Source: an uncultured Gammaproteobacteria bacterium (GTDB lineage Bacteria > Patescibacteriota > Microgenomatia > Levybacterales > UBA12049). Taken from it: DNA of 64,000 bases. The stretch spans positions 77,774 through 141,773 of the forward strand of contig CAYQEJ010000001.1 in assembly GCA_964416505.1 (NCBI GenBank), given 5' to 3'. Below the pieces are notes generated by a model. The model worked only from the letters and a program-made list of their open reading frames with translations. It did not search any database and was not told where the DNA came from. The position numbers and the translations under genes are program-made. This document shows positions 1 to 64,000 of this stretch, one piece after another; the stretch's first letter is position 1, and every line of letters starts with the position of its first letter.

Positions 1-20
1 CAGAAATAGAAGACCCATTA

Positions 21-710
21 GTGGCCGAGCAGCTTGCAAGTGACTTAGCGATAGTTGATCATATAATAGAATTAACTGAGTCCGTGAGATCAGATGCAAC
101 TGCAGTAAGAATATCAAATATAGCTATCCAAACTGCTCTTGATCGAGCAAATCTTTTCGAAGAAGTATCAGAAGAGCCAGAGCCAGAAGCAGAGCCTGAA
201 GCTCAAGCTGAAATAACGCCTCCACAGGCTATCACACCAGTTGAAGTTAAAAAAGAGCACAGAGAACCTGATAAAGAGCCTGTTCAACCTGAAAGTCGTG
301 TCGAATTTTACGTGGATGAAGAAGCAAATAATGCAAGAAGAACTGACACGGAAAAAGCAATAGAAGATGCATTTAAGGATAGCGCAGATCCCGAAACGGG
401 CGAAGTAGACGGATCAAAAGTAATTGCTAAACTTTCTCCTGAACCTCCAGATGAGGAGATTAGTGAATTAGTTTTATATACCGGAGGAAAAGTTGATGGA
501 TCCGAAACAGAAAGAAGAAAAGATTTAGCAAGCATGACTTTTGAATCTGAGGAAGCAGGTCGCGAAGCAAACGAAAGAGCAATTGCAAAAAATAATGCTG
601 TTACTTTCAAACAGGCTTCAAAAAGAGCCACTGACGCTGAAGTTGCGAAAGTTAAAAGTAAAACAGAGTTTAAAGTTTTAGAAACTCAAATATTTCCCCT
701 AGCAGCTTGA
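21..710 (+). CDS. Hypothetical acidic low-complexity protein (EPEPEAEPEA tract); reading frame stays open to window position 3, so possibly 5'-partial
   Basis: Continuous ORF with alternative GTG start at 21 and no upstream in-frame stop to the window edge. Very acidic, E/P/D-rich, no recognisable domain. Stop abuts the 3' end of the minus-strand tRNA-Gly. Confidence 0.4.
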   Translation: MAEQLASDLAIVDHIIELTESVRSDATAVRISNIAIQTALDRANLFEEVSEEPEPEAEPEAQAEITPPQAITPVEVKKEHREPDKEPVQPESRVEFYVDEEANNARRTDTEKAIEDAFKDSADPETGEVDGSKVIAKLSPEPPDEEISELVLYTGGKVDGSETERRKDLASMTFESEEAGREANERAIAKNNAVTFKQASKRATDAEVAKVKSKTEFKVLETQIFPLAA

Positions 711-780
711 GCGGGATACGAGAATCGAACTCGCGTCTCTTCCTTGGGAAGGAAATATTCTACCACTGAACCAATCCCGC
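710..780 (-). tRNA. tRNA-Gly (anticodon CCC)
   Basis: Reverse complement folds as a cloverleaf: acceptor GCGGGAT/ATCCCGC, D-stem GTTC/GAAT, anticodon stem TTTCC/GGAAG with loop TTCCCAA (anticodon CCC), T-arm GCGAG-TTCGATT-CTCGT. No CCA encoded. Confidence 0.8.
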
Positions 781-825
781 GAACTAAGTGAATTTTATCA
801 TAGTTATTGGTAAGATATTGCTAAG

Positions 826-1953
826 TTGAATAAGGTATTAAGATTTATTTCGTTGGCCTTTTTTATTTGCTCTTTTCTGGTAATGGCAAAAGTCATTCTT
901 AATCCCACATATCCAGATTTTACAAATTATTATTACGGTCCTAAATTAGCTTTTGAAGGAATTAGCCCATACTTACCAAACGAAAATCTTTTTACTCCCA
1001 CCACCTATCCTCCCACATTATTCCCAATTTTTAAATTTTTATCTTATTTAGATTTCATACTTGCAGGAAAGATTTGGACAATTGGATCTATATTTTCTCT
1101 TCTACTATCTTTAATTATTTTATTTAAAATTTATAAACAAAATCTTTTTTCAAATACAGTATTATTTATTTCGGGATTAACATTCCTTTCTTTTCCAATA
1201 AAGTTTAGCCTTGGAATGGGTCAAATAAATCTCTATATTCTTCTTTTAATAGTTTTATTCATTTATTTTCTAAATAAAGGTATGTCCAGAGCAGGAGCAT
1301 TTCTTTCTTTTGCCATAATCTTAAAGCTATTCCCTGTTTTTTTAATTCCCTATTTAGTTATTTTAAAAAAGTGGAAAATTTTACTGATAATCTTTTCTAT
1401 ATTTTTTACAATTTCAGTTATTACTTATTTGGTTTTGGGACGTGAAATTAATATTTATTATATTCAGAAAATAGCTCCAACTCTTATGGACTCCTGGAAG
1501 GGAAATTATTATAGTCAGTCATTATCAGGATTATTAACCCGCGAAATATCAGACCTGCGAGAAAGACAAATCCTAAAAAATATTATTTCCGCAGGAATGC
1601 TAGGGCTAACTTTTATTTTATTGGTTCTTAATAGGGACGTGAAGCGTGATGAGCTGATTTTAAAAATTTCTACTTTGATTAATTTAAATGTATTAATTAA
1701 TGGCTTTTCATGGCAACATCATTTTGTGTGGATGATTATTCCTTTAATTTCAACCTTCTTTTATATAAAAAATAAAAAACTTGGAATTTTTTACTTCGTT
1801 ATCCTTTTAGCATCATATATTTTAATTTCGTTTAACTTTAAAGATACAAATGGAATAAATTCTGTTTTACTCTCACATGTATTTTATGGAGGAGTAATTT
1901 TGTGGATTCTACAGTTACGCCTAATTTCGAAGGGGATTAAAAAAATTTTATAA
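826..1953 (+). CDS. Polytopic integral membrane protein, possibly GT-C/DUF2029-like glycosyltransferase
   Basis: 375-aa ORF with ~10 predicted hydrophobic helices, in the very F/I/L-rich composition typical of polyprenyl-phosphate-sugar-dependent GT-C enzymes. Start is TTG at 826; an ATG at 883 is an alternative. Confidence 0.45.
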   Translation: MNKVLRFISLAFFICSFLVMAKVILNPTYPDFTNYYYGPKLAFEGISPYLPNENLFTPTTYPPTLFPIFKFLSYLDFILAGKIWTIGSIFSLLLSLIILFKIYKQNLFSNTVLFISGLTFLSFPIKFSLGMGQINLYILLLIVLFIYFLNKGMSRAGAFLSFAIILKLFPVFLIPYLVILKKWKILLIIFSIFFTISVITYLVLGREINIYYIQKIAPTLMDSWKGNYYSQSLSGLLTREISDLRERQILKNIISAGMLGLTFILLVLNRDVKRDELILKISTLINLNVLINGFSWQHHFVWMIIPLISTFFYIKNKKLGIFYFVILLASYILISFNFKDTNGINSVLLSHVFYGGVILWILQLRLISKGIKKIL

Positions 1954-2394
1954 TTTTGGAATAATAACTTTTGTTCCTGGAGCTACATTATTTGCCTGTT
2001 CCTCAGTTAGGTTATTTGCTTTAGCTATATCTACCCATCTGTATCCGTCACCATAAAACTTAACTGCAACATCCCAAAGACCTTCACCTTCCCCAAGCGT
2101 ATATGTTTGGTTTGCTGGAGACACTATCTCTTCTGGAATACTCTTTTCATTAACTACCGGAGAATCGCTATCAATTGTTTGAACTCCTGATTCTTTAATA
2201 AATAGGAAAAATACCATGGAAATTCCTAGAACCACTACTGCACCGAGAACTAAAGAAATATATGATTCCCCTAGCTTTAGTTGTGAAGAAATATCATGAG
2301 CAAATTTGTTTGCACTGATTTTTAAATCATTTTTAGAAGCTACTGCTGCCTTTTTTGTAACTTTCTTAGTTGTCTTTTTTGTTTTCTTTGCCAT
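1948..2394 (-). CDS. LysM peptidoglycan-binding domain protein (K-rich N-terminus, single TM, C-terminal LysM)
   Basis: C-terminal segment YTLGEGEGLWDVAVKFYGDGYRWVDIAKANNL...VAPGTKVIIP matches the LysM consensus. The N-terminus is lysine-rich and followed by one hydrophobic helix. Confidence 0.7.
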   Translation of the reverse strand: MAKKTKKTTKKVTKKAAVASKNDLKISANKFAHDISSQLKLGESYISLVLGAVVVLGISMVFFLFIKESGVQTIDSDSPVVNEKSIPEEIVSPANQTYTLGEGEGLWDVAVKFYGDGYRWVDIAKANNLTEEQANNVAPGTKVIIPKL

Positions 2395-2438
2395 GTTTAG
2401 ATTAACAAACCAAGTATATCACATGAGTCAATACCCAT

Positions 2439-2467
2439 TTGCGCACATTTTCCTATTCTGGTAAAAT
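2439..2467 (+). promoter_or_regulatory. Sigma70-like promoter for tRNA-Asp: TTGCGC-N17-TAAAAT
   Basis: TTGCGC at 2439-2444, 17-nt spacer, TAAAAT at 2462-2467, 16 nt upstream of the mature tRNA 5' end. The same architecture occurs upstream of tRNA-Thr. Confidence 0.45.
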
Positions 2468-2483
2468 TACGTTCAGCTAGTCT

Positions 2484-2561
2484 GGGGTGGTAGCTCAGTT
2501 TGGTTAGAGCGCTTCCCTGTCACGGAAGAGGTCGCGGGTTCGAGTCCCGTCCACCCCGCCA
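2484..2561 (+). tRNA. tRNA-Asp (anticodon GTC), CCA encoded
   Basis: Acceptor GGGGTGG/CCACCCC, D-arm GCTC-AGTTTGGTTA-GAGC, anticodon stem CTTCC/GGAAG with loop CTGTCAC (GTC), T-arm GCGGG-TTCGAGT-CCCGT, discriminator G plus CCA. Confidence 0.9.
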
Positions 2562-2583
2562 GATTAGATTAATCTTCTTAAAC

Positions 2584-4344
2584 GTGACCAATAAAGAAAT
2601 TGCCGAACTTTTCAGAAATGTTGCCGCTTCTTATTCAATAAAGAATGATGCTAAATTTAGATTTCAACTCCTTGCATATCAAAACGCAGCTGATGCAATC
2701 GAAGGATTATCTACTCAAGTAAGTGATTTTTACAAAGAAGGAAAACTTGATCAAATTCCGGGAATTGGCACTACTCTAAAACAAAGACTCGAGGAACTTT
2801 TAAAAACTGGAAAAGTAGTGCATTTCGAAGAAGTGATGAAAGGAATTCCAGAACCAGTTTTCTTACTTATGAAAGTGCCATCAATTGGCCCTAAGAAAGC
2901 ATACAAGCTAGCGACGGAGTTCAAGCTTAACAAAAATGAAACTGCGATCGAGAGCTTAAAAAAAGTTGGGGAAAAAGGAGAAATCGCAAAACTTGAAGGA
3001 TTTGGAGAAAAATCGGAAAAGGATATTCTTAGAGCTCTTGAAGAATATAAAAAAGGTTATGGCAAAACCACAAAAATGCTTCTTCCTTATGCAGGAGAAA
3101 TTGCTGAAGACATGATCAATTATCTTTTTCAAGATAAAAATGTAAAAGAAGCAATGCCACTTGGATCTTTAAGAAGAAGAAAACCACTTGTAGGAGACAT
3201 AGATATCGCAGTTGTCTCTAAGGATCCCGCAAATACTATTGATCATTTCACCAAATATCCTCGGGCTGGAAGAATAATTGAGAAAGGACCAAGCGGATCC
3301 TCACTTCTAACATCTGGAGGAGCACAAATAGATCTTTTAGTACTTGAGCCAGATCAATGGGGCTCTTTACTTCAGCATTTCACCGGCAGCAAAGACCACA
3401 ATGTACACCTAAGAGAACTCGCTTTAAAAAAAGGGCTTTCTTTAAATGAAAAAGGAATTAAAAATGTAAAAACAGAAAAACTTGAGAAATTCTCAAATGA
3501 AGAAGATTTTTATAAAAAAATAGGCATGGACTGGATACCTCCGGAAATGAGAGAAGACTCTGGGGAAATAGAACTTGCGCTCCTGCATAAATTACCAAAA
3601 ATAATTGAAGTTAAAGATATAAAAGGAGATTTTCATCTTCACTCAAGCTTTCCCGTAGAACAATCGCATGACCAGGGCCAAAGTTCAATTGAAGAAATGG
3701 TTTTATTTGCCAAGAAAATAGGCTATGAATATCTGGGATTTTCAGAACACAATCCTAGTCAATCCAAACACACAAAATCTCAAATCGTAAGTTTAATAAA
3801 AAAAAGAAATGAAGAAATAGACAGAGTTTCTAAGAAAAATAATTTTCCAATTTTTAAACTTATGGAAACAGATATCCTTCCGGATGGATCCTTGGCTCTT
3901 CCAGATGAAGCGCTCGATCAGCTTGATGGATCAATCGTTTCAATCCATAGTGTATTTAAAATGGATAAGGATGAAATGACAAAAAGAGTCATTAAGGGTC
4001 TTTCGCATCCGAAAGCTAAAATTCTCGCTCATCCCACTGGAAGACTTCTTAACGAAAGGTCTGGATATGAACTTGATTTCGAAACACTTTTTAAATTTTG
4101 CAAAGAAAACAATAAAGCTCTTGAAATTAACGCATATCCAAACAGGCTTGATCTAGAGGGGCCACTTATTAAGATGGCAATCGAATTTGAAATAAAACTG
4201 ACAATTGATACCGACTCACATCAGGTATCACAAATGAGTCTTATGCCTTATGGAGTATCTCAAGCAAGAAGAGGATGGGCAACAAAAAAAGATATACTAA
4301 ATTGCGCAAATTATGAAGATGTTGTAGAATGGTTTAAGAGCTAA
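2584..4344 (+). CDS. polX: DNA polymerase X family protein with C-terminal PHP (polymerase/histidinol phosphatase) domain
   Basis: Helix-hairpin-helix GIG motifs (QIPGIGTTL, VPSIGPKKA), Pol-beta-like catalytic aspartates (LVGDIDIAV), C-terminal PHP signature DFHLHS...EHNPS. The ORF-track start (2500) lies inside tRNA-Asp, so the start was moved to the in-frame GTG at 2584. Confidence 0.8.
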   Translation: MTNKEIAELFRNVAASYSIKNDAKFRFQLLAYQNAADAIEGLSTQVSDFYKEGKLDQIPGIGTTLKQRLEELLKTGKVVHFEEVMKGIPEPVFLLMKVPSIGPKKAYKLATEFKLNKNETAIESLKKVGEKGEIAKLEGFGEKSEKDILRALEEYKKGYGKTTKMLLPYAGEIAEDMINYLFQDKNVKEAMPLGSLRRRKPLVGDIDIAVVSKDPANTIDHFTKYPRAGRIIEKGPSGSSLLTSGGAQIDLLVLEPDQWGSLLQHFTGSKDHNVHLRELALKKGLSLNEKGIKNVKTEKLEKFSNEEDFYKKIGMDWIPPEMREDSGEIELALLHKLPKIIEVKDIKGDFHLHSSFPVEQSHDQGQSSIEEMVLFAKKIGYEYLGFSEHNPSQSKHTKSQIVSLIKKRNEEIDRVSKKNNFPIFKLMETDILPDGSLALPDEALDQLDGSIVSIHSVFKMDKDEMTKRVIKGLSHPKAKILAHPTGRLLNERSGYELDFETLFKFCKENNKALEINAYPNRLDLEGPLIKMAIEFEIKLTIDTDSHQVSQMSLMPYGVSQARRGWATKKDILNCANYEDVVEWFKS

Positions 4345-4345
4345 A

Positions 4346-4897
4346 ATGAATATAACAATTATTATCGCAGTCGCAGTAGGAGCATTAATTTTATTTGGTC
4401 TCTACCTTTACAATTCACTTATTTCTGCAAAACTAAGAGTCGGAGAAGCTTTTTCTCAAATTGATGTTCAATTAAAAAGAAGAACTGATCTCATCCCAAA
4501 TTTAGTTGAAACAGTAAAAGGATATGCAAAACAGGAAAAAGAAGTATTCACAAAAGTAACGGAACTTAGATCAAGCCTAATGCAAGCTAAATCTCCAGAA
4601 AAGAAAGCTGAAGTAAATAATCAGTTAACAGATGCTTTAAAATCAATTTTTGCTGTAGCTGAAGCATATCCACAACTTAGATCAAGCGAAAATTTTAAGG
4701 CTCTTCAGGATGAGTTATCAGATACAGAAAATAAAATTGCTTACTCCAGACAGTTCTACAATTCAAACGTATTAGATTACAATACAAAGCTTCAGGTTTT
4801 CCCAAATGTTTTATTTGCAAGAATTCTGAATTTTAAACCAGCAGAATTCTTTGGTGCTACTGAAGAGGAAAGAAAGACAGTTAAAGTTAGCTTCTAA
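4346..4897 (+). CDS. lemA: LemA family membrane protein
   Basis: N-terminal TM followed by the conserved LemA region (RVGEAFSQIDVQLKRRTDLIPNLVETVKGYAKQEKEVF...AEAYPQLRS). Followed by htpX, a pairing conserved in many bacteria. Confidence 0.8.
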   Translation: MNITIIIAVAVGALILFGLYLYNSLISAKLRVGEAFSQIDVQLKRRTDLIPNLVETVKGYAKQEKEVFTKVTELRSSLMQAKSPEKKAEVNNQLTDALKSIFAVAEAYPQLRSSENFKALQDELSDTENKIAYSRQFYNSNVLDYNTKLQVFPNVLFARILNFKPAEFFGATEEERKTVKVSF

Positions 4898-4901
4898 TTC
4901 T

Positions 4902-5789
4902 ATGAACATCTACGGTGCAATTTCCCAGAACAAGTGGAAAACTTGGATAATAATGACTCTTTTCATAGTCTTCATATCCACGCTTGTTTACGTAATGAGT
5001 AAAGCCTTTGGACTAAGCGCTCTTTCTATGACTGGAGTTGCTCTAATTATCGCAGGAGTAATGAGCATAGGAAGTTTTTACTACTCAGACAAATTGGTAA
5101 TAACTACTTCGGGAGCAAGACAGATTAAAAAAGACGAATTTCCTGAATATTTTCGAACTGTAGAAAATCTTGCTATTGCTGCAGGACTTCCTACGCCTAA
5201 AATCTACATTATCGATGATGCTTCTCCGAATGCATTTGCAACTGGAAGAGATCCAAAACATGCTGTAGTAGCAGCAACCACAGGATTACTTAATATAATG
5301 AACAAGGCAGAATTAGAAGGAGTTATCGCGCATGAGTTATCACACGTAAAAAACTACGATATTAGATTGGCTGGAGTAGTTGCTGTACTTGTAGGTTTTG
5401 TAGCAATATTATCTGATTTATTCATTCGCGCAAGTTTTTTTAGAGATTCAGATGATAACAAAGGTAACGCTATATTTTTAATCGTAGCGCTTGTCTTAGC
5501 AATCCTCTCTCCTATCGCTGCATCACTAATCCAGCTTGCAGTAAGTAGAAAAAGAGAGTATTTAGCAGATGCATCTGGCGCGCTTTTAACCAGATATCCG
5601 GAAGGTCTTGCTTCTGCTTTAGAAAAGCTTAAGAATGACCACACTCCACCTAGATCTGCAAGCAATGCAACAGCACATTTATTTATCGAGAATCCTTTTG
5701 ACAATAAAAAGGTAAAGAATCTTTTTACAGGACTTTTCAATACTCATCCCCCACTTGACGAAAGAATTAAGATACTTCGCTCCATGTAG
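4902..5789 (+). CDS. htpX: Zinc metalloprotease HtpX (peptidase M48)
   Basis: HEXXH zinc-binding motif HELSHVKNYD, 4 TM helices, C-terminal ...HPPLDERI typical of HtpX. The ATG at 4902 was chosen over the ORF-track start, which overlaps lemA. Confidence 0.85.
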   Translation: MNIYGAISQNKWKTWIIMTLFIVFISTLVYVMSKAFGLSALSMTGVALIIAGVMSIGSFYYSDKLVITTSGARQIKKDEFPEYFRTVENLAIAAGLPTPKIYIIDDASPNAFATGRDPKHAVVAATTGLLNIMNKAELEGVIAHELSHVKNYDIRLAGVVAVLVGFVAILSDLFIRASFFRDSDDNKGNAIFLIVALVLAILSPIAASLIQLAVSRKREYLADASGALLTRYPEGLASALEKLKNDHTPPRSASNATAHLFIENPFDNKKVKNLFTGLFNTHPPLDERIKILRSM

Positions 5790-5809
5790 TTCATGATAAA
5801 ATTAAATCA

Positions 5810-7105
5810 GTGAATTTAATTCTTGTCATTTTAGGAAAACTTTTCATAACTACCTCACAAATTTTTAATCTTGGGAATGGCTCCACATGGCCGGGTCATA
5901 TAGCTTTAAGCACAAATCCAAAATTCATAAAAGAATCTTTAAAAAAAACAAAAACAAAAATTATTTTGGTCGCTGGTACTAATGGAAAAACCACTACAGG
6001 TGCTCTAATTTCACACATATTTCTTGGAAATAACAAATCAGTGATTCACAATTCCTCAGGAGCAAATCTTTTAAATGGATTAGCTTCAGCGATTATTTCA
6101 TCCTATAACATTAGCTTCGCAAGGCCAGGCCTTGCGAGGCTAGATGCAGATTATTTAGTATTTGAAGTTGATGAAAATGCACTTCCAAAAGTTTTAGAAA
6201 ATTTAACTCCAAATTACGTTATTTGCTTAAACCTTTTTAGAGACCAATTGGATAGATATGGAGAAATTGATTCGATATCAAGGAGATGGAAAGAAGCATT
6301 TAGAAAAATAGATGATAGGACAACGCTTATCTTAAACGCAGATGATCCACAAATCTCCTATCTTGGAAAAGATACAAATGCAAAAATAAAATATTTTGGA
6401 CTTGACGAAAAAGGAATTGATGTAACAAAACATGGTGCTGACTCTATTTACTGTCCCAAATGCTCTACCAAGTTAAACTACGAAAAAGTGTTTTATTCTC
6501 ACTTGGGAATTTGGAATTGTCCAAATTGCAAAATTAAAAGACCATCTCCTGAAAATATAGAAATTTCCTCAAATCCCCTTCCAGGAATTCATAACAAATA
6601 CAATCTTCAAGCGGCTATTACTGTCGCTCTTTCTGAAAACACAAGTCAAATCTTAATTAATGACGCATTAAATAAATTTACTCCAGCATTTGGAAGAGGC
6701 GAAAAGATTGTTTATAAAGGGAAAACGATTCAATTATTCTTATCAAAAAACCCAACAAGCTTTAATCAGAGTCTTGATACTATTAAGGATTTGGGTGGAA
6801 AAAACATTATGTTTATCTTAAACGACGCGATTCCCGATGGAAAAGATATAAGCTGGATTTGGGATATTAATCTGGAAGAAATCCTTACAAAGGACATGAA
6901 CATAGGTGTAACTGGTAACAGAATGCTGGATATGAGTCTAAGAATTAAATATAGTGAATTTTTTGCACATCATAATACGAATACACAAATCCTATTAGAC
7001 AATATGGTAAATTCTTTAGATTCAGACGAAACTCTTTATATTCTCCCAAACTACTCAGCAATGCTCGATATTAGAAAAATTCTAACAGGCAAAAAAATCT
7101 TATGA
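5810..7105 (+). CDS. murT: Lipid II isoglutaminyl synthase subunit MurT (Mur-ligase-like, with Cys4 zinc ribbon and DUF1727)
   Basis: Mur ligase P-loop VAGTNGKTTT. Cys4 ribbon CPKCSTKLNYEKVFYSHLGIWNCPNCKIKRP, equivalent to the S. aureus MurT ribbon. The stop overlaps the gatD start (ATGA). Contains an in-frame copy of the palindromic repeat at 6102-6143. Confidence 0.8.
   Translation: MNLILVILGKLFITTSQIFNLGNGSTWPGHIALSTNPKFIKESLKKTKTKIILVAGTNGKTTTGALISHIFLGNNKSVIHNSSGANLLNGLASAIISSYNISFARPGLARLDADYLVFEVDENALPKVLENLTPNYVICLNLFRDQLDRYGEIDSISRRWKEAFRKIDDRTTLILNADDPQISYLGKDTNAKIKYFGLDEKGIDVTKHGADSIYCPKCSTKLNYEKVFYSHLGIWNCPNCKIKRPSPENIEISSNPLPGIHNKYNLQAAITVALSENTSQILINDALNKFTPAFGRGEKIVYKGKTIQLFLSKNPTSFNQSLDTIKDLGGKNIMFILNDAIPDGKDISWIWDINLEEILTKDMNIGVTGNRMLDMSLRIKYSEFFAHHNTNTQILLDNMVNSLDSDETLYILPNYSAMLDIRKILTGKKIL
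6102..6143. repeat. Palindromic GC-rich repeat copy R1 (CCTATAACA-TTAGCTTCGCAAGGCCAGGCCTTGCGAGGCTAG), in-frame inside murT
   Basis: Near-perfect inverted repeat TAGCTTCGCAAGGCC-A-GGCCTTGCGAGGCTA read directly from the sequence. Encodes ...SYNISFARPGLARLDA..., about 10 aa more than staphylococcal MurT has in the equivalent loop. Confidence 0.8.
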
Positions 7106-7833
7106 AACAGAAATTGACAATTGGTTGGTTATATCCCGAGCTGATGAATATTTATGGTGACCGGGGAAATATCATAGCTTTAGTTAAACGCTCTACTTGG
7201 AGACAAATAAAAACTGAGGTAGAAAATTTAAATCCTGGTTTTTCAGATGATGCTTTAAGAAAATGCGACATTCTGATTATGGGAGGAGCTCAAGATAAGC
7301 AGCAGTCTATTGTTAACGAAGATCTTAAAAAGCATCATAAAACTCTCTCAGAAATGATAGATGAAGGAACTCCTGGACTTTTTGTATGCGGTGGATTCCA
7401 GTTTTTAGGAAACTATTATAAAGAAGCTGATGGTACGATTATCGATGGGCTTGGAATATTCGACCTTAACACCCAAAACCCTGGCCAAGAAAGCGGAAGA
7501 CTAATTGGAAATATAATAATTGAGCCTCTTGTTACTGGCCTTTCTAAACCTATTGTTGGGTTTGAAAATCATGGAGGAAGAACTGTACTTGGAGCAAACA
7601 TCAAACCATTTGGGAAAGTTTTAAAAGGTCATGGAAATAATGATGATGGTTTCGAAGGAGCTATTTATAAAAATAGCTTTGGAACATACATGCATGGTCC
7701 AATTTTACCAAAGAATCCTGAGCTTACTGATTTATTAATCAAACTTTCTCTTAAAGCAGAAGAGCTCCTACCACTTGATGATAAAATTGAGAATCAAGCA
7801 AATGAATTTATTCAAAAACTTTTGATTAAATAG
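7102..7833 (+). CDS. gatD: Lipid II isoglutaminyl synthase glutaminase subunit GatD (CobB/CobQ-type glutamine amidotransferase)
   Basis: N-terminus LTIGWLYPELMNIYGDRGN and catalytic Cys in VCGGFQFLG, plus MHGP near the C-terminus, are the GatD/CobQ-GATase signature. Translationally coupled to murT. Confidence 0.8.
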   Translation: MKQKLTIGWLYPELMNIYGDRGNIIALVKRSTWRQIKTEVENLNPGFSDDALRKCDILIMGGAQDKQQSIVNEDLKKHHKTLSEMIDEGTPGLFVCGGFQFLGNYYKEADGTIIDGLGIFDLNTQNPGQESGRLIGNIIIEPLVTGLSKPIVGFENHGGRTVLGANIKPFGKVLKGHGNNDDGFEGAIYKNSFGTYMHGPILPKNPELTDLLIKLSLKAEELLPLDDKIENQANEFIQKLLIK

Positions 7834-7871
7834 AGATTGAATAGCCTCGAGACATAGAATATAATTACCTC

Positions 7872-8156
7872 ATGAAGTTTGATATAAAACACGTAGCCAA
7901 ATTGGCAAATCTCTCTCTTTCAGACGAAGAAGAAAAAAAATTCTCCGCTCAACTTGAAGAAACAGTAAGCTACATTGAGGGATTGAATGAAGTAGATACA
8001 AATGGTGTCTCCCCTACATCACAGGTTACAGGACTTGAAAATATAACCCGTGAAGACGAAGTTACTCAATCACTTTCTCAAGAAGAAGCACTTTCAAATG
8101 CCAAGTCTACCCATAATGGGTTTTTCAGAGTTAAAGGAATATTAAATAATGAATAA
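7872..8156 (+). CDS. gatC: Asp/Glu-tRNA(Asn/Gln) amidotransferase subunit C
   Basis: 94-aa protein. MKFDIKHVAKLANLSLSDEEEKKFSAQLEETVSYIEGLNEVDTNGVSPTSQV matches the GatC family. Confidence 0.8.
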   Translation: MKFDIKHVAKLANLSLSDEEEKKFSAQLEETVSYIEGLNEVDTNGVSPTSQVTGLENITREDEVTQSLSQEEALSNAKSTHNGFFRVKGILNNE

Positions 8157-8766
8157 CCTTACCACATTTTACCTTGTAAGGCATGGTGAAACCGAAGACA
8201 ACGTTAATCACATAATTCAAGGTCAAACAGACTCCCCTCTTACGGAAAATGGGATTGAGGAAATAAAAAAAGTTGCGAAAAAACTTAAAGGAGTAAAATT
8301 TGATCTAGCTTTTTCTTCAGATCTTTTGAGAGCTAAAAGGACTGCAGAAATAATTGCTTTAGAGCACAAACTGGAAGTTACAACATCAGAAATAATAAGG
8401 GAAAGAAACTTTGGAGAGTTTGAAAAGAGACCCAATACTGAATATGCAGAAAAAGTAAATTCCTTACTAGATAAACTCTCAGATGAAGAGAGACGATCAT
8501 TTGATAAATTTGGCATGGAAAGCGAAAATAGTTTAGTAGAAAGATTAACTACTTTTATTAGAGAAGTTGCCGTCGCAAATCCTGGAAAAAAAGTATTAGT
8601 CGTAGCACACGGCGCCATAATAAGATATTTCTTAATCAGATTAGGAGTCGGCGATTATAAAACATTTAGAGGATCGAGCATCAAAAACGTGGGATTTGTA
8701 AAAATTGAATCTGACGGAACTGATTTTTTTGTAAAAGAATTAAGCGGAATACAATTCGTGAATTAA
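8149..8766 (+). CDS. Histidine phosphatase family protein (phosphoglycerate mutase-like)
   Basis: N-terminal catalytic RHG motif (YLVRHGETEDN) and AHGAIIRYF near the C-terminus. Overlaps the gatC stop by 8 nt and lies inside the gatC-A-B operon. Confidence 0.75.
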   Translation: MNNLTTFYLVRHGETEDNVNHIIQGQTDSPLTENGIEEIKKVAKKLKGVKFDLAFSSDLLRAKRTAEIIALEHKLEVTTSEIIRERNFGEFEKRPNTEYAEKVNSLLDKLSDEERRSFDKFGMESENSLVERLTTFIREVAVANPGKKVLVVAHGAIIRYFLIRLGVGDYKTFRGSSIKNVGFVKIESDGTDFFVKELSGIQFVN

Positions 8767-8767
8767 T

Positions 8768-10201
8768 ATGCTAAATAAACTTACCATAAAGAAAGCACAA
8801 GAAGGACTTAAAAATAAAGATTTTTCCTCAGTTGAGCTCGTAAAAGCTTGTTTCGATCAAATTAAAAAGACGAACAATAAATTAAATGTTTTTATTACTC
8901 TTACTGAAGAAGAAGCACTGAAATCTGCAAAAGAAGCCGATAGTGAGATAGCCTCGCAAGGCCAGGCCTTGGAGGCTAGGCCTTTATTGGGAATCCCTAT
9001 TGCGCTAAAAGATATGTTTAATGCAAAAGGAATAAAAACTACTGCCGGATCAAATGTTCTAAGTGATTATTTTTCCTCATATGATTCCACAGTAGTAAAA
9101 AAGCTGAAAGACGCAGGTGCTGTTATAATCGGAAAAACCAATCAGGATGCCTGGGCTCATGGATCAAGCGGAGAAAATTCAGACTTCAAACCTACTAAGA
9201 ATCCATGGAATTTAGACTATGTACCAGGTGGCTCAAGTAGCGGATCAGCTGCTGCTGTTGCATCAAATATGTCTCTCGCTTCTACTGGAACAGATACAGG
9301 AGGCTCAATTAGGCTCCCTGCAAGCTTTACAAATACCGTAGGTTTAAAACCGACGTATGGAAGAGTCTCTAGGTATGGAATAGTAGCAATGGCATCATCT
9401 CATGATTCAATTGGACATTTTACAAAAACTGTCGAAGACTCAGCGATATTTCTTGAAGCTACTGCTGGCCATGATCCACATGACGCCACAACTTCATCAA
9501 AACAAGTTCCGAATTACACAAAATCTTTAAGCAAGGAAGTTAAAGGAATGAAAATAGGATTTCATTCAGATTTTTTTGACAAAGATATAGACAAAGAGAT
9601 TGGCGAAAATTATAAGGAAACTGTGGAAAAACTTAAAGAATTAGGCGCTGAAATGGTGGATTTGCCTTCCATTTATTCAAATAATTTTGTATCAGCATAT
9701 TACATAATTCAACCTGCAGAAGTATCCTCAAACCTTGCAAGATATGACGGAATTAGGTTTGGATTATCTAGACAGAATTTTGGAGAAGAAGCAAAAAGAA
9801 GAATAATGCTTGGGACTTACGTTCTTTCATCAGGATATTATGATCAATATTATAATAAGGCTTCAAAAATCCGATCCAAACTTATAAACGATTTAGGTAA
9901 AGAATATTTTGAAAAGGTTTCAGCTGTTGTTGTCCCGACTTCTCCCACTCCTCCATGGAAGCTCGGAGAAAAAACAGATGATCCTTTAAAGATGTATCTT
10001 TCAGATGTTTTCACTGTCATAGCAAATCTGGCAGGAATTCCTGGCCTCTCAGTCCCGACTGGATTTATGAAAAATAACTTACCAATTGGCATGCAAATCC
10101 TTGGTCCACAGTTCTCTGAAGAAACACTTTTCCAAATTGGATACAACCTTGAACAGGCAACACAAAATGAAGAATGGAGAAAAAAGGAGCCAGAGCTATG
10201 A
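8768..10201 (+). CDS. gatA: Glu-tRNA(Gln)/Asp-tRNA(Asn) amidotransferase subunit A (amidase signature family)
   Basis: Amidase signature [13 protein letters not shown], Ser-cisSer-Lys catalytic context, full-length 477 aa. Contains an in-frame copy of the palindromic repeat at 8948-8982. Confidence 0.9.
8948..8982. repeat. Palindromic GC-rich repeat copy R2 (ATAGCCTCGCAAGGCCAGGCCTTGGAGGCTAGGCC), in-frame inside gatA
   Basis: Same core CGCAAGGCCAGGCCTTG with inverted arms AGCCTC/GAGGCT. Encodes [11 protein letters not shown] in a variable N-terminal segment of GatA. GC-rich island in AT-rich coding context. Confidence 0.75.
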
Positions 10202-11517
10202 AATATACACCAGTTATCGGGCTTGAAGTACATGTTGAACTAAAAACAAAATCCAAAATGTTTTGCGGTTGTTCCGCTGATTACTTTGGACAAAAACCAA
10301 ACACCCACACATGTCCTGTATGTCTTGGTCTTCCAGGTGCGCTTCCTGTACCAAATAAAAAAGCCATAGAATGGTGCATTATGATTGGACTTGCGTTAGG
10401 TTGCGAGATCAACAAATTTTCTAAATTCGACAGAAAAAATTATTTTTACCCAGACTTATCAAAAGGTTACCAAATTTCCCAATATGATCTGCCTTTTGCC
10501 ATTAACGGCGAAATGAAGCTATCCAGTGGAAAAATAGTAAAAATCAGACGTGTTCACATGGAAGAAGATACAGGAAAACTTTCGCACGAAACAATAGATG
10601 GCGAAAAAGTTTCCCTGATTGACTTTAACAGATCTGGAGTTCCTTTAGTTGAGATAGTTACTGAACCTGACTTCGATAATCCTGAAGACGTAAAAGAATA
10701 CCTTCAGCGTCTTCAGCAAATAGTTAGATATTTAGAAGTTTCAGATGCAGACATGGAAAAAGGAAATATGAGGCTCGAGCCAAATATTTCCCTAAGGAAA
10801 GATGGACAAACTGATTTACCACCATATAAAGTTGAGGTTAAAAATATTAATTCTTTCAATTTTGTAGTTAAAGCTATCGAATCGGAAGTCAAAAGACAAT
10901 CTGAAATTCTAGATAAAGGAGAAATACCAGCACAAGAAACCAGAGGATATGTTGAAGCAACTTCTTCTACAGTCTCACAAAGATCTAAAGAGGACGCACA
11001 GGATTATAGATATTTCCCTGATCCTGATATTCCTCCAATTAGACTTAGCGATGAAAACATTGAAACATTAAAATGCGAAATGCCTGAACTACCGGATGAA
11101 AAAATAAAAAGATTTATGGAAGTTTATGCATTAAGTGAATATGATGCTCAAATCTTAACCAAAGACAAACTAACAGCTGAATTCTTCGACAAATCAGCAA
11201 ATTTGGCACAAGAACAAAACATGAAGAGAAAAGAATTAGCAAATTATATTATTAATAAAAAGCCAGATTTAAATAAAATTTCACCCGAAGAGCTTCTAAA
11301 GATAGTTAGCGCAGCAAATAAGATTTCTGATATTGATGAAGATAAATTGAATGAAATAATTGATAAAGTTTTAGGTGAAAATGCTAAAGCTGTTGAGGAC
11401 TTCAAATCAGGAAAAGAAACAGTTATAATGTTTTTAGTAGGCGCTGTAATGCGTCAGTTCCCTGAAAAAATAGACGCAGGGAAAGTCAAGGCGAGTTTAC
11501 TCGCGAAATTAAAATAA
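10198..11517 (+). CDS. gatB: Glu-tRNA(Gln)/Asp-tRNA(Asn) amidotransferase subunit B
   Basis: [26 protein letters not shown]-terminus is diagnostic. ATG at 10198 is preceded by AAGGAG and overlaps the gatA stop (ATGA). Confidence 0.9.
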
Positions 11518-11518
11518 T

Positions 11519-12358
11519 ATGCCAGACGGATCACCTGCTCCAACAGAAACAAAACCACCACAGAGTGAAACACAACCTATAGATCCAGCCCCAAAAGCTG
11601 AAGTTCCCAGAGTTGTGACCCCATTGAGCCAGATGCCAGAAGGAACCACCATTCCAAAAAAAACAAAAGTTCAGAAAGCAAAGCTTCAAGAGTCAAGAGC
11701 AAAACTTGAGGAAGCACAAAGATTATCTATGTATGATCAAGTAACTGGTCTTCACAACAATCGTTGGTTTGAAGAAAGGGTAGGAAATGCTATAAAAGCC
11801 TCTGAGAGAAGCGGAAAAGGTTTTTATGTTATGTTTATGGATCTAGATAAATTTAAAGATTACAATTCAAGATATGCCCATGCTGGCGGAGACAAAATCT
11901 TAAGACTTTTAAGAAGCATAAGAACAAGACCAGGAGAAGATATCGCTAGATATGGAGGAGATGAATTCGCTCAGGTTTTAAACGACGATATTTCACTAGA
12001 AGAAGCTGTAAAGGTGTCGTTAAGAAATTCAAATACTGTGGAAAGTGAAAGTAGAAATGTTATCCCCCAGATGGCAATTGTAAACGCTGATACAGCCCCT
12101 ATAGATCACGTAACCATGTCTTTAGGATTATTGGAATGTAATAGTCAAATGACATATGAACAAATCAAAGAAAGAGCCAGCGCTACAATGCTTGCAGGAA
12201 AAAACAGTGGTAGAGATTTAATTACAGTTTCAACATTGGATGGGAAAACAAAGATGTTCACAAGGGATGGAAAGGAATATATTCCGCCTGAACAACGAGG
12301 AAAACTTTATAGATTAATCGCCCCAGTTCAAAGATTATTAGGAAGAAAGGCAGCATAA
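11519..12358 (+). CDS. GGDEF-domain protein (putative diguanylate cyclase) with Pro/Thr/Glu-rich N-terminal tail
   Basis: GGDEF active-site motif RYGGDEFAQV, upstream DQVTGLHNNRWF and FMDLDKFKDYN substrate/metal-binding elements. No TM segments. Confidence 0.7.
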   Translation: MPDGSPAPTETKPPQSETQPIDPAPKAEVPRVVTPLSQMPEGTTIPKKTKVQKAKLQESRAKLEEAQRLSMYDQVTGLHNNRWFEERVGNAIKASERSGKGFYVMFMDLDKFKDYNSRYAHAGGDKILRLLRSIRTRPGEDIARYGGDEFAQVLNDDISLEEAVKVSLRNSNTVESESRNVIPQMAIVNADTAPIDHVTMSLGLLECNSQMTYEQIKERASATMLAGKNSGRDLITVSTLDGKTKMFTRDGKEYIPPEQRGKLYRLIAPVQRLLGRKAA

Positions 12359-15300
12359 TGGCAGATTTCGTACACCTTCACAATCATTCTGAATATTCTC
12401 TTTTAGATGGCCTCTCAAAAAACGTAGAAATGGTAGCTCAAGCAAAGAGCTTAGGAATGAAAGCTCTAGCGATAACTGATCACGGGAATTTATATGGAGC
12501 TATAAAGTTTTATAAGGCATGCAAGGAAGCAGGAATAAAACCAATAATAGGCTGCGAAATATATATGGCCAAGCGCACAAGACACGACAAAGAAGCTGGT
12601 AAGGATTCTGATTCAAATCATTTAATTTTGCTTGCTAAAAATGACACTGGCTACAAGAATCTTATGAAAATCATATCAGTTGCTCATTTAGAAGGATATT
12701 ATTACAAACCTCGCGCAGATATTGATCTACTTAGAGAAAATAGCGAGGGTTTGATTTGTCTAAGCGCATGCGTAAATGGATATATTTCTGAGCCCCTACT
12801 CAACAATCAGAATGAAACAGCGGAAAAAAGAGCCATGGAGCTTTCAGAAATATTCGGAAAAGATGGCTTCTATCTTGAGATTCAGAAACATTTAAATGTA
12901 AAAGATCAAGACGAATTAAATCCAAAACTCATCGAACTTTCACAAAAATTAGGTATCCCCCTTGTTGCTACAAATGACAATCACTATGTAAAAAACGGCG
13001 ATGCAGAAGCTCAAGAAGTTTTACTATGTATACAAACACAATCTACTCTAACTACTCCAAATAGAAAACTTTCAATGATTGACTCTCCTGATTTTTACAT
13101 GAAGTCACCAGAAGAAATGACAGGTCTTTTTATACAAACTCCTGAAGCAGTGGAAAACAGTGTAAAAATTGCAGAAATGTGCGATTTAGAAATTCAGCTT
13201 GGAAAATGGATCATGCCTATTTTTGATGTGCCCGATAAATCCTCTTCTGGAGATTATCTTACAAAATTGGTTTATGAAGGTTTGGAAAGAAGATATGGAA
13301 AAATAACTGATGAAATCAAACAAAGAGCAGATTATGAACTTTCTATTATTCTAAAAAAGAAATATGAAACATACTTTCTCATCGTTGCCGATTTTGTAAA
13401 TTGGGCAAAATCTCATGGTATTAGCGTTGGTCCTGGAAGAGGGTCAGCTGCTGGCTCCGTGGTTTCATTTGCTCTAAGCATAACCGATATTGACCCTTTC
13501 TTCTTTAATCTTCCTTTCGAAAGATTTTTAAACCCTGATAGACCATCTGCTCCTGATATAGATCTTGATTTTGCAGATACTAGACGAGACGAAGTAATTG
13601 AATATGTGACTCAAAAATATGGAAAAGATAAAGTTGCACAAATCATCACTTTTGGAACAATGGAAGCAAGAGGTTCAGTTAGAGATACAGGAAGAGTTAT
13701 GGGTCTTCCATATTCCGCTCCTGATAGAATCTCAAAAATGATTCCACCTGGCTGGCAGGGACACGCTATGACCTTGGATAACGCACTTGAGCAAAGCCCT
13801 GAGCTAAAAATGGCATATACTACAGAAGCCGAGACCAAAAGACTCTTGGATTTAGCCAAAAGAGTTGAAGGCGTAGCCAGACATGCTTCAGTTCATGCTG
13901 CAGGAGTAGTTATAGCTGACAAACCGATCACGCAATATACTCCCCTTCAAAAAGAAAGTAATGGAGACAAAATTATTACTCAGTATGATATGTATACTGT
14001 TGGTGAAGACGGAGTTGGACTTTTAAAAATGGACTTCTTGGGTCTTAGAAATCTGACAATTATCGAAGAGACTCTAAATTTTATAAAAACCAATAGAAAT
14101 GTAGAGATAGATCTTTCAACTCTTCCAGTAGATGATAAAAAAACTTATGATCTTTTATCCGATGCAGAAACCACAGGAATATTTCAACTTGAATCCGCAG
14201 GCATGAGAAGGTATATAAAAGATCTAAAACCTACTTCAATTTTTGATCTTATGGCAATGGTTGCTTTATATCGACCAGGTCCAATGGCCAATATTCCCGA
14301 ATTCATTGAAAGGAAAAGAGACTCATCAAAAATCTCCCTTCCCGACCCAAGACTAAAAGATGCATTAGCACAATCCTATGGAATGCTTGTGTATCAAGAT
14401 GATGTTTTGCTCACAACAATTGCTATAGCTGGATATACCTGGCTAGATGCTGATAAATTCCGCAAGGCGATGGGTAAAAAAATTCCGGCAGAAATGAAAA
14501 AACAAAAAGAACAATTTATCAAAGGCTCGATCGCCAACGGCTTACCCAAGAAAAAAGCAGAAGATATTTATAATCTGATTGCTCCATTTGCAGGATATGG
14601 ATTTAATAAAGCTCATGCAGCGTGCTACGCGACAATTGCATATAGAACTGGGTATCTAAAGGCTAACTACCCAGTTGAGTTCATGACTGCTCTTCTAACA
14701 GCAGAGTCTCGCGGTACAACTGGCCCAGTTAAAAATGAGAAAATTGCACAAGCTATTGCAGAATGTAAAAGATTAAAACTTGTTGTTCTTCCACCAGACA
14801 TAAATAAATCTGGAAAAGATTTTACGATTGAGGAAGGAGAAAAAATCAGATTCGGTCTTTCAGCTATAAAAAATGTCGGTGAAGCAGCCATCAAGAATAT
14901 AATCGAAAACAGAAATAAAGGCGAATTCAAAAGCTTTGAAGATTTTTGCAGACGCGTAGATCTTTCAACTATAAATAAAAAAACTATCGAAAGTCTTATA
15001 AAGGCAGGAGGAATGGATATTTTTGGGAATAGAGCACATCTTCTTTCAATTTATGCAAACATAGTTGAAAATATTCATAAATCAAAAAAAAGCACACTTG
15101 AAGGACAAACAAGCTTATTTGGAGAAGCAGAACCCGAAAAAGAAATTCAAAAAATGACTTCTACTGTAGAAGATTTTTCTTCTCATGAAAAATTGGCGTT
15201 TGAAAAAGAATTTCTGGGCTTTTATTTAACATCTCATCCGCAAATGAACAATTTACTGGCACTCCGATCTATAGTTAGCCACGATATTGCAGTTCTAGAA

Positions 15301-15579
15301 GAAGAAAAAGAAGGTAAATTTGTAACTGTGGGAGGAATCATTGAAACTATGAGAAAAATATTCACTAAAAAAACCGGTGCTGAGATGGCTTTTATAACTA
15401 TAGCGGATGAAAAAGGTGTGACAATCGAAATTGTAGTCTTCCCAAAAATTTATGAACGCTCTAAATCACTTCTGGCAACAGACGGACTTGTTATAGTTGA
15501 GGGGAAAATTGATACCAAAAATGATCGCCCAGTAATCCTAGCTGAAAAAATCTCAACCCTAAAGTATTCACCATCTTGA
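12358..15579 (+). CDS. dnaE: DNA polymerase III alpha subunit
   Basis: N-terminal PHP domain FVHLHNHSEYSLLDG, polymerase core motifs (GPGRGSAAGS, NKAHAACYA) and C-terminal OB fold. 1073 aa. Confidence 0.95.
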   Translation: MADFVHLHNHSEYSLLDGLSKNVEMVAQAKSLGMKALAITDHGNLYGAIKFYKACKEAGIKPIIGCEIYMAKRTRHDKEAGKDSDSNHLILLAKNDTGYKNLMKIISVAHLEGYYYKPRADIDLLRENSEGLICLSACVNGYISEPLLNNQNETAEKRAMELSEIFGKDGFYLEIQKHLNVKDQDELNPKLIELSQKLGIPLVATNDNHYVKNGDAEAQEVLLCIQTQSTLTTPNRKLSMIDSPDFYMKSPEEMTGLFIQTPEAVENSVKIAEMCDLEIQLGKWIMPIFDVPDKSSSGDYLTKLVYEGLERRYGKITDEIKQRADYELSIILKKKYETYFLIVADFVNWAKSHGISVGPGRGSAAGSVVSFALSITDIDPFFFNLPFERFLNPDRPSAPDIDLDFADTRRDEVIEYVTQKYGKDKVAQIITFGTMEARGSVRDTGRVMGLPYSAPDRISKMIPPGWQGHAMTLDNALEQSPELKMAYTTEAETKRLLDLAKRVEGVARHASVHAAGVVIADKPITQYTPLQKESNGDKIITQYDMYTVGEDGVGLLKMDFLGLRNLTIIEETLNFIKTNRNVEIDLSTLPVDDKKTYDLLSDAETTGIFQLESAGMRRYIKDLKPTSIFDLMAMVALYRPGPMANIPEFIERKRDSSKISLPDPRLKDALAQSYGMLVYQDDVLLTTIAIAGYTWLDADKFRKAMGKKIPAEMKKQKEQFIKGSIANGLPKKKAEDIYNLIAPFAGYGFNKAHAACYATIAYRTGYLKANYPVEFMTALLTAESRGTTGPVKNEKIAQAIAECKRLKLVVLPPDINKSGKDFTIEEGEKIRFGLSAIKNVGEAAIKNIIENRNKGEFKSFEDFCRRVDLSTINKKTIESLIKAGGMDIFGNRAHLLSIYANIVENIHKSKKSTLEGQTSLFGEAEPEKEIQKMTSTVEDFSSHEKLAFEKEFLGFYLTSHPQMNNLLALRSIVSHDIAVLEEEKEGKFVTVGGIIETMRKIFTKKTGAEMAFITIADEKGVTIEIVVFPKIYERSKSLLATDGLVIVEGKIDTKNDRPVILAEKISTLKYSPS

Positions 15580-15618
15580 CGCGAGGCTAGGAAGCAATGT
15601 AAAATGTAAGAGATTTAA

Positions 15619-16670
<1,052 letters not shown>

Positions 16671-16682
16671 GTTTAAAGCATT

Positions 16683-17186
16683 ATGGAATTATTAAAAGAT
16701 TTTGGGTTTGATCCCATTCTTTTAACAGCGCAGATTATTAATTTTTTAATAGTCTTAGTTGTTCTAAAGAAATTCATGTATAAGCCAGTTCTTGATATGC
16801 TTAAAAAGCGCGAGAACGAAATCAAAAAGGGTTTAAAGGATTCAGAAGAATCTCAAAAACTTCTAGTTGATGCTGAGGAAAAAGAGAAGAAAATTCTTCA
16901 GAAGGCTAGAAATGAAGCTGATCAAATGATAGCAGCTGCGAAAAAAGAAGCTGATGACTTAAAAAATGACACTCTAGAAAAGACAAGATTAGAGGCAGAG
17001 AAAATTCTAGAACAAGCAAGATCTACTATTGCCCAGGAAACAAAAATAGCTGAAGATAATCTTACAAAGAAAATAGGTCAAATTGCTGTAGCTCTTCTTG
17101 AAAAATCATTAGTTGGGTTATTTGGGGAAAAAGAACAAAAAGAAATAATGAAAAAGGCAACAGCTCAAATTCAAAGAAAAAGCTAA
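16683..17186 (+). CDS. atpF: F0F1 ATP synthase subunit b
   Basis: Single N-terminal TM followed by a long charged coiled coil (E/K/A-rich). Position between atpE and atpH. Confidence 0.8.
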   Translation: MELLKDFGFDPILLTAQIINFLIVLVVLKKFMYKPVLDMLKKRENEIKKGLKDSEESQKLLVDAEEKEKKILQKARNEADQMIAAAKKEADDLKNDTLEKTRLEAEKILEQARSTIAQETKIAEDNLTKKIGQIAVALLEKSLVGLFGEKEQKEIMKKATAQIQRKS

Positions 17187-17187
17187 T

Positions 17188-17541
17188 ATGAAAAAAGTTT
17201 TAATTAAAAAATTAGCAGATGAAAGTTTTAATAAAAATAACTTGGATGAAAAAAAAGTAGCAAGAATAGCGAAGGCATTGAAAAGAGAGGACCTAAAAGT
17301 GTATATTAAAGACCTAAAAAACATAGAAGCGAAAAATACTGTAAAAGTAACTATTCCTGCATCACGCGGAATATCAGAAATGAAAGCTTACTTTTCAAAG
17401 ATTTATCCAAATAAAAAGATAGTTGTCCAGGTAGATGATTCGCTTTTGACAGGAATAAAGGTAGTGGACTATGACAATGTTTATGAATTATCATTAAAAG
17501 GACTTTTGGAAAGCGCAATAAAAGGATATACAAATGATTGA
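17188..17541 (+). CDS. atpH: F0F1 ATP synthase subunit delta (OSCP), unusually short
   Basis: Position between atpF and atpA, with a C-terminal ...VDDSLLTGIKVVDYDNVYELSLKGLL delta-like region. Only 117 aa versus ~180 typical. Confidence 0.6.
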   Translation: MKKVLIKKLADESFNKNNLDEKKVARIAKALKREDLKVYIKDLKNIEAKNTVKVTIPASRGISEMKAYFSKIYPNKKIVVQVDDSLLTGIKVVDYDNVYELSLKGLLESAIKGYTND

Positions 17542-19060
17542 CGAAAAAAATATTATTGATTCATTAGAAAAAAACTTAATGACTTGGGGAAAAGATCCCA
17601 AGACTCATAACGTAGGGATTGTAGAAAAAAATACTGATGGAGTTATTGTCGCATCTGGACTATCTCAAGCAACTATGGGAGAGATGGTTAAGTTTGAAAA
17701 CGGAGTCTCTGGAGTAGTTCTAAATCTGGATGAAGATTATGTCTCTATAATTCTCTTAGGAGATGGAAGCGAGATCAAAGAAGGAGACAGAGTCAGAAGA
17801 ACCGAAGAAATGCTTTCCATTAATGCATCTGAAGACTTACTAGGCCGCGTTATCAATCCAATAGGAGATCCACTCGATGGAAAGCCAGCCATCAAAAAAG
17901 GGAAACTTATGCCTCTAGAGCATATCGCTCCAGGAGTAGTTGAAAGAGAAAAAGTTAATACTCCACTCAAGACTGGAATTAAAGCAATTGATGCTATGTT
18001 CCCAATTGGAAGAGGACAACGTCAACTTATTATTGGAGACAGAGGTCTTGGAAAAACTGCAATTGCAATTGACACAATAATCAATCAAAAAGAATTTAGA
18101 AAAAAAGATTCAAAGCTTAAGCCAGTGATTTGTATTTACGTAGCAATAGGGCAAAAACGTTCAACAATTGCTCAAATCATAGGAAAACTTCAAGAAACTG
18201 AAGCAATTGAATATTCAATTGTGGTTGCTGCATCTTCATCTGATCCAGCAGCACAACAATATCTTGCTCCTTATGCAGGCGCTGCAATCTCAGAATATTT
18301 CTTAGAAAAAGGACAAGATGTTTTGATTGTTTATGATGATCTTACTAAGCATGCGTGGGCATATAGACAAATATCATTGGTTCTTAAGCGCCCAGCTGGT
18401 CGCGAAGCTTATCCAGGAGACGTTTTCTATCTTCACTCTCGCCTACTTGAAAGAGCAGTGAGACTAAACGCTGAAAATGGCGGAGGAAGCGTAACAGCTC
18501 TTCCAGTAATCGAAACACAAGCAAATGATATCTCAGCATATATTCCAACAAATGTTATCTCAATTACTGATGGACAAATATTTTTACAATCTGATTTATT
18601 CAATTCTGGATTCAGACCAGCTATTAATACAGGAACGTCAGTTTCCCGTGTGGGAGGAGATGCACAAACAGGAGCAATGAAATCAGTCGCAGGAAAAATG
18701 AAACTTGAGCTTGCACAATTCGCAGAACTCGCAGCATTCTCTCAATTCGGTTCTGAACTTGATGCTGCGACTGCTCAGGCTTTAGAAAGAGGTAAAAGAA
18801 CCCAGGAAATGCTTAAACAAGGACAATACCAACCATTGAATGAAACATTTGAAATTTTAAGCATATGGTCTGTTACAAATGGATATCTAGACAATGTTCC
18901 ATTAACAGATGTGGGTAGATTTGAAAGAGAACTTCATGCTTTTGTTAAAAGAAGCAATCCAAAACTTCTTACACTTCTAGCAAGTGGAGAAAAAGTAAAA
19001 GAAGAAGCAACAAAAGAACTCGAAAAAACATTAAAAGATTTCAAGAAAGTTTTCAAATAA
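17534..19060 (+). CDS. atpA: F0F1 ATP synthase subunit alpha
   Basis: Walker A GDRGLGKT; conserved alpha motifs (REAYPGDVFYLHSRLLERA). Confidence 0.95.
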   Translation: MIDEKNIIDSLEKNLMTWGKDPKTHNVGIVEKNTDGVIVASGLSQATMGEMVKFENGVSGVVLNLDEDYVSIILLGDGSEIKEGDRVRRTEEMLSINASEDLLGRVINPIGDPLDGKPAIKKGKLMPLEHIAPGVVEREKVNTPLKTGIKAIDAMFPIGRGQRQLIIGDRGLGKTAIAIDTIINQKEFRKKDSKLKPVICIYVAIGQKRSTIAQIIGKLQETEAIEYSIVVAASSSDPAAQQYLAPYAGAAISEYFLEKGQDVLIVYDDLTKHAWAYRQISLVLKRPAGREAYPGDVFYLHSRLLERAVRLNAENGGGSVTALPVIETQANDISAYIPTNVISITDGQIFLQSDLFNSGFRPAINTGTSVSRVGGDAQTGAMKSVAGKMKLELAQFAELAAFSQFGSELDAATAQALERGKRTQEMLKQGQYQPLNETFEILSIWSVTNGYLDNVPLTDVGRFERELHAFVKRSNPKLLTLLASGEKVKEEATKELEKTLKDFKKVFK

Positions 19061-21305
<2,245 letters not shown>

Positions 21306-21309
21306 ACTT

Positions 21310-21723
21310 ATGAAACTCACAGTTGATGTCCTTACTCCCCAAGCACAGATTTATACTGGCGAAGCAGATGAAATATTAGTTCCTACCGTAAATGGACAAT
21401 TAGGAATTCTCCCAAATCACGTTTCCCTTTTTACAAAAATCGAACCTGGGGAGCTTGAAATCAAAAACTCGGGAAAATCTCACTACGTTGCTATCATGGG
21501 AGGATATCTTGAAGTGAATAAAAATAAAGTAAATGTACTTGGAGACTATGCGGTTAGAGCTGAAGATATAGAAATTGCAAAGGTAGAACAAGCCAAAGCT
21601 AAAGCTGAAAAGATGAAACAGGAAAAAATATCTATTGAAGATCTTACCAGTATCGAAGCTGATCTTCGCAGATCAATTTTACAATTGAAAGTTGCTAATC
21701 GCCGCAGATCTTCCAGAAGTTAA
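21310..21723 (+). CDS. atpC: F0F1 ATP synthase subunit epsilon
   Basis: 137 aa with an N-terminal beta-sandwich and C-terminal helical hairpin. Last gene of the operon, followed by a repeat/terminator-like hairpin. Confidence 0.85.
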   Translation: MKLTVDVLTPQAQIYTGEADEILVPTVNGQLGILPNHVSLFTKIEPGELEIKNSGKSHYVAIMGGYLEVNKNKVNVLGDYAVRAEDIEIAKVEQAKAKAEKMKQEKISIEDLTSIEADLRRSILQLKVANRRRSSRS

Positions 21724-21724
21724 T

Positions 21725-21760
21725 CCTATAACTTTAGCCTCCCAAGGCCAGGCCTTTTCT
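21725..21760. repeat. Palindromic repeat copy R3 (CCTATAACTTTAGCCTCCCAAGGCCAGGCCTT followed by a T-run), intergenic 3' of atpC
   Basis: Shares CCTATAAC and TTAGCCTC.CAAGGCCAGGCCTT with the other copies. The right arm is replaced by TTTTCT, giving a hairpin plus U-tract. Confidence 0.75.
21725..21760 (+). terminator. Putative intrinsic terminator of the atp operon, formed by repeat R3
   Basis: Stem CCCAAGG/CCTT(GG) around loop CCAGG, immediately followed by TTTTCT, 2 nt after the atpC stop. Confidence 0.35.
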
Positions 21761-21775
21761 GACTCTTTCAATAAA

Positions 21776-23410
21776 TTAGTATTGAAGACCGCCAGCAGGA
21801 GTTGATTGTGGGTCTAAATTACTATTCCCTATCCCTCTAATTCTAATTATTCTTTTCATCATCTGATCTACTATCACACTGTCGCGAGTCCATGCTTGAA
21901 GAGTACTAGATATTCTTAATGCAAATAAATCTCTTACCAGTGGATTCTGAAAACTTGTTCCGTGTCTTTCTAAAACAAAATCCATAATAGATGTATCCAT
22001 AAAACCTGCGAGTGTTTTAACGGCTTTAAATCTCCCATCAGGAAGAGTAGTAGTGCATTCTTTTTCATAGCTAACTAACATACTATAAAAAAGACGATCG
22101 TATTCTATATTTATACCTGGAGCTGATTTATTAATAAGATTATCCATCCATTCTAAAATCGGCGCGTTGAAATATTCGTGATCAATTAACATTTTAAGCT
22201 CTCCAATAAGACCCGCTGAATGCTTCGGGTCTATCTTTTCAGGATCGATTCCTCCAAGATAATTTGTTATTAATGTATGTATATATTTTTGATTTAACAG
22301 ATCTGCCTGTACACGATCTATTCCTAATACTTCATAAAACCCTCTTAATTTCAAAACCGAAGAACCCTTAATTAACTGATCTATATCATGGTAATAATCC
22401 ATTGGAGCAACCTCATCCTCCATTCCTAAAGCTTCACCAGATACACTATCTAAATCATAGATGCTTCCTACCGTAGAAATGTTACCTTGATGCGGAAATC
22501 CATGAGTTATCCCATTCATATGCATCCTCGCAAAATATCTACCCACCTTAGTGGGTACATATGTTCCTAAAAAACGAAATATATCATCCATCTTTTCAAT
22601 ATCAAAATAATCGGCTTCATATTCCGGATTCTCTTCACTTTTTAGTCTTTCATAAAAGTTTGCGTAACCAAACGCCCTGCCAATTACTTGAAGAAGTGCC
22701 TCTCTTGTTGGCTGCTCTCCTAAATCCCACATTCTCTCAGGAACCTGCATAGCTCTAACACTAAACCTATACTCTGAAGCCTTTGCAAATCCCCTTATCC
22801 TCGCAAGCTCTTCCCTACCTGCTGAATCTAATAAAAAAGGCATGTATCTTGCTAGAAAAATTCTTTTTAAATCTTTTGCGTTCCGAGTCATTGTATACTT
22901 AACTACACTATCTTTAAAATTTGGGATACTTCTTAATTTTCCCAAGTGTGGAAGTTCTAGGGGTTCGATAATTCTAGTCGTTGCTTCAGCTTCAATTCCC
23001 AGCTCTCTGAGAACTTCAGAAGCTCTTACAGTTCTTTCAAGTAAGACTGCATCCTGAAGTCCATGAGTGTCAAAATTTAAAGGCATCGCACGATTCTCAT
23101 AAATATAAGGATCACCGAGAGTATTCCCTTTCACACTGAATGCTGTAAAAAGTGTGCCATATTGATCACCCCATGCTCCTATTTCCTCCATTCCTCTTAC
23201 AACTAACTCGTAGGACCTACCATGCCTATTAGAAAGCTTATAAAGCTCCACTGGGCTTTCTTCTTTGATACTCCCGGAAATTCCTACGACATGAAGCTGA
23301 TGATCATCAAAAACAAAATCAGGAACTTCTCCTGAAGCAATTGGCACATTGACGGTTTTTGCTTTTACCGCCAAAACACTCACTCTTTCACCGTATCTGG
23401 GTCTTTCCAT
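21776..23410 (-). CDS. Hypothetical protein (~544 aa) with a degenerate protein-kinase-like/APH-like catalytic-loop motif; compositionally atypical
   Basis: Long ORF antisense to the flanking plus-strand genes. Rich in R/G/A/E, unlike the K/I/N-rich proteome here. Motif HGFPHQGN...YDLDS resembles the APH/choline-kinase catalytic loop HGDxHxGN...DxE but lacks the Asp. Likely start is the ATG at 23410; the ORF track uses TTG at 23422. Confidence 0.5.
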   Translation of the reverse strand: MERPRYGERVSVLAVKAKTVNVPIASGEVPDFVFDDHQLHVVGISGSIKEESPVELYKLSNRHGRSYELVVRGMEEIGAWGDQYGTLFTAFSVKGNTLGDPYIYENRAMPLNFDTHGLQDAVLLERTVRASEVLRELGIEAEATTRIIEPLELPHLGKLRSIPNFKDSVVKYTMTRNAKDLKRIFLARYMPFLLDSAGREELARIRGFAKASEYRFSVRAMQVPERMWDLGEQPTREALLQVIGRAFGYANFYERLKSEENPEYEADYFDIEKMDDIFRFLGTYVPTKVGRYFARMHMNGITHGFPHQGNISTVGSIYDLDSVSGEALGMEDEVAPMDYYHDIDQLIKGSSVLKLRGFYEVLGIDRVQADLLNQKYIHTLITNYLGGIDPEKIDPKHSAGLIGELKMLIDHEYFNAPILEWMDNLINKSAPGINIEYDRLFYSMLVSYEKECTTTLPDGRFKAVKTLAGFMDTSIMDFVLERHGTSFQNPLVRDLFALRISSTLQAWTRDSVIVDQMMKRIIRIRGIGNSNLDPQSTPAGGLQY

Positions 23411-23425
23411 AAATATAATCAAAGA

Positions 23426-23454
23426 ATTATACTATAAGATATAATCTGAAGCAA
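23426..23454 (-). promoter_or_regulatory. Sigma70-like promoter TTGCTT-N17-TATAAT for the 548-aa ORF (minus strand)
   Basis: On the minus strand: TTGCTT (plus 23449-23454), 17-nt spacer, perfect TATAAT (plus 23426-23431), about 15 nt upstream of the ATG. Predicts a near-leaderless transcript. Confidence 0.45.
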
Positions 23455-23465
23455 TTATTTCTCAG

Positions 23466-23516
23466 CCTATAACATTAGCTTCGCAAGGCCTGGCCTTGCG
23501 AAGCTAGGACTATAAG
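23466..23516. repeat. Palindromic repeat copy R4 (CCTATAACATTAGCTTCGCAAGGCCTGGCCTTGCGAAGCTAGGACTATAAG), intergenic
   Basis: Longest copy. Inverted arms TAGCTTCGCAAGGCC / GGCCTTGCGAAGCTA extend to outer TATAAC/…TATAAG ends. Lies upstream of the 548-aa minus-strand ORF, so R3 and R4 bracket that gene. Confidence 0.8.
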
Positions 23517-23582
23517 ACAATTTATTTCTAAACAGAGATATATAAGAAATGTAAGAAAACGCAATTTATATGCTTGAATTGC

Positions 23583-23611
23583 TTGAAATGTAAAAATTAC
23601 GTAAGTATACT
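23583..23611 (+). promoter_or_regulatory. Sigma70-like promoter TTGAAA-N17-TATACT upstream of the GDE-like hydrolase gene
   Basis: TTGAAA 23583-23588, 17-nt spacer, TATACT 23606-23611, about 50 nt upstream of the ATG at 23661. Confidence 0.4.
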
Positions 23612-23660
23612 ATAGGAACTCCGTTAAATTCTCTACTACAAAGCGGATCAAGGATACAAG

Positions 23661-24971
23661 ATGACATTACCAGACTTAAGAGACATAGCCTACAAATCAC
23701 TTTTGGAACTTGCAACTGACGAAGGAATTTACGCTTCCTCCAAAGAAGGAGCATTTGGATGCATTTTTGGAAGAGATTCAGCTATAACTTGCCTTAAAAT
23801 TTTAAGAGTACTCGAAACGTATAAAGGAAAAGATCAGATTGATACTTTAAGATTAAAAGCAATTGTAAGAAACTCCTTAATAAAAATAACAGCACTTCAA
23901 GGAAAAGAAGAAAACAGGGAAAGCGGAGAACAACCTGGTAAATTCATACACGAATTTAGAAAAGATAAGTACGAAAGATTAGTAAACAGACCAAAACCTT
24001 GGTACGTATATCCAGATAAGATTCTTAGAAATTACGATTCAATTGATTCTACGCCTTTGGGATTAATCGCAATTTATAACTACTGGAAAATTACAGGTGA
24101 CAAAGAATTTCTTTTGACTACCCTTCCAGCAGTCGAAAAAGGTCTTATCTGGATAAAAAATTATGGAGACATGGATGGAGACCATCTTTTAGAATATGAA
24201 CTGTCTGAAAAAAGAATTCATGGAGGATTAAGAGTTCAATCCTGGACAGATTCAGCAGAATCCCTACTATCTCCCGAAGGAATGTTTCCCCTTTACCCCA
24301 TAGCACCTGTAGAAGTACAAGGATATGCCTGGCTTGCTCTAAAACTGTGGGGAGAATTCTTCACAGAAAATCCACTCGTAGGAGATCAAACCAAATTTGC
24401 CAAAGAACTCTTAGACTTTTCAAAAAAAATAAAAAAGGCTTTTAATGAAAAATTTATTTTTCATGATGGAAATGATTTTATACCTGCACAAGCATTGGAT
24501 GGGAATAAAAACCAAATAAAGACCTTAACCGGAAATCCCTTACTTCTACTTTGGGCTACATTTCAAAATAATGGCACCAAAGAAACAATTTTAAATGATA
24601 AGTTAATACCCTATCTTGTAAAAAGGTCTTTTGAAGACGATATGTTTGATTCTGAGGGAGGAATCAGAACTATGAGCACCAGATCCATTACTTTCAATCC
24701 AAAAGTTGATTCTTATCACAATGGCAGCTTCTGGCCCAAACTGAACGGAATGGCACATGAAGGACTAGAGAAATGGGGATTTATCAAGGAAGCAGATATG
24801 CTTAGAAATGCATCAATAAAACCCATTATTTATTTTGGGTCTCCAGTAGAACTCTATATTAAAGACCAAACAGGGAAATTTATACTTTATAAGAATGCTA
24901 GAGGTCAGGAAAGCTGTAGAGTTCAGGCATGGTCAGCAGCAGCGCTTCTAGACTTTTTAAAACACGAATAA
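23661..24971 (+). CDS. (alpha/alpha)6-barrel glycoside hydrolase, GDE_C / GH63-like (amylo-alpha-1,6-glucosidase or mannosyl/glucosyl-glycerate hydrolase-like)
   Basis: 436 aa with GAFGCIFGRDSA near the N-terminus and conserved W/D/E-rich segments (YNYWKITGD, SWTDSAES, HNGSFWP) typical of six-hairpin glycosidases related to glycogen-debranching enzyme C-domains. Confidence 0.55.
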   Translation: MTLPDLRDIAYKSLLELATDEGIYASSKEGAFGCIFGRDSAITCLKILRVLETYKGKDQIDTLRLKAIVRNSLIKITALQGKEENRESGEQPGKFIHEFRKDKYERLVNRPKPWYVYPDKILRNYDSIDSTPLGLIAIYNYWKITGDKEFLLTTLPAVEKGLIWIKNYGDMDGDHLLEYELSEKRIHGGLRVQSWTDSAESLLSPEGMFPLYPIAPVEVQGYAWLALKLWGEFFTENPLVGDQTKFAKELLDFSKKIKKAFNEKFIFHDGNDFIPAQALDGNKNQIKTLTGNPLLLLWATFQNNGTKETILNDKLIPYLVKRSFEDDMFDSEGGIRTMSTRSITFNPKVDSYHNGSFWPKLNGMAHEGLEKWGFIKEADMLRNASIKPIIYFGSPVELYIKDQTGKFILYKNARGQESCRVQAWSAAALLDFLKHE

Positions 24972-25043
24972 CCTCTTATTGTTTTCTTGCTTTTTTCTCA
25001 TTTTTTTATCATTTGCCAACCTTATATTTAATCGATAAGCAAT

Positions 25044-26213
25044 ATGAGAAAACTAAAAATAGCCCAAATAGCACCAATAATCGAAAGAGTGCCTCCTAAA
25101 AAATACGGCGGGACTGAAAGAGTGGTAAGTACCTTAACTGAAGAACTAGTTAAACGAGGACATGATGTTACTCTATTTGCTTCTGGAGACTCACTTACAA
25201 AAGCAAAACTCGAATCTGTTTTCCCCATTTCTATAAGAGAGGCAAATTTAAAACGTCAAGAAGCTCTTGAATGGAGCATGCTTCATATAGGAAGAGCTTA
25301 TGATATGCAGGACAAATTCGACATAATTCACGACCACAATAGCGCCCTGGGTATGCCACTTGCCAATATCTCCACTACCCCAACAGTAGTTACTCTTCAT
25401 GGAGCCGTCAGAGAATCAACGATTAGAATGTTAAAACAGTACAGAAATCCTAACTTTGTATCCATATCGAAGGACCAGGTAAAATTTGCTGATATAGCAA
25501 AGCATACAGTAATTCCAAACGGATTAGAATTAAATGACTACGAATATTCAGGAACTAATAAAGGCTATCTTCTCTATGTTGGAAGAATATCTGAAATAAA
25601 AGGCACACACATTGCAATAAATGTAGCCCAAAGATTAGATCTGCCTTTAATTATCGCTGCAAAACTTGATGAAGCAGATAAACCTTATTTTAATAAATAT
25701 ATTAAATCAAAATTAAATAACTCAAAAATAAAATGGATTGGAGAAGTCGATAATCTTACCCGTAACAAACTCATGAGTGAAGCGATTTGTTTAGTGAATC
25801 CCATCACATGGAGAGAACCTTTTGGGCTTACTATGATTGAAGCAATGGCTTGCGGCTGTCCTGTAGTAGCTTTTAACAAAGGAGCAGTTCCTGAAGTAAT
25901 GCTAGAGGGTAAAACAGGGTTTATAGTTGAAACTATTGAAGAAATGGTAGATGCGATAAAAAAAATTGAATCCATAAAAAGAATTGAGTGTAGAAATTTC
26001 GCTCTTAAAACATTTAACGAAAAGGTTATGGTAGATAGATACGAAGAATTATATAAAAATATTGCTACAGAAAATACATTTCAAGATTACAGCAGTCTAC
26101 TTGTTTCACCTTCATTCCAAGAAATATTTCGCCCCAGAATCTGGGAATTTCAAGATTTTGAATTTAATTTCGAAACAGAGTCAAACTTAATCGCCTCAAA
26201 AGAAAAAAATTAG
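25044..26213 (+). CDS. Glycosyltransferase family 4 (GT-B fold) protein
   Basis: N-terminal KIAQIAPIIERVPPKKYGGTERVV (GT4 N-domain) and C-terminal EPFGLTMIEAMACGCPVVAF (E-x7-E region). Stop codon supplied by repeat R5. Confidence 0.8.
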   Translation: MRKLKIAQIAPIIERVPPKKYGGTERVVSTLTEELVKRGHDVTLFASGDSLTKAKLESVFPISIREANLKRQEALEWSMLHIGRAYDMQDKFDIIHDHNSALGMPLANISTTPTVVTLHGAVRESTIRMLKQYRNPNFVSISKDQVKFADIAKHTVIPNGLELNDYEYSGTNKGYLLYVGRISEIKGTHIAINVAQRLDLPLIIAAKLDEADKPYFNKYIKSKLNNSKIKWIGEVDNLTRNKLMSEAICLVNPITWREPFGLTMIEAMACGCPVVAFNKGAVPEVMLEGKTGFIVETIEEMVDAIKKIESIKRIECRNFALKTFNEKVMVDRYEELYKNIATENTFQDYSSLLVSPSFQEIFRPRIWEFQDFEFNFETESNLIASKEKN

Positions 26214-26238
26214 CCTCGCAAGGCCAGGCCTTATGAGC
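26210..26238. repeat. Palindromic repeat copy R5 (TTAGCCTCGCAAGGCCAGGCCTTATGAGCG), overlapping the stop codon of the GT4 gene
   Basis: The TAG of the TTAGCCTC arm (26211-26213) is the stop codon of CDS 25044-26213. The right arm is degenerate. Confidence 0.7.
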
Positions 26239-26280
26239 GTAAATAACTATGAAGTCGGGTCTATTAAACTCTCCTCTAAT

Positions 26281-26309
26281 TTGCCTGCTTTCTTTCTATC
26301 TTGTAAAAT
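26281..26309 (+). promoter_or_regulatory. Sigma70-like promoter TTGCCT-N17-TAAAAT for tRNA-Thr
   Basis: TTGCCT 26281-26286, 17-nt spacer, TAAAAT 26304-26309, 15 nt upstream of the tRNA 5' end. Same architecture as the tRNA-Asp promoter. Confidence 0.4.
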
Positions 26310-26324
26310 ATATCCAATAAATTT

Positions 26325-26399
26325 GCCGAAGTAACTCAGGGGTAGAGTAGCTCTTTCGTAAAGAGCAAGTCGTGAGTCCGAATCTCACCTTCGGCTCCA
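26325..26399 (+). tRNA. tRNA-Thr (anticodon CGT), CCA encoded
   Basis: Acceptor GCCGAAG/CTTCGGC, D-arm CTCA-GGGGTAG-AGTAG, anticodon stem GCTCT/AGAGC with loop TTCGTAA (CGT), T-arm CGTGA-GTCCGAA-TCTCAC, discriminator T plus CCA. Confidence 0.9.
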
Positions 26400-26404
26400 A
26401 ACAT

Positions 26405-27217
26405 ATGAAATTGAAACACCAAAAAAATAAAAGTGATAATATAGAAAATACTAGCACTCCAGGGGTCACTAAAACGCCTCAGGAAGAAATAAATGTAACA
26501 GAAGCTATGCCAAGACGTTCCCGTTTATCAAAATCGAGTTTTCGCAAATCCAGGAACACTATGATTCTTAGCATATTGGGAATTATTGCAATTCTTTTCC
26601 TGTTGCTGCGATACGGTATTCCCTTAATAAGTGACGCCAGTTTTATAGTGGGACGAGTAACTAGCTCTCCTGACAAAAAAACTATTACAGAAAACGATAA
26701 GTTCCTAGCTAATCCCGACATAGACTTGCCAGAAAAAGCTACAAAAGAAGACCATATAACTATCTCTGGTACTTCTTTAGGAGGAGACAAAGTTAAAATT
26801 TATGTTAACGGAAGCTTTGACAGCGAGGCAGATATCAATGAAGACAGATCATTTGAAGTAAGAATCAAGTTATCCGAAGGTGAAAATATCATTAAAGCAA
26901 AAGCAATTAAAGATAACGGAGAAAGTGAATTTTCAGATTCAGTTATTGTGTCATATATAAAAAAAGGGCCTGAACTTTCCATAGATTCACCAACGGATGG
27001 ATCAGAAATCAAAAATACTAATCCTATTGAAATAAAAGGAAAATCTGATCCAGATACCACAATTACAGTAAATGATTTTCAAGCGGTATCGTCTAGCGAC
27101 GGAGCATACACTTATCTCTTAACACTAAGGGATGGAGGAAACGATATAAAAGTAATTGCTGTTGATTTAGCGGGAAATAAAACTGAGAAATCTATTCACG
27201 TGAACTATTCTCACTAA
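26405..27217 (+). CDS. Membrane-anchored protein with two bacterial Ig-like (Big) repeats
   Basis: Basic N-terminus, one TM (ILSILGIIAILFLLL), then two ~80-aa repeats (…ITISGTSLGGDKVKIYVNG… and …IEIKGKSDPDTTITVNDFQ…) with beta-sandwich-like periodicity. Start is uncertain: ATG 26405 (5 nt after the tRNA) or ATG 26507. Confidence 0.5.
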   Translation: MKLKHQKNKSDNIENTSTPGVTKTPQEEINVTEAMPRRSRLSKSSFRKSRNTMILSILGIIAILFLLLRYGIPLISDASFIVGRVTSSPDKKTITENDKFLANPDIDLPEKATKEDHITISGTSLGGDKVKIYVNGSFDSEADINEDRSFEVRIKLSEGENIIKAKAIKDNGESEFSDSVIVSYIKKGPELSIDSPTDGSEIKNTNPIEIKGKSDPDTTITVNDFQAVSSSDGAYTYLLTLRDGGNDIKVIAVDLAGNKTEKSIHVNYSH

Positions 27218-28376
27218 TTCCTACAAGAACCCATAACCAAATCATAATAAAGCTGTAAAAAAGACTATTCAACAGCAAGCTGTTAAACATAATCCCCCCC
27301 AGCGAAACAACAAGGATTAACGAATAATAATTTTTTTCAACTACTTTTAAATTCATCTTTATGATTCTGTAAAGTAAGAATAAATATACCATTAACCCAG
27401 GAATCCCTGTCGTTGCAAGAAGAAATGCATAGCTATTATCAGAACCTGCCCCAGCACGGTTTGGATAAGGAGCCCAATCTTTTTGTATATATTTTTCTCT
27501 TGCATAACGGTAATTATTAAATCCAACCCCGAGGATAGGATTTTTACTAAAAATTACTACCGCTTCTTTTGCGCTCAAAATTCTCTGCTCTAGAGAAGGT
27601 GTTCTTAGAAGATTCATATTTTCGATATAAAATCTCGGAGATAAAATTATAAAAACAAAGATTAATAGAAAAGATAAAATTAAGATAAGCTTATATTTTT
27701 TTTCTAATATTGCATATAAAACAGTTGCAGATCCTAACATTAAAAGCGCACTTCTAGAGAAAGTAAGAATGATACTTAAAAAGGTTAAGAAAATAATAGT
27801 GTTTAATAAATACTTAAATCTTTTAGAAAATTTATTTTTCTCTTTATATATAAAAACAAATATTAAAAAAGTAACTAAGAATGTTCCTGCGAAATTTGGA
27901 TCAAAAAAAGATGAGAAAAGTCTATACATATGCTCATCCCATCCTTGATAATATAAATTCTTAAGACTTGGATAAAAAATATACTGTAAATATCCGATGA
28001 CCAAAAATATTGTCCCAGTTAGTGTTAGGAGAATATTAATTTTATATTTTTTTAAATTAATATCTCTAAAAACAAAATAGAGCATTGCATACAAAATCCA
28101 CCTAACTAAATAAAGAGCTCCTATCAAAATATTAGAAGTGTTAAAGATTTTAATACTTAAAATTAACGAAACTATAGAAAGTATTAAAAAAATTACAATG
28201 GGCAATTTAAGTTTATATGAAGATTTTTTAACAAAAAGAAACCACGAAATAACAATTCCCAAAATTACTAAATCTACAAAGGCAACATTTATATGATTTG
28301 GTAAATCGAATTTAAGAAACTCTCCTAATGAAAGCGAAATAAAGAAAATCGGAATTAAAATTTTTAGTAATACCAT
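27192..28376 (-). CDS. O-antigen ligase/polymerase-like (Wzy_C) polytopic membrane protein
   Basis: About 10-12 TM helices with a large periplasmic loop near the C-terminal third (NYRYAREKYIQKDWAPYPNRAGAGSDNSY), the arrangement of Wzy/WaaL-family proteins. First gene of the glycan cluster. Confidence 0.45.
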   Translation of the reverse strand: MVLLKILIPIFFISLSLGEFLKFDLPNHINVAFVDLVILGIVISWFLFVKKSSYKLKLPIVIFLILSIVSLILSIKIFNTSNILIGALYLVRWILYAMLYFVFRDINLKKYKINILLTLTGTIFLVIGYLQYIFYPSLKNLYYQGWDEHMYRLFSSFFDPNFAGTFLVTFLIFVFIYKEKNKFSKRFKYLLNTIIFLTFLSIILTFSRSALLMLGSATVLYAILEKKYKLILILSFLLIFVFIILSPRFYIENMNLLRTPSLEQRILSAKEAVVIFSKNPILGVGFNNYRYAREKYIQKDWAPYPNRAGAGSDNSYAFLLATTGIPGLMVYLFLLYRIIKMNLKVVEKNYYSLILVVSLGGIMFNSLLLNSLFYSFIMIWLWVLVGISENSSRE

Positions 28377-29935
28377 ACTTGATCAAGAGTATAAACAGAA
28401 ACATTTGTTAACGTATTTTTGTAAATAAGTTTCCAATTTTTAAATCTTTCCGGCACTCCTCCACCCTGAACAGCTACAAAATTGAATTTATCACCTTTCT
28501 TAACATAACTATTATCTATAAACGGAAAGTTTACATAATATATATTATGAAATCCATATAAAAGAACCTTATCGTCTTCTTTTATATTTTCTTTAAACCA
28601 ATTATCTGTGTCATAGAAATCTCCAAAATTAAAGTTTAAATTTTTTGTCAAAAATTCATTCTTTGATTGTAGTCCTATAATTTTTGGTATATATCGAGCA
28701 TTCGCGGCTCCTCTATAAAATAATGTTATAAAAGCAATTAATAAAACAGTAGATATCAAAAAATTTTTAATTTTTTTTGGTTGATTAAAGATTAATATGG
28801 AAACAGCAACTGATAATACTGGTAAGTATGGCAAAATAAATCTCCCTCCCCCTGTTCTTGGAGTAAAATACCAAACCAATAGAGAAACAAAAACATAAAT
28901 TGGAATTAATTTCTTTTCTTTGTCAAATTTTTTCATATTTATTACCAGTAAAGGCAATACAATTATAAAAATTGGAGAAATTGGATCTGCAGAGAATAAA
29001 AATAAATTAATAAAATCAACGATAAATACTTTTAGGTTAAGTATTTGAATTGGGTTTCCTAAATCATATCCTCCAAAAACTGGATAGAAAGGATTTCCAG
29101 AATTTATATATGAAAAGAATAACCAGGGAAATACAGTTATAAGTGAAGAAGATAAAAAAATAAATGAACTTTTTATTTTTTCCTTTGATTTGTTTTCTAT
29201 AATTAAAAATAAAAATAAAAATATAGGTATTGATCCAAAGGCAATTAACTTCGTAGAAATTGCTAATCCAAGCAACACTCCTGATTCAACTATAAACTTT
29301 TTTTCTCTGTTTTTTAGATATTCTATAATTCCCCAGAATGCCATTACTTCATAAAATGTTCTAATTAAATCCACATATGCAACCGTTGATTCCCATGCAA
29401 CTACTAATGAACTATAAAAAATTATTGAAGCGATTATGGAACCTTTTTCATTTAAAAAATTTCTTGAAATTTTATAAACAGCCAAACTAGTCATTATTCC
29501 AAGGATAAGCTGGATAAGCTTAGGTATAATTTCACTTCCAAACATAAGACCAGGAATAAAAAGCATCTCCCCTAATTTTGGCATTAAGGAGTAATAAAAT
29601 AGTCCTCCTTGAATGTAGAAAATTTTTTGTTCCTGAATAAATATTTTTGGAATTGTTAGGTGATACCAAAGAGCATCAAAAGAAAGTTCAGGGCCTAATG
29701 CACCCACTAAATTAACTAAGGCCAGTGATAGAAAAAGCAACAAATACTTCTTTTCTTTAAATTTCTTAATATTAATTTTTGGAACATCATCTTTTTTATA
29801 CTGAAAATATGTAAAACCACCTATCAAAAAAAGGGTTGTCGAAATAAATACCCAATTCTTCTCTAAATTTCCAGATATCCCCAAAATAAAAATCAAATAG
29901 GAATAAATTCCTATCAAAAAAGCTAAAGCAAACAT
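28364..29935 (-). CDS. GT-C fold glycosyltransferase (GT39/GT83 ArnT/PMT-like) membrane protein
   Basis: 523-aa polytopic protein with an N-terminal ...ELSFDALWYH... DE/first-loop-like motif and many TM helices typical of polyprenyl-phosphate-sugar-dependent transferases. Confidence 0.5.
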   Translation of the reverse strand: MFALAFLIGIYSYLIFILGISGNLEKNWVFISTTLFLIGGFTYFQYKKDDVPKINIKKFKEKKYLLLFLSLALVNLVGALGPELSFDALWYHLTIPKIFIQEQKIFYIQGGLFYYSLMPKLGEMLFIPGLMFGSEIIPKLIQLILGIMTSLAVYKISRNFLNEKGSIIASIIFYSSLVVAWESTVAYVDLIRTFYEVMAFWGIIEYLKNREKKFIVESGVLLGLAISTKLIAFGSIPIFLFLFLIIENKSKEKIKSSFIFLSSSLITVFPWLFFSYINSGNPFYPVFGGYDLGNPIQILNLKVFIVDFINLFLFSADPISPIFIIVLPLLVINMKKFDKEKKLIPIYVFVSLLVWYFTPRTGGGRFILPYLPVLSVAVSILIFNQPKKIKNFLISTVLLIAFITLFYRGAANARYIPKIIGLQSKNEFLTKNLNFNFGDFYDTDNWFKENIKEDDKVLLYGFHNIYYVNFPFIDNSYVKKGDKFNFVAVQGGGVPERFKNWKLIYKNTLTNVSVYTLDQVWYY

Positions 29936-30023
29936 ATCCCCTTTCTACATAACAGATGACTTAGGTAAATAATAATCACAGATACACTCCAGAGCATGAA
30001 AATCCAGTAGGAAATATTCTTAT

Positions 30024-30734
30024 TCATTTTTTTGCGACAGCAATTAAAGAAATGCCAATTGGCATAGGAAATTTTTTTTCTATTTTTTTTACAACTGGAA
30101 CTACTAAATCAAAGGCTGCAACCTGCTTTTGAGTTAGCTGTATTTCTTGTCCTTTTAGATAATTCCTCACTACCCAAGTTACTAAGCCTAATGCATTAAA
30201 CAAAGAAATGTTTTCTAAGTGTAATCCTGTTTTTTCAATTTTTTTCGTAAGTTCTTCTTTTCCATATCTTCTAAAATGACCTAATTCTTTGTCCAAAGTA
30301 TTAAAAGCCCATTTGTTTGCCGGCACGAGAAGAACCAATTTCCCATCGTTCTTAAGAATTTTTTTTATGTTTCTTAAAGCTTTTTCATCTTCCTCAATAT
30401 GCTCTAATACATTTACACATATTACGCTATTAAATTTATTCAGTAATTTTTTTGGAGGATCTTTAGATATATCTAATCGATAAATTTGATTATCTTTAAA
30501 TTTTTTTTCCAAATGACTTACAAGTCCTTCATCTATATCAGTTAAAACTAGATTACCATCTTTTGCAAAATAAGATGAAATATTTCCTATCCCAGCCCCA
30601 ACCTCAATAGCGGGAAATTTTACATGCGGTTTTAAGTTCTCATATATCCATTCGTTATATCTATTTGCGCCTTTCAATACCTCCAAAGTTACAACACCTT
30701 TGTAATCTGAATTTATAACTATTTTTTTTGCCAT
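30024..30734 (-). CDS. Class I SAM-dependent methyltransferase
   Basis: Motif I AIEVGAGIGNISSYFA and motif post-I LVLTDIDEGL; about 236 aa. ATG at 30734 chosen (the ORF track uses an upstream TTG). Confidence 0.75.
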   Translation of the reverse strand: MAKKIVINSDYKGVVTLEVLKGANRYNEWIYENLKPHVKFPAIEVGAGIGNISSYFAKDGNLVLTDIDEGLVSHLEKKFKDNQIYRLDISKDPPKKLLNKFNSVICVNVLEHIEEDEKALRNIKKILKNDGKLVLLVPANKWAFNTLDKELGHFRRYGKEELTKKIEKTGLHLENISLFNALGLVTWVVRNYLKGQEIQLTQKQVAAFDLVVPVVKKIEKKFPMPIGISLIAVAKK

Positions 30735-31465
30735 AATAACCAAAGCTTTCCTCTCACCAGGAATGAGTGAAATGACATTAATATAGCGTGTACTAGACCA
30801 GCTATTCCATCAAGAAATCCAAGTTTTAAGAAAAAATTAACAAAGAACTTACCTTTAGGAAAGAAAATGATTGAAATCCAATTAACTCTCACTCTTTTTT
30901 CAAATAATTCCTCCGACCTCAAATCTGTATAAAAATTAATTTCTTTCAAAAATTCAGAGATCGATTGATGCGGATAATGCTTGATGGAATTAATAAGCTT
31001 ACCAACCTTCTTATCAGTTACCCATGTTTCATGAACTCTTCCTTTCAAACTACCTTTATTTTTATTAAATAGTCTTAAAAGCCTAATTCCTCCTGAATCA
31101 CCATGCAAAAGTGCCTTCCCCCACATAAAATCTATTCTTGGAATTAAAAATCCGGCATATTCATCCGATATAGATTCTTTTATTTCTGTAGCCAAGTCGC
31201 TATCGATCCTCTCATCTGCGTCAACAAATATCACCCATTCATTTGTGGTTTTTGAAACTCCGAAGTTTCTTTGTGCTGAAAAATCTTTATCCAAATCTCT
31301 TTTAAATACCTTAACTTTCTTAGAATCATATCTCTCAATTAAATCCAGAGTTCTATCCGAAGAATTATCATCAATTACTATTATCTCTTCACAAAATTTT
31401 AAATTCTCGATACAATCGATTATATTTTTCTCTTCATTCTTAGTTAAAACGACTGCAGAAATCAT
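30719..31465 (-). CDS. Glycosyltransferase family 2 (GT-A) protein
   Basis: ISAVVLTKNEEKNIIDCIENL... IIVIDDNSSDRT (GT2 DxD region), FVDADE; 248 aa. Confidence 0.8.
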   Translation of the reverse strand: MISAVVLTKNEEKNIIDCIENLKFCEEIIVIDDNSSDRTLDLIERYDSKKVKVFKRDLDKDFSAQRNFGVSKTTNEWVIFVDADERIDSDLATEIKESISDEYAGFLIPRIDFMWGKALLHGDSGGIRLLRLFNKNKGSLKGRVHETWVTDKKVGKLINSIKHYPHQSISEFLKEINFYTDLRSEELFEKRVRVNWISIIFFPKGKFFVNFFLKLGFLDGIAGLVHAILMSFHSFLVRGKLWLLWQKK

Positions 31466-33660
31466 TTATTATTCACCTCTTCAACTATTATATTACTATT
31501 TTCAACACTTACATAAAACTTCTTTTTTTCATTTTTATTCGAGGGGCCATTTCCCAACCACCATGTTAAATATTCGTAATTTTGAATAAAATTAGGAAAT
31601 CCACTTGCCTGATTTTTTTCAATAATATTAAAAGGTTCACCATTTGACTTTGAAACAATTTCTCTTGATGATTTAACCAACTCCGTAAAAGTTATTTTCT
31701 GATTCTTTCGGTCAGGAAACTGGTAAATATTTAAAAATGAAATAATACAAATCAATATAATCGGAAAAAATAATAATCTCTTTTTAAAACTACCCAAAAA
31801 ATAACCTAATCCAATTGCCGCTTGAGGAAAAAACATGGGCAAATATGAAGCTGAATTAGTTTTTGCAAAAATATAAAAAATTGCAGGAATAATTAAAAAA
31901 GCAAATAAAGTGTTTTCATTTGGATTTTTAAATCTACTTCTCATAACTGATATTAATAAAAAAATCATTGGTATAATAAAAATTAAAAGAGCCAAGTATT
32001 CATTTCTTACAAAATAGAATTTACCAATATAATCTGTGATAAACTTCAAGAAAGAACCCCAGCTCTCAGTTTGACTAGGATTAATAGGAGGATATCCAAA
32101 TAAAACCGCAATTCTATATACTCCCCACACAAAAAATTTGAGAGTTTGAGGAAAACCGTTTGAAAAATCGTAAATTATCATTGGAAGTAAAGTTAAAATC
32201 AAAAAAATAAATGAAAGAACTATTATTTTCAAGTCATTCTTAAAACTTAATTTCCATTTTTTATTTTTCAAATATCCGATCGCTAAAACTACGAGCACGG
32301 TAAAAGCTAAAGAAAACGTAGCTAATACAAAGTTATATAGTGCCCCAAGAATAAATATTATTAATGGAAATTTATTTCTATCTCCTTTTACCCATTTAAA
32401 AGTTAGAAAAAATAATGCTAACGTTAACAAAGGAACAAAACTCGTATGATATGGAAGTTGTGAAGAAAAAATTACAAATGGAGAAGTTGCATAAAATAGT
32501 GATGAAAAGAATGCAACTCTAGTATTGAACATAAATCTAGCTACATAATAAATAAGTATTACTACAATTGAATCCAATAAAATTGTAAAGTACGCAGGAG
32601 CAACTGGATTGAAGTCAAAAACCTTTAACAAGAATCCAAGTATATATGTCCAATATGCTCCTTGGTGTAGCCATGGATGACTTGATGCGATTCCTACAAG
32701 AGGTATACTGTGATCCAAAAGCATATCCTTAGCTGACAAATAGTACCAAGCAACATCCGGAATGAAGAATAGTAGTTCTGATATCTTATTAATCCTGAGT
32801 AGAAATGCGAGTAAAAAAATACACAACACTAGAAATGATTCCTTGTTAAATCTGAGAAATAATTCAACAACCATAGCCTTTAAACGTCCGTAGTTTTTTT
32901 TGAAGTAAAGATATCTGCTTTTCATAAATATTTTTTTTATTTCTGAATTTTGTGTTGAGCTTTTTCCTCCAAAATGCACTATCCTAACTGTTGGAGAAAT
33001 ATAATTTTTATATCCTAATTCTTTTATTCTTTTAAATAGGTCAAATTCTTCAAAATACATAAAAAAATTATCATCAAATCCATTTATCTTTTGAAATATT
33101 TTTTTCTTAATTAAAAATGCCGTTCCAGGAAGAACCTCTATAGATCTTTCTTTTCCACTTGAATTATCAAGGTAATAATATTTTTTTAAAAATTTATTTT
33201 TCCTTAAAAAGGAGCTGATAAAACTTAGTGAAAAAATAGCATAAAGTGGCGTAAGTATTCTTGTACCTTGTAATTTATAAATTTTTTTATTTTCTTTATA
33301 AAGAGTTGGTGAAACTGCAGCAACTTTTTTATATTTTTTAAAGATATTTAGAAGATTTTCAAGATTTCCTGACAGTATATATGTATCAGGGTTAAGTATG
33401 AAGACATATTCTCCATTTGCATTATCTACACCTAAATTATTTCCATTCCCATAACCTAAATTCCCTACGTTTTTTATGTATTTAATTTTAGAAAATTTCT
33501 TCTTAAGTTCTTTTGAAATATTATCCACTTCATCATTATCAACAACTATTATTTCAAAAATCTCATTATTCCATTTTTTATTTATTGAATTTATGCATTT
33601 ATATAAATTTTCCTTAGACTTATAATTTACGACTATTATCGATACTATTTTTTTCGCCAT
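31462..33660 (-). CDS. Bifunctional protein: N-terminal GT2 glycosyltransferase fused to a C-terminal polytopic (GT-C-like) membrane domain
   Basis: N-terminus IVSIIVVNYKSKENL...IIVVDNDEVDN...ILNPDT (GT2). Residues ~270-700 form about 12 hydrophobic helices. 732 aa. Confidence 0.65.
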   Translation of the reverse strand: MAKKIVSIIVVNYKSKENLYKCINSINKKWNNEIFEIIVVDNDEVDNISKELKKKFSKIKYIKNVGNLGYGNGNNLGVDNANGEYVFILNPDTYILSGNLENLLNIFKKYKKVAAVSPTLYKENKKIYKLQGTRILTPLYAIFSLSFISSFLRKNKFLKKYYYLDNSSGKERSIEVLPGTAFLIKKKIFQKINGFDDNFFMYFEEFDLFKRIKELGYKNYISPTVRIVHFGGKSSTQNSEIKKIFMKSRYLYFKKNYGRLKAMVVELFLRFNKESFLVLCIFLLAFLLRINKISELLFFIPDVAWYYLSAKDMLLDHSIPLVGIASSHPWLHQGAYWTYILGFLLKVFDFNPVAPAYFTILLDSIVVILIYYVARFMFNTRVAFFSSLFYATSPFVIFSSQLPYHTSFVPLLTLALFFLTFKWVKGDRNKFPLIIFILGALYNFVLATFSLAFTVLVVLAIGYLKNKKWKLSFKNDLKIIVLSFIFLILTLLPMIIYDFSNGFPQTLKFFVWGVYRIAVLFGYPPINPSQTESWGSFLKFITDYIGKFYFVRNEYLALLIFIIPMIFLLISVMRSRFKNPNENTLFAFLIIPAIFYIFAKTNSASYLPMFFPQAAIGLGYFLGSFKKRLLFFPIILICIISFLNIYQFPDRKNQKITFTELVKSSREIVSKSNGEPFNIIEKNQASGFPNFIQNYEYLTWWLGNGPSNKNEKKKFYVSVENSNIIVEEVNNK

Positions 33661-33661
33661 A

Positions 33662-34630
33662 TTAAAGTTTATAAATTTCCTTAATCGTTCTTTTTTTCTT
33701 AGAATTAATATCGTAAAGCTTAAGGTTTCTTATTAAATTTAATCTATCATGATGATCGTCTATAAGCGTTAGATTTCTATTCTTATCCATTGACTCTCTA
33801 TACCTGCTCTCAACGTACCCGTTCTCAACAGATATTTCATCATTATTTCTTTTCTTATCTTGTCTTATGAAAAATGCATTATTTCCAGCAGAATTACTTC
33901 CAACAAAAATGTAACCTTTGCTCTTTGCTAAATTAACAATTGCTTTAAGAGATGCACCAAAATATAAATTAGAGAAGTGTTCTTTTGTACGATCAAATTC
34001 TTTTTTATACGGCACCGTTACCTCAAATTTTTTACCAAAAGTACTATTGTATTCTACAATTAAAATTTTTGGTGAAACTGAGTCAATTTCTTTCAAAAAC
34101 CAATAATCAATTCCATCTACATCAATTGATAAAATACCTATTTCTCCTGAAAATCCTTCTTCTTTAAATGTTTTGTTTACATTTTCTAAAGTTAATTTTT
34201 TATTTATAATTTTTATTCTGTGTTTATACAAAATAATTTTTCCTATTTCTGAATTTAGAAATTCAATATGGGAATTATCATCATTAATAATCAATCCTTC
34301 CCAGTTATTATTTACAAGTAAAAATCTTGTGTTTGATTCGGAGTAATTACCCACTCCAAATTCAATAAATTTTTTATTTTCAACTTTATATTTTTTTATT
34401 AAAAATTGAATAATTCCATCTTCTCCAAATTGCGAATAAATTTTAAATTCTGCATCTTGTATGTTTTTTATCTTAGAAATATCCATGTCCATTGTGTTTT
34501 TATTTCCTATAATAATTTTTAAAGAGTCAATTTCTTTCAATATTTCTTGATGCTCATACATTAAATTCCCATAAATTAAATGTCTAAACAAATTTCTAAT
34601 TTTTTTTAGTATTTCTTTTAAAATTTTCAT
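33662..34630 (-). CDS. Hypothetical protein, possibly FkbM-like methyltransferase fold
   Basis: Soluble 322-aa protein. The weak EFGVGNYSESNTRF segment is reminiscent of the FkbM-family glycine-rich motif. No confident assignment. Confidence 0.35.
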   Translation of the reverse strand: MKILKEILKKIRNLFRHLIYGNLMYEHQEILKEIDSLKIIIGNKNTMDMDISKIKNIQDAEFKIYSQFGEDGIIQFLIKKYKVENKKFIEFGVGNYSESNTRFLLVNNNWEGLIINDDNSHIEFLNSEIGKIILYKHRIKIINKKLTLENVNKTFKEEGFSGEIGILSIDVDGIDYWFLKEIDSVSPKILIVEYNSTFGKKFEVTVPYKKEFDRTKEHFSNLYFGASLKAIVNLAKSKGYIFVGSNSAGNNAFFIRQDKKRNNDEISVENGYVESRYRESMDKNRNLTLIDDHHDRLNLIRNLKLYDINSKKKRTIKEIYKL

Positions 34631-35730
34631 GATAAATCAAGTTTTTTAATTATAAGATTAAGAAGCATATTACTACGTATTTCCCAAGTCCAATTACTTT
34701 TAATATTTTCAGAAGAATATTTTGATAAATTTTTATATTGCCTTTTATTTAAAATTTTTTTATTCAGCACTTGAGATATTTCCTCTAAATTATCTTTTAC
34801 AAAAAAACCGTTTTTACTTTCAATAATTGTTTCAATATAACCTCCCTCTCTTATGGCTACTGTTGGAACACCACATGCTTGTGCTTCAAGGGGAACTAAT
34901 CCAAAGGGCTCGTTATATGCTAAGCATATTAAAAACATTGATTGCGAATATATTTTTCTTAAAACAGAATCATCAGAAATCCATTCTTTCTCTCTTAATA
35001 TAAATCTCACTCTTGGTTTATTTTTCATGAGCTTAATTGCTTCTATCAGTTTTTCATAACCATCAATTGGATCTTTAGAACCTATAAAAAGCAGATCATA
35101 TATCTTCTTAACCTTCATTGGGTAAAAATTTTTAATATTTACTCCCATGTAGGAAATTTCACAATTTATTTTGTAAGCACTTTTTATATTTCTTTGAGTA
35201 TATTTTGAGTTTGCAATAATCAGATTTGCCTTTAATGCATTTGATCTATCTATCACTTTTCTATTTTTCCTGTTTAATTTCTCGTATAATTTCCTTTCCA
35301 TCCTTAAACCTTTAGGTATATCAAACAATTCTTCATAAGCTATTCTGAGTGGCTCCTGACAATAATATGCTGATTTTGTTTTGATGAATCTTAATAAAAA
35401 TGGGGCCTGTGTGTATTTTGATCCATGTACAAAAACGAAATCGTAACTAAGTGAATCTATTTCTTTTGCAATTTTTTTGTGAAGAATATATATCTTAATT
35501 AACTCAATCGTATCTTTATATAATTTTACTTTCCAGTTTCCCCCTGTCCATTTTCTTGGAGTAAATTTAAAAAAATATATTTTTGAAAAATTTCTATCAA
35601 TTTTTATTTCTTTTTTTTCATCTATATAATATAGATCTACAATATTTTCTTTTTTGAAATTATTGCTGAATTCCATAACAGCACGCCTTGCGCCACCATA
35701 AGGCAGTTCATGAAATACAGCAATTTTCAT
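34627..35730 (-). CDS. Glycosyltransferase family 4 (GT-B) protein
   Basis: C-terminal EPFGLVPLEAQACGVPTVAIREGGYIETI (E-x7-E motif) and N-terminal MKIAVFHELPYGGARR. Confidence 0.8.
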   Translation of the reverse strand: MKIAVFHELPYGGARRAVMEFSNNFKKENIVDLYYIDEKKEIKIDRNFSKIYFFKFTPRKWTGGNWKVKLYKDTIELIKIYILHKKIAKEIDSLSYDFVFVHGSKYTQAPFLLRFIKTKSAYYCQEPLRIAYEELFDIPKGLRMERKLYEKLNRKNRKVIDRSNALKANLIIANSKYTQRNIKSAYKINCEISYMGVNIKNFYPMKVKKIYDLLFIGSKDPIDGYEKLIEAIKLMKNKPRVRFILREKEWISDDSVLRKIYSQSMFLICLAYNEPFGLVPLEAQACGVPTVAIREGGYIETIIESKNGFFVKDNLEEISQVLNKKILNKRQYKNLSKYSSENIKSNWTWEIRSNMLLNLIIKKLDLS

Positions 35731-36554
35731 TTTTTAATTTTCTGGATGCAGATATAATCTGTTGCAAAAAATATTTTTAATATACTCATTTTAGATATTG
35801 GGTACAAATAAACAAAAACATTATACACATAATCTTTCCAACTTATGAATGGCTTATACGGAACTTTAGAAATAATATTTCCTGAAAAATAATTTTTTTT
35901 AAATAATGTTTTTAAATAAAAAATTGTTGGCTCATTTACATGCTGCTTTTTGTGAATATTATTTCGTGATTCTTTATTTACTCCCGGATAAATATTTCCG
36001 GTAAATAACTTGTTTAGCATTATAAATAATTTGTCCACGGGATAAACCCAGTATTTATGTGTGTAATCAAGATATATTTTATTTGGAGCAGTGTGCACAA
36101 TGAGTAATCCATCTGGCTTCATAACTCTTTTAATTTCTTCCATAGCTATTTCAAGTTCTTCTTTAAATAAATGCTCAAAAACATCAGAGGTAACAACTAT
36201 ATCAAAAAAATTATCTGCGAATTTTAATTTCTTAGCGTTCATCAACTTAAAATCAATTCTTTTTTTTACTTCCTCTTCCTGATACTTAATTGCATTTTTC
36301 GCTATTTTTATTCCTGCTTCCGAATAATCAATACCCATAACATTCGCTCCTAATCTAGCTAATTCAAAATCTAAGTCTCCTCTACCACATCCAATATCCA
36401 AAATTTTAGAATTTTTCTTTGGATTAATTAAATTTGCGAATTCTCTAATCGTATTATTTACAATTTTTCCTTTATGCTTATTAAATTCCTCGAAACCAAG
36501 ATTTTGTCCCAGGTAGTATTTTTTTGTATATATCTTTGAACTGACTGACTTCAT
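35727..36554 (-). CDS. Class I SAM-dependent methyltransferase
   Basis: Motif I ILDIGCGRGDLDFELA, motif II ANVMGIDYSE, DIVVTSDVFEHL. Confidence 0.8.
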   Translation of the reverse strand: MKSVSSKIYTKKYYLGQNLGFEEFNKHKGKIVNNTIREFANLINPKKNSKILDIGCGRGDLDFELARLGANVMGIDYSEAGIKIAKNAIKYQEEEVKKRIDFKLMNAKKLKFADNFFDIVVTSDVFEHLFKEELEIAMEEIKRVMKPDGLLIVHTAPNKIYLDYTHKYWVYPVDKLFIMLNKLFTGNIYPGVNKESRNNIHKKQHVNEPTIFYLKTLFKKNYFSGNIISKVPYKPFISWKDYVYNVFVYLYPISKMSILKIFFATDYICIQKIKK

Positions 36555-37774
36555 TGATTTTTGAAGATTTTGTAAGTTAGGAAGATTAATAAAGGAATCT
36601 CAAAGATCACAGAAATAATCATTGCGTAACCTGCGCCGATTATACCAAAACTTTGAATGAAAGGAATTATTGTAATTGATAAAACCAAAAGCCTTAAAGA
36701 TATTGAAATCGTTGAATAAAATTGTTTTTCTAAAGCAAAGAATAAAGAAAAGAAATTTCCAAACATTGTCCTTAAAATTCCATAAATCGAAAGAATTCTT
36801 ATTAAACCAACAATCTCAGTCCAATCTTTTCCCAATCCAACTTTAACAATTGGTTCTGCAAAAATAAATAATATTATTCCGGATGATATAGCAAAAAAGG
36901 ATGAAGTTAGAAAGACTTTAACAAATGCATTTGATAATCTTTTAAAATCCCCAGATAATTTCGAATAAACAGGAAAAGTAACTTTATTTACTACTTCAGC
37001 AATCTCACTAATAGTAAATGTGGAAACTTTATAGCCCATCTGATAGAAACCTAAAGATCCCGTACCTAAAATTTTTCCAACTAACATATTATCCAGATTT
37101 TCTGACAAATAAATAAATATTCCTGTTAGCGTTATCCATGATCCTCTCTTAAATATTTGTTTTATTTTTGTAAAATCAAAAATAAGAATTGGTACAGGTT
37201 TAAATAAAACAAATGAGAGGACAACTTCTAGGACTGCTGATGCTATTAGTCCATAAGCAAAACTAGAAGCATCTTTTGTATATATAGCTAAAATTATTAC
37301 AGATGCAGATTCTACTAAAAATAAAATCAGTCTTAAGTAAAATTCTTTTTTGAATTGGATTTCTTTTTGAATTTGAATTATAGATGGATTAATAAAACCT
37401 TTAATGAGCGGAACAATGGCTATCAAATAAATTAATTTTTGCGATTGTGATGAATTAAAAAAATCAGAAATAAAAGGTGCTAATATTATAAGTACAGTAA
37501 AAATAATAAAACCTCTTAAAATCGAGATTATCCATGCAGAATTAATATATTCTCTCCAATCATCTTTTTTTTGAACTAAAAAAACATTTATTCCCGTCTC
37601 TGTAATAATTTCCAGAAAAGATAAAACAAGAGTTGCTACACCAAAAGATCCAAACTGAGCAGGAGTCAAGATTCTAGCAAGTATTGCAAGCCTTACAAAT
37701 GTTATTCCACGAGTTGAACCTCTCAAAAGAGTCATCCAGGAAATTCCTCTTATCGCATGCAATTTATAACCCAT
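36551..37774 (-). CDS. Polysaccharide biosynthesis protein / oligosaccharide flippase (Wzx, MOP superfamily)
   Basis: 407 aa with 12 predicted TMs. N-terminal ISWMTLLRGSTRGITFVRLAILARILTP matches the Polysacc_synt family N-terminus. Confidence 0.65.
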   Translation of the reverse strand: MGYKLHAIRGISWMTLLRGSTRGITFVRLAILARILTPAQFGSFGVATLVLSFLEIITETGINVFLVQKKDDWREYINSAWIISILRGFIIFTVLIILAPFISDFFNSSQSQKLIYLIAIVPLIKGFINPSIIQIQKEIQFKKEFYLRLILFLVESASVIILAIYTKDASSFAYGLIASAVLEVVLSFVLFKPVPILIFDFTKIKQIFKRGSWITLTGIFIYLSENLDNMLVGKILGTGSLGFYQMGYKVSTFTISEIAEVVNKVTFPVYSKLSGDFKRLSNAFVKVFLTSSFFAISSGIILFIFAEPIVKVGLGKDWTEIVGLIRILSIYGILRTMFGNFFSLFFALEKQFYSTISISLRLLVLSITIIPFIQSFGIIGAGYAMIISVIFEIPLLIFLTYKIFKNQ

Positions 37775-37792
37775 ATAAAAATTATATCAAGT

Positions 37793-40330
37793 TTACTTCT
37801 TATAAACTGAAATATTGAATGGGACTGTAATAAGAGAAGCAAGATAGAAATCCTTATGATTCATTTTGTATGGTTTTTTAGAGTAAAAAACACCAATCCT
37901 TCTATATCCAAGTTCGTCTAGTTTATTCTTAATTTCTCTTTTTGGGGTTTTAAGATAAAAACTCGGAGCTATCTCATCATCTGTAATTACAACATATTCT
38001 GGGTATTTAGAAGATCTTTCATCAATTAGCTGATATTTATATTTGTAATTAAAATTTATATTTGATTCTCTAAAATAATATTCCTTCTGAATTAAATCAG
38101 GAATTCCTTGATAAATTGGAATATTTTCTAAGCCAATAACGGATCCTTCTGGTACATTCTCTTCTATCCACTTAGAAGAAACTGCCTGAGGGCTTATTGC
38201 TCTTTTCGCATTTATCCACAACAAAGATTCAAATATTTGAGAACTTAAAACAAAAAACACTACTATAAAAAATAAAAACTTTTTCTTTTTATATACTTCA
38301 TTTAAAAATGTTACAGAAATCAAAACTATAAACGGAGATAAGACTAATGCTCTATTTGTAGATGCAAATATTTGGAGAGGAATTAAACTTAGGGTAAAGA
38401 AAATAAAAATAATTAACATGAATAATTCAATTTTAATTTCACCAATTTTACCTTTAATTATCTTATTCGAATATATAAACGTTAAATATATTAATGAAAT
38501 TATTGTCAGGGGAATCATCAGATGGCCAAAAATAATTGGATAATGTTTTGTAAGCAAATAAGCATATGGATTAAGTTCAATGTTAAAATTTTGAGTTGTT
38601 GCGGGACTCTGAATGATATTTTCATAAAGAAAAAGGTTTATATTTCCATTTCCAAACAAAGTATCTGGAATTCCAAATAAAAAAATAGTTACTATTAGCA
38701 CTATTAATCCACCAAAAAAATATTTAATTTCTTTAATTTTGTTATTGGAAAATAAAAAATAGGATAGTCCATACAAAGGAATTAATGGAATCGCACTTAC
38801 CTTCACCGCAAAAGACAAGCCAACTGGAATTGCTAATAAAATAAATTTCTTTCCCGTTGGATTTTTTAAATAAATAAGCATCGACAGCAAAGATAAGCTA
38901 ATAAAAAATAAGAGGGCTATATCATATTTAAAATATCCACTTAACATTAAAAAAAGAGGACTGAAAACGAACAATGAAATTGTAATTTTTTTTGAAATTT
39001 TTAAAAAATCTGCAATTTTGTAAATTAATATTATCGATAAAAGTCCGTAAATTATTGACTGAATTCTTAAAATAATAAAAATGTTTTCTCTATTTATTAA
39101 ATTTTGAACTTGAACTGAAAACGGATCAATTATTTTCAAAAAAGCAAAAGGAGCAATATAGAATCCACTGATTATGAAATTAAGCATAGTCCCATTTGCA
39201 GAACCAAACATATTTGGAGTTCCGTGAATGAAAGTATCTGCTACAGCACTTAATTGATGCCATTCATCCATGTGATAAGGATATGGATGATTAATATTTG
39301 GTATCCCAAATTTTATTGTTGAAAAAACTAAAAAAACATAAATAAAACAAATAAATATGAGAAATCTATAATTTCTAATATCTTTTTTTATTTTTCTTTT
39401 TTTTAATCTATTGAAAATGCCAGATAGTGTTCCAGTTAATACCGCAAGATCAGCAGTAAATTGTAATAATGGTAAATAAAAAAATGCCTTGTAACTCTTT
39501 ATGTATTTATAGTTTTTTCGAATTGCCCAATATACATACATTAAAGACAAAATTAGAATAAATAATAAAAGAGATTTTGATTTTTCTATTATCGAAATGA
39601 AAAATAAATAAAATAAGAGGAAATACCTCAAATATAATAAAATTACATTCGTCCGAATATTCATAGCGCTCCCGTCTCCCTTTGCATAACCAAAGAATTG
39701 CTTAAATGCTTCAATTATATTTTTTCTCTGTGGCCAACTAACAATTGCATTTTTTACGAACTTAAATTTAAGTTTTTTTAGTTTTAACTTTTTTGCAAAA
39801 TGTAAATCTTCTCCCCTAGCCATCCACTCTGGATACATTCCAGCTTCTTTCCAAGCATTTTTTTTAAATGCAATCGAACGAGATGACGGCAAATAGTTTT
39901 CGGGGTCCAATTTATCAGGCATTATACTCGTATAAATCCCTAAACATTTTTCAAAAATGTTTTTACTAAGAGGCTTGTAATAACCTGCAACTACATCTAC
40001 ATTTTTATCATTAAAGGGTTCGGAGATTTTTTTAACCCAATTCTTATCAAGTATACAATCTGAATCTGTAACTAAAATTATATTATTTTTTGCAATTCTT
40101 ATTGCTTCGTTTCTTCCTTGAGAAATATTTCCAACTAAAACCTTTACTCTAATATTTATTTTTTTATTTACATTTTTAAATTCATTGATAATTTGAACAG
40201 TGTTGTCTTTAGAACCTCCGTCAATAATTATTACTTCATCTATTTTTACTGATTGGGCTTTCAAACTCTTTAAAAAATTCAAAATCGACCCTGATTCATT
40301 CAAAACCGTTGTTATAAGAGTAATTTTCAT
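37793..40330 (-). CDS. Bifunctional protein: N-terminal GT2 glycosyltransferase fused to a large polytopic membrane domain
   Basis: N-terminus KITLITTVLNESGSIL...VIIIDGGSKDNT...VTDSDC (GT2), followed by more than 15 hydrophobic helices over ~600 aa. 845 aa. Confidence 0.65.
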   Translation of the reverse strand: MKITLITTVLNESGSILNFLKSLKAQSVKIDEVIIIDGGSKDNTVQIINEFKNVNKKINIRVKVLVGNISQGRNEAIRIAKNNIILVTDSDCILDKNWVKKISEPFNDKNVDVVAGYYKPLSKNIFEKCLGIYTSIMPDKLDPENYLPSSRSIAFKKNAWKEAGMYPEWMARGEDLHFAKKLKLKKLKFKFVKNAIVSWPQRKNIIEAFKQFFGYAKGDGSAMNIRTNVILLYLRYFLLFYLFFISIIEKSKSLLLFILILSLMYVYWAIRKNYKYIKSYKAFFYLPLLQFTADLAVLTGTLSGIFNRLKKRKIKKDIRNYRFLIFICFIYVFLVFSTIKFGIPNINHPYPYHMDEWHQLSAVADTFIHGTPNMFGSANGTMLNFIISGFYIAPFAFLKIIDPFSVQVQNLINRENIFIILRIQSIIYGLLSIILIYKIADFLKISKKITISLFVFSPLFLMLSGYFKYDIALLFFISLSLLSMLIYLKNPTGKKFILLAIPVGLSFAVKVSAIPLIPLYGLSYFLFSNNKIKEIKYFFGGLIVLIVTIFLFGIPDTLFGNGNINLFLYENIIQSPATTQNFNIELNPYAYLLTKHYPIIFGHLMIPLTIISLIYLTFIYSNKIIKGKIGEIKIELFMLIIFIFFTLSLIPLQIFASTNRALVLSPFIVLISVTFLNEVYKKKKFLFFIVVFFVLSSQIFESLLWINAKRAISPQAVSSKWIEENVPEGSVIGLENIPIYQGIPDLIQKEYYFRESNINFNYKYKYQLIDERSSKYPEYVVITDDEIAPSFYLKTPKREIKNKLDELGYRRIGVFYSKKPYKMNHKDFYLASLITVPFNISVYKK

Positions 40331-40398
40331 ATTGGTGATTATAATACTTTTTTTTCTTCTTATGATAATTGAATTATCAAATTTCCTAAATTATAATT

Positions 40399-41115
40399 GT
40401 GGAAATGAAAAAACATAAAATTGACATTATTCTTCCGGCATATCACGAAGAAGGAAATATAGAAAAAGTTATAACAGATATTAAAAAATTTGTTAAAACT
40501 CCTTATTTAATAACGGTAGTAATTCAGGATAAAAACGATCCGACACTTACTGTTTTAAAAAAAATAAAAAAAGGATCTCCAGGTATAAATATAGAATTCA
40601 CTCGAGACGGGAAAGGAATACTTAAGGCCTTTAAGGAGGGCTTTAGATGCACTAAAGCACCGATAATCGTAACCATGATGTCTGATTTGTCGGACAATCC
40701 CCGAGATATAGACAAAATGATTAGAAAAATCGATGAAGGATATGATCTTGTATGCGCTAGTCGAAACAGTGGAAATGGAAAAAGAATTGGAGGACCTAAA
40801 TTTAAAGGGTTTCTCTCGTGGCTTGCGTGCATTAGTTTGAAATTTTTAACAGGAATCAATACAAGTGATTCCACCAACGCATTTAAAGTTTTCAGAAGAT
40901 CTCTCCTAGAAAAAATTGATATTAAAAGTGAACAGGGATTTGAGATGCCCCTAGAACTAACGGTAAAAGCCTATGAAAAAGGATTTAAAATCACTGATGT
41001 TCCCACTATATGGAGAGACAGAAAAAGCGGAGAATCTCAATTCAAACTTTGGAAAAATATTCCTTATTATCTTAAATGGTATATATATGGAATTAAGAAC
41101 AATTTCTTCAGATAA
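40399..41115 (+). CDS. GT2 polyprenyl-phosphate sugar synthase (DPM1/GtrB-like)
   Basis: IDIILPAYHEEGNIEKV, MMSDLSDNP (DxD-equivalent), small soluble GT-A of 238 aa typical of dolichyl/undecaprenyl-phosphate mannose/glucose synthases. Confidence 0.75.
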   Translation: MEMKKHKIDIILPAYHEEGNIEKVITDIKKFVKTPYLITVVIQDKNDPTLTVLKKIKKGSPGINIEFTRDGKGILKAFKEGFRCTKAPIIVTMMSDLSDNPRDIDKMIRKIDEGYDLVCASRNSGNGKRIGGPKFKGFLSWLACISLKFLTGINTSDSTNAFKVFRRSLLEKIDIKSEQGFEMPLELTVKAYEKGFKITDVPTIWRDRKSGESQFKLWKNIPYYLKWYIYGIKNNFFR

Positions 41116-42929
41116 TGATAAAAAGAATTTTTAAAAATTCCGATATCCATTTCCCTCTTTTTCTACTATTTTTTTTATTAATTGAAATAACTAATTTAAC
41201 AAAAAAGTTAGATTCAAAAATAAAAATAAACAATACTCTGGATTTCTCCTGGTCAATAGATATGATTCAAAGATTTTATTCAGGTTTTATAGCGGGTCGA
41301 GATTTCATATTTACTTATGGACCTTTATATCAATTTATAATTTCATTTCCGGGAAACTTATTAAATACACCTTCTTTTTCATCATTAATATTAAGTAGTC
41401 TAACTCTTAAACTAATTTTGCTAATTTTGATTTTCCTGTTTATAGAAAATTTATTTTCAGAAAAGAAATCAAAACTAATTTTTTTTATTTTTTTAAGCTC
41501 ACTGACTTTAATATATTCAGATTCCAATATGTCAATAAGGATTATATCTCCTTTTATTTTCTCTCTTTATTATCTTAAGTATGTTGTTCAAAAAAAGGGA
41601 AATAAAATTCAAATAGCGATAATCCATGCAGTACCCTCAATAATGGGGCTTTATATTTTTGAACTTTTTTTAACTTGTATAGTAATTATATTTTTATTTT
41701 ATTTATTTACTGCTTTAATTAATAAAAATAAATTTAAATTCAATATTCAAAAGATAATAAAAGGATTGGGAAGTTTATCGATAATATTAATTCTCGAAAT
41801 CATATTAAGCTCTATATTATCTGGGAACCTAGATTATTTTTATGATTCCATATTAACTGTCTCAGATTACAAATATATTATGAATATTCCCTTTTCCTTG
41901 AATCCTTATTTCCTATTGTTAATTTTTCCTTTTATTTTATTTTTAATTTTTATAGTTAAATTTAAAGAAAAAAAGTATAGCTTATTATCTATCATTTTAT
42001 TCATAACTGCGTTTGTTGAAATAAAATCTTCATTAATTAGAACTGATGAGGGACATATCTTACAGTCTGTTATTCCGAGCATAATAATCTTAATTTATAT
42101 AATTTATCAAAGATTTAAGTTTAATCGTTTATTTTTAGCAATCTCGATAGGCATAATCACACTTAATTTATTTTCAAACATCCAAACTCTTACTCCTAAT
42201 AATTTTTTGAAATTATATGATTTAACTCGCGAAAATACTAATTTCTTTGATTTATACAAAATTTATCCCCAATTTTATACAAAATCGAACCTAGATAAAA
42301 TAACTCTGACAATAAATAGTTCTAAATCAATCTTAATTTATCCTTATGATAATTTTCTTCTAAATATTAATAGAAAAACATTTAATACTTATTCTTTACA
42401 ATTTTATGATTGGTCCGGCTCTAAAGTTGAAGAAAAAACTGTAGAAAAAATTGCTCTAAATCCTCCAAATAAAATAATTTATATGATCGACAAAAAAGGT
42501 GTGATTCCGTTAGATAATATCCCAAATATTTCAAGAAATCCTTATATAAATAAATGGATAATAAATAATTATTCAGTAGAATCAAATAATAAAAGTTATC
42601 TTGTGCTTAAATTTGATAAAAAAGGGGCGAAATATATTAATTCTGATTGTAAATTATATGACTTAGAAATAAAAGATAATTTGTTACTATTTGAGAATTT
42701 AATCAAACCATCTAGTTACTACTTAGAAAATGATGAATACCTTAGACTACCTGTATCAACAAAACGAAATATTTTTGTATTTGAAAACTTTTCCAATGCA
42801 TCTGAAATGGAAAAATTAATAAATAGTAATATTTCAAAAGCGGAGGAAAAAGGAAAAGATAAAAAAATTATAAAGAAATTTTCAGTTTCAGTAAAAAAAG
42901 AGGTAGAAAATTCAGTTAATTGTTATTAA
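41115..42929 (+). CDS. Hypothetical polytopic membrane protein with C-terminal soluble domain
   Basis: About 12 N-terminal TM helices followed by a ~250-aa hydrophilic domain. No recognisable motifs. ATG overlaps the upstream stop (ATGA). Confidence 0.45.
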   Translation: MIKRIFKNSDIHFPLFLLFFLLIEITNLTKKLDSKIKINNTLDFSWSIDMIQRFYSGFIAGRDFIFTYGPLYQFIISFPGNLLNTPSFSSLILSSLTLKLILLILIFLFIENLFSEKKSKLIFFIFLSSLTLIYSDSNMSIRIISPFIFSLYYLKYVVQKKGNKIQIAIIHAVPSIMGLYIFELFLTCIVIIFLFYLFTALINKNKFKFNIQKIIKGLGSLSIILILEIILSSILSGNLDYFYDSILTVSDYKYIMNIPFSLNPYFLLLIFPFILFLIFIVKFKEKKYSLLSIILFITAFVEIKSSLIRTDEGHILQSVIPSIIILIYIIYQRFKFNRLFLAISIGIITLNLFSNIQTLTPNNFLKLYDLTRENTNFFDLYKIYPQFYTKSNLDKITLTINSSKSILIYPYDNFLLNINRKTFNTYSLQFYDWSGSKVEEKTVEKIALNPPNKIIYMIDKKGVIPLDNIPNISRNPYINKWIINNYSVESNNKSYLVLKFDKKGAKYINSDCKLYDLEIKDNLLLFENLIKPSSYYLENDEYLRLPVSTKRNIFVFENFSNASEMEKLINSNISKAEEKGKDKKIIKKFSVSVKKEVENSVNCY

Positions 42930-43986
42930 TATTCAAATATTGATCCCAGATTTGATCAATTCCTTTTGAAACGCTTACTTGCGGTTTCCATTTAAGTTTA
43001 TTTTTTACTTTAGAAGTATCGGTAATGTATATCTTTTGATCTGCAGGTCTCCATGGAAAATGCTTAAGCTTTAGCTTGTTTCCACCTTTTTTATTTAAGT
43101 GTTCTATAACCTCAATCAAACTTGCAGTATTCTCAACTCCTCCCCCTACATTGAAAACCTCACCTTTTACACTATCTATTTTTTCCAATTCTGATAGATA
43201 AACTTCAGCTACATCGGTTCCGAAAAGACAATCTCTCACCTGCTTACCGTCTCCATAAATATTTAGTGGAGAATCATTAATTTTTGCTCTCACAAACCAA
43301 TCTAGCCATCCTTGATCTTCTACGCCTTTTTGATAAAGACCATAAATACAACTCATTCTATTCACGACTGTAGGCAAATCATATATATGAAAATATTCCT
43401 GACAATATAAATCTGCAGAAGCCTTAGAAACACCATACGGACTGTGGGGAAAAACTCCTCCGCTATCCATTGGGAATTTCTCATTTACTCCATTTTTCGT
43501 TATTCCTTCAATGACTGCTTTCCTGACGTTTTTTGATTTTGACTTAAAATTCCATTCATACCTAGTTTTCTTTTCTTTAAGGGGTATCAAATTGATTTCT
43601 TCGGAGTATATTTTATTAGTAGAAGCGAATATGACGGGAATTAATCCATTTATTCTTGCATGCTCTAGAATATTTAAAGTCCCTTGGGCGTTTACTGAGA
43701 AATCATAAGAAGGCCATTTAATTGACCATGGAATTCCTGGATTTCCAGCTAAGTGGATAATTCCGGCCAATTTTTTTGGGAGTCTTTCAAAATCATGAAC
43801 ATTTCTTACATCTCCTCTTACTACTTCAATATTATTCTTTTTTAGAATTTGCGCATTTTCTTCTGTAAAAGGTCTAATGAGGGAATCAAATGCTATAACT
43901 GAATATCCTTTTTTCTTAGCTAATAATGAAATATTTGTTCCAATAAACCCACAACCACCTGTAATAACTATCTTTTTCATTACCAA
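42916..43986 (-). CDS. NAD-dependent sugar epimerase/dehydratase (SDR; CDP-paratose 2-epimerase/UDP-sugar epimerase-like)
   Basis: Rossmann motif ITGGCGFIGTN and catalytic YGVSK (YxxxK). 356 aa. Confidence 0.85.
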   Translation of the reverse strand: MVMKKIVITGGCGFIGTNISLLAKKKGYSVIAFDSLIRPFTEENAQILKKNNIEVVRGDVRNVHDFERLPKKLAGIIHLAGNPGIPWSIKWPSYDFSVNAQGTLNILEHARINGLIPVIFASTNKIYSEEINLIPLKEKKTRYEWNFKSKSKNVRKAVIEGITKNGVNEKFPMDSGGVFPHSPYGVSKASADLYCQEYFHIYDLPTVVNRMSCIYGLYQKGVEDQGWLDWFVRAKINDSPLNIYGDGKQVRDCLFGTDVAEVYLSELEKIDSVKGEVFNVGGGVENTASLIEVIEHLNKKGGNKLKLKHFPWRPADQKIYITDTSKVKNKLKWKPQVSVSKGIDQIWDQYLNINNN

Positions 43987-44037
43987 AAGATATTAGTTCA
44001 AAAACCTAAAAATGTAAATATGTATTAACACAGCAGC

Positions 44038-45336
44038 CTATCTGGCATTTATTGTTTTTCGAAAAACTAATGCAACAGAATATACACATAGGGGTGCAAC
44101 ATGTAAAGCAAGCCTCTGTAATGAGCTAGAAGGCTCATAAATACTAATAAATAGGTAAATCGCTATGTAAAAAAACAATTGAGAAAGAATAAGAAAATTA
44201 ATTACTAACATTTCGCTAGATTTTAGTGCTTTACCAAAGAATAAAGAGAAAAAGTAAATTGGCCAAAGAATATTCCAGGTTTTTAAATTCAAACTTTCTT
44301 TGATAAATTCAAGAAAAATATGAAAAGATTTAAAAAAATAAAAACTTACTCCTCTTCCATCAGGTAAGCTAGTAATCTGATTTGTCTTTTTAAAATATTC
44401 CCATAAAAATACTGGGGAGAATAAAATAATTAATAAAAATATATGCTTTAACTTTCTAAATTTAATTAGAGAAATACTAATAATAGCTAAGCAAACCAAA
44501 ACAAAAAGAATACCTTCTAATTTAATAAGCCATGTAAAAGCCAAAAATAAAGAAAGAAGTACAAGTGTTTTGTTTTTTTTATCTTTTATATACTCCAGAA
44601 GCAATAAACTGCTGGATAGAAAAAAGTAAGCGAGAGGAAGATCCGCTTGACCTACTTCAATTCTTCCCCCATGTCTGGTAAAGTTCTGTATTCCTACTAG
44701 AAATAGCGTAAAAAATAATGCATACCTTAGGCTTACCCTCTCTCTTAAAGCACTGTAAAAGAGAATAACCATAAAAAAATAAAATGCAAAAAATGAAATC
44801 AATACAGATACATCGTTTACTTTTCCTAAAATTAAATAATCAAATAACCCCAATAGACTAAGAATTAAAGGATATGAAGAATGAATGTACATTAAAGAAG
44901 CAGGGACTATTTTTCCATCAAGAAAGAAAAACTTCGATTTATTAAGCCAGATCGCCCATCCATCCCATGTTGAAAGAGGCCTTATTATAGATTCAATAAA
45001 TGTATAAATTGTCTGTGCAAAAATAAGTAACAGAATTGATAAATCAATTTTTTTTAGTTTTGTTTTTTTTAATTTGATTTTAAAAGTTTGCTTTTTTAAA
45101 AATAAAATTATCGAGATAATAATTATCCAGAATAAAATAATAAATTTTATATTCCATCCAAAATTTAAAATATTTAACAAAAATAATTGCTGCGATACTA
45201 TTCCAACTCCCATTCCATAAGATAAGCCAAAAATGTACATATTTTTTTTATTCGGCAATAAATCAAACCCTTTTATTAAAATAAAACCGATTAACGATAA
45301 AAATATTGTTACTAAAATAATTAGCAAGTTATTCAT
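44038..45336 (-). CDS. Hypothetical polytopic membrane protein (GT-C-like)
   Basis: 432 aa, at least 11 hydrophobic helices, very I/L/F-rich. Paralogous in style to the other large membrane proteins in the cluster. Confidence 0.45.
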   Translation of the reverse strand: MNNLLIILVTIFLSLIGFILIKGFDLLPNKKNMYIFGLSYGMGVGIVSQQLFLLNILNFGWNIKFIILFWIIIISIILFLKKQTFKIKLKKTKLKKIDLSILLLIFAQTIYTFIESIIRPLSTWDGWAIWLNKSKFFFLDGKIVPASLMYIHSSYPLILSLLGLFDYLILGKVNDVSVLISFFAFYFFMVILFYSALRERVSLRYALFFTLFLVGIQNFTRHGGRIEVGQADLPLAYFFLSSSLLLLEYIKDKKNKTLVLLSLFLAFTWLIKLEGILFVLVCLAIISISLIKFRKLKHIFLLIILFSPVFLWEYFKKTNQITSLPDGRGVSFYFFKSFHIFLEFIKESLNLKTWNILWPIYFFSLFFGKALKSSEMLVINFLILSQLFFYIAIYLFISIYEPSSSLQRLALHVAPLCVYSVALVFRKTINAR

Positions 45337-45757
45337 TTTTATAAATTGTCCAAAAGGAATTTCCTCTCTTAGATTTTTCTATTTTTTGTATTCTAAAACC
45401 CTTTATTTTTCTTTCTATATTAAATAGCGCAACGTATTTATAATTTTCAAAATGCATGAATTTGTCTATCTCTTTTTCTGAAATTACCTCTACTTTTTTT
45501 GGATACAAATAGTAAGCTCCTAAATAAAACGTTCTAACATCATTACTTACTATCAATATTTTCTCGTTATCCGTATTCTCATTAATAAAAATAAAGAAAT
45601 GATAAAGGTCCCCAAAAATTTTATATCTTTTTTCTTGATCAGAAATAAATACCCATTCTTTAACTTCCGATCTTAATTTAAAAGCATTTAAGAAAATGGC
45701 AGCAATTGAGGTTAGGGTCCAAAGGGCAATTAAAATAATGAAGATTTTCTTACCCAT
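45329..45757 (-). CDS. Hypothetical protein with N-terminal signal-anchor
   Basis: 142 aa, one N-terminal TM. No motifs. Confidence 0.4.
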   Translation of the reverse strand: MGKKIFIILIALWTLTSIAAIFLNAFKLRSEVKEWVFISDQEKRYKIFGDLYHFFIFINENTDNEKILIVSNDVRTFYLGAYYLYPKKVEVISEKEIDKFMHFENYKYVALFNIERKIKGFRIQKIEKSKRGNSFWTIYKNE

Positions 45758-45759
45758 TA

Positions 45760-47541
45760 ATGAGTATTGTGTGCAGAGAATTTAGATTATATTATAGCAT
45801 GGTGCAAGAACCAATAAGCATAGTTATCGTAAGCCTTTTTAGTCTTTCTGTTGTATTCTTGTTATTTTTTATTTTGAAATATATTTTCAAAAAACCTCTA
45901 AATGCTTTTTTTATCGTACTGCTTCTTTCTATCCCTCCCATCATAAGCGTTTTCAGAATAGGAGTTTACGAAAGCGGAGATTTTTCACTTCATATTTATA
46001 GAACTATCTCTTTTTTTGAGAACTTAAAAGCTATGAATTTTTCCCCTTCCTGGGGGTATATGTTGAATGGTGGATTTGGATATCCACTATTTCTCTTTAT
46101 TAATCCAATTCCATACTATTTAATTTCAATCTTTCATTTTCTAGGACTTTCATTTATATGGAGCATGAAATCTTATCTTATTTTTTCATATATTTTCTCA
46201 GGAATTTCAATGTATTTATTTACAAAAAAAACTTTTAAAAATGAACTTGCTGCGCTAACTTCTGCAATTTTTTATCTATACACTCCATATCATTTAATTG
46301 ACATGCATTTTAGAGTTGATATCGGTGAAATATTTGCATTCGCTCTTTTTCCAACTCTTTGCTTATTTTTAGTAAAAGCCATAGAAAATAAAAAAGGCAC
46401 AGATTACATTTTGCTAGGAATAGCATGGGGACTATTTATTCTCACACATCAAGCAATTGCAATTTTGTCATTACTTTTTTTTGGAATTTTTATCTTGTTT
46501 GGTTTTATAGGGTTTGGCCTGAAAACAATGAAAGAAAATTATAAAATAATATTCTCATTTTTAATCGGTCTAATAATTTCTTCCTACTCCTGGACGTCTT
46601 ACTTAACCTATTCCCAATACACAATGATTAAAAAAGTAGTATTTGACATAAATTTATTTAATATTTCAGATTTACTATTCACTAAGTGGAGACTTGGATT
46701 TTTGTTTCAAGGTCCACATGGAGAATTAGGTCATATCATTGGGTACACTCAGGTAATTATTTTCATATATTTCATATATTTAATACTTTTAAAAAAAATT
46801 AAAAGAAATAAAAAAACCGCTATATTTCTACTTTCATCTATTACACTCTTAACATTTATGATAACCCCAAGCTCTTACCTTATATGGCAAACAGTTCCTA
46901 TGATAAAAAACGTCCTACTTTCCTATAGACTTTTATTGTTCATAGGATTCTCTACCTCAGTCCTCGCAGGATTATTAACATTTGAAATAAAGAATAAAAA
47001 AATAGTTTATTTATTAATTTTTATAACTATCTCATACACTATTCTTAATTGGGGAAATAGAAGAGTAATTCCTCAAATTAATGATTCCTACCTAATCTCA
47101 AATTTGGGATCTAGCACATCAGCCGGAGAGGGATTAGGAGGTCTTGGAAATCCAATATGGACAGGAGACAAAATAGCATGGAAGAGTAAATATAATGAAA
47201 AAGTTGAAATTTTAAATGGTGACGGAAAAATTTCCCAAATTCTTGAGACTCCAACATCTAATTTATATCTGATTGATGCTAATACAAATCTTAAGATAAA
47301 TGAAAATACATGGTATTTTCCAGGTTGGCGTGCTTTTTTAAATAACAAAGAAATTCAGATTATCCCTGACAATAAAACCCATCCGGGAATCATAAATCTC
47401 TACATACCTCAAGGACTTTGGAAACTTGAGATTAAATATGAAGATTTAATATATCTAAAAATCTTAAAGATAATTAGTTTTAGTTCTTTAGGATTTTTTA
47501 TTTTGTTTTACCTTAAGAAGAGATATTTTAATTCTTCCTGA
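45760..47541 (+). CDS. Hypothetical polytopic membrane protein (GT-C-like) with C-terminal soluble beta-rich domain
   Basis: 593 aa, about 13 TMs then a ~170-aa hydrophilic C-terminus. The start is only 2 nt from the divergent gene start at 45757, so the true start may be the downstream ATG at 45799. Confidence 0.45.
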   Translation: MSIVCREFRLYYSMVQEPISIVIVSLFSLSVVFLLFFILKYIFKKPLNAFFIVLLLSIPPIISVFRIGVYESGDFSLHIYRTISFFENLKAMNFSPSWGYMLNGGFGYPLFLFINPIPYYLISIFHFLGLSFIWSMKSYLIFSYIFSGISMYLFTKKTFKNELAALTSAIFYLYTPYHLIDMHFRVDIGEIFAFALFPTLCLFLVKAIENKKGTDYILLGIAWGLFILTHQAIAILSLLFFGIFILFGFIGFGLKTMKENYKIIFSFLIGLIISSYSWTSYLTYSQYTMIKKVVFDINLFNISDLLFTKWRLGFLFQGPHGELGHIIGYTQVIIFIYFIYLILLKKIKRNKKTAIFLLSSITLLTFMITPSSYLIWQTVPMIKNVLLSYRLLLFIGFSTSVLAGLLTFEIKNKKIVYLLIFITISYTILNWGNRRVIPQINDSYLISNLGSSTSAGEGLGGLGNPIWTGDKIAWKSKYNEKVEILNGDGKISQILETPTSNLYLIDANTNLKINENTWYFPGWRAFLNNKEIQIIPDNKTHPGIINLYIPQGLWKLEIKYEDLIYLKILKIISFSSLGFFILFYLKKRYFNSS

Positions 47542-49147
47542 GCACATAATTTCCTAAAACTAGAATATCCATCCCAGTTCCACTAAAAACTGAGATTGCG
47601 TCTTTAGGAGAGCATGCGATAGGCATATTCATTATATTAAGACTCGTATTTAACACTACTCCCATCCCAGATTTTTCTTTCATTTTTTTTATTAAATCAT
47701 AATAAATTCTATTTTCTTTTCGAGTAACCGACTGAACCCTTGCTGTATTATCTACATGAGTTATAGCAGGTAGTTTTTTTGTTTTGACATCAAAAGTCAG
47801 AGTCATATATGGAGATTTATAAAAATCTTTAAAATAAATCTCAGCATCTTCTTCTAAAACGCTAGGAGCAAATGGCCTAAAAGTCTCGCGAAACTTTATA
47901 AGCCTATTTAATTTATCTTTCATTTCTAGATTTGCAGGATTCGCTAAAATCGATCTGTTACCTAATGCTCGTGATCCAAATTCAAGTCTTCCCTGAAACC
48001 ATCCAACAATTTCGTTATTTAAAATTCTTTCCACTACAAAATTTATCAAATCATTATCATTTAAATATTCATAATTAAGTTTTAAAGTATCTAGATCTTT
48101 TTTTATTTCTCTGTTTGTATAATTTGGTCCAAGATATGGAGATTGTAATTTTTCGAATTTGAACCCTAAGTTATTTGCAACATGAAGAGCTGCACCAAAC
48201 GCAGTTCCAGGATCATCTGCAACTGGGGGAATAAAAATATTTTCTATATATTCTGATTTCAATAAGGCAGAATTCATTATACAGTTTAGCGCTACACCAC
48301 CCGACAAACACAGATTTTTTGAATCCTCTTTATCGCTAAGATTTTTAAGAAGCTCCAAACAAGCCTCTTCAAGTTTTTTTTGAGCTGCATAAGCAATGTC
48401 TTTTTCGCGCTGCGTAACTGGGTCTGTACTTAATCTATTTTTTCCAAGAACTTCTTTAAGCTTTTTAGTGAATCTTGGTTGTTGTCTTGAAACCGAATTT
48501 TGAAATATCTTTTCATCCAACTTATATTCTCCGTTCTTTACAATAAGTATTTTGTCCATTTTTTCCTTCAAATCTTTTCTGTATTTACCATAGCTTGCTA
48601 ATCCCATCACTTTATACTCATCTCTATTCATGTCAAAACCTAAAAACTGAGTTATCAAAGAATAAAAAATACCCAAACTATTTGGTTTCTCAAATGTCTT
48701 CAAGCATTTGATTCTTCTTCCTTTTCCATATCCTAGCGTCGTTGAAATATTGTCACCGGAATAGTCTATTGTCATTATTTTTGCTTCTTTAAATCCAGAA
48801 ATCAGATATGCGCTTGCTCTATGCGCTGCATGATGATCAACTAGTTTAATCTTAGGACAGTAACCAAATTGAAATTCCATATACTCTTTAATATCGTTCG
48901 TAATGTTGGTATATGTGTTGACGTAAAAAGCTAAATAATCCACTTCTTTAATAGATATACCTGCTTTTTTTAAGCAAAACTGAATAGATTTTTTAGGAAA
49001 TTGCCCAGGTGCGTGCTTTACCCTAATCAACCTTTCCTCCTCAACAGCAGCAATTATTTTTGAATTTTTAATAAGTACCGCAGCGCCATCATGATTAACG
49101 GTAAAACTTCCACTCACTCCTAAAATATAAATATCCTTTTTTTTCAT
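47528..49147 (-). CDS. Carbamoyltransferase, NodU/CmcH family
   Basis: N-terminus ILGVSGSFTVNHDGAAVLIKNSKIIAAVEEERLIRVKHAPGQFP and the HHAAHRASAY motif are diagnostic of NodU/CmcH O-carbamoyltransferases. 539 aa. Confidence 0.85.
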   Translation of the reverse strand: MKKKDIYILGVSGSFTVNHDGAAVLIKNSKIIAAVEEERLIRVKHAPGQFPKKSIQFCLKKAGISIKEVDYLAFYVNTYTNITNDIKEYMEFQFGYCPKIKLVDHHAAHRASAYLISGFKEAKIMTIDYSGDNISTTLGYGKGRRIKCLKTFEKPNSLGIFYSLITQFLGFDMNRDEYKVMGLASYGKYRKDLKEKMDKILIVKNGEYKLDEKIFQNSVSRQQPRFTKKLKEVLGKNRLSTDPVTQREKDIAYAAQKKLEEACLELLKNLSDKEDSKNLCLSGGVALNCIMNSALLKSEYIENIFIPPVADDPGTAFGAALHVANNLGFKFEKLQSPYLGPNYTNREIKKDLDTLKLNYEYLNDNDLINFVVERILNNEIVGWFQGRLEFGSRALGNRSILANPANLEMKDKLNRLIKFRETFRPFAPSVLEEDAEIYFKDFYKSPYMTLTFDVKTKKLPAITHVDNTARVQSVTRKENRIYYDLIKKMKEKSGMGVVLNTSLNIMNMPIACSPKDAISVFSGTGMDILVLGNYVLRKN

Positions 49148-49214
49148 TAGTTCCTTAATTAAAATGTGAGTTGTATTATAATATAGCGATTATTTACTAA
49201 CAATTATCTAATTA

Positions 49215-49940
49215 ATGAAAAAGCTATTTCTATCTTTTTGTATTCCCGTCTATAACGAAGAAGATTTAATTCTAAAAAATCTTAAAAAGATTATAAAAAA
49301 CCTAGATGAATTAGTAGGGAAAAATAACTACGAAATCCTTTTTGCCGAAAATGGAAGTACCGATAAAACCAGAGATGTTTTAAAGCAAGTAAAAAATAAA
49401 AATGTAAAATATTTTACTATAGGGAAAAAAGGGCATGGTCTTGCAATGAAATCATTAGTAGAAAATGCCAAAGGAGAAAATATTTTATTATCAGCGATAG
49501 ATCTACCATTTGGATTTTCTGATTTAAAAAACATGCTTCCTCTTTCCAGTAAATTTAATGTTATTTTTGGTTCAAAAAAACATAAAGATTCAAAATTACA
49601 TTATCCTTTAAGAAGAAAAATTTCATCAAAAATTTATATGAGTCTTTTGAAATTTCTTTTTAGAGTAAACATTAGAGATACACAGGGTTCAATTTTTATC
49701 AATAAAGAAAGCGTAAGAAAATTCATAGATCTATGCGATTCAGATAATGCCTTCTTTTGTTCTCAGATCGCAATTTATTCTATAAAAAATAATCTCTCTG
49801 TATGTGAAGTTCCAATTGAAATGGACAAAAAATCTATAAGGAAATCCAAATATAAGATTGTTGGAGATGGTAGTAAAATGCTTAGATCAATGATTCGTGA
49901 ATATATTAGGAGTCAGTTTTTTTTCCAAAGATCTAAATAA
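49215..49940 (+). CDS. GT2 glycosyltransferase (polyprenyl-phosphate sugar synthase-like)
   Basis: LSFCIPVYNEEDLI...LFAENGSTDKT...SAIDLPF; 241 aa GT-A. Confidence 0.7.
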   Translation: MKKLFLSFCIPVYNEEDLILKNLKKIIKNLDELVGKNNYEILFAENGSTDKTRDVLKQVKNKNVKYFTIGKKGHGLAMKSLVENAKGENILLSAIDLPFGFSDLKNMLPLSSKFNVIFGSKKHKDSKLHYPLRRKISSKIYMSLLKFLFRVNIRDTQGSIFINKESVRKFIDLCDSDNAFFCSQIAIYSIKNNLSVCEVPIEMDKKSIRKSKYKIVGDGSKMLRSMIREYIRSQFFFQRSK

Positions 49941-50911
49941 ACCTCAGAGACATTTTCCCAGGTTTGCTTTTTAGCCCATAAATATCCTTTTTTTGTAAAT
50001 TTATCAATTTCTTTTGGATTATTTAAAAAATATTTTATTTTCCTTACAAGGTTTTCTGAACTATCTGCGCAAATAATAAATTTATGAAATGGAGACATTT
50101 TTAGATAATCTTCTTTTACTGGATTATCATACATTGCAAAAACAAGTCTTTTATTTATTAATGCCTCCAAAATAGATAAGTATCTACTTACAAAAGCAAA
50201 ATTATTTCTAATTAAATAATCTTCAACGTTCTCTTTAAAACCTGTAGGATTATATTCTTTAAGTTTTTCAAAAAAATTTCCATCTCCAACTATCTTAAAT
50301 CTAAATTTAGGATAATCTTTTTTAAGCAAATCAATAGCTTTAGCATAATCTAGTACATTTGTTTGCTCATCTAGCCTTCCAATGAAAACTGCCGATTGCC
50401 GGTTTGTAATTTTTTTTTGTTTTCCTGGCTTCACTCCCCCGTAAATTATATAATCAGCATTAGTGAAGTACCATTTTTTTATAAACTCCCCTACTACAAT
50501 ATTCCCATTTGCAATTATTTCAGATAACTTTCTGATTAATATTGCTTTTTTTGATATTGGATAATTTTCATACCCATGAAATGTTATAAAACTTTTTTTA
50601 CCCGGAAACAATAATCTAAGAGGTAAATATTGATAATAGACATCATGGGCGTGAACTATCTTTGCCTTGCTAAAAATATTTTTATTTTTTATAAACCAAT
50701 ACCAGATAAAAAATTTTCTCAACTTACCTACGCTACTTTGAGGGATTCTAATTATTTTAATTCCCTCTAATTCGTTATCTTCACCCTGAGATTCTGTAAT
50801 TACGGTTACTTTATGATTCTTTTTTATCAATATTTTAGAAATTTCATAGACATGTTTTTCCACTCCACCAATGTCCGGATAAAACCTTCTGGTTAAAAAA
50901 ATAATTCTCAT
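49913..50911 (-). CDS. Glycosyltransferase family 4 (GT-B) protein
   Basis: MRIIFLTRRFYPDIGGVEKHV is a GT4 N-terminal motif; 332 aa. Confidence 0.7.
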   Translation of the reverse strand: MRIIFLTRRFYPDIGGVEKHVYEISKILIKKNHKVTVITESQGEDNELEGIKIIRIPQSSVGKLRKFFIWYWFIKNKNIFSKAKIVHAHDVYYQYLPLRLLFPGKKSFITFHGYENYPISKKAILIRKLSEIIANGNIVVGEFIKKWYFTNADYIIYGGVKPGKQKKITNRQSAVFIGRLDEQTNVLDYAKAIDLLKKDYPKFRFKIVGDGNFFEKLKEYNPTGFKENVEDYLIRNNFAFVSRYLSILEALINKRLVFAMYDNPVKEDYLKMSPFHKFIICADSSENLVRKIKYFLNNPKEIDKFTKKGYLWAKKQTWENVSEVYLDLWKKN

Positions 50912-51675
50912 AATTTAATCGCTTTTATTACAATATTATTTGGATTTTTTCGTTTAATGATTTTTGATACAAATTTTTTGAATAGATAATTATCTGAAAA
51001 TGCAAAAAATGTTTTTGATGCTAGGACCCTGAACCCCGCAATCTCCAACTCTGCTTTTATTAAATTTTCGTCATATGTCCTAACATGTCCGCTTGGGTTA
51101 TTTTTCATTTTATTTAGTCCTTCATTCATTGGAACTGAAACAATCAATGTTCCTCCAATTTTCATCAATAAATTTACTTTGCTCAAAACAGAAAATGTTT
51201 TACTTGGAGGAATATGTTCTAGAACCTCTAAAATAAGAACTGCATCGAAAAAATTAGGTTTATAATTAAGAGTATAAATTGATTGCAGTGAAAATTCTCC
51301 TTTATACTTTTTTTTAAGAATTACCAGTGACCTTTTAGAAAAATCATTTGCATAAAGATTAATGTTTTTATCTCCACTTATCAGTTCTTCAATAAATCCC
51401 ATCCCTGCACCTATATCAAGAACTCGAATTTGTTTTCTTGGTAAAAATCTTACTGCTGTTTTTATTCTATCTTTAGTCATCCCATCTTGATCTGATAATT
51501 TAACATCTTTAGAATAGATATCGTCCCAAAGCTTTGGAGTATTTAAATCTTTAATCTCGGGATATTTTTTTATATAAGTTTCTGCTAACTCTTTATATTT
51601 TTTTGCTGAAGCCAAATTTTGACGTTTTCTTTCTATTTCAAATGGAGAATCTTTCATAAGAGAGAATTTTACCAT
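50908..51675 (-). CDS. Class I SAM-dependent methyltransferase
   Basis: Motif I VLDIGAGMGFIEELI, AVLILEVLEHI. Confidence 0.75.
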   Translation of the reverse strand: MVKFSLMKDSPFEIERKRQNLASAKKYKELAETYIKKYPEIKDLNTPKLWDDIYSKDVKLSDQDGMTKDRIKTAVRFLPRKQIRVLDIGAGMGFIEELISGDKNINLYANDFSKRSLVILKKKYKGEFSLQSIYTLNYKPNFFDAVLILEVLEHIPPSKTFSVLSKVNLLMKIGGTLIVSVPMNEGLNKMKNNPSGHVRTYDENLIKAELEIAGFRVLASKTFFAFSDNYLFKKFVSKIIKRKNPNNIVIKAIKL

Positions 51676-51681
51676 AAATTT

Positions 51682-53016
51682 TTAGGACAAATGCTTTATC
51701 AATAGAAATATTTTATTTAAAATCTCCATTTTTATTTTTCCTGAGTCTGATAATGCGCCATTTACATATGTAGCATCCTGCCAAAAAATTTTAAAGATGA
51801 AAATAGATAGAGCTTGGTGCAAGATAAAAGCAAATGTAACCAAAGATATAAATACTATAGAAAACTTTTTTCTTAAATATGTGATTATCTCTGCAATTCC
51901 AAATACTAAAATGGGAAGGATACTTATAAAATATCTTAACGAGTAACTTGCAGCATCCCAAGCATGGTAACTTAGAATAAGTAAAAAATCTAAAATTACC
52001 ACAAGACAAAATACTTTTCCTAAAAAGTTTTTTCTTTTATAGAATAGATATAAACCTAAAAATGAAAATAAAATTAACGGGGTATAAAATAACAATCCTA
52101 ATTTTTGACTGAAAATTATTTCTTTAAAATATGCAAAAAAAACAAATTCAGTCTCTGCTTTTAAAATATGTGGGATTAGAATAAATTTTCCTTGCCCAAA
52201 ACATAAAATTAATAGTTGAGGTAAATAACCCATACACCCTCCTAAAATTAACACAAAAACTTTTTTTACTAAATCTTTTTTAAAAGTTATAAAGAATGAA
52301 AATATTGGAAATACAATGAATAAACCATCTTGAAATCTATTAGATATCATTAACCCAACAACTAATGACTGTATGAACAAATTTATTACACTAGGTCTTT
52401 TTTTATACTCAATAAATAGATAAATGATTATAGAAGCAGCGAAAAAAGAAAAAGGATGTGAGTTGTTCACATCAAACCCAGAATAATAGAATAAATTAGT
52501 AGCAAATAAAATTAATATAATTGAAAGTGCTACTACTTCTTTTCTATATAGCTTCAAAAGACTCTTAGATAAAAAAATTAAACCTAAAACGGAAAATAAA
52601 ATATTCCCAATTCCTAATGTAATTTGATAAATATCACTGTAACCGTTTCTAACAAAATTCATACCAAATTTTTGTAGTATGAGAATTAAAATATCTCCCA
52701 CGAAGAAAAAAGGAAGCCAAACTACGGATACTCCAAGAGAGAAATTATAGGTTGTTTTTTTTATGATATCTGAGATTTTGGGATTGGAATCATTAGAAAC
52801 AGGAAGGTTGTTATTTACCTTATCCCACGGATGACTCATTTCATCAGTTATGTCGATATTTTTAGAAAAATAAATAGATCGCGTAAAAGCTAAATAATAT
52901 CTTCCATCCCCATAAACAGCTTGACCAACCAGTTTAAACTCTATTAGAAAAGTAACTACCAGAACGATAAATATAGATAAAAAATAATATTTCCAAAATT
53001 TATTTTTCTTTAGCAT
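51682..53016 (-). CDS. Hypothetical polytopic membrane protein (GT-C-like)
   Basis: About 12 TM helices. The ORF-track start (TTG 53058) reads through tRNA-Val, so the ATG at 53016 (MLKKNKFW) was chosen. Confidence 0.45.
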   Translation of the reverse strand: MLKKNKFWKYYFLSIFIVLVVTFLIEFKLVGQAVYGDGRYYLAFTRSIYFSKNIDITDEMSHPWDKVNNNLPVSNDSNPKISDIIKKTTYNFSLGVSVVWLPFFFVGDILILILQKFGMNFVRNGYSDIYQITLGIGNILFSVLGLIFLSKSLLKLYRKEVVALSIILILFATNLFYYSGFDVNNSHPFSFFAASIIIYLFIEYKKRPSVINLFIQSLVVGLMISNRFQDGLFIVFPIFSFFITFKKDLVKKVFVLILGGCMGYLPQLLILCFGQGKFILIPHILKAETEFVFFAYFKEIIFSQKLGLLFYTPLILFSFLGLYLFYKRKNFLGKVFCLVVILDFLLILSYHAWDAASYSLRYFISILPILVFGIAEIITYLRKKFSIVFISLVTFAFILHQALSIFIFKIFWQDATYVNGALSDSGKIKMEILNKIFLLIKHLS

Positions 53017-53022
53017 ATTAAG

Positions 53023-53096
53023 TGGACTTGAGAGGATTCGAACCTCTGACCTTTTCAATGTGAATGAAACGCTCTAACCAGCTGAGCTACAAATCC
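53023..53096 (-). tRNA. tRNA-Val (anticodon CAC)
   Basis: Reverse complement: acceptor GGATTTG/CAAGTCC, D-arm GCTC-AGCTGGTTA-GAGC, anticodon stem TTTCA/TGAAA with loop TTCACAT (CAC), T-arm AGAGG-TTCGAAT-CCTCT. No CCA encoded. Confidence 0.85.
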
Positions 53097-53154
53097 TTTC
53101 ATATGTTATTAAATTCTATTTGACAAAACAAGGCTAGAATGGGAGAATTATCTG

Positions 53155-53712
53155 ATGGAAGTTCTAAAAAAGATTTATTTCTTTCTCCTCGACATACTCC
53201 AGACTTTGATATTAGCAGCAGCGGCTTTTGTAATTGTTTATATGTTTCTTTTCCGCCCGTTTGAAGTCAAAGGAGATTCAATGTACCCTAATTTTCATAA
53301 TAATGAATACCTTATTACAAATATAATTAGTCTTAAATTTGGGAATCCTAAATTAGGAGATGTGATTGTTTTTAAAGCTCCAGAAAAACAAGAAGTAGAT
53401 TTCATAAAAAGAGTGATTGGAGTTAAAGGTGATAAAGTTTCCATAGAGGAAGGAAAAGTAATTCTTAACGGAAAAGTTCTGGATGAAAGTAAATATCTAA
53501 ATGAAAGCGTAAAAACATATGGAGGAAACTTCCTTAGAGAGGGCCAAACCGTAACTGTTCCGGACGGATACTTCTTTGTACTTGGCGATAATAGATCCTA
53601 TTCATCAGATTCAAGAGAGTGGGGATTTGTTCCAAAGAAAAATATAATTGGAATTTCGATCTTTGTTTATTGGCCAATAAAAAGCGCGGGAGTACTTAAA
53701 AATCCTTATTAA
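53155..53712 (+). CDS. lepB: Signal peptidase I (S26 family)
   Basis: Catalytic Ser box GDSMYPNF, Lys box KRVIGVKGD, C-terminal box VLGDNRSYSSDSREWGFVPKKNIIG. Confidence 0.85.
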   Translation: MEVLKKIYFFLLDILQTLILAAAAFVIVYMFLFRPFEVKGDSMYPNFHNNEYLITNIISLKFGNPKLGDVIVFKAPEKQEVDFIKRVIGVKGDKVSIEEGKVILNGKVLDESKYLNESVKTYGGNFLREGQTVTVPDGYFFVLGDNRSYSSDSREWGFVPKKNIIGISIFVYWPIKSAGVLKNPY

Positions 53713-54527
53713 TTTGTAAGAAGCGATACTAATTCTTGAACTTTAGGTCCAGTAACTTCCACATCTCCACTTACCTCAATAATAATTCTCGCCTTTGATC
53801 TTGATTGATAAATTGATACCTTATCAACTGATCTTTTGTCTTTAATATTCTTTGCCATTTCATCAAGCTCTGGCACCCATAGCTTATCAGTTTTCTTTGG
53901 CTCTCTTTGTTCGACTTCTCCTTTAACCTGTCTTGCTAATTCCTCAGTTTGACGAACAGTACTGTTTTCTTTAAGAATTTTCTTAAATAACTCGAGCATT
54001 AACTTACTATCCCCTAGTGAAATTAAAGGCCTAACGTGCCCCTCTGTAATGACTCCGGCTACCAAAGCGTCTTTAATCGCATCTGGAAGAGATAATAAAC
54101 GAATTGTATTAGAGACTGTAGGCGCACTTTTTCCCACCTTTCTTGCTACCTCATTTGTTCCAAGACCAAACTCATCGATCAACCTTTTATAAGCCTGGGC
54201 TCTCTCAATAGGATTAAGATCTTCTCTCTGAACATTTTCAACAATAGCCATTTCAAGCATTTGCTGAGGAGATGTTTGCTTAATAACAACTGGAACCGTT
54301 TTAAGCCCTAAAAGCTTTGCAGCCCTCCATCTTCTCTCACCAGCTATGATCTGATATCCTGCGGGCGTGCTAGCAACAACAATTGGCTCTAAAATTCCCT
54401 GTTCCCTTATAGAATCTGCGAGTTCAGTTAGCGAATCTGGTGAGATAATTCCTCGTGGCTGAAGAGGATTAGATTGAAGCATATTTACTTCAATTTCTGT
54501 AATGGTCTTTTCAGATGGAGTGTCCAT
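53709..54527 (-). CDS. parB: ParB/Spo0J-like partition/nucleoid protein
   Basis: ParB box GERRWRAAKLLG, HTH region, N-terminal LQPRGIISPDSLTELADSIREQGILEPIVV. Its start abuts the rpmA stop. No parA within the window. Confidence 0.8.
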   Translation of the reverse strand: MDTPSEKTITEIEVNMLQSNPLQPRGIISPDSLTELADSIREQGILEPIVVASTPAGYQIIAGERRWRAAKLLGLKTVPVVIKQTSPQQMLEMAIVENVQREDLNPIERAQAYKRLIDEFGLGTNEVARKVGKSAPTVSNTIRLLSLPDAIKDALVAGVITEGHVRPLISLGDSKLMLELFKKILKENSTVRQTEELARQVKGEVEQREPKKTDKLWVPELDEMAKNIKDKRSVDKVSIYQSRSKARIIIEVSGDVEVTGPKVQELVSLLTN

Positions 54528-54782
54528 TTACTTTTGAGATATAACCTGAACTAATTTCTTTCCTTTTCGTGTAATAAATTCTACAGTTCCATTTGCCACT
54601 GCAAAAAGCGTAAAATCTTTTCCCATTGATACACCATTTCCAGGATAGAACTTACTTCCACGCTGTCTAACGATAATATTTCCGGGAGTTGCTTTTTCAC
54701 CGGCATACAACTTAACGCCTAAGCGCTTCGCAAGCGAGTCTCTATTTCCTTTAACTGATCCTTGTGCTTTTGTATGTGCCAT
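54528..54782 (-). CDS. rpmA: 50S ribosomal protein L27
   Basis: [29 protein letters not shown] is a canonical L27 N-terminus; 84 aa. Confidence 0.95.
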
Positions 54783-54855
54783 ATATACTTGTGAAAACTT
54801 ATAAAATTTTATCTATATTTTTCACAAAGGTCAATAAGTCAAACTATGTCATTCC

Positions 54856-55233
54856 CTATTTTTTTGACTCAGTTGGGGCAGATTTGGTTGTTTTCTCAGC
54901 TTTTTCTTCTAATTTTGTACTTCCTGCTTCAATTTTATTTATTTTAATTACTGATAATTGTGATCTAAATCCAATAACTTTTCTATACCTTGATTTCGCC
55001 TTAAACTTAGCAACTCTAATTTTTTCCCCTTTAATATTCTCAACCAGAGTAGCGGTAACCTTGGCATCTTTAACGTTTGGTTTTCCAATGGAAACTTTAC
55101 CCTCATTTACAAAAAGAAGAACATCGTCGAATACTATTTCTTTCTTATCAGAAATAATTTTATCAACTTCCAGAGTATCTCCAACGTTAACTTTATATTG
55201 TTTTCCACCTGTTCTTATTACTGCGTACTGCAT
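54856..55233 (-). CDS. rplU: 50S ribosomal protein L21
   Basis: MQYAVIRTGGKQYKV N-terminus. 125 aa with a lysine-rich C-terminal extension. Confidence 0.9.
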   Translation of the reverse strand: MQYAVIRTGGKQYKVNVGDTLEVDKIISDKKEIVFDDVLLFVNEGKVSIGKPNVKDAKVTATLVENIKGEKIRVAKFKAKSRYRKVIGFRSQLSVIKINKIEAGSTKLEEKAEKTTKSAPTESKK

Positions 55234-55257
55234 ATAGCCATAAATTATACCAAAATA

Positions 55258-56334
55258 TTACCTTATTTCCAATACTTCTCGTCTTTTTCCTTTATTCAAA
55301 GCAAATAGAAGACCTAAAAGGATAAAATTAGACAAAAGCGAACTCCCTCCGTAGGATACAAATGGCAATGTCACTCCTACTATTGGAGCAATTCCTATGT
55401 TCATTCCTACGTTTACAATGAAGTGAATAAAAATTATAAAAAAAGCAGTAATAGCAAACATCTTAGAAAATCTGTCCTCAGAATTTTTAATAATTAAATA
55501 AATTCGGAAAAATATAAAAGCAAAAGTCAGAATTATAATAAATGAACCTAAAAATCCTAGCTCTTCGGAAATTGTGGCAAATATAAAATCCGTATGTCTC
55601 TCAGGAAGAAATCTGAGCCCCGCCTGAGTACCCTGCCCCAGACCTCTACCTATCAACATTCCCGAACCCACAGCTATCACAGCCTGAATCGCATTGTAGG
55701 ACGTACCAAGAGGGTCTCTGGTAGGGTTAATAAAAGTGAGTATTCTCTGCCTTTGATAGTCATGAAGAAAAACCCACAAAAAAGGCAAAGATGATAACCA
55801 GATTAAAAATCCAGCAAAAAACCATTTAAATGGATAGCCATAAATTAAAAGTAGGGCTATAGTTACAAAAACATAAATCAAAGCATTACCTAAATCCGGT
55901 TGAAAAAAAATCAAAAGAGCAATCGGAATAAGTAAAACCAGAGAAAGAATAAAAGATCTAAATGAATATGTTTTTAGTGAAGTTAAATAGGAAGCGATCG
56001 ATATTGCAAGGAAAGGCTTAAGAAGCTCTGAGAATTGTATCCCAACACCAAAAATCGTAAACCACCTAACACTTCCCCTACTCTCTACTCCCAAAAAAAG
56101 AACTGCGGTTAGAAGAATTAAGGAAGCTATATAAATTGGAATCGAATACGTACGTAAAACTGACGGGTTAAGTTGGGAAAAAACTAAAAAAATGATTACT
56201 GAAAGCACAGTAAAAATTAATTGACTCTTAAAAATTGCATTATCAATCGAAAAAAGCGTAACAAGACTAAATGTTACTAGAATTCCTACGGCTAACATCA
56301 AAAGCCAATCAATTGAGGAAAAAGAGAACTTCAT
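55258..56334 (-). CDS. SEDS family peptidoglycan glycosyltransferase (FtsW/RodA)
   Basis: 358 aa, 10 TMs, conserved SEDS motifs (…PERHTDFIFA…, GSSLLSNFILLGLL). Confidence 0.85.
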   Translation of the reverse strand: MKFSFSSIDWLLMLAVGILVTFSLVTLFSIDNAIFKSQLIFTVLSVIIFLVFSQLNPSVLRTYSIPIYIASLILLTAVLFLGVESRGSVRWFTIFGVGIQFSELLKPFLAISIASYLTSLKTYSFRSFILSLVLLIPIALLIFFQPDLGNALIYVFVTIALLLIYGYPFKWFFAGFLIWLSSLPFLWVFLHDYQRQRILTFINPTRDPLGTSYNAIQAVIAVGSGMLIGRGLGQGTQAGLRFLPERHTDFIFATISEELGFLGSFIIILTFAFIFFRIYLIIKNSEDRFSKMFAITAFFIIFIHFIVNVGMNIGIAPIVGVTLPFVSYGGSSLLSNFILLGLLFALNKGKRREVLEIR

Positions 56335-59243
56335 TAAACTTTTGTAACTTTAAATTCACCTTTTGTCAAATTATTTATTAATGCTTTTCTTTTTATTTCT
56401 TCTTCAAATTCCTCGGGCCATGATTCAAGTGAGACATTTACTTTTTCCGACAAACTTGTACCCATCATTTTTCTCTCCTCTTGGATTTTTCTTACTAAAT
56501 CTCTAGCATCTCCTTCTGCTTTTAATGCTGGTGTAATTTCAATATCTAAAAATAATCCAATCTTCTTTTTATAATCATCATTTTCAGTTGCATCAATTAT
56601 AAATTCTCCTTTTGGCATATCAGAATAATTCATAAAATCTATATTTTTTAAATTAAGTTCTGATTTTAAAATTTCTTCAAAAGGTTTTATTCTTTCTTTT
56701 TCTTCCAACGGTTCTCCGAAAAATCCAATTCTAGAAAGCGGCTGCCTTACCTTTATTCCTTTTTCTTTTCTTATAGAATGAATCCTGACAACAACACCTC
56801 TTATTCTTTCCATTGAAAAAATTAAATTTATGTCATAAGCCTTTGACTCCGGCCAATCTGTTAAGTGCACCGATTCCTCTTCAGTTAAATTTTTATACAT
56901 TTCCTCAACTGTAAATGGAGTTATTGGAGCAAGTATTTTACAAAGAGTAGTTAAAACTTCATAGGTTGTAGAATAAAAATCATTTTTGTCTTTCGTGTTT
57001 TGCATAGACGCACCAACCCTGTCTCTACTTCTTCTTATGTACCATGTTGAAAAATCATTTATAAATTTATTGATTTTTGAAATTGCTGAAACTGTATCAA
57101 AATTATCAAGGTCTTTTGTAACTTCAGAAGTTAGTTGATTCAAAAGAGCTATAACCCATTTGTCTAAGATGTTTTCTGAATCTTTAGTAATTTTTTCCTT
57201 GCTCCAATCATCGACATTGGCATAACTAATAAAGAAGTTATAGGTATTCCACAAAATCAAAAGCAATCCTTTAACTTGCTCTCTGTATTGCTCTTCGGAA
57301 ATAATTATATCCTCACCATTCATAATAGGAGAAGACATTAAGTAAAGCCTTAAAGCATCTCCACCATATTTTGCAAGAAGTTCTTTCGGATCCGGATAAT
57401 TTCCTAAATTCTTACTCATTTTCCTACCATCCGTTCCCAGAATAACTCCCTCAACTCCAACATTTTTAAATGCTTTTGATTTATAAAGTGCTCCTCCAAT
57501 TACATGAAGCACATAAAACCAGGCACGTATTTGACCTGTATATTCAGCGATAAAATCTGGAGGGAAAAATTCTTCAAGTTTTTGTTCACCTTCAAATGGA
57601 TAATGCCGCTCTGCAAAACTTGCACTTCCAGCTTCTATCCAGCTATCTAAAACTTCCGGAACTCTCTTAACTTTTTTGCCACATTTTCTACAGTCTATTT
57701 CTACTTCATCTATATCTGGTTTATGAAGATTTTTTATAGTTTTTCCAGAAGCCTCCTCAAGTTCTTTTATAGAACCAGGAACAAATCGTTCTCCACATTC
57801 GCATTCCCAAACCGGAACAGGGCTTCCCCAATACCTATTTCTCGAGATATTCCAGTCTGGAGCATTTTCAAGACTTTTTAAAAATCTGCCATGCTTAAAA
57901 TGCTTTGGAAACCAATTAACTTCTTCGTTTGTTTTGATTAATAAATCTTTAATATTTTGAATATTCACATACCATGCATCAATAGGCGCATAGTAAAGAC
58001 GCGTATGGCATCTCCAACAAAGAGGAACAGAGTGCAAAAGTTCCTCATCTTTATAAACTAACCCTCTTGAAGACAAGTCTTCATTAACTGCTTTATTTGC
58101 TTTTAGATAATACATTCCGCCAAAAATCGGAACATCGTCTTTAATCATTCCTTCTTCATCTACATGCATTTCTTTATGAATGTTATTTTCATTCATAGCC
58201 TTTAAATCCTCTTCTCCATAGGCGGCGATCGTTACCACTCCAGTTCCTTCTTCCGCGGTTACAAATTCTCCTCCTATTATTTCAAAGGCTCTCTCGTCTT
58301 CTTTAATTTTGTTTTTATAGTAATCGTAATGAGGAATATATTTTTTACCAATTAAACTTTTCCCATCAAACTCTTCTACAATTTCATAAGTTTTTACATC
58401 TCCCAAAGTCTTTATTGTAGTCTTCGCCAAAATATAATACTCGTCATTTTGTTTTACTTTTACGTAAATTAAATTAGGATTTACAGCAAGTGCAGGAGTA
58501 ACAATTTTATTCCAGGGAGTAGTTGACCATGCAAGAATAAATGTGTTTTTTTCACCCTCAAGTTCATATTTATAAGTTGTTGCAGAATCTGTTAAATCTT
58601 TATAGTTATCTGCATCCATCGCAACTTCAAAATTTGAAATTGGAGTTGAGCAGTGCGGACAAAAAAGTGTAACCTTAAGACCTTTATAGATATGCTTCCT
58701 GTCATACATTTGCTTAAATACCCACATAACTGATTCCATATAATTCATGTCCCAGGTCTTATAAGCATTTTTAAAATCTACCCATCTCCCAATATGATCG
58801 ACATACCATTCCCACTCTCCAGAAATTTGCTCAACATAGGCTTTGCATTCATCTATAAATTTTTTAACCCCTACAATTTCCTCTATGTCTTTTTTTCTTT
58901 TTATTTCAAGTTTATTTTCTACTTTATTCTCAACCGGAAGACCATGCCCATCCCATCCCCAGACGCGACGAACTCTGTAGCCTTTCATTGTGTAGAAACG
59001 CCCAAACACATCCTTGTGAATACTACCCAAAAGATGTCCATAATGAGGCATTCCTGTTACAAAAGGAGGGCCGTCAAGAAAAGTCCAATCTCCTTTTGGA
59101 GCATTTTTTTCCACAGATTTTTCAAATGTTTTATTTTTACGCCAAGTTGACAATATCTCCTCTTCAATTTGAGGAAAATTTGCTTTTGGATCTACTGATT
59201 TAAACATAAAGCTAATTGTACCTAAAACTAAGGCTATCTTCAA
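56334..59243 (-). CDS. ileS: Isoleucine--tRNA ligase, type 2 (HYGH variant of the HIGH motif)
   Basis: PPFVTGMPHYGH (HIGH-class motif as HYGH), WGWDGHGLPVE, KMSKN (KMSKS), a Zn-binding CxxC region and CP1 editing domain; 969 aa. The true start may be the internal ATG at 59207 (MFKSVDPKANFPQIEEEIL). Confidence 0.75.
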   Translation of the reverse strand: MKIALVLGTISFMFKSVDPKANFPQIEEEILSTWRKNKTFEKSVEKNAPKGDWTFLDGPPFVTGMPHYGHLLGSIHKDVFGRFYTMKGYRVRRVWGWDGHGLPVENKVENKLEIKRKKDIEEIVGVKKFIDECKAYVEQISGEWEWYVDHIGRWVDFKNAYKTWDMNYMESVMWVFKQMYDRKHIYKGLKVTLFCPHCSTPISNFEVAMDADNYKDLTDSATTYKYELEGEKNTFILAWSTTPWNKIVTPALAVNPNLIYVKVKQNDEYYILAKTTIKTLGDVKTYEIVEEFDGKSLIGKKYIPHYDYYKNKIKEDERAFEIIGGEFVTAEEGTGVVTIAAYGEEDLKAMNENNIHKEMHVDEEGMIKDDVPIFGGMYYLKANKAVNEDLSSRGLVYKDEELLHSVPLCWRCHTRLYYAPIDAWYVNIQNIKDLLIKTNEEVNWFPKHFKHGRFLKSLENAPDWNISRNRYWGSPVPVWECECGERFVPGSIKELEEASGKTIKNLHKPDIDEVEIDCRKCGKKVKRVPEVLDSWIEAGSASFAERHYPFEGEQKLEEFFPPDFIAEYTGQIRAWFYVLHVIGGALYKSKAFKNVGVEGVILGTDGRKMSKNLGNYPDPKELLAKYGGDALRLYLMSSPIMNGEDIIISEEQYREQVKGLLLILWNTYNFFISYANVDDWSKEKITKDSENILDKWVIALLNQLTSEVTKDLDNFDTVSAISKINKFINDFSTWYIRRSRDRVGASMQNTKDKNDFYSTTYEVLTTLCKILAPITPFTVEEMYKNLTEEESVHLTDWPESKAYDINLIFSMERIRGVVVRIHSIRKEKGIKVRQPLSRIGFFGEPLEEKERIKPFEEILKSELNLKNIDFMNYSDMPKGEFIIDATENDDYKKKIGLFLDIEITPALKAEGDARDLVRKIQEERKMMGTSLSEKVNVSLESWPEEFEEEIKRKALINNLTKGEFKVTKV

Positions 59244-59288
59244 CTAAAATTATTTACAAATTGACTACTCTATGAGATATTGGCTTAA

Positions 59289-60275
59289 ATGCAAACCAGA
59301 AGAGAAGTTTGGGCTGATATTGCAAGGATCACAGCAATATTTTTTATAATTTTGGCTCACACGATTTTACTTAAAGATCATCAACCAAAAAGTTTATTGG
59401 TCTCAAATTTTTACCATATTTTTGGAAATTCCGGTGCTCCGTTATTTTTTATACTGAGTGGATATTTTCTACTTTCAAAAAATGAATCTGCAAATTTTTT
59501 TTACAAAAAAAGATTAGCAAGAATTTTTTTTCCGTGGATTTTCTGGACACTGGCTATGACTCTTATTAATTTGTTTTACTATCAAACAAACTTGGGATTT
59601 TTTTCAGAATTTAAAAAAAGTTTTTTTGGTTTTTGGTTTTTACCAATAATTTTTATTTTTTATTTGCTTACTCCACTTTTCAAAAATTTACTGCATAATT
59701 CTTCTCCAAAACAAATCTTTTTTTTAATTTTTATTTGGTACTTATCTGTTTCTTTTTTTCCATATTTTTTAAATAATCAAGCATTTCCATATTTTGTCGA
59801 TAATAGCTTACTACGCCAATCGATTTACTTCGTAGGATATTTTATTTTTGGATATTTATTTTTTAAATTCAATAAGAGGAGCTTAAACTCTCTTTGGATT
59901 TTTTTGTCTTTAATAGTTTTAATTATTTTTACCTTAACACTAAGCATCCTTAATCCCGCAATGGATCCTACTAATTATTATTCACCCACAATGATTCCTA
60001 TTGTATTCCTTATAATAATTTTAATTTATAAATTTTTTGTAGAAATCAAAATAAACAAAAAGGGAGCTATTTTTCTATCAAAGATAAGTAGTCTAAGTCT
60101 TGGTATATATTTTTTCCACGATATATTTATTTTGAAATTCCTAAAACTAGGTTTATTTGTTGATAAATCAAACTATCTTTCCAGCTTTATTAATGGAACA
60201 GCTGTATTCACGATAAGTCTTCTAGCATTACTTCTTATTTCTAAGATCAAATTTTTGAAAAGATTTATTACCTAA
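59289..60275 (+). CDS. Acyltransferase family 3 (OatA/OafA-like) membrane protein
   Basis: N-terminus RREVWADIARITAIFFIILAHT carries the conserved Arg/His of acyltransferase_3. About 10 TMs. Confidence 0.7.
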   Translation: MQTRREVWADIARITAIFFIILAHTILLKDHQPKSLLVSNFYHIFGNSGAPLFFILSGYFLLSKNESANFFYKKRLARIFFPWIFWTLAMTLINLFYYQTNLGFFSEFKKSFFGFWFLPIIFIFYLLTPLFKNLLHNSSPKQIFFLIFIWYLSVSFFPYFLNNQAFPYFVDNSLLRQSIYFVGYFIFGYLFFKFNKRSLNSLWIFLSLIVLIIFTLTLSILNPAMDPTNYYSPTMIPIVFLIIILIYKFFVEIKINKKGAIFLSKISSLSLGIYFFHDIFILKFLKLGLFVDKSNYLSSFINGTAVFTISLLALLLISKIKFLKRFIT

Positions 60276-60888
60276 CTCCAAAAATAAAAACTGCGAAGTA
60301 TCCTGCAACTCCACCGCAACCATGATTCCAGGATGGGTTCTGAATTGCCTCCTTATGCCCTGTAAGCGACCTATCCCACCCATACTCTACTATATGAACA
60401 CCATACTGAGGTTGTACTCCACCAAACAGCACTTCTCCTACTCTATAAAAATCATTTTGACTCTGGGCATACTTTTCGAATCCTGCGTGACCATCTAGTC
60501 CTCCATTTGCTAATTGCTCGTCAGCACGTTTTTTTGCGATATCACAAAGAGTGTCATTTCGCGTAATAGTCTGCACATTATGTGCCCTCCTATAATTATT
60601 TATTGCATCAAACAATTCTTCGGGTGTGGACATTCTCGGGTCTGGAGGAAGATTAATCTTTGTCATATGCTCATCTACCTTTTCAACACTCCAATCAAAA
60701 GGCGGTTGGGTAGGAGCCATCTTAATTTGAGCTTTCAATTCTTCAGTCACTTTTTCAGGACTTTTTAAATATATCCTCCCTTTCACATTTGAATTATTTG
60801 CAAAAAAAGCAAAAATAAGAAAAACAAAAAAAAGAATAAAAAATTTTGAAAAATAAGGAGCCTTAGTTTTTTTATGATTTTTTTTCAT
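60268..60888 (-). CDS. Secreted CAP (SCP/PR-1-like) domain protein
   Basis: N-terminal TM/signal peptide. The C-terminal region with conserved His/Cys (…GHAGFE…NPSWNHGCGGVAGYF) is weakly CAP-like. Confidence 0.4.
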   Translation of the reverse strand: MKKNHKKTKAPYFSKFFILFFVFLIFAFFANNSNVKGRIYLKSPEKVTEELKAQIKMAPTQPPFDWSVEKVDEHMTKINLPPDPRMSTPEELFDAINNYRRAHNVQTITRNDTLCDIAKKRADEQLANGGLDGHAGFEKYAQSQNDFYRVGEVLFGGVQPQYGVHIVEYGWDRSLTGHKEAIQNPSWNHGCGGVAGYFAVFIFGVR

Positions 60889-61338
60889 TTAAAAAACCGC
60901 TACCCTTGTCCCTACAGGAGCGAAGTCGTAAAGCCATTTCGAAAAAGCAACCGGAGTATTTACGCATCCATGTGAATAACGTGTCCCAAAACTGTTATGC
61001 CAATACGCTCCGTGAATTGCATAAGCTTTATAAAAATACATTACATTCGGAACATCTTTTAAAAAATAAGGTTTATATGGAGGATAATTCCCGCTCATAT
61101 TTTGTAGATCAAATTTTTTATAAATTCTAAAGTTGTCTCCTTTTACTGTAGGCGTATAAATCATTCCTGTAGATACAGGGCTTTGATTAATTAGTCTTCC
61201 TCCATCCCAAGCATATAGCATTTGTTTTGTAGTATCTATTGTAATAAGTTTTTCGCTTGTTAAGATTTGAGCATTTGCTGTTTTCGGAAAAAGAAAAAAA
61301 AGGGAAAATATTAGAAGAAATACAGGCAGCAGCTTCAT
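60889..61338 (-). CDS. L,D-transpeptidase (YkuD domain)
   Basis: Signal peptide plus catalytic motif HGAYWHNSFGTRYSHGCVN (His…SHGC). Confidence 0.8.
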   Translation of the reverse strand: MKLLPVFLLIFSLFFLFPKTANAQILTSEKLITIDTTKQMLYAWDGGRLINQSPVSTGMIYTPTVKGDNFRIYKKFDLQNMSGNYPPYKPYFLKDVPNVMYFYKAYAIHGAYWHNSFGTRYSHGCVNTPVAFSKWLYDFAPVGTRVAVF

Positions 61339-61356
61339 AGTTTTATAGTAACAAAA

Positions 61357-61938
61357 CTATTTGATGCTTACTAGTTCTATTTCAAAAGCTAAAGGTGTGT
61401 TTGGAGGAATTGGTCCCGCTCCTGTTGGCCCATACGCTAAATCAGAAGGGATAAGAAGTTTTCTTTTTCCACCAACCTTCATTCCGATCAATCCTTGATC
61501 CCAACCTTGAATAACTTCTCCAGCTCCTACACTAAAACTAAATGTTTGATTTCTATCATAAGAGCTATCAAATTTTCTTCCATCTAGAAATGTACCTGAA
61601 TAATTAACTTCAGCAGTGTCCCCCGCTTTTACAGCGTTTCCATTTCCTACTTTTATATCTTCAATTTTTAATTCTGTTACATTTTCCATTGTTTGTGCTC
61701 CTTGAATCTTGTTTCCCGCTCCTACCATTGTCACAGGACTAGGTGTAGGAGAAGATACAATCGTTTTGACCGCTGTATCTTGATTTGCTTCAGTCGCTGT
61801 ATTTGGATTTCCAAAGTTTGTTAAGCTTTCACTCTGACTTTCCTTTGTGCCACTTACAGTATTATTCTTAGCATAAACTATTACTCCACCAACTGCTAGA
61901 AAACTGATTAGTATAAATACTATCAGACGACTGTTCAT
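61357..61938 (-). CDS. FKBP-type peptidyl-prolyl cis-trans isomerase (membrane-anchored/secreted)
   Basis: FKBP domain GDTAEVNYSGTFLDGRKFDSS...VIQGWDQGLIGMKVGGKRKLLIPSDLAYG...LAFEIELVSIK. Confidence 0.85.
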   Translation of the reverse strand: MNSRLIVFILISFLAVGGVIVYAKNNTVSGTKESQSESLTNFGNPNTATEANQDTAVKTIVSSPTPSPVTMVGAGNKIQGAQTMENVTELKIEDIKVGNGNAVKAGDTAEVNYSGTFLDGRKFDSSYDRNQTFSFSVGAGEVIQGWDQGLIGMKVGGKRKLLIPSDLAYGPTGAGPIPPNTPLAFEIELVSIK

Positions 61939-61997
61939 AAAAAAAGATTATATCAAAAAATTTAGATCTTTACTTGGTGTGTTATAATAACTTTCCT

Positions 61998-62417
61998 ATG
62001 AAAAAACTTGCTCTAATTGTCATAGCAATACTTCTTACCCCTTCACTAGTATATGCCGAGAGCTCAGCAACTGTAAAAATAAACAATAATGTTAACTCTT
62101 CAAGTAATTCAAATACATCGGTAACAAGTAAAACAAATATTACAGTGGAAACAGACGGAGAAGTTACATCTTATTCTTCTGATAAACCTGGAAATATAGA
62201 AGTAAAATCAGTAAATGGGAAAAGTGAAATCAAAGTAAACGGAGAGGTTGTTAAAGGAGAGTCTACGACCTCTGAGACTGATATTTCTAAAATTCCTACA
62301 GCTACATCTAGCGTATCCCCATCTCCAACAATGGATCAGGAGGAAAAGGAAAAGGAAATTAAAAATGTTCTAGAAAAAATTGAAGATTTAGTTAAGAAGC
62401 TTTTCTCTTTCTTTTAA
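61998..62417 (+). CDS. Hypothetical secreted Ser/Thr-rich protein
   Basis: Signal peptide MKKLALIVIAILLTPSLVYA, then a low-complexity S/T/N/E/K-rich sequence. TATAAT at 61983-61988 and TTAGAT at 61962-61967 lie upstream. Confidence 0.45.
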   Translation: MKKLALIVIAILLTPSLVYAESSATVKINNNVNSSSNSNTSVTSKTNITVETDGEVTSYSSDKPGNIEVKSVNGKSEIKVNGEVVKGESTTSETDISKIPTATSSVSPSPTMDQEEKEKEIKNVLEKIEDLVKKLFSFF

Positions 62418-64000
62418 ACTGTGATCTGAAAGTTAGATAATAAACTACCGGTATAAAGAAAAGCATTATAGTTCCAGAAAAAGTAAGACCTGCGATTATT
62501 GCTCCTCCAAGCCCTCTCCATAATGGATCAGATAACGTAATTGGCACGAGTCCTAAAATTGCAGTTAAGGACGTTAATGCTATTGGCTCAAGCCTACTTG
62601 CCGCCCCATCTGCGATACCTTCAATAAAGCTCATGCTTGTCTTCTCATTTGCCTGAATCTTATCAACTATAAGTATGGAGTTTTTTACAACAATTCCAAA
62701 AAGAGCTAATACTCCAATTAGCGCTGGAAATGAAAGATAAGTATTTGTAAGTGAAAATATTATAAATACTCCTGAAATAGATAAAGGAATTACTAGTAAA
62801 ACTATAAAAGCTTTTCTGAATGATGAGAACTGAAGCACCATAGTAACTAAGATTAATAGAAATGAAAGGATCATAGCAGTTAAAATAGAATTTACTGATT
62901 CTTGATTTTCTTCATTTACACCCCCTGTTTTCCATGAGTAACCATTTGGAAGATTTAAAGTTTTTGCATATTGTTCAAGATTTTTGTTCACGTCTTGAAT
63001 TGAGTAACTTCTTTTAACAGAAGCAGTAACTGAGATTGTCCTCTTACCTTCTTCGCGAGATACAAGAGTAGGGCTGGAAGATAATTCAAGCCTACCTAAC
63101 GAAGTTAAAGGAATTAACTGACCTGTATTTGGATTAACCAGCTGAATTTGATTTATGCTTTCAACAAATTCAACTGAATCTGAAAACCTTAAAGTAATAT
63201 CCTCTTCCTCATTTGAATCAGTTTCAAATTTCACTTTTGACAATTGAAAACCGCTTGCAAATGTTCTAAGAGAAAAACCTATTTGCTCTGAGCTAATGGA
63301 GTTTTCTGCTAATTTATTTTTGTCTGGAATAAATGTAATTTTACTCGTTCCGGGTTTTATAGATTTATCAACATTTGTAATTCCAGGTTGTGATTCTAAA
63401 TAACTTATTAAATCGTCAGCATATTTGTCTAAAGTCCCCAAATCAGGTCCTAATAGCTTTATTTGCACATCTGCTCCAGCTGGAGGACCACCACTTTCTT
63501 CATTTACAGATAATTTCCCTCGTGAATAATCTTTAAAATCATTTCTTATTTCTTCGGAAATTTCAAAAGAACTTTTCTTTTTATCTTCTTCAAAAACAAG
63601 TGTATATAAAAAGTTATTTGCCTCAGAACCTGCTGCGCTACCAAATTCATTTGTGGCCTGTCCCATATTTAACGATACGGTTTTAACCTCTTCAATTTTT
63701 TGTAACTTTGAAAAAATACTAAGCGCTTCTTTTCTTGATGTTTCCAAATTGGTTCCCGGTGGTAGCTCAACAGAAACGCTCAACTGATCAGCATCAGTTT
63801 TTGGAAAAAACTCATTCTTTACAAAACCAAGAGGAACTAATACATATGAAAAAATTGAAAATATTACTACCATTACTACAGTAAGCTTTAGACCTTTTTT
63901 TGAAGATAAAATTCCCTTAATTAAAGTCTGATATTTAAATGATAAATTTTCAAAACTTATTAATCCATGATCTAGTAAATCAGCATATCTTCTTGAAGGC
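62392..64000 (-). CDS. RND superfamily efflux transporter (AcrB-like), 5'-partial: C-terminal half only
   Basis: The frame stays open to the window end. The visible part matches the second RND repeat: TM7 plus periplasmic loop (…FPKTDADQLSVSVELPPGT…) through the C-terminal TM bundle (…GIVVKNSILIVD…LTSLTAILGLVPI…). Confidence 0.7.
   Translation of the reverse strand, partial: PSRRYADLLDHGLISFENLSFKYQTLIKGILSSKKGLKLTVVMVVIFSIFSYVLVPLGFVKNEFFPKTDADQLSVSVELPPGTNLETSRKEALSIFSKLQKIEEVKTVSLNMGQATNEFGSAAGSEANNFLYTLVFEEDKKKSSFEISEEIRNDFKDYSRGKLSVNEESGGPPAGADVQIKLLGPDLGTLDKYADDLISYLESQPGITNVDKSIKPGTSKITFIPDKNKLAENSISSEQIGFSLRTFASGFQLSKVKFETDSNEEEDITLRFSDSVEFVESINQIQLVNPNTGQLIPLTSLGRLELSSSPTLVSREEGKRTISVTASVKRSYSIQDVNKNLEQYAKTLNLPNGYSWKTGGVNEENQESVNSILTAMILSFLLILVTMVLQFSSFRKAFIVLLVIPLSISGVFIIFSLTNTYLSFPALIGVLALFGIVVKNSILIVDKIQANEKTSMSFIEGIADGAASRLEPIALTSLTAILGLVPITLSDPLWRGLGGAIIAGLTFSGTIMLFFIPVVYYLTFRSQFKRKRKAS

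Follow-up and report, generated by a model that had tools for sequence, protein, structure and literature searches.

A surface-glycan locus rich in membrane glycosyltransferases, probably resident in a fixed chromosomal slot of Candidatus Levyibacteriota

In the present study, an AT-rich block (27192-53016) within a 64-kb stretch of DNA, hereafter the window, was analysed, and we consider it likely that this block is a resident surface-glycan locus of Candidatus Levyibacteriota (Microgenomates, Patescibacteria/CPR), which occupies a chromosomally fixed slot rather than a mobile island and for which the best model drawn from sequence is a Gram-positive-type polyprenyl-phosphate pathway with extracytoplasmic GT-C decoration. 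The block is 25.8 kb long and 99% coding, with 21 consecutive glycan-synthesis ORFs spanning 25,647 of its 25,825 bases. It encodes one Wzx flippase, one Wzy_C protein, two GT4s, five GT2 domains (two of them joined to GT-C modules, the other three being separate proteins), an NDP-sugar SDR, a NodU-type carbamoyltransferase, three or four methyltransferases, and seven GT-C-type proteins. Membrane glycosyltransferases are unusually numerous in the locus, and some are natural fusions of two enzymes. The initial annotation had described a low-GC glycan supercluster of about 26 kb, which was borne out, with about 22 consecutive genes, of which 21 were counted; its Wzy/WaaL-like protein, Wzx flippase, SDR epimerase/dehydratase, and NodU/CmcH carbamoyltransferase were confirmed by Pfam and NCBIfam. 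At least five GT-C-like proteins had been expected and seven were found, the four GT2s need to be replaced by the five domains above, and two of the three GT4s lie in the block, the third (25044-26213) being to the left of tRNA-Thr. Gene functions rest on family and fold assignments, with a family scan that took in ORFs of at least 100 aa within the window, and we infer the order of the pathway steps.

Both tRNA genes that had been named as the bounds of the block were detected by ARAGORN. On the right, tRNA-Val(cac) (53022-53096, minus strand) is a conserved landmark beside the signal peptidase and ParB genes; on the left, the corresponding landmark, tRNA-Thr(cgt) (26325-26399, plus strand), lies 793 bp before the first glycan gene, from which it is separated by the gene for an Ig-like membrane protein (26405-27217, plus strand). 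GC content in 2-kb windows was 0.23-0.31 over 27-53 kb and 0.32-0.39 elsewhere in the window, and per-gene values were 0.279 in the block versus 0.347 outside (Mann-Whitney p = 8e-8). This deficit falls mostly on the first and second codon positions (GC1 0.35 vs 0.46; GC2 0.28 vs 0.34), whereas GC3 is nearly equal (0.21 vs 0.24). We attribute the AT-richness to AT mutation pressure acting on fast-evolving proteins rich in FYMINK residues, rather than to recent import. The dinucleotide signature also differs from that of the flanks (delta* 96 vs 54, p = 0.013), and some cassettes may be foreign in origin.

The initial annotation regarded the flanking tRNAs and the AT-rich composition as hallmarks of a variable or horizontally exchanged locus; horizontal acquisition was not supported. 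Recent acquisition of a genomic island through integration at a tRNA gene would be in keeping with the GC of 0.28 against 0.35 in the flanks, the shifted dinucleotide signature, the tRNAs at both ends, and a gene content unlike that of the closest relatives; however, this explanation is largely refuted and in our view highly improbable. No integrase, recombinase, or transposase domain was found by Pfam in the scanned ORFs of the window, nor were att-like repeats or direct repeats of the tRNA ends, and the two tRNAs, like the two edge genes, are found in syntenic positions in distant relatives, one of which has a nearly collinear slot (see below). The ParB-signal peptidase-tRNA-Val order is conserved across Levyibacteriota and other Microgenomates, with tRNA-Val following the signal peptidase in most of the 41 relatives, the four closest excepted. 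The Wzy_C-Ig-like protein-tRNA-Thr order is similarly kept in L047, L054, L055, and L082, which belong to Levyibacteriota and other Microgenomates, and the pair adjoins the same tRNA in L047, L055, and L082. Homologous glycan genes fill the slot in every relative with enough sequence, and the AT shift after the signal peptidase is common to 37 of the 41 relatives.

Gene content differs between related genomes, as expected of the variable locus that had been proposed. The slot is 26.6 kb long in the window, compared with about 5.2 kb in L055, about 8.5 kb in L047, and at least 31.5 kb in L006+L085; in the closest relatives and in JACOXU010000001.1 (hereafter JACOXU), it was compared from the right side, the left end being beyond their available flanks. 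At the strain level, L001 is collinear with 98.6% nucleotide identity. The closest lineage (ParB 91%) has flanks that are 80-91% identical at the amino acid level, whereas the shared island genes are just 42-64% identical and the middle of the slot is different, with DegT, C-methyltransferases, UDP-glucose dehydrogenase, and GT17. JACOXU has a ParB identity of 75%, yet its slot is nearly collinear with the window: a backbone of about 16 genes is kept in order at 38-72% amino acid identity, which suggests that selection holds these genes together. Order is, therefore, largely kept in a distant genome, which would speak against variability if composition were also genome-like, but identity is low and composition deviates. 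The ends and backbone of the slot are conserved, and cassettes are gained, lost, and replaced between lineages, resulting in serotype-like surface variation.

[quoted passage not shown] Both GT4s are on the minus strand; that at 34627-35730 (Pfam Glycos_transf_1 1.7e-18) is 56% identical in JACOXU, and that at 49913-50911 (Glyco_transf_4 5.9e-14), with homologues at 28 loci (39-66% identity), mostly close to tRNA-Val, is conserved more widely than any other gene in the slot. A GT2 with a C-terminal membrane segment (30719-31465, minus strand; Glycos_transf_2 4e-21) is a core gene that adjoins Wzy_C in minimal loci and has homologues with 41-57% identity in L047, L033, L036, L054, and JACOXU. 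The NDP-sugars used by these enzymes may be tailored by the extended SDR (42916-43986, minus strand; Pfam Epimerase 6e-41, GDP_Man_Dehyd 1e-40), a predicted epimerase/dehydratase that is 72% identical to its JACOXU counterpart and matches dTDP-glucose 4,6-dehydratase (1e-42) and GalE (3e-35) below the NCBIfam cut-offs.

The oligosaccharide would then be O-methylated and O-carbamoylated, and both functions predicted for the glycan by the initial annotation are encoded. The three SAM-dependent methyltransferases that it had counted are clear and located on the minus strand at 30024-30743 (Pfam Methyltransf_12, _11, _23), 35727-36554 (Methyltransf_11 3.8e-24), and 50908-51675 (Methyltransf_11 and _23), the last with homologues (45-54% identity) preceding the GT4 in L018, L049, L050, and L052. 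A fourth, possibly of the FkbM type (33662-34630, minus strand), weakly matches Methyltransf_21 (E = 2.2e-4; 21.8 bits, just under the cut-off of 22.7 bits) and has a homologue in none of the relatives' loci compared, including JACOXU. The NodU/CmcH-type O-carbamoyltransferase (47528-49147, minus strand; Carbam_trans_C 4.9e-66, Carbam_trans_N 3.9e-58; NCBIfam NodU 2.9e-43, under the cut-off) was not found in JACOXU or the L006 lineage and is a lineage-specific accessory gene.

A nearby priming phosphoglycosyltransferase was sought and none was found: no scanned ORF of the window matched PF00953 or PF02397, and none was present among the called genes of L085, L167, and L168. This points to priming by a WecA/TagO-type enzyme encoded elsewhere or by the membrane-embedded GT2 just upstream of Wzx, which, like lactococcal WpsA/B, would generate an intermediate with a monophosphate linkage. 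This GT2 is residues 1 to ~340 of fusion B (37793-40330, minus strand), the remainder of which (~340-845) is a GT-C module supported by structural comparison. The best matches to the sequence profile of the GT2 module are generic GT-A enzymes (e.g., TarS), and hyaluronan synthase and PcManGT are structurally nearer than DPMS or GtrB; the synthesis of a polyprenyl-phosphate sugar is, therefore, a putative role. The MOP/Wzx-type flippase (36551-37774, minus strand; Polysacc_synt_3 1.7e-67; NCBIfam MOP flippase 4e-49, TuaB 2e-40), expected to export the lipid-linked unit, is directly downstream of fusion B or its unfused GT2 homologue in L047, L085, L167/L168, L015, and L018. A GtrA-type small flippase, Wzz/PCP, LCP ligase, and ABC exporter were not found in the window. 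Glycans that are C55-P-primed, Wzx-flipped, and GT-C-ligated have already been described (PMC10821137), and the sequence evidence supports the earlier proposal of a surface glycan or glycoconjugate made via lipid-linked intermediates.

Outside the membrane, the unit would be ligated or polymerised by the single Wzy_C protein (27192-28376, minus strand; Pfam Wzy_C 6.6e-18; about 12 TM segments), a WaaL/PglL/Wzy superfamily member and candidate glycan ligase or polymerase, the profile of which matched only WaaL (7tpg, E = 0.01) in the PDB. The Ig-like gene is its conserved convergent neighbour, and homologues adjoin Wzy_C in the same four relatives as above. Its product has an N-terminal tail, one TM helix, and two Ig-like domains (Glucodextran_B 6e-24; Big_6, Big_13, and Cadherin-like sub-threshold; NCBIfam PamR weak and far under the cut-off); the listed start at 26372 overlaps the tRNA, which makes the ATG at 26405 the more probable start. 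This protein may be an acceptor or partner of the Wzy_C protein. It is conceivable, albeit less likely, that the locus mainly serves protein O-glycosylation, with Wzy_C as a PglL/TfpO-like oligosaccharyltransferase, Pmt/Pgf-like GT-Cs, and surface proteins (the Ig-like protein, pilins, or the S-layer) as targets. The convergent pair recurs throughout Microgenomates and is retained by minimal slots of only 5 kb, and Wzy_C, as the sole extracytoplasmic transferase of the minimal slot in L047, needs some acceptor for the glycan; both small GT2s match S. mutans PgfS and archaeal AglJ, an 'O-glycosylation flippase' model of NCBIfam matches Wzx (4e-28), and streptococcal GtrB and GT-C enzymes, which glycosylate Ser/Thr-rich regions of membrane proteins, provide a precedent (PMC12041528). 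However, all matches to protein-glycosylation equivalogs are far under their cut-offs, no pronounced Ser/Thr-rich stretch is seen in the Ig-like protein, adjacency is no proof of an enzyme-acceptor relationship, and the family carries Asp/Glu in place of the 'HN' histidine of WaaL, such that the Wzy_C protein lacks the canonical catalytic His of WaaL/PglL.

In the polyprenyl-phosphate model, seven GT-C-fold enzymes would attach extra sugars outside the cell from polyprenyl-phosphate monosaccharides supplied by DPMS-like GT2s, a step resembling the multi-component transmembrane glycosylation of Gram-positive bacteria. Among the two DPM1/GtrB-like GT2s reported initially, the TM-less enzyme at 40399-41115 (plus strand) is solid; it matched only DPMS (5mlz, 8e-16), GtrB (5ekp, 4e-8), and ArnC (9e-8) in the PDB and AglJ, PgfS, and dolichyl-phosphate hexose transferase in NCBIfam, and its JACOXU counterpart is 67% identical. 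It overlaps by one base a Pfam-less GT-C-fold glycosyltransferase with a C-terminal extracytoplasmic domain (41115-42929, plus strand), and relatives encode homologues of the two as single fused (Rosetta-stone) proteins, which supports the prediction of a polyprenyl-phosphate-sugar synthase/GT-C pair, as had been suggested. The second small TM-less GT2 (49215-49940, plus strand; Pfam GT2 1.4e-17) is weaker, and probably DPMS/PgfS-like, with DPMS 5mlz (E = 2e-4) as its sole PDB match and NCBIfam matches to PgfS (2e-12) and AglJ.

The other GT-C proteins are diverse. Fusion A (31462-33660, minus strand) joins a rhamnosyltransferase-like GT2 (residues 1-300; Glycos_transf_2 7.6e-23; NCBIfam TIGR01556 over residues 26-300) to a C-terminal GT-C (PMT_2 1.5e-8), with fused full-length homologues (37-42% identity) in L033, L036, L042, and JACOXU. 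A PMT_2/ArnT-like enzyme with 11 TM segments (28364-29935, minus strand; PMT_2 9.8e-11) weakly matches ArnT and Agl23 in NCBIfam, and a PTPS_related/PMT_2 enzyme (45760-47541, plus strand; 1.4e-7 and 1.4e-6) has homologues at 11 loci (33-41% identity). Two divergent proteins on the minus strand were assigned by family transitivity instead of a direct Pfam match. For that at 44038-45336, seven of 26 homologues carry PF13231 PMT_2 and the JACOXU orthologue has a weak PMT_2 annotation; it is paired with a conserved upstream single-TM protein (45329-45757, minus strand) that matches no Pfam or NCBIfam family, and the pair is kept in L027 and JACOXU (34-42% identity). For that at the right edge (51682-53016), the listed TTG start of which (53058) overlaps tRNA-Val, 4,307 representative homologues were obtained; 16 of 40 sampled matched PMT_2 (best E = 2e-7), and Asp37 after TM1 is invariant.

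The presence of seven GT-C proteins in 26 kb, plus a GT87 (PimE-family) gene at 826-1953 and another GT87 inside the JACOXU island, may alternatively be read as a lipoglycan or wall glycan built mostly outside the cell by successive GT-Cs using polyprenyl-phosphate sugars, similar to the assembly of mycobacterial LM/LAM and arabinogalactan by Ppm1 with PimE, MptA/B, and the Aft enzymes; the small DPMS-like GT2s lack TM helices, and, like mycobacterial Ppm1, each depends on a membrane partner. We consider this unlikely because minimal slots hold the core alone, which in L047 comprises cytoplasmic GT4/GT2, Wzx, and Wzy_C with no GT-C, and there is no sign of a phosphatidylinositol or other lipid-anchor pathway. 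Accordingly, the GT-C enzymes seem to have been added later, for decoration and not to build the backbone.

These core-only slots are also consistent with several independent glycosylation modules sharing one permissive slot, in which a Wzx/Wzy_C core is accompanied by three or four GT2/GT-C decoration systems with different acceptors, a tentative explanation to which we give a minor share of probability. The right half of the block has about seven transcription units in alternating orientation, and JACOXU lacks the right-edge GT-C, the FkbM-like gene, and the carbamoyltransferase together with the adjacent GT2, which indicates separate gains and losses; against this, the backbone order is shared with JACOXU, and the whole block is served by a single flippase. 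The flanks of the block carry MurT/GatD, FtsW, and L,D-transpeptidase.

The AT-rich glycan-synthesis block proposed in the initial annotation was recovered as 21 tightly packed ORFs at 27192-53016, in which 25,647 of 25,825 bases are coding and many neighbouring ORFs overlap by 1-28 bases. Both tRNA genes that had been described as its brackets were detected by ARAGORN, tRNA-Thr(cgt) at 26325-26399 on the plus strand and tRNA-Val(cac) at 53022-53096 on the minus strand, but the former lies 793 bp outside the proposed start, with the gene for an Ig-like protein in between. Since the listed start of the Ig-like ORF overlaps tRNA-Thr and that of the right-edge ORF overlaps tRNA-Val, the ATG codons at 26405 and 53016, respectively, are likelier starts.

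As assigned with Pfam and NCBIfam, and from left to right on the minus strand unless marked (+), the block encodes a Wzy_C protein (27192-28376), a PMT_2 GT-C protein (28364-29935), a methyltransferase (30024-30743), a GT2 (30719-31465), a GT2+PMT_2 fusion, called fusion A (31462-33660), an FkbM-like protein with a sub-threshold match (33662-34630), a GT4 (34627-35730), a methyltransferase (35727-36554), a Wzx/MOP flippase (36551-37774; Polysacc_synt_3, 1.7e-67; NCBIfam MOP flippase, 4e-49), a further GT2+PMT_2 fusion, called fusion B (37793-40330), a small GT2 (40399-41115, +), a 604-aa membrane protein with no family match (41115-42929, +), an extended SDR (42916-43986), a 432-aa membrane protein (44038-45336) and a 142-aa single-TM protein (45329-45757), both with no match, a PTPS_related/PMT_2 GT-C protein (45760-47541, +), a carbamoyltransferase (47528-49147), a second small GT2 (49215-49940, +), a GT4 (49913-50911), a methyltransferase (50908-51675), and a 444-aa membrane protein with no match (51682-53016). 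The gene list drawn up previously was essentially right, except that two GT4s rather than three lie inside the block, together with five GT2 domains and seven GT-C-type proteins.

Regarding the supply of lipid-linked donors, both a GT2 synthase of the DPMS/GtrB/ArnC class and a GT-C protein encoded with it, as in multi-component glycosylation systems, were found. The protein encoded at 40399-41115 has no TM helix, its PDB matches are limited to this class (P. furiosus DPMS, 8e-16; GtrB, 4e-8; ArnC, 9e-8), and its gene overlaps 41115-42929 by one base. In two relatives (P0144 and P0146), the homologues of both proteins form one chain with the GT2 at the N terminus, which provides Rosetta-stone evidence for a synthase/GT-C pair. 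The predicted pairing of a polyprenyl-phosphate-sugar synthase with a GT-C enzyme is thus borne out for these two genes, and 40399-41115 is a candidate polyprenyl-phosphate sugar synthase that would feed 41115-42929. Of the two DPM1/GtrB-like GT2s that had been expected, this one is clear, whereas 49215-49940 is weaker, with DPMS as its sole PDB match (E = 2e-4).

Fusion A has full-length fused homologues in four other genomes, and the fusion B family comprises at least 120 full-length members at 40-51% identity, which are named just "glycosyltransferase". The predicted model of fusion B has a pLDDT of 90.2. Its GT2 is not regarded as a DPM1/GtrB-type synthase because by sequence it belongs to the generic GT-A enzymes, matching TarS, TarP, and GalT1 best and GtrB/ArnC only at 1e-4, and because in fold comparisons hyaluronan synthase and PcManGT (PDB 6yv7, an archaeal membrane GT2) ranked above GtrB (17.1), DPMS (16.3), and ArnC (16.1). 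The possibility of a processive, cellulose-synthase-like GT2 is weakened by the QxxRW acceptor-binding motif missing from the family. The first GT-C helix lies between a Lys/Arg-rich linker (residues 306-321) and an invariant H-M-D-E-W-H-Q loop that comes after it; according to the positive-inside rule, the GT2 would lie inside the cell and the GT-C active site outside. A membrane GT2, or fusion B, is invariably placed next to Wzx. In a relative's locus (L047), a separate 317-aa GT2 with 46% identity to residues 1-304 of fusion B occupies the same position directly upstream of Wzx, and fusion B therefore arose when a core membrane GT2 was joined to a GT-C enzyme.

The membrane proteins at 44038-45336 and 51682-53016, as well as that at 41115-42929, are predicted to be GT-C enzymes. 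A polytopic N-terminal module superposable on solved GT-C enzymes was found in 41115-42929 and in fusion B. Each carries invariant acidic residues, D63 after TM1 within a D-F-x-F-T-Y-G-P motif in the former and D355-E356 after the first GT-C helix, within the loop motif, in the latter, and by the positive-inside rule these residues would face the extracytoplasmic side. With hhalign, 51682-53016 and 44038-45336 gave probabilities of only 10% and 8%, respectively, against the fusion B family, and the profile of the 51682-53016 family gave no match to the PDB. Because of these weak profile-profile scores, the assignment was drawn instead from family transitivity through PMT_2-positive homologues: PMT_2 is carried by 7 of 26 homologues of 44038-45336, the orthologue of which in a distant relative (JACOXU010000001.1, hereafter JACOXU) is annotated as PMT_2 (weak), and by 16 of 40 sampled members of the 51682-53016 family (4,307 representatives), which has an invariant Asp after TM1.

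The 142-aa single-TM protein (45329-45757), which has no family match, always precedes the 432-aa GT-C protein, and this pair is also present in L027, another relative's locus, and in JACOXU at 34-42% identity; the small protein may be an accessory subunit of the larger. In the closest lineage, a 666-aa Pfam-less protein (L085, 486-2486) adjoins a small GT2, and its resemblance to the 41115-42929 family is confined to the C-terminal extracytoplasmic domain (hhalign probability, 78%). This domain, with its Y-P-Y-D ... D-N-I-P-N-x-S-R-N-P motif, may be a reusable acceptor-binding module.

When ParB was searched against a set with one genome per species, 80 loci were obtained, of which the best were 89-92% identical, and the named matches were Candidatus Levyibacteriota/Levybacteria first and then Gottesmanbacteria and other Microgenomates; proteins identical to those of the window also occur in several SRA-run assemblies. 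The comparison covered the window and loci of up to 22 kb, and in these the tblastn mapping may confuse paralogous GT-C and GT2 genes at 25-40% identity. The order ParB-signal peptidase-tRNA-Val is kept from Levyibacteriota to Gottesmanbacteria, and on the other side the Wzy_C gene, the convergent gene for the Ig-like protein, and tRNA-Thr recur in L047, L055, and L082; L054 also has the Wzy_C and Ig-like genes, and its sequence stops short of any tRNA-Thr. As a minor variation, tRNA-Val(cac) is present in the window and most of the more distant relatives and is missing after the signal peptidase gene, near locus position 11400, in the four closest (L005, L006, L007, and L057; ParB 90-92%).

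The slot between these edges varies widely in size and content. It measures approximately 5.2 kb in L055 (GT2, GT4, Wzy_C, a small GT-C, and the Ig-like protein), approximately 8.5 kb in L047, a Levyibacteriota locus (GT2, GT4, membrane GT2, Wzx, GT2, Wzy_C, and the Ig-like protein, with tRNA-Thr and ATP synthase epsilon immediately after), 26.6 kb in the window, and at least 31.5 kb in the closest lineage, represented by L006 and L085 joined through an overlap of 393 identical bases. The flanks of this lineage are 80-91% identical to those of the window at the amino acid level and 76% at the nucleotide level over 6.1 kb, whereas the island genes that they have in common are just 42-64% identical. 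As the initial annotation had anticipated for a variable surface locus, the middle of the island in this lineage encodes other chemistry, namely, a DegT aminotransferase, sugar C-methyltransferases, UDP-glucose dehydrogenase, RmlD-like reductases, and a GT17.

The more distant JACOXU (GCA_016182185.1; ParB 75% and signal peptidase 66% identical) has an island that is nearly collinear with that of the window. Identities are 43% for the GT4 at 49913-50911, 38% for the GT-C at 45760-47541, 42% for each of the 142-aa protein and the 432-aa GT-C, 39% for the 604-aa GT-C, 72% for the SDR, 67% for the DPMS-like GT2, 45% for fusion B, 48% for each of Wzx and the methyltransferase at 35727-36554, 56% for the GT4 at 34627-35730, 42% for fusion A, and 57% for the GT2 at 30719-31465. 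Four window genes are absent from JACOXU, those for the carbamoyltransferase, its neighbouring GT2, the FkbM-like protein, and the right-edge GT-C. Next to the signal peptidase gene and tRNA-Val, where the window has this GT-C, JACOXU encodes a 618-aa protein with a Laminin_G_3 domain (L167, 17361-19217). At the strain level, content is stable, L001 being collinear at 98.6% nucleotide identity and L166 at 100%. Since the relatedness of the flanks is discordant with the type of island, this distribution suggests that cassettes were replaced within a slot that stayed fixed, or that old types were differentially retained, and both would be serotype-like.

The block is more AT-rich than its flanks, as predicted, with a GC content in 2-kb windows of 0.23-0.31 between 27 and 53 kb against 0.32-0.39. 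This composition and the tRNA bracket had been read as hallmarks of a horizontally exchanged island, a reading that was not supported. None of the ORFs, whether the 21 of the island or those of the flanks, encodes an integrase, recombinase, or transposase domain, searching 25800-53800 for an att-type direct repeat of a tRNA 3' end gave only short AT-rich chance matches, and no conspecific genome with an empty slot was found; homologous glycan genes fill the slot in Levyibacteriota loci that show several kb past the signal peptidase gene and in other Microgenomates.

Base composition deviates in both GC content and dinucleotide signature. The mean per-gene GC is 0.279 in the island and 0.347 outside, and most of the deficit falls on codon positions 1 and 2 (GC1, 0.35 against 0.46; GC2, 0.28 against 0.34), whereas GC3 is nearly equal (0.21 against 0.24). 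FYMINK residues make up 44% of island proteins and 32% of the others, a shift not explained by membrane content because soluble island proteins alone still contain 42%. The dinucleotide signature is moderately shifted (delta* 96 against 54, x1000; p = 0.013). In 37 of 41 related loci, GC is likewise lower past the signal peptidase gene than on the housekeeping side, and two envelope-modifying genes outside the block, for a GT87-family GT-C (826-1953, GC 0.27) and an Acyl_transf_3 protein (59289-60275, GC 0.26), are as AT-rich as the island. Therefore, the AT shift is probably a property of a fast-evolving class of loci in an AT-biased lineage, and recent import is not indicated. The block is not a mobile island, and low GC combined with flanking tRNAs was a misleading island signature in this AT-rich reduced genome. 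The sole mobile-element gene seen near any version of the slot is an IS200-like (Y1_Tnp) transposase gene approximately 2.5 kb beyond tRNA-Thr in L055 (19282-19950).

Neither PF00953 (WecA/MraY) nor PF02397 (WbaP) matched any scanned ORF of the 64-kb window, and a phosphoglycosyltransferase is also absent among the called genes of L085, L167, and L168, the latter two from JACOXU; the search for a nearby priming enzyme advised in the initial annotation thus returned none. Among the scanned ORFs of the window, there was also no match to Wzz/PCP or the LCP ligase (LytR_cpsA_psr), nor an ABC exporter or GtrA-like flippase. The island is 99% coding, and its single flippase candidate is the Wzx/MOP protein, which may serve for lipid-linked monosaccharides. 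Since phosphoglycosyltransferase, Wzz, and LCP are all lacking here, the locus is not a canonical O-antigen or capsule cluster.

The Wzy_C profile matched only WaaL in the PDB (E = 0.01), and the protein is a candidate polymerase, ligase, or O-oligosaccharyltransferase, roles that are inseparable by sequence. The histidine of the WaaL "HN" motif is an essential catalytic residue. It is replaced by Asp or Glu in the present family, which marks this family as a divergent member of the superfamily. The Ig-like protein was also compared with the CPR pilus protein PamR, and this identity was rejected because it reached 27.7 bits against an NCBIfam cut-off of 300 and its TM helix is N-terminal, whereas that of PamR is C-terminal.

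Taking the family and fold assignments, the synthase/GT-C coupling, the fixed position of the membrane GT2 or fusion B beside Wzx, and the Wzy_C/Ig-like pairing as established, and gene functions from homology and predicted structures, we propose that cytoplasmic GT4 and GT2 enzymes would build a unit on polyprenyl phosphate, which would then be methylated and carbamoylated, flipped by Wzx, and ligated or polymerised by Wzy_C. Ligation, or attachment, is the more economical role because Wzy_C is the sole extracytoplasmic transferase in the minimal L047 slot. Side sugars would be added by the GT-C enzymes from polyprenyl-phosphate monosaccharides. As for priming, the ordinary possibility would be a phosphoglycosyltransferase encoded elsewhere in the genome, and the more interesting one would be that the membrane GT2 acts on the monophosphate, for which lactococcal WpsA/B and GacI/J/K/L offer a precedent (PMC10821137). 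As a tentative and rather doubtful extension, single-chain transmembrane glycosylation enzymes may be conserved in Levyibacteriota, one a cytoplasmic, membrane-embedded GT2 joined to an extracytoplasmic GT-C and always placed before Wzx, and the other a Pfam-less GT-C that is fused or coupled to a DPMS-like synthase. Each chain would make a polyprenyl-phosphate-linked sugar, or prime an oligosaccharide on polyprenyl monophosphate, inside the cell and consume the donor outside. If true, this would be a phosphoglycosyltransferase-independent route to a variable glycan coat for ultra-small monoderm bacteria.

By analogy, the locus appears to combine a Wzx-dependent repeat-unit pathway with multi-component transmembrane glycosylation of the Gram-positive kind (PMC8035078, PMC11127046, PMC10821137). 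The lactococcal polysaccharide-pellicle (PSP) pathway (WpsA/B-WpsC..F-WpsG-WpsH/I-WpsJ; PMC10821137) is similar in that its DPMS-like GT2 is TM-less and depends on a membrane partner, several glycosyltransferases carry out elongation in the cytoplasm, the flippase is of the Wzx type, GT-C enzymes work extracellularly, and the variable cluster, with strain-variable genes in a conserved frame, is without a phosphoglycosyltransferase. Unlike PSP, the present locus has no rhamnan (Rgp) backbone module or RmlABCD, the partner of its DPMS-like GT2 is a 600-aa GT-C rather than a small GacJ/WpsB protein, it encodes seven GT-C proteins rather than two or three, and it includes a Wzy_C-domain protein and two GT2-GT-C fusions; the monophosphate linkage is a proposal here. 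The three- and four-component GtrA/B/C, CsbB/GtcA/YfhO, GacI/J/K/L, and GT136 systems also pair a DPMS/GtrB/ArnC-class synthase with a GT-C (PMC8035078, PMC11127046, PMC7389260), and in the GacK and GT136 systems the flippase is of the MOP/MATE type, not GtrA, which resembles the Wzx-type sole candidate in the present locus. In contrast to GtrABC/GacIJKL-type systems, there is no small GtrA/SMR flippase, the synthase is fused or translationally coupled to its GT-C, and many parallel GT-C enzymes accompany at most two clear synthases.

Wzx/Wzy O-antigen and capsule clusters are alike in Wzx, a Wzy_C-family protein, several GT4s and GT2s, sugar-modifying enzymes, low GC, and serotype-like content replacement in a fixed chromosomal slot. 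They differ in their initiating phosphoglycosyltransferase, Wzz/PCP, Wza/OPX, and lipid A-core acceptor, components the absence of which here follows from a monoderm-type envelope, whereas the Wzy_C protein of the present locus is without the WaaL histidine and GT-C enzymes dominate. The AglD-AglR-AglS step of S-layer N-glycosylation in Haloferax volcanii (PMC3871713), considered together with PcManGT, resembles the present locus in its membrane-embedded GT2, Wzx-like flippase, and GT-C, the last acting with a dolichyl- or polyprenyl-phosphate sugar; here, the GT2 and GT-C are one polypeptide, there is no AglB/STT3-type oligosaccharyltransferase, and the organism is bacterial. In mycobacterial Ppm1 (Rv2051c), a two-domain polyprenyl-phosphate mannose synthase (PMC3485146), a TM-less DPMS-type domain is likewise anchored by a fused or adjacent polytopic protein, but the membrane domain is an Lnt-like acyltransferase, whereas here the partner is a GT-C that may itself consume the product.

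Loci of this kind in Patescibacteria are not described in the full-text literature searched, which covers part of the journals, and the search for GT-C or O-antigen-ligase clusters in CPR/Patescibacteria gave nothing relevant. What sets the locus apart is the presence of seven GT-C proteins within 26 kb in a genome that measures approximately 1 Mb, of two conserved families of GT2-GT-C fusions, of a Pfam-less GT-C family that is either coupled or fused to a DPMS-like synthase, and of the conserved Wzy_C/Ig-like edge pair. The fusions and the Pfam-less family, with high-confidence models, offer Rosetta-stone evidence for synthase-to-GT-C pairing and testable enzymology. Patescibacteria have genomes of approximately 1 Mb and are thought to live attached to host cells, which makes the surface central to their biology. 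Contigs of 0.6-1.09 Mb from relatives occur among the ParB matches, and a glycan locus of approximately 26 kb would be 2-3% of the genome. A large, lineage-variable glycan locus is as expected for a determinant of host attachment or phage/host recognition.

Housekeeping and monoderm-type wall genes occupy the flanks, namely, those for DNA polymerase III alpha, F-type ATP synthase (an operon), GatA/GatB, MurT/GatD, FtsW/RodA, IleRS, signal peptidase, ParB, and an L,D-transpeptidase. On the left side are the MurT/GatD pair (5810-7833) and a GGDEF diguanylate cyclase (11519-12358); MurT/GatD performs the iso-glutamine amidation of peptidoglycan, which is typical of Gram-positive walls. A GDE_C-like glycoside hydrolase and GT4 pair at 23661-26213 is kept in metagenomic relatives, in both gene orders and away from any glycan slot, and is, thus, uninformative on the left boundary; the GT4 (25044-26213) found relatives in metagenomes at 49-58% only. 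Instead of belonging to the surface locus, the pair may form a storage-glucan or compatible-solute module. The interval between ParB and FtsW encodes a 157-aa protein (54764-55237) that has three TM segments, lacks a Pfam match, and is kept there in essentially all relatives at 38-66% identity. IleRS (56334-59243) adjoins FtsW at the same syntenic position in all relatives (L005-L030), but relative to the window protein its identity is bimodal, with one set of Levyibacteriota at 62-84% and another, of similar ParB identity, at 32-38%, which suggests two IleRS types within the phylum, possibly through xenologous replacement. In the closest relatives, the Acyl_transf_3 protein is 41-43% identical, against 79-84% for the neighbouring IleRS.

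Follow-up and report, generated by a model that had tools for sequence, protein, structure and literature searches.

In three-component glycosylation systems, a cytoplasmic GT2 enzyme and a flippase work with an extracytoplasmic GT-C enzyme that uses a polyprenyl-phosphate-linked donor (PMC4944223, PMC10821137). The lactococcal PSP glycan (Wps) requires no phosphoglycosyltransferase; it is built on C55-P, flipped by the Wzx-type flippase WpsG, and then polymerised and transferred by the GT-C polymerase WpsH and the GT-C transferase WpsJ (PMC10821137). Here we describe two proteins, A and B, in each of which an intact cytoplasmic GT2 is fused to an ArnT/PMT-like GT-C membrane domain. Both are encoded in a 64-kb window (the whole stretch of DNA that was analysed, 64,000 nucleotides) from an uncultured, ultra-small, Levybacteria-like member of the Microgenomates (CPR), where they belong to a conserved chromosomal locus (~27.2-53.1 kb) for a Wzx-dependent surface glycan. 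To our knowledge, the Microgenomates (CPR/Patescibacteria) have no cultured representatives, and next to nothing is known of their envelope chemistry. A full-text search of one literature library found no publication on GT2–GT-C fusions, in keeping with their original description as poorly characterised. The reading that we favour, with moderate confidence, is that A and B are two-sided, bifunctional, optional fusions of partner enzymes from one Wzx-dependent, polyprenyl-phosphate-based surface-glycan pathway.

Gene A, a GT2 and GT-C fusion (31462-33660, minus strand, 732 aa), and gene B, a GT2 module with two TM helices followed by a GT-C and a C-terminal domain (37793-40330, minus strand, 845 aa), are open reading frames with ATG starts, and the coordinates and lengths originally given for them were exact. 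They belong to an operon of ten minus-strand genes running from 40330 to 27192, whose ends overlap or nearly abut. A Wzx-type (MOP) flippase gene (36551-37774, minus strand; PF13440, 228 bits) lies directly downstream of B, as it does in all related loci examined (L001, L002, L084-L086). Between Wzx and A sit genes assigned by Pfam to a methyltransferase (35727-36554), a GT4 (34627-35730) and an FkbM-like protein (33662-34630), all on the minus strand and with overlapping stops and starts throughout the segment 33662-36554. The operon continues downstream of A, on the same strand, with a GT2 (30719-31465), a methyltransferase (30024-30743) and a PMT_2 GT-C (28364-29935), all assigned by Pfam, and with a Wzy_C-type protein (27192-28376; PF04932, 65 bits). 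The occurrence of the flippase and the Wzy_C-type protein (polymerase or ligase type) in one operon indicates lipid-linked block assembly. The gene order B, Wzx, methyltransferase, GT4, A, GT2, PMT_2, Wzy_C was also found in the Levybacteria assembly GCA_016182185.1 (L001), and the same B-to-Wzy_C order is present in the relative loci L084-L087. At least six further GT-C-like proteins are encoded in the locus. Pfam detected no priming phosphoglycosyltransferase (PF00953 WecA/MraY-type or PF02397 WbaP-type) among the ~50 ORFs of the window that it was used to scan, which excluded the smaller ones, and no GtrA-type small flippase was recognised in the locus.

Pfam assigned the same pair of domains to both proteins. 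Residues 7-191 of A match PF00535 Glycos_transf_2 (E 7.6e-23, 81.7 bits vs a cutoff of 23.3) and residues 338-489 match PF13231 PMT_2 (E 1.5e-08, 35.4 bits vs a cutoff of 26.1); the corresponding matches in B, judged by the same cutoffs, are residues 5-116 (E 2.6e-23, 83.2 bits) and residues 421-549 (E 6.1e-12, 46.5 bits). The AF2 models of A (pLDDT 93.6, pTM 0.90) and B (pLDDT 92.9, pTM 0.88) contain a GT-A fold with the conserved nucleotide-/metal-binding Asp and an xED-type base in both GT2 domains, and their polytopic membrane domains superpose on solved GT-C enzymes, with matches to ALG12, ArnT, PMT and STT3. The Pfam pair and the models agree with the predicted arrangement of an N-terminal cytoplasmic GT2 and an ArnT-like GT-C. 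A and B are two distinct copies in one cluster, and BLASTP found no similarity between them. The term paralogous, which had also been applied to them, holds in a remote sense only, since hhalign of the family profiles gave 99% probability (E 8.6e-18) at 17% identity.

In some relatives the halves are encoded by neighbouring ORFs with a 4-nt overlap, so a single-base error could in principle mimic a fusion. The probability that neighbouring genes were joined here by a frameshift, an overlooked stop codon or chimerism of the assembly is nevertheless negligible. Full-length homologues with 38-51% identity, equal length and the same Pfam pair were recovered from many samples and sources (119 for A and 120 for B), and 57 cluster representatives among the best 150 relatives of the A GT-C are fused. 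Both proteins are recorded in NCBI, separate Logan assemblies supply the exact B sequence and an A cluster-mate of equal length, and AF2 confidence stays high across the domain junctions, at about 32845-32865 in A and about 39368-39400 in B. A stop between the domains in other assemblies had been proposed as a sign of artefact; many homologues of A and B have none, and the separate genes that do occur (L005, L008, L012, L084-L087) are clean orthologous splits rather than evidence of a frameshift. Because the catalytic motifs are invariant or at least 90% conserved across ~120 homologues of each protein, both halves of A and B are under selection.

Transmembrane topology was inferred by hand from the AF2 helices and the positive-inside rule, not taken from predictor output. 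On this basis, the GT-C modules of A and B each have 11 TM helices, with the N-terminus in and the C-terminus out, and B has 13 in total owing to two extra helices behind its GT2 domain; the count is lower than the 12-18 helices of the original prediction. The GT2 domains and Lys/Arg-rich loops would be inside, and all conserved GT-C motifs would fall in outer loops.

The cytoplasmic GT-A (GT2) domain of A (residues 1-240; 32941-33660; this and all following parts of A and B are on the minus strand) is of the WbbL/GlfT2/ppGalNAc-T-like kind, has no TM helices, and carries the conserved motifs E36-IIVVD41N, NPD92T, FEE204-205xD207 and H229. It matches PglI, rhamnosyltransferase and GlfT1 models. 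It had no match to Dpm1/ArnC/GtrB models at E<0.01, and neither sequence nor structure grouped it with polyprenyl-phosphate sugar synthases (DPMS/Dpm1, GtrB, ArnC, GacI/WpsA). The domain is followed by basic amphipathic linker helices (residues 241-272; 32845-32940; AF2 helices 241-257 and 259-269), in which S248, K255 and G258 are conserved and which, judged by charge and hydrophobic moment, probably lie on the membrane surface. Split orthologues break directly after this linker, and the alignment of stand-alone GT-C proteins to A starts near residue 266. The ArnT/ALG12-like GT-C module (residues 273-650; 31711-32844) contains a candidate catalytic loop, the first outer loop (residues 299-334; 32659-32766), identified by its conservation in 120 sequences. 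Invariant and at least 90% conserved columns read F299-I-G-D302..W305..D312 and PLVGIxSSH328xW330xH332-Q333-G334. The loop has few K/R and several D/E residues, and both D302 and D312, placed outside by the positive-inside rule, are at least 90% conserved. A small C-terminal alpha/beta domain (residues 651-732; 31465-31710), with conserved Y695/Y697/W700/G703, is probably extracytoplasmic according to AF2 secondary structure and the topology above.

In B, the cytoplasmic GT-A domain (residues 1-204; 39719-40330) has invariant D37, D42, G72-R73-N74, D89, R151, E174-D175 and W199. The following segment (residues 205-321; 39368-39718) consists of an interface helix (205-221) with a degenerate QxxRW-like sequence (QFFGYAKGD), two TM helices (227-248 and 252-277), a semi-hydrophobic conserved helix (282-308; LPxLQ290xxD294) and a Lys/Arg-rich cytoplasmic linker. 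Together the two parts form a PcManGT/HAS-like membrane GT2 module, which superposes on hyaluronan synthase over 295 residues and, over 272 residues, on PcManGT, a membrane mannosyltransferase and its best structural match among membrane GT2s, making a lipid-embedded acceptor plausible. The original PcManGT paper reportedly describes a dolichyl-phosphate-dependent mannosyltransferase. The GT-C module (residues 322-710; 38201-39367) is PMT-like, and its first outer loop carries a DE motif (residues 354-359, M-D355-E356-W357-H-Q; 39254-39271) in which M354, D355, E356 and W357 are invariant in 121 sequences; its outer location follows from the positive-inside rule. A DE motif in the first outer loop marks PMT/GT-C enzymes (PMC8698208). 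The acidic motif anticipated in this loop is therefore present in both proteins, as the invariant D355-E356 of B and as a conserved Asp of A. The C-terminal alpha/beta domain of B (residues 711-845; 37796-38200), probably extracytoplasmic and delimited by AF2 secondary structure, has a conserved IGxENxPxYQ motif and no Pfam match.

The superposition on hyaluronan synthase agrees in part with the cellulose/hyaluronan-synthase logic of the original prediction, in which the GT2 would polymerise a polysaccharide and the polytopic domain would form the channel that translocates it, as happens in cellulose synthase BcsA or hyaluronan synthase. The NCBIfam model PgaC_IcaA also aligns over B residues 2-346, albeit at 49 bits, far under its cutoff of 422. 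However, no BcsA-like channel was found: the membrane domains of both proteins match GT-C enzymes and not synthase channels, and they retain the GT-C outer-loop motifs, including the invariant DE. The QxxRW position in B, assigned by inference rather than by structural alignment, reads QFFGY against a family consensus of FFRFA, with R and W not among the conserved columns. The GT2 of A is a soluble-type domain, the GT2 module of B has only two TM helices, and the lipid-linked block assembly indicated by Wzx and the Wzy_C-type protein points away from such a synthase. Processive synthesis by A or B is thus highly improbable.

A different possibility, also contained in the original prediction, is a self-contained synthase-transferase in which the fused GT2 makes a polyprenyl-phosphate-monosaccharide that is flipped and becomes the donor for the GT-C of the same chain, equivalent to GtrB plus GtrC, ArnC plus ArnT or Ppm plus Pmt in one polypeptide. 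A cytoplasmic GT2 and an external GT-C are the exact pair of three-component glycosylation systems (PMC4944223, PMC10821137). The two TM helices past the GT-A fold of B, as in GtrB and ArnC, together with the PcManGT match, mean that the B GT2 could be a lipid-phosphate sugar synthase; the B GT-C is PMT-like with its DE motif, and the halves of split A remain adjacent and overlapping. However, the A GT2 has neither TM helices nor synthase matches, and in the B GT2 family ArnC and the dolichyl-phosphate hexose transferase model were each matched by 1/57 members, as against 57/57 for both TIGR04283 and PgaC_IcaA. In addition, two separate genes of the locus already match synthase models over their full length. 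The first, a stand-alone Dpm1/ArnC/AglJ/PgfS-like GT2 of 238 aa (40399-41115, plus strand), matched the NCBIfam models AglJ (1e-13), PgfS (2e-12), dolichyl-phosphate hexose transferase (2e-12) and ArnC (1.5e-10), making it, by sequence, the strongest candidate polyprenyl-phosphate sugar synthase gene of the locus. The second, a Dpm1-like GT2 of 241 aa (49215-49940, plus strand), matched PgfS (2e-12), AglJ (3e-07), ArnC and PpgS. B-type GT2 modules also stand alone beside Wzx with no B-type GT-C nearby in many relatives (L006, L008, L009, L084), and an A-type GT-C occurs without an A-type GT2 directly upstream (L084). We therefore consider a self-contained synthase-transferase rather unlikely, and the mechanism originally proposed is only partly supported.

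Comparison with relatives revealed both fused and split states. Splits of A and B occur exactly at the domain junction with the gene order kept: A is divided into a GT2 of 283 aa and a GT-C of 471 aa with ORFs overlapping by 4 nt in L008, and into 283 aa and 474 aa in L086/L087, and B is divided into 388 aa and 539 aa in L005. In L012, the gene directly after an A-type GT2 encodes a B-type GT-C. Besides the 57 fused proteins, the best 150 relatives of the A GT-C (counted as 50%-identity representatives) included 69 stand-alone full-length ones. Fusions of the A-type GT2 with other enzymes of lipid-linked glycans are also frequent: the partner is a WbaP-like phosphoglycosyltransferase in L017, L027, L028 and L036 and a GT4 in L013. 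Because close relatives carry the parts as separate neighbouring genes in the same order, the fusions are best regarded as optional packaging of known enzyme types, not as a new machine, and fusion is not an obligatory substrate channel. Nor is it evidence that catalysis works by a new principle: each half comes from a known family, and relatives do without the fusion.

From the domain identities, fold, catalytic-motif conservation, synteny, and fused and split states of A and B, we infer their topology, substrates and order of steps as follows. The GT2 domains would face the cytoplasm and act as inverting enzymes on nucleotide-sugar donors, and the outward-facing GT-C domains, each with 11 TM helices, would use polyprenyl-phosphate-linked donors; each protein would end in a small external C-terminal domain. 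The soluble-type, WbbL/GlfT2-like GT2 of A is probably held at the membrane by its basic amphipathic helices and most likely extends a lipid-linked glycan at the inner face. For the B GT2, with its GT-A fold, interface helix and two TM helices, the most likely acceptor is one linked to polyprenyl phosphate within the inner leaflet. Once flipping has taken place, the two GT-C domains would act outside, adding lipid-phosphate-borne sugars or transferring the glycan; that of B is PMT-like and has the invariant DE, and that of A is ArnT/ALG-like and has a conserved Asp. Single-sugar lipid donors would most plausibly come from the two separate Dpm1-like GT2 genes. Joining of operon partner genes probably gave rise to the fusions (the halves of A are directly adjacent in split relatives), which would provide co-localisation and 1:1 dosage.

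A more speculative extension, to which we assign little probability, is a closed carrier-lipid loop, especially in B, or a GT-C that helps to bring across the membrane what its own GT2 has made on the lipid. In the closed loop, the B GT2 module would load the first sugar on polyprenyl phosphate in the inner leaflet and the GT-C of the same chain would carry out the last transfer outside, releasing polyprenyl phosphate, so that the scarce carrier would return directly to the site of initiation. Either variant would account for the failure to recognise a priming phosphoglycosyltransferase or a GtrA-type flippase in the locus, and if true would represent a new coupling of both membrane faces in glycan assembly in very small genomes.

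The locus, which is conserved and has clear limits, is a candidate for the main surface glycan of Microgenomates. The fused and split states in close relatives pair particular cytoplasmic GT2s with particular GT-Cs and so act as a natural Rosetta stone; such pairings are usually hard to obtain because GT-C partners are poorly predictable from sequence. The fusions could also serve as single-chain structural targets for the organisation of inner-face and outer-face lipid-linked glycan steps.

Among known systems, the three- and four-component transmembrane glycosylation systems GtrB/GtrA/GtrC, ArnC/ArnT, CsbB or GtlA with YfhO, and GacI/GacJ/GacK/GacL share the two enzyme classes of A and B on opposite membrane faces. 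In these systems, however, the GT2 is a Dpm1/GtrB/ArnC-type lipid-phosphate sugar synthase and a separate protein, whereas the GT2s of A and B are of other subtypes and fused, with the Dpm1-like genes of the locus separate from them. PcManGT (PDB 6YV7) and the class I hyaluronan synthase/BcsA cores differ from B in that B has only two clear TM helices and no complete channel, QxxRW is not conserved, and sequence similarity to 6YV7 is confined to the first ~117 residues. Compared with GT39 enzymes (yeast Pmt1/2/4, Streptomyces and Mycobacterium Pmt), B shares the DE motif in loop 1 and has 11 inferred TM helices in its GT-C module. It lacks a PF02366 (PMT) match at E<0.01, although some of its homologues have one, lacks a MIR domain, and adds an unrelated C-terminal domain of 135 aa and the N-terminal GT2 module. 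A has ~10% sequence identity to ArnT (GT83) and ALG-type lipid-linked-oligosaccharide mannosyltransferases; it has only one conserved Asp (D302), with a variable residue in place of the Glu after it, 11 inferred TM helices vs 13, and the fused GT2. By parts list, the Wps system and the window both comprise a Dpm1-like GT2, several cytoplasmic elongating glycosyltransferases, a Wzx flippase and several GT-Cs, and the phosphoglycosyltransferase that the Wps glycan does without is likewise not seen among the scanned ORFs of the window, although all Wps enzymes are separate proteins. In Mycobacterium tuberculosis Ppm1 (Rv2051c), a membrane domain and a polyprenyl-phosphate mannose synthase are naturally fused, whereas other actinobacteria encode these two parts in separate genes. 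Although its partner is an Lnt-like acyltransferase rather than a GT-C, and its GT2 is a true Dpm1-type synthase, Ppm1 is a precedent for the optional fusion and fission of a GT2 and a polytopic membrane partner within one envelope pathway.

Two minus-strand open reading frames were found where the original prediction had placed them: 31462-33660, encoding a 732-aa protein (A), and 37793-40330, encoding an 845-aa protein (B). In both, an N-terminal Glycos_transf_2 (GT2) domain and a C-terminal PMT_2 (GT-C) domain exceeded the curated Pfam cutoffs (A, E = 7.6e-23 and 1.5e-08, respectively; B, E = 2.6e-23 and 6.1e-12), and this domain pairing is far beyond chance. About 120 full-length homologues were listed for each protein, with 38-51% identity, the same Pfam pair and a narrow range of lengths (704-771 aa in the A family and 836-903 aa in the B family). 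Their source names were Candidatus Levybacteria, Roizmanbacteria, Microgenomates or Patescibacteria, and the two families were found together on the same contigs. NCBI records exist for both window proteins, and Logan assemblies contain the exact sequence of B as well as a cluster-mate of A with the same length. Separation of the domains in other genomes had been proposed as the sign of a fusion artefact. Separate genes do occur in relatives, but with more than 100 fused homologues there was no sign of an artefact, and the chance that assembly or sequencing errors generated the fusions is negligible.

Where the halves are split in related loci of other genomes, the breaks fall exactly at the domain junctions and gene order is unchanged. 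Locus L008 encodes an A-type GT2 (283 aa) and an A-type GT-C (471 aa) with a 4-nt overlap, together with a lone B-type GT2 (308 aa), and the A-type halves in L086/L087 (283 and 474 aa) also overlap. A methyltransferase gene lies between GT2 and GT-C in L085. In L084, the A-type GT-C is unfused and follows a methyltransferase-GT4 fusion, and a lone B-type GT2 (312 aa) adjoins Wzx. L005 (Levyibacteriota) has a fused A and a divided B, whose 388-aa and 539-aa parts flank a 512-aa gene; in L012 an A-type GT2 (279 aa) is followed directly by a B-type GT-C (670 aa), and the B-type GT2 is alone in L009 and L006. Next to the split genes of L012, an 876-aa protein (L012:10220-12850, minus strand) combines an N-terminal GT2 with a C-terminal part of roughly 650 aa that has no Pfam match, and might represent a third type of GT2 fusion.

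The GT-C domain of A, used as query in an exhaustive HMMER search, gave 174 cluster representatives at E<=1e-30. The best 150 of these comprised 57 fused proteins (scored by a match beginning at residue about 260-290), at most 69 stand-alone full-length proteins and 18 fragments. The stand-alone count is an upper estimate because P0244, the best-ranked protein of this class, begins 38 nt away from the edge of its contig and may be a truncated fusion; P0245, P0246 and P0252 lie inside their contigs and were confirmed as stand-alone GT-C proteins. Because relatives carry split halves and the ranking mixes fused with stand-alone forms, the GT2-GT-C fusion is common and real, but optional.

AlphaFold2 models, computed from alignments of about 120 sequences, reached pLDDT 93.6 and pTM 0.90 for A, and 92.9 and 0.88 for B. 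Their secondary structure and the positive-inside rule were used to derive the anatomy and topology of the two proteins. A consists of a GT-A domain (residues 1-240; conserved EIIVVD41N, NPD92T, FEE204/205xD207 and H229), two basic amphipathic helices (241-272), 11 predicted TM helices with the N-terminus in and the C-terminus out (273-650), and a small alpha/beta domain (651-732) that would lie outside. B starts with a GT-A domain (1-204; invariant D37, D42, GRN74, D89, E174-D175 and W199), which is followed by an interface helix (205-221), two TM helices (227-248 and 252-277), a conserved semi-hydrophobic helix (282-308; LPxLQ290xxD294), a Lys/Arg-rich linker, 11 predicted TM helices (322-710) and a putative outside alpha/beta domain without a Pfam match (711-845). 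The helix number of 12-18 originally suggested was thus revised: A would have 11 helices and B 13. A catalytically dead GT2 domain was considered unlikely, because the GT2 motifs are invariant across the family.

The N-terminal parts of both models match GT-A/GT2 enzymes, and the membrane parts resemble GT-C enzymes of solved structure (for B, Pmt4 at 23.7 over 373, Pmt2 at 23.4 and STT3B at 21.9). With the predicted topology, all strongly conserved GT-C motifs would be located in outer loops: D302, D312, H328, W330, H332-Q333-G334, Y404-H-T, Y497-D498 and Q505-T506 in A, and the invariant M354-D355-E356-W357, K468-Y-D470, K510, D556 and N659 in B. The acidic motif of the predicted first outer loop, anticipated for a GT-C active site, is conserved in both proteins, as D302/D312 in A and as the invariant D355-E356 in B. 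A loop-1 DE pair and 11 TM helices are described as hallmarks of Pmt-type GT-C enzymes, and ArnT uses the equivalent Asp (PMC8698208).

The fused GT2 domains had been taken for polyprenyl-phosphate-sugar synthases, whereas model matches point to other subtypes for A and probably also for B. The GT2 domain of A matched PglI, rhamnosyltransferase, GlfT1 and HpsN-type models of NCBIfam, and no Dpm1, ArnC, GtrB, PgfS or AglJ model at E<0.01. When one genome per species was scanned, many phyla had the A-type GT2 as an ordinary stand-alone GT2, at about 30% identity over roughly residues 6-270. Its fusion partners elsewhere were a WbaP-like priming phosphoglycosyltransferase (CoA_binding_3) in loci from Ignavibacteria, from Bacteroidia and from an unclassified marine MAG (L017:2958-4946, L027:9983-11935, L028:9992-12040 and L036:8169-10139; a Bac_transf domain is additionally present in L017 and L028), and a GT4 in a Chloroflexia MAG (L013:9932-12142). 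This stand-alone occurrence and the variety of fusion partners suggest that the A GT2 works in the cytoplasm on the extension of lipid-linked glycans.

For B, a 57-member subset of the family was scanned against NCBIfam. TIGR04283 and PgaC_IcaA were matched by all 57 members, and ArnC and the dolichyl-phosphate hexose transferase model by one member each. Since all scores were far under the equivalog cutoffs, the B GT2 is not a member of any of these named families. The alignments were longer than the GT-A core of roughly 205 residues and so probably extend into the interface helix and the TM helices. The QxxRW motif is not conserved: its presumed position reads QFFGY in B itself and FFRFA in the consensus. 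With only two clear TM helices, the GT2 module is not a complete synthase channel, and a processive synthase that passes its product through a channel is extremely unlikely. By contrast with the fused domains, two separate proteins of the window (40399-41115 and 49215-49940) gave whole-length matches to AglJ, PgfS, dolichyl-phosphate hexose transferase, ArnC and PpgS, which makes them, as judged from sequence, the obvious candidate suppliers of polyprenyl-phosphate sugars. A self-feeding arrangement, in which each fused GT2 would make the donor for its own GT-C as originally proposed, appears unlikely, and what probability it retains is mostly on account of B.

A and B had also been described as paralogous but distinct. 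No BLASTP match was detected between them, which ruled out recent paralogy. The two family profiles nevertheless align colinearly over both domains (99% probability, E = 8.6e-18, 17% identity), so the copies are distinct and remotely related; they would either share a very ancient origin or have arisen as separate fusions of parts that are remotely related.

Both genes belong to a tight minus-strand operon running from 40330 to 27192 in the order B, Wzx (PF13440, 228 bits), methyltransferase, GT4, FkbM-like protein, A, GT2, methyltransferase, PMT_2 GT-C and Wzy_C (27192-28376). This gene order is that of the Levybacteria assembly GCA_016182185.1 (L001: epimerase, small GT2, B, Wzx, methyltransferase, GT4, A, GT2, GT-C genes, Wzy_C). 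The FkbM-like methyltransferase gene between GT4 and A (33662-34630, minus strand; weak Pfam match, E = 2e-4) is missing at that position in L001 and is therefore a lineage-specific insertion. Just past the Wzy_C end, a secreted protein with Glucodextran_B-type domains (26372-27217, plus strand) is syntenic in related loci (L001:19413-20132, L083 and L084) and may act as a surface protein that carries or binds the glycan.

The glycan locus forms a low-GC island at 28-54 kb (25-30% GC versus 33-39% in the flanks). Beyond the operon genes, it encodes the two Dpm1-like GT2 proteins and four additional polytopic proteins of GT-C-like type, together with an epimerase, a carbamoyltransferase, a further GT4 and a further methyltransferase. 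The flanks contain housekeeping genes (DnaE, GatAB, MurT, ATP synthase, FtsW, IleRS and ParB). Among the window ORFs scanned, no WecA- or WbaP-type priming enzyme was found. Besides A and B, the window encodes six polytopic GT-C-like proteins (826-1953, 28364-29935, 41115-42929, 44038-45336, 45760-47541 and 51682-53058), assigned to GT87; PMT_2; no Pfam or NCBIfam family (two proteins); PMT_2/PTPS_related; and LA_3751-like. This density of outward-facing glycosyltransferases is unusually high for a small genome.

Of the two Dpm1/ArnC-like proteins, that at 40399-41115 (plus strand) has 238 aa and no TM helices, and the start of a 604-aa polytopic protein without a family match (41115-42929, plus strand) shares base 41115 with its stop; the two look like an unfused GT2 and membrane-partner pair beside the fused ones. 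A NodU/CmcH-type carbamoyltransferase (47528-49147, minus strand) and several SAM-dependent methyltransferases (30024-30743, 35727-36554 and 50908-51675) suggest that the glycan is carbamoylated and methylated. A tRNA gene (53023-53096, minus strand) overlaps the first 12 codons of the 458-aa ORF at 51682-53058 (minus strand; TTG start at 53058), which more probably begins at Met15, near 53016. A 493-aa ORF (62392-63873, minus strand) matched only the C-terminal half (532-1019 of 1021) of an AcrB/RND transporter model; it may encode an RND-like protein of half size or be a split gene. Microgenomates-type clusters also occur in TPA co-assembly bins titled 'uncultured Gammaproteobacteria' or 'uncultured Pseudomonadales' (L003, L006-L009 and L012); gene content and closest homologues suggest that these titles are placeholders or wrong.

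Taken together, A and B are probably bifunctional glycosyltransferases that work on both membrane faces within a single surface-glycan pathway, dependent on Wzx and based on polyprenyl phosphate. At the inner membrane face, the GT2 of A would extend a lipid-linked glycan and that of B, encoded next to Wzx in all relatives examined, would glycosylate a lipid-embedded acceptor, probably linked to polyprenyl phosphate. The GT-C domains would act outside with lipid-phosphate-linked donors, and fusion would co-localise the partner enzymes and fix their ratio, with no channel. It is very unlikely that B couples the first transfer, onto polyprenyl phosphate, to the last, in which polyprenyl phosphate is released; if true, the carrier lipid would be recycled or flipped on the spot.

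The two halves come from known superfamilies, and their combination is widespread in Microgenomates and is not a new kind of system; in a single chain, it is a variant for which we found no description in the literature searched. A full-text search for characterised GT2-GT-C fusions or CPR glycosylation returned no paper describing such a fusion: 'fused' in PMC4944223 and PMC10821137 refers to cloning constructs or GacJ-GacI fusions, the Caldicellulosiruptor GT39 is not a fusion (PMC6151902), and fusions are unmentioned in a review (PMC8035078). The fusions can serve as a Rosetta stone for pairing GT2 with GT-C partners, and they offer a way into CPR envelope chemistry. The closest described logic to that of the window locus is the lactococcal PSP pathway, in which the glycan is built on C55-P, flipped across the membrane by a Wzx-type flippase and then subjected to GT-C polymerisation and transfer (PMC10821137).
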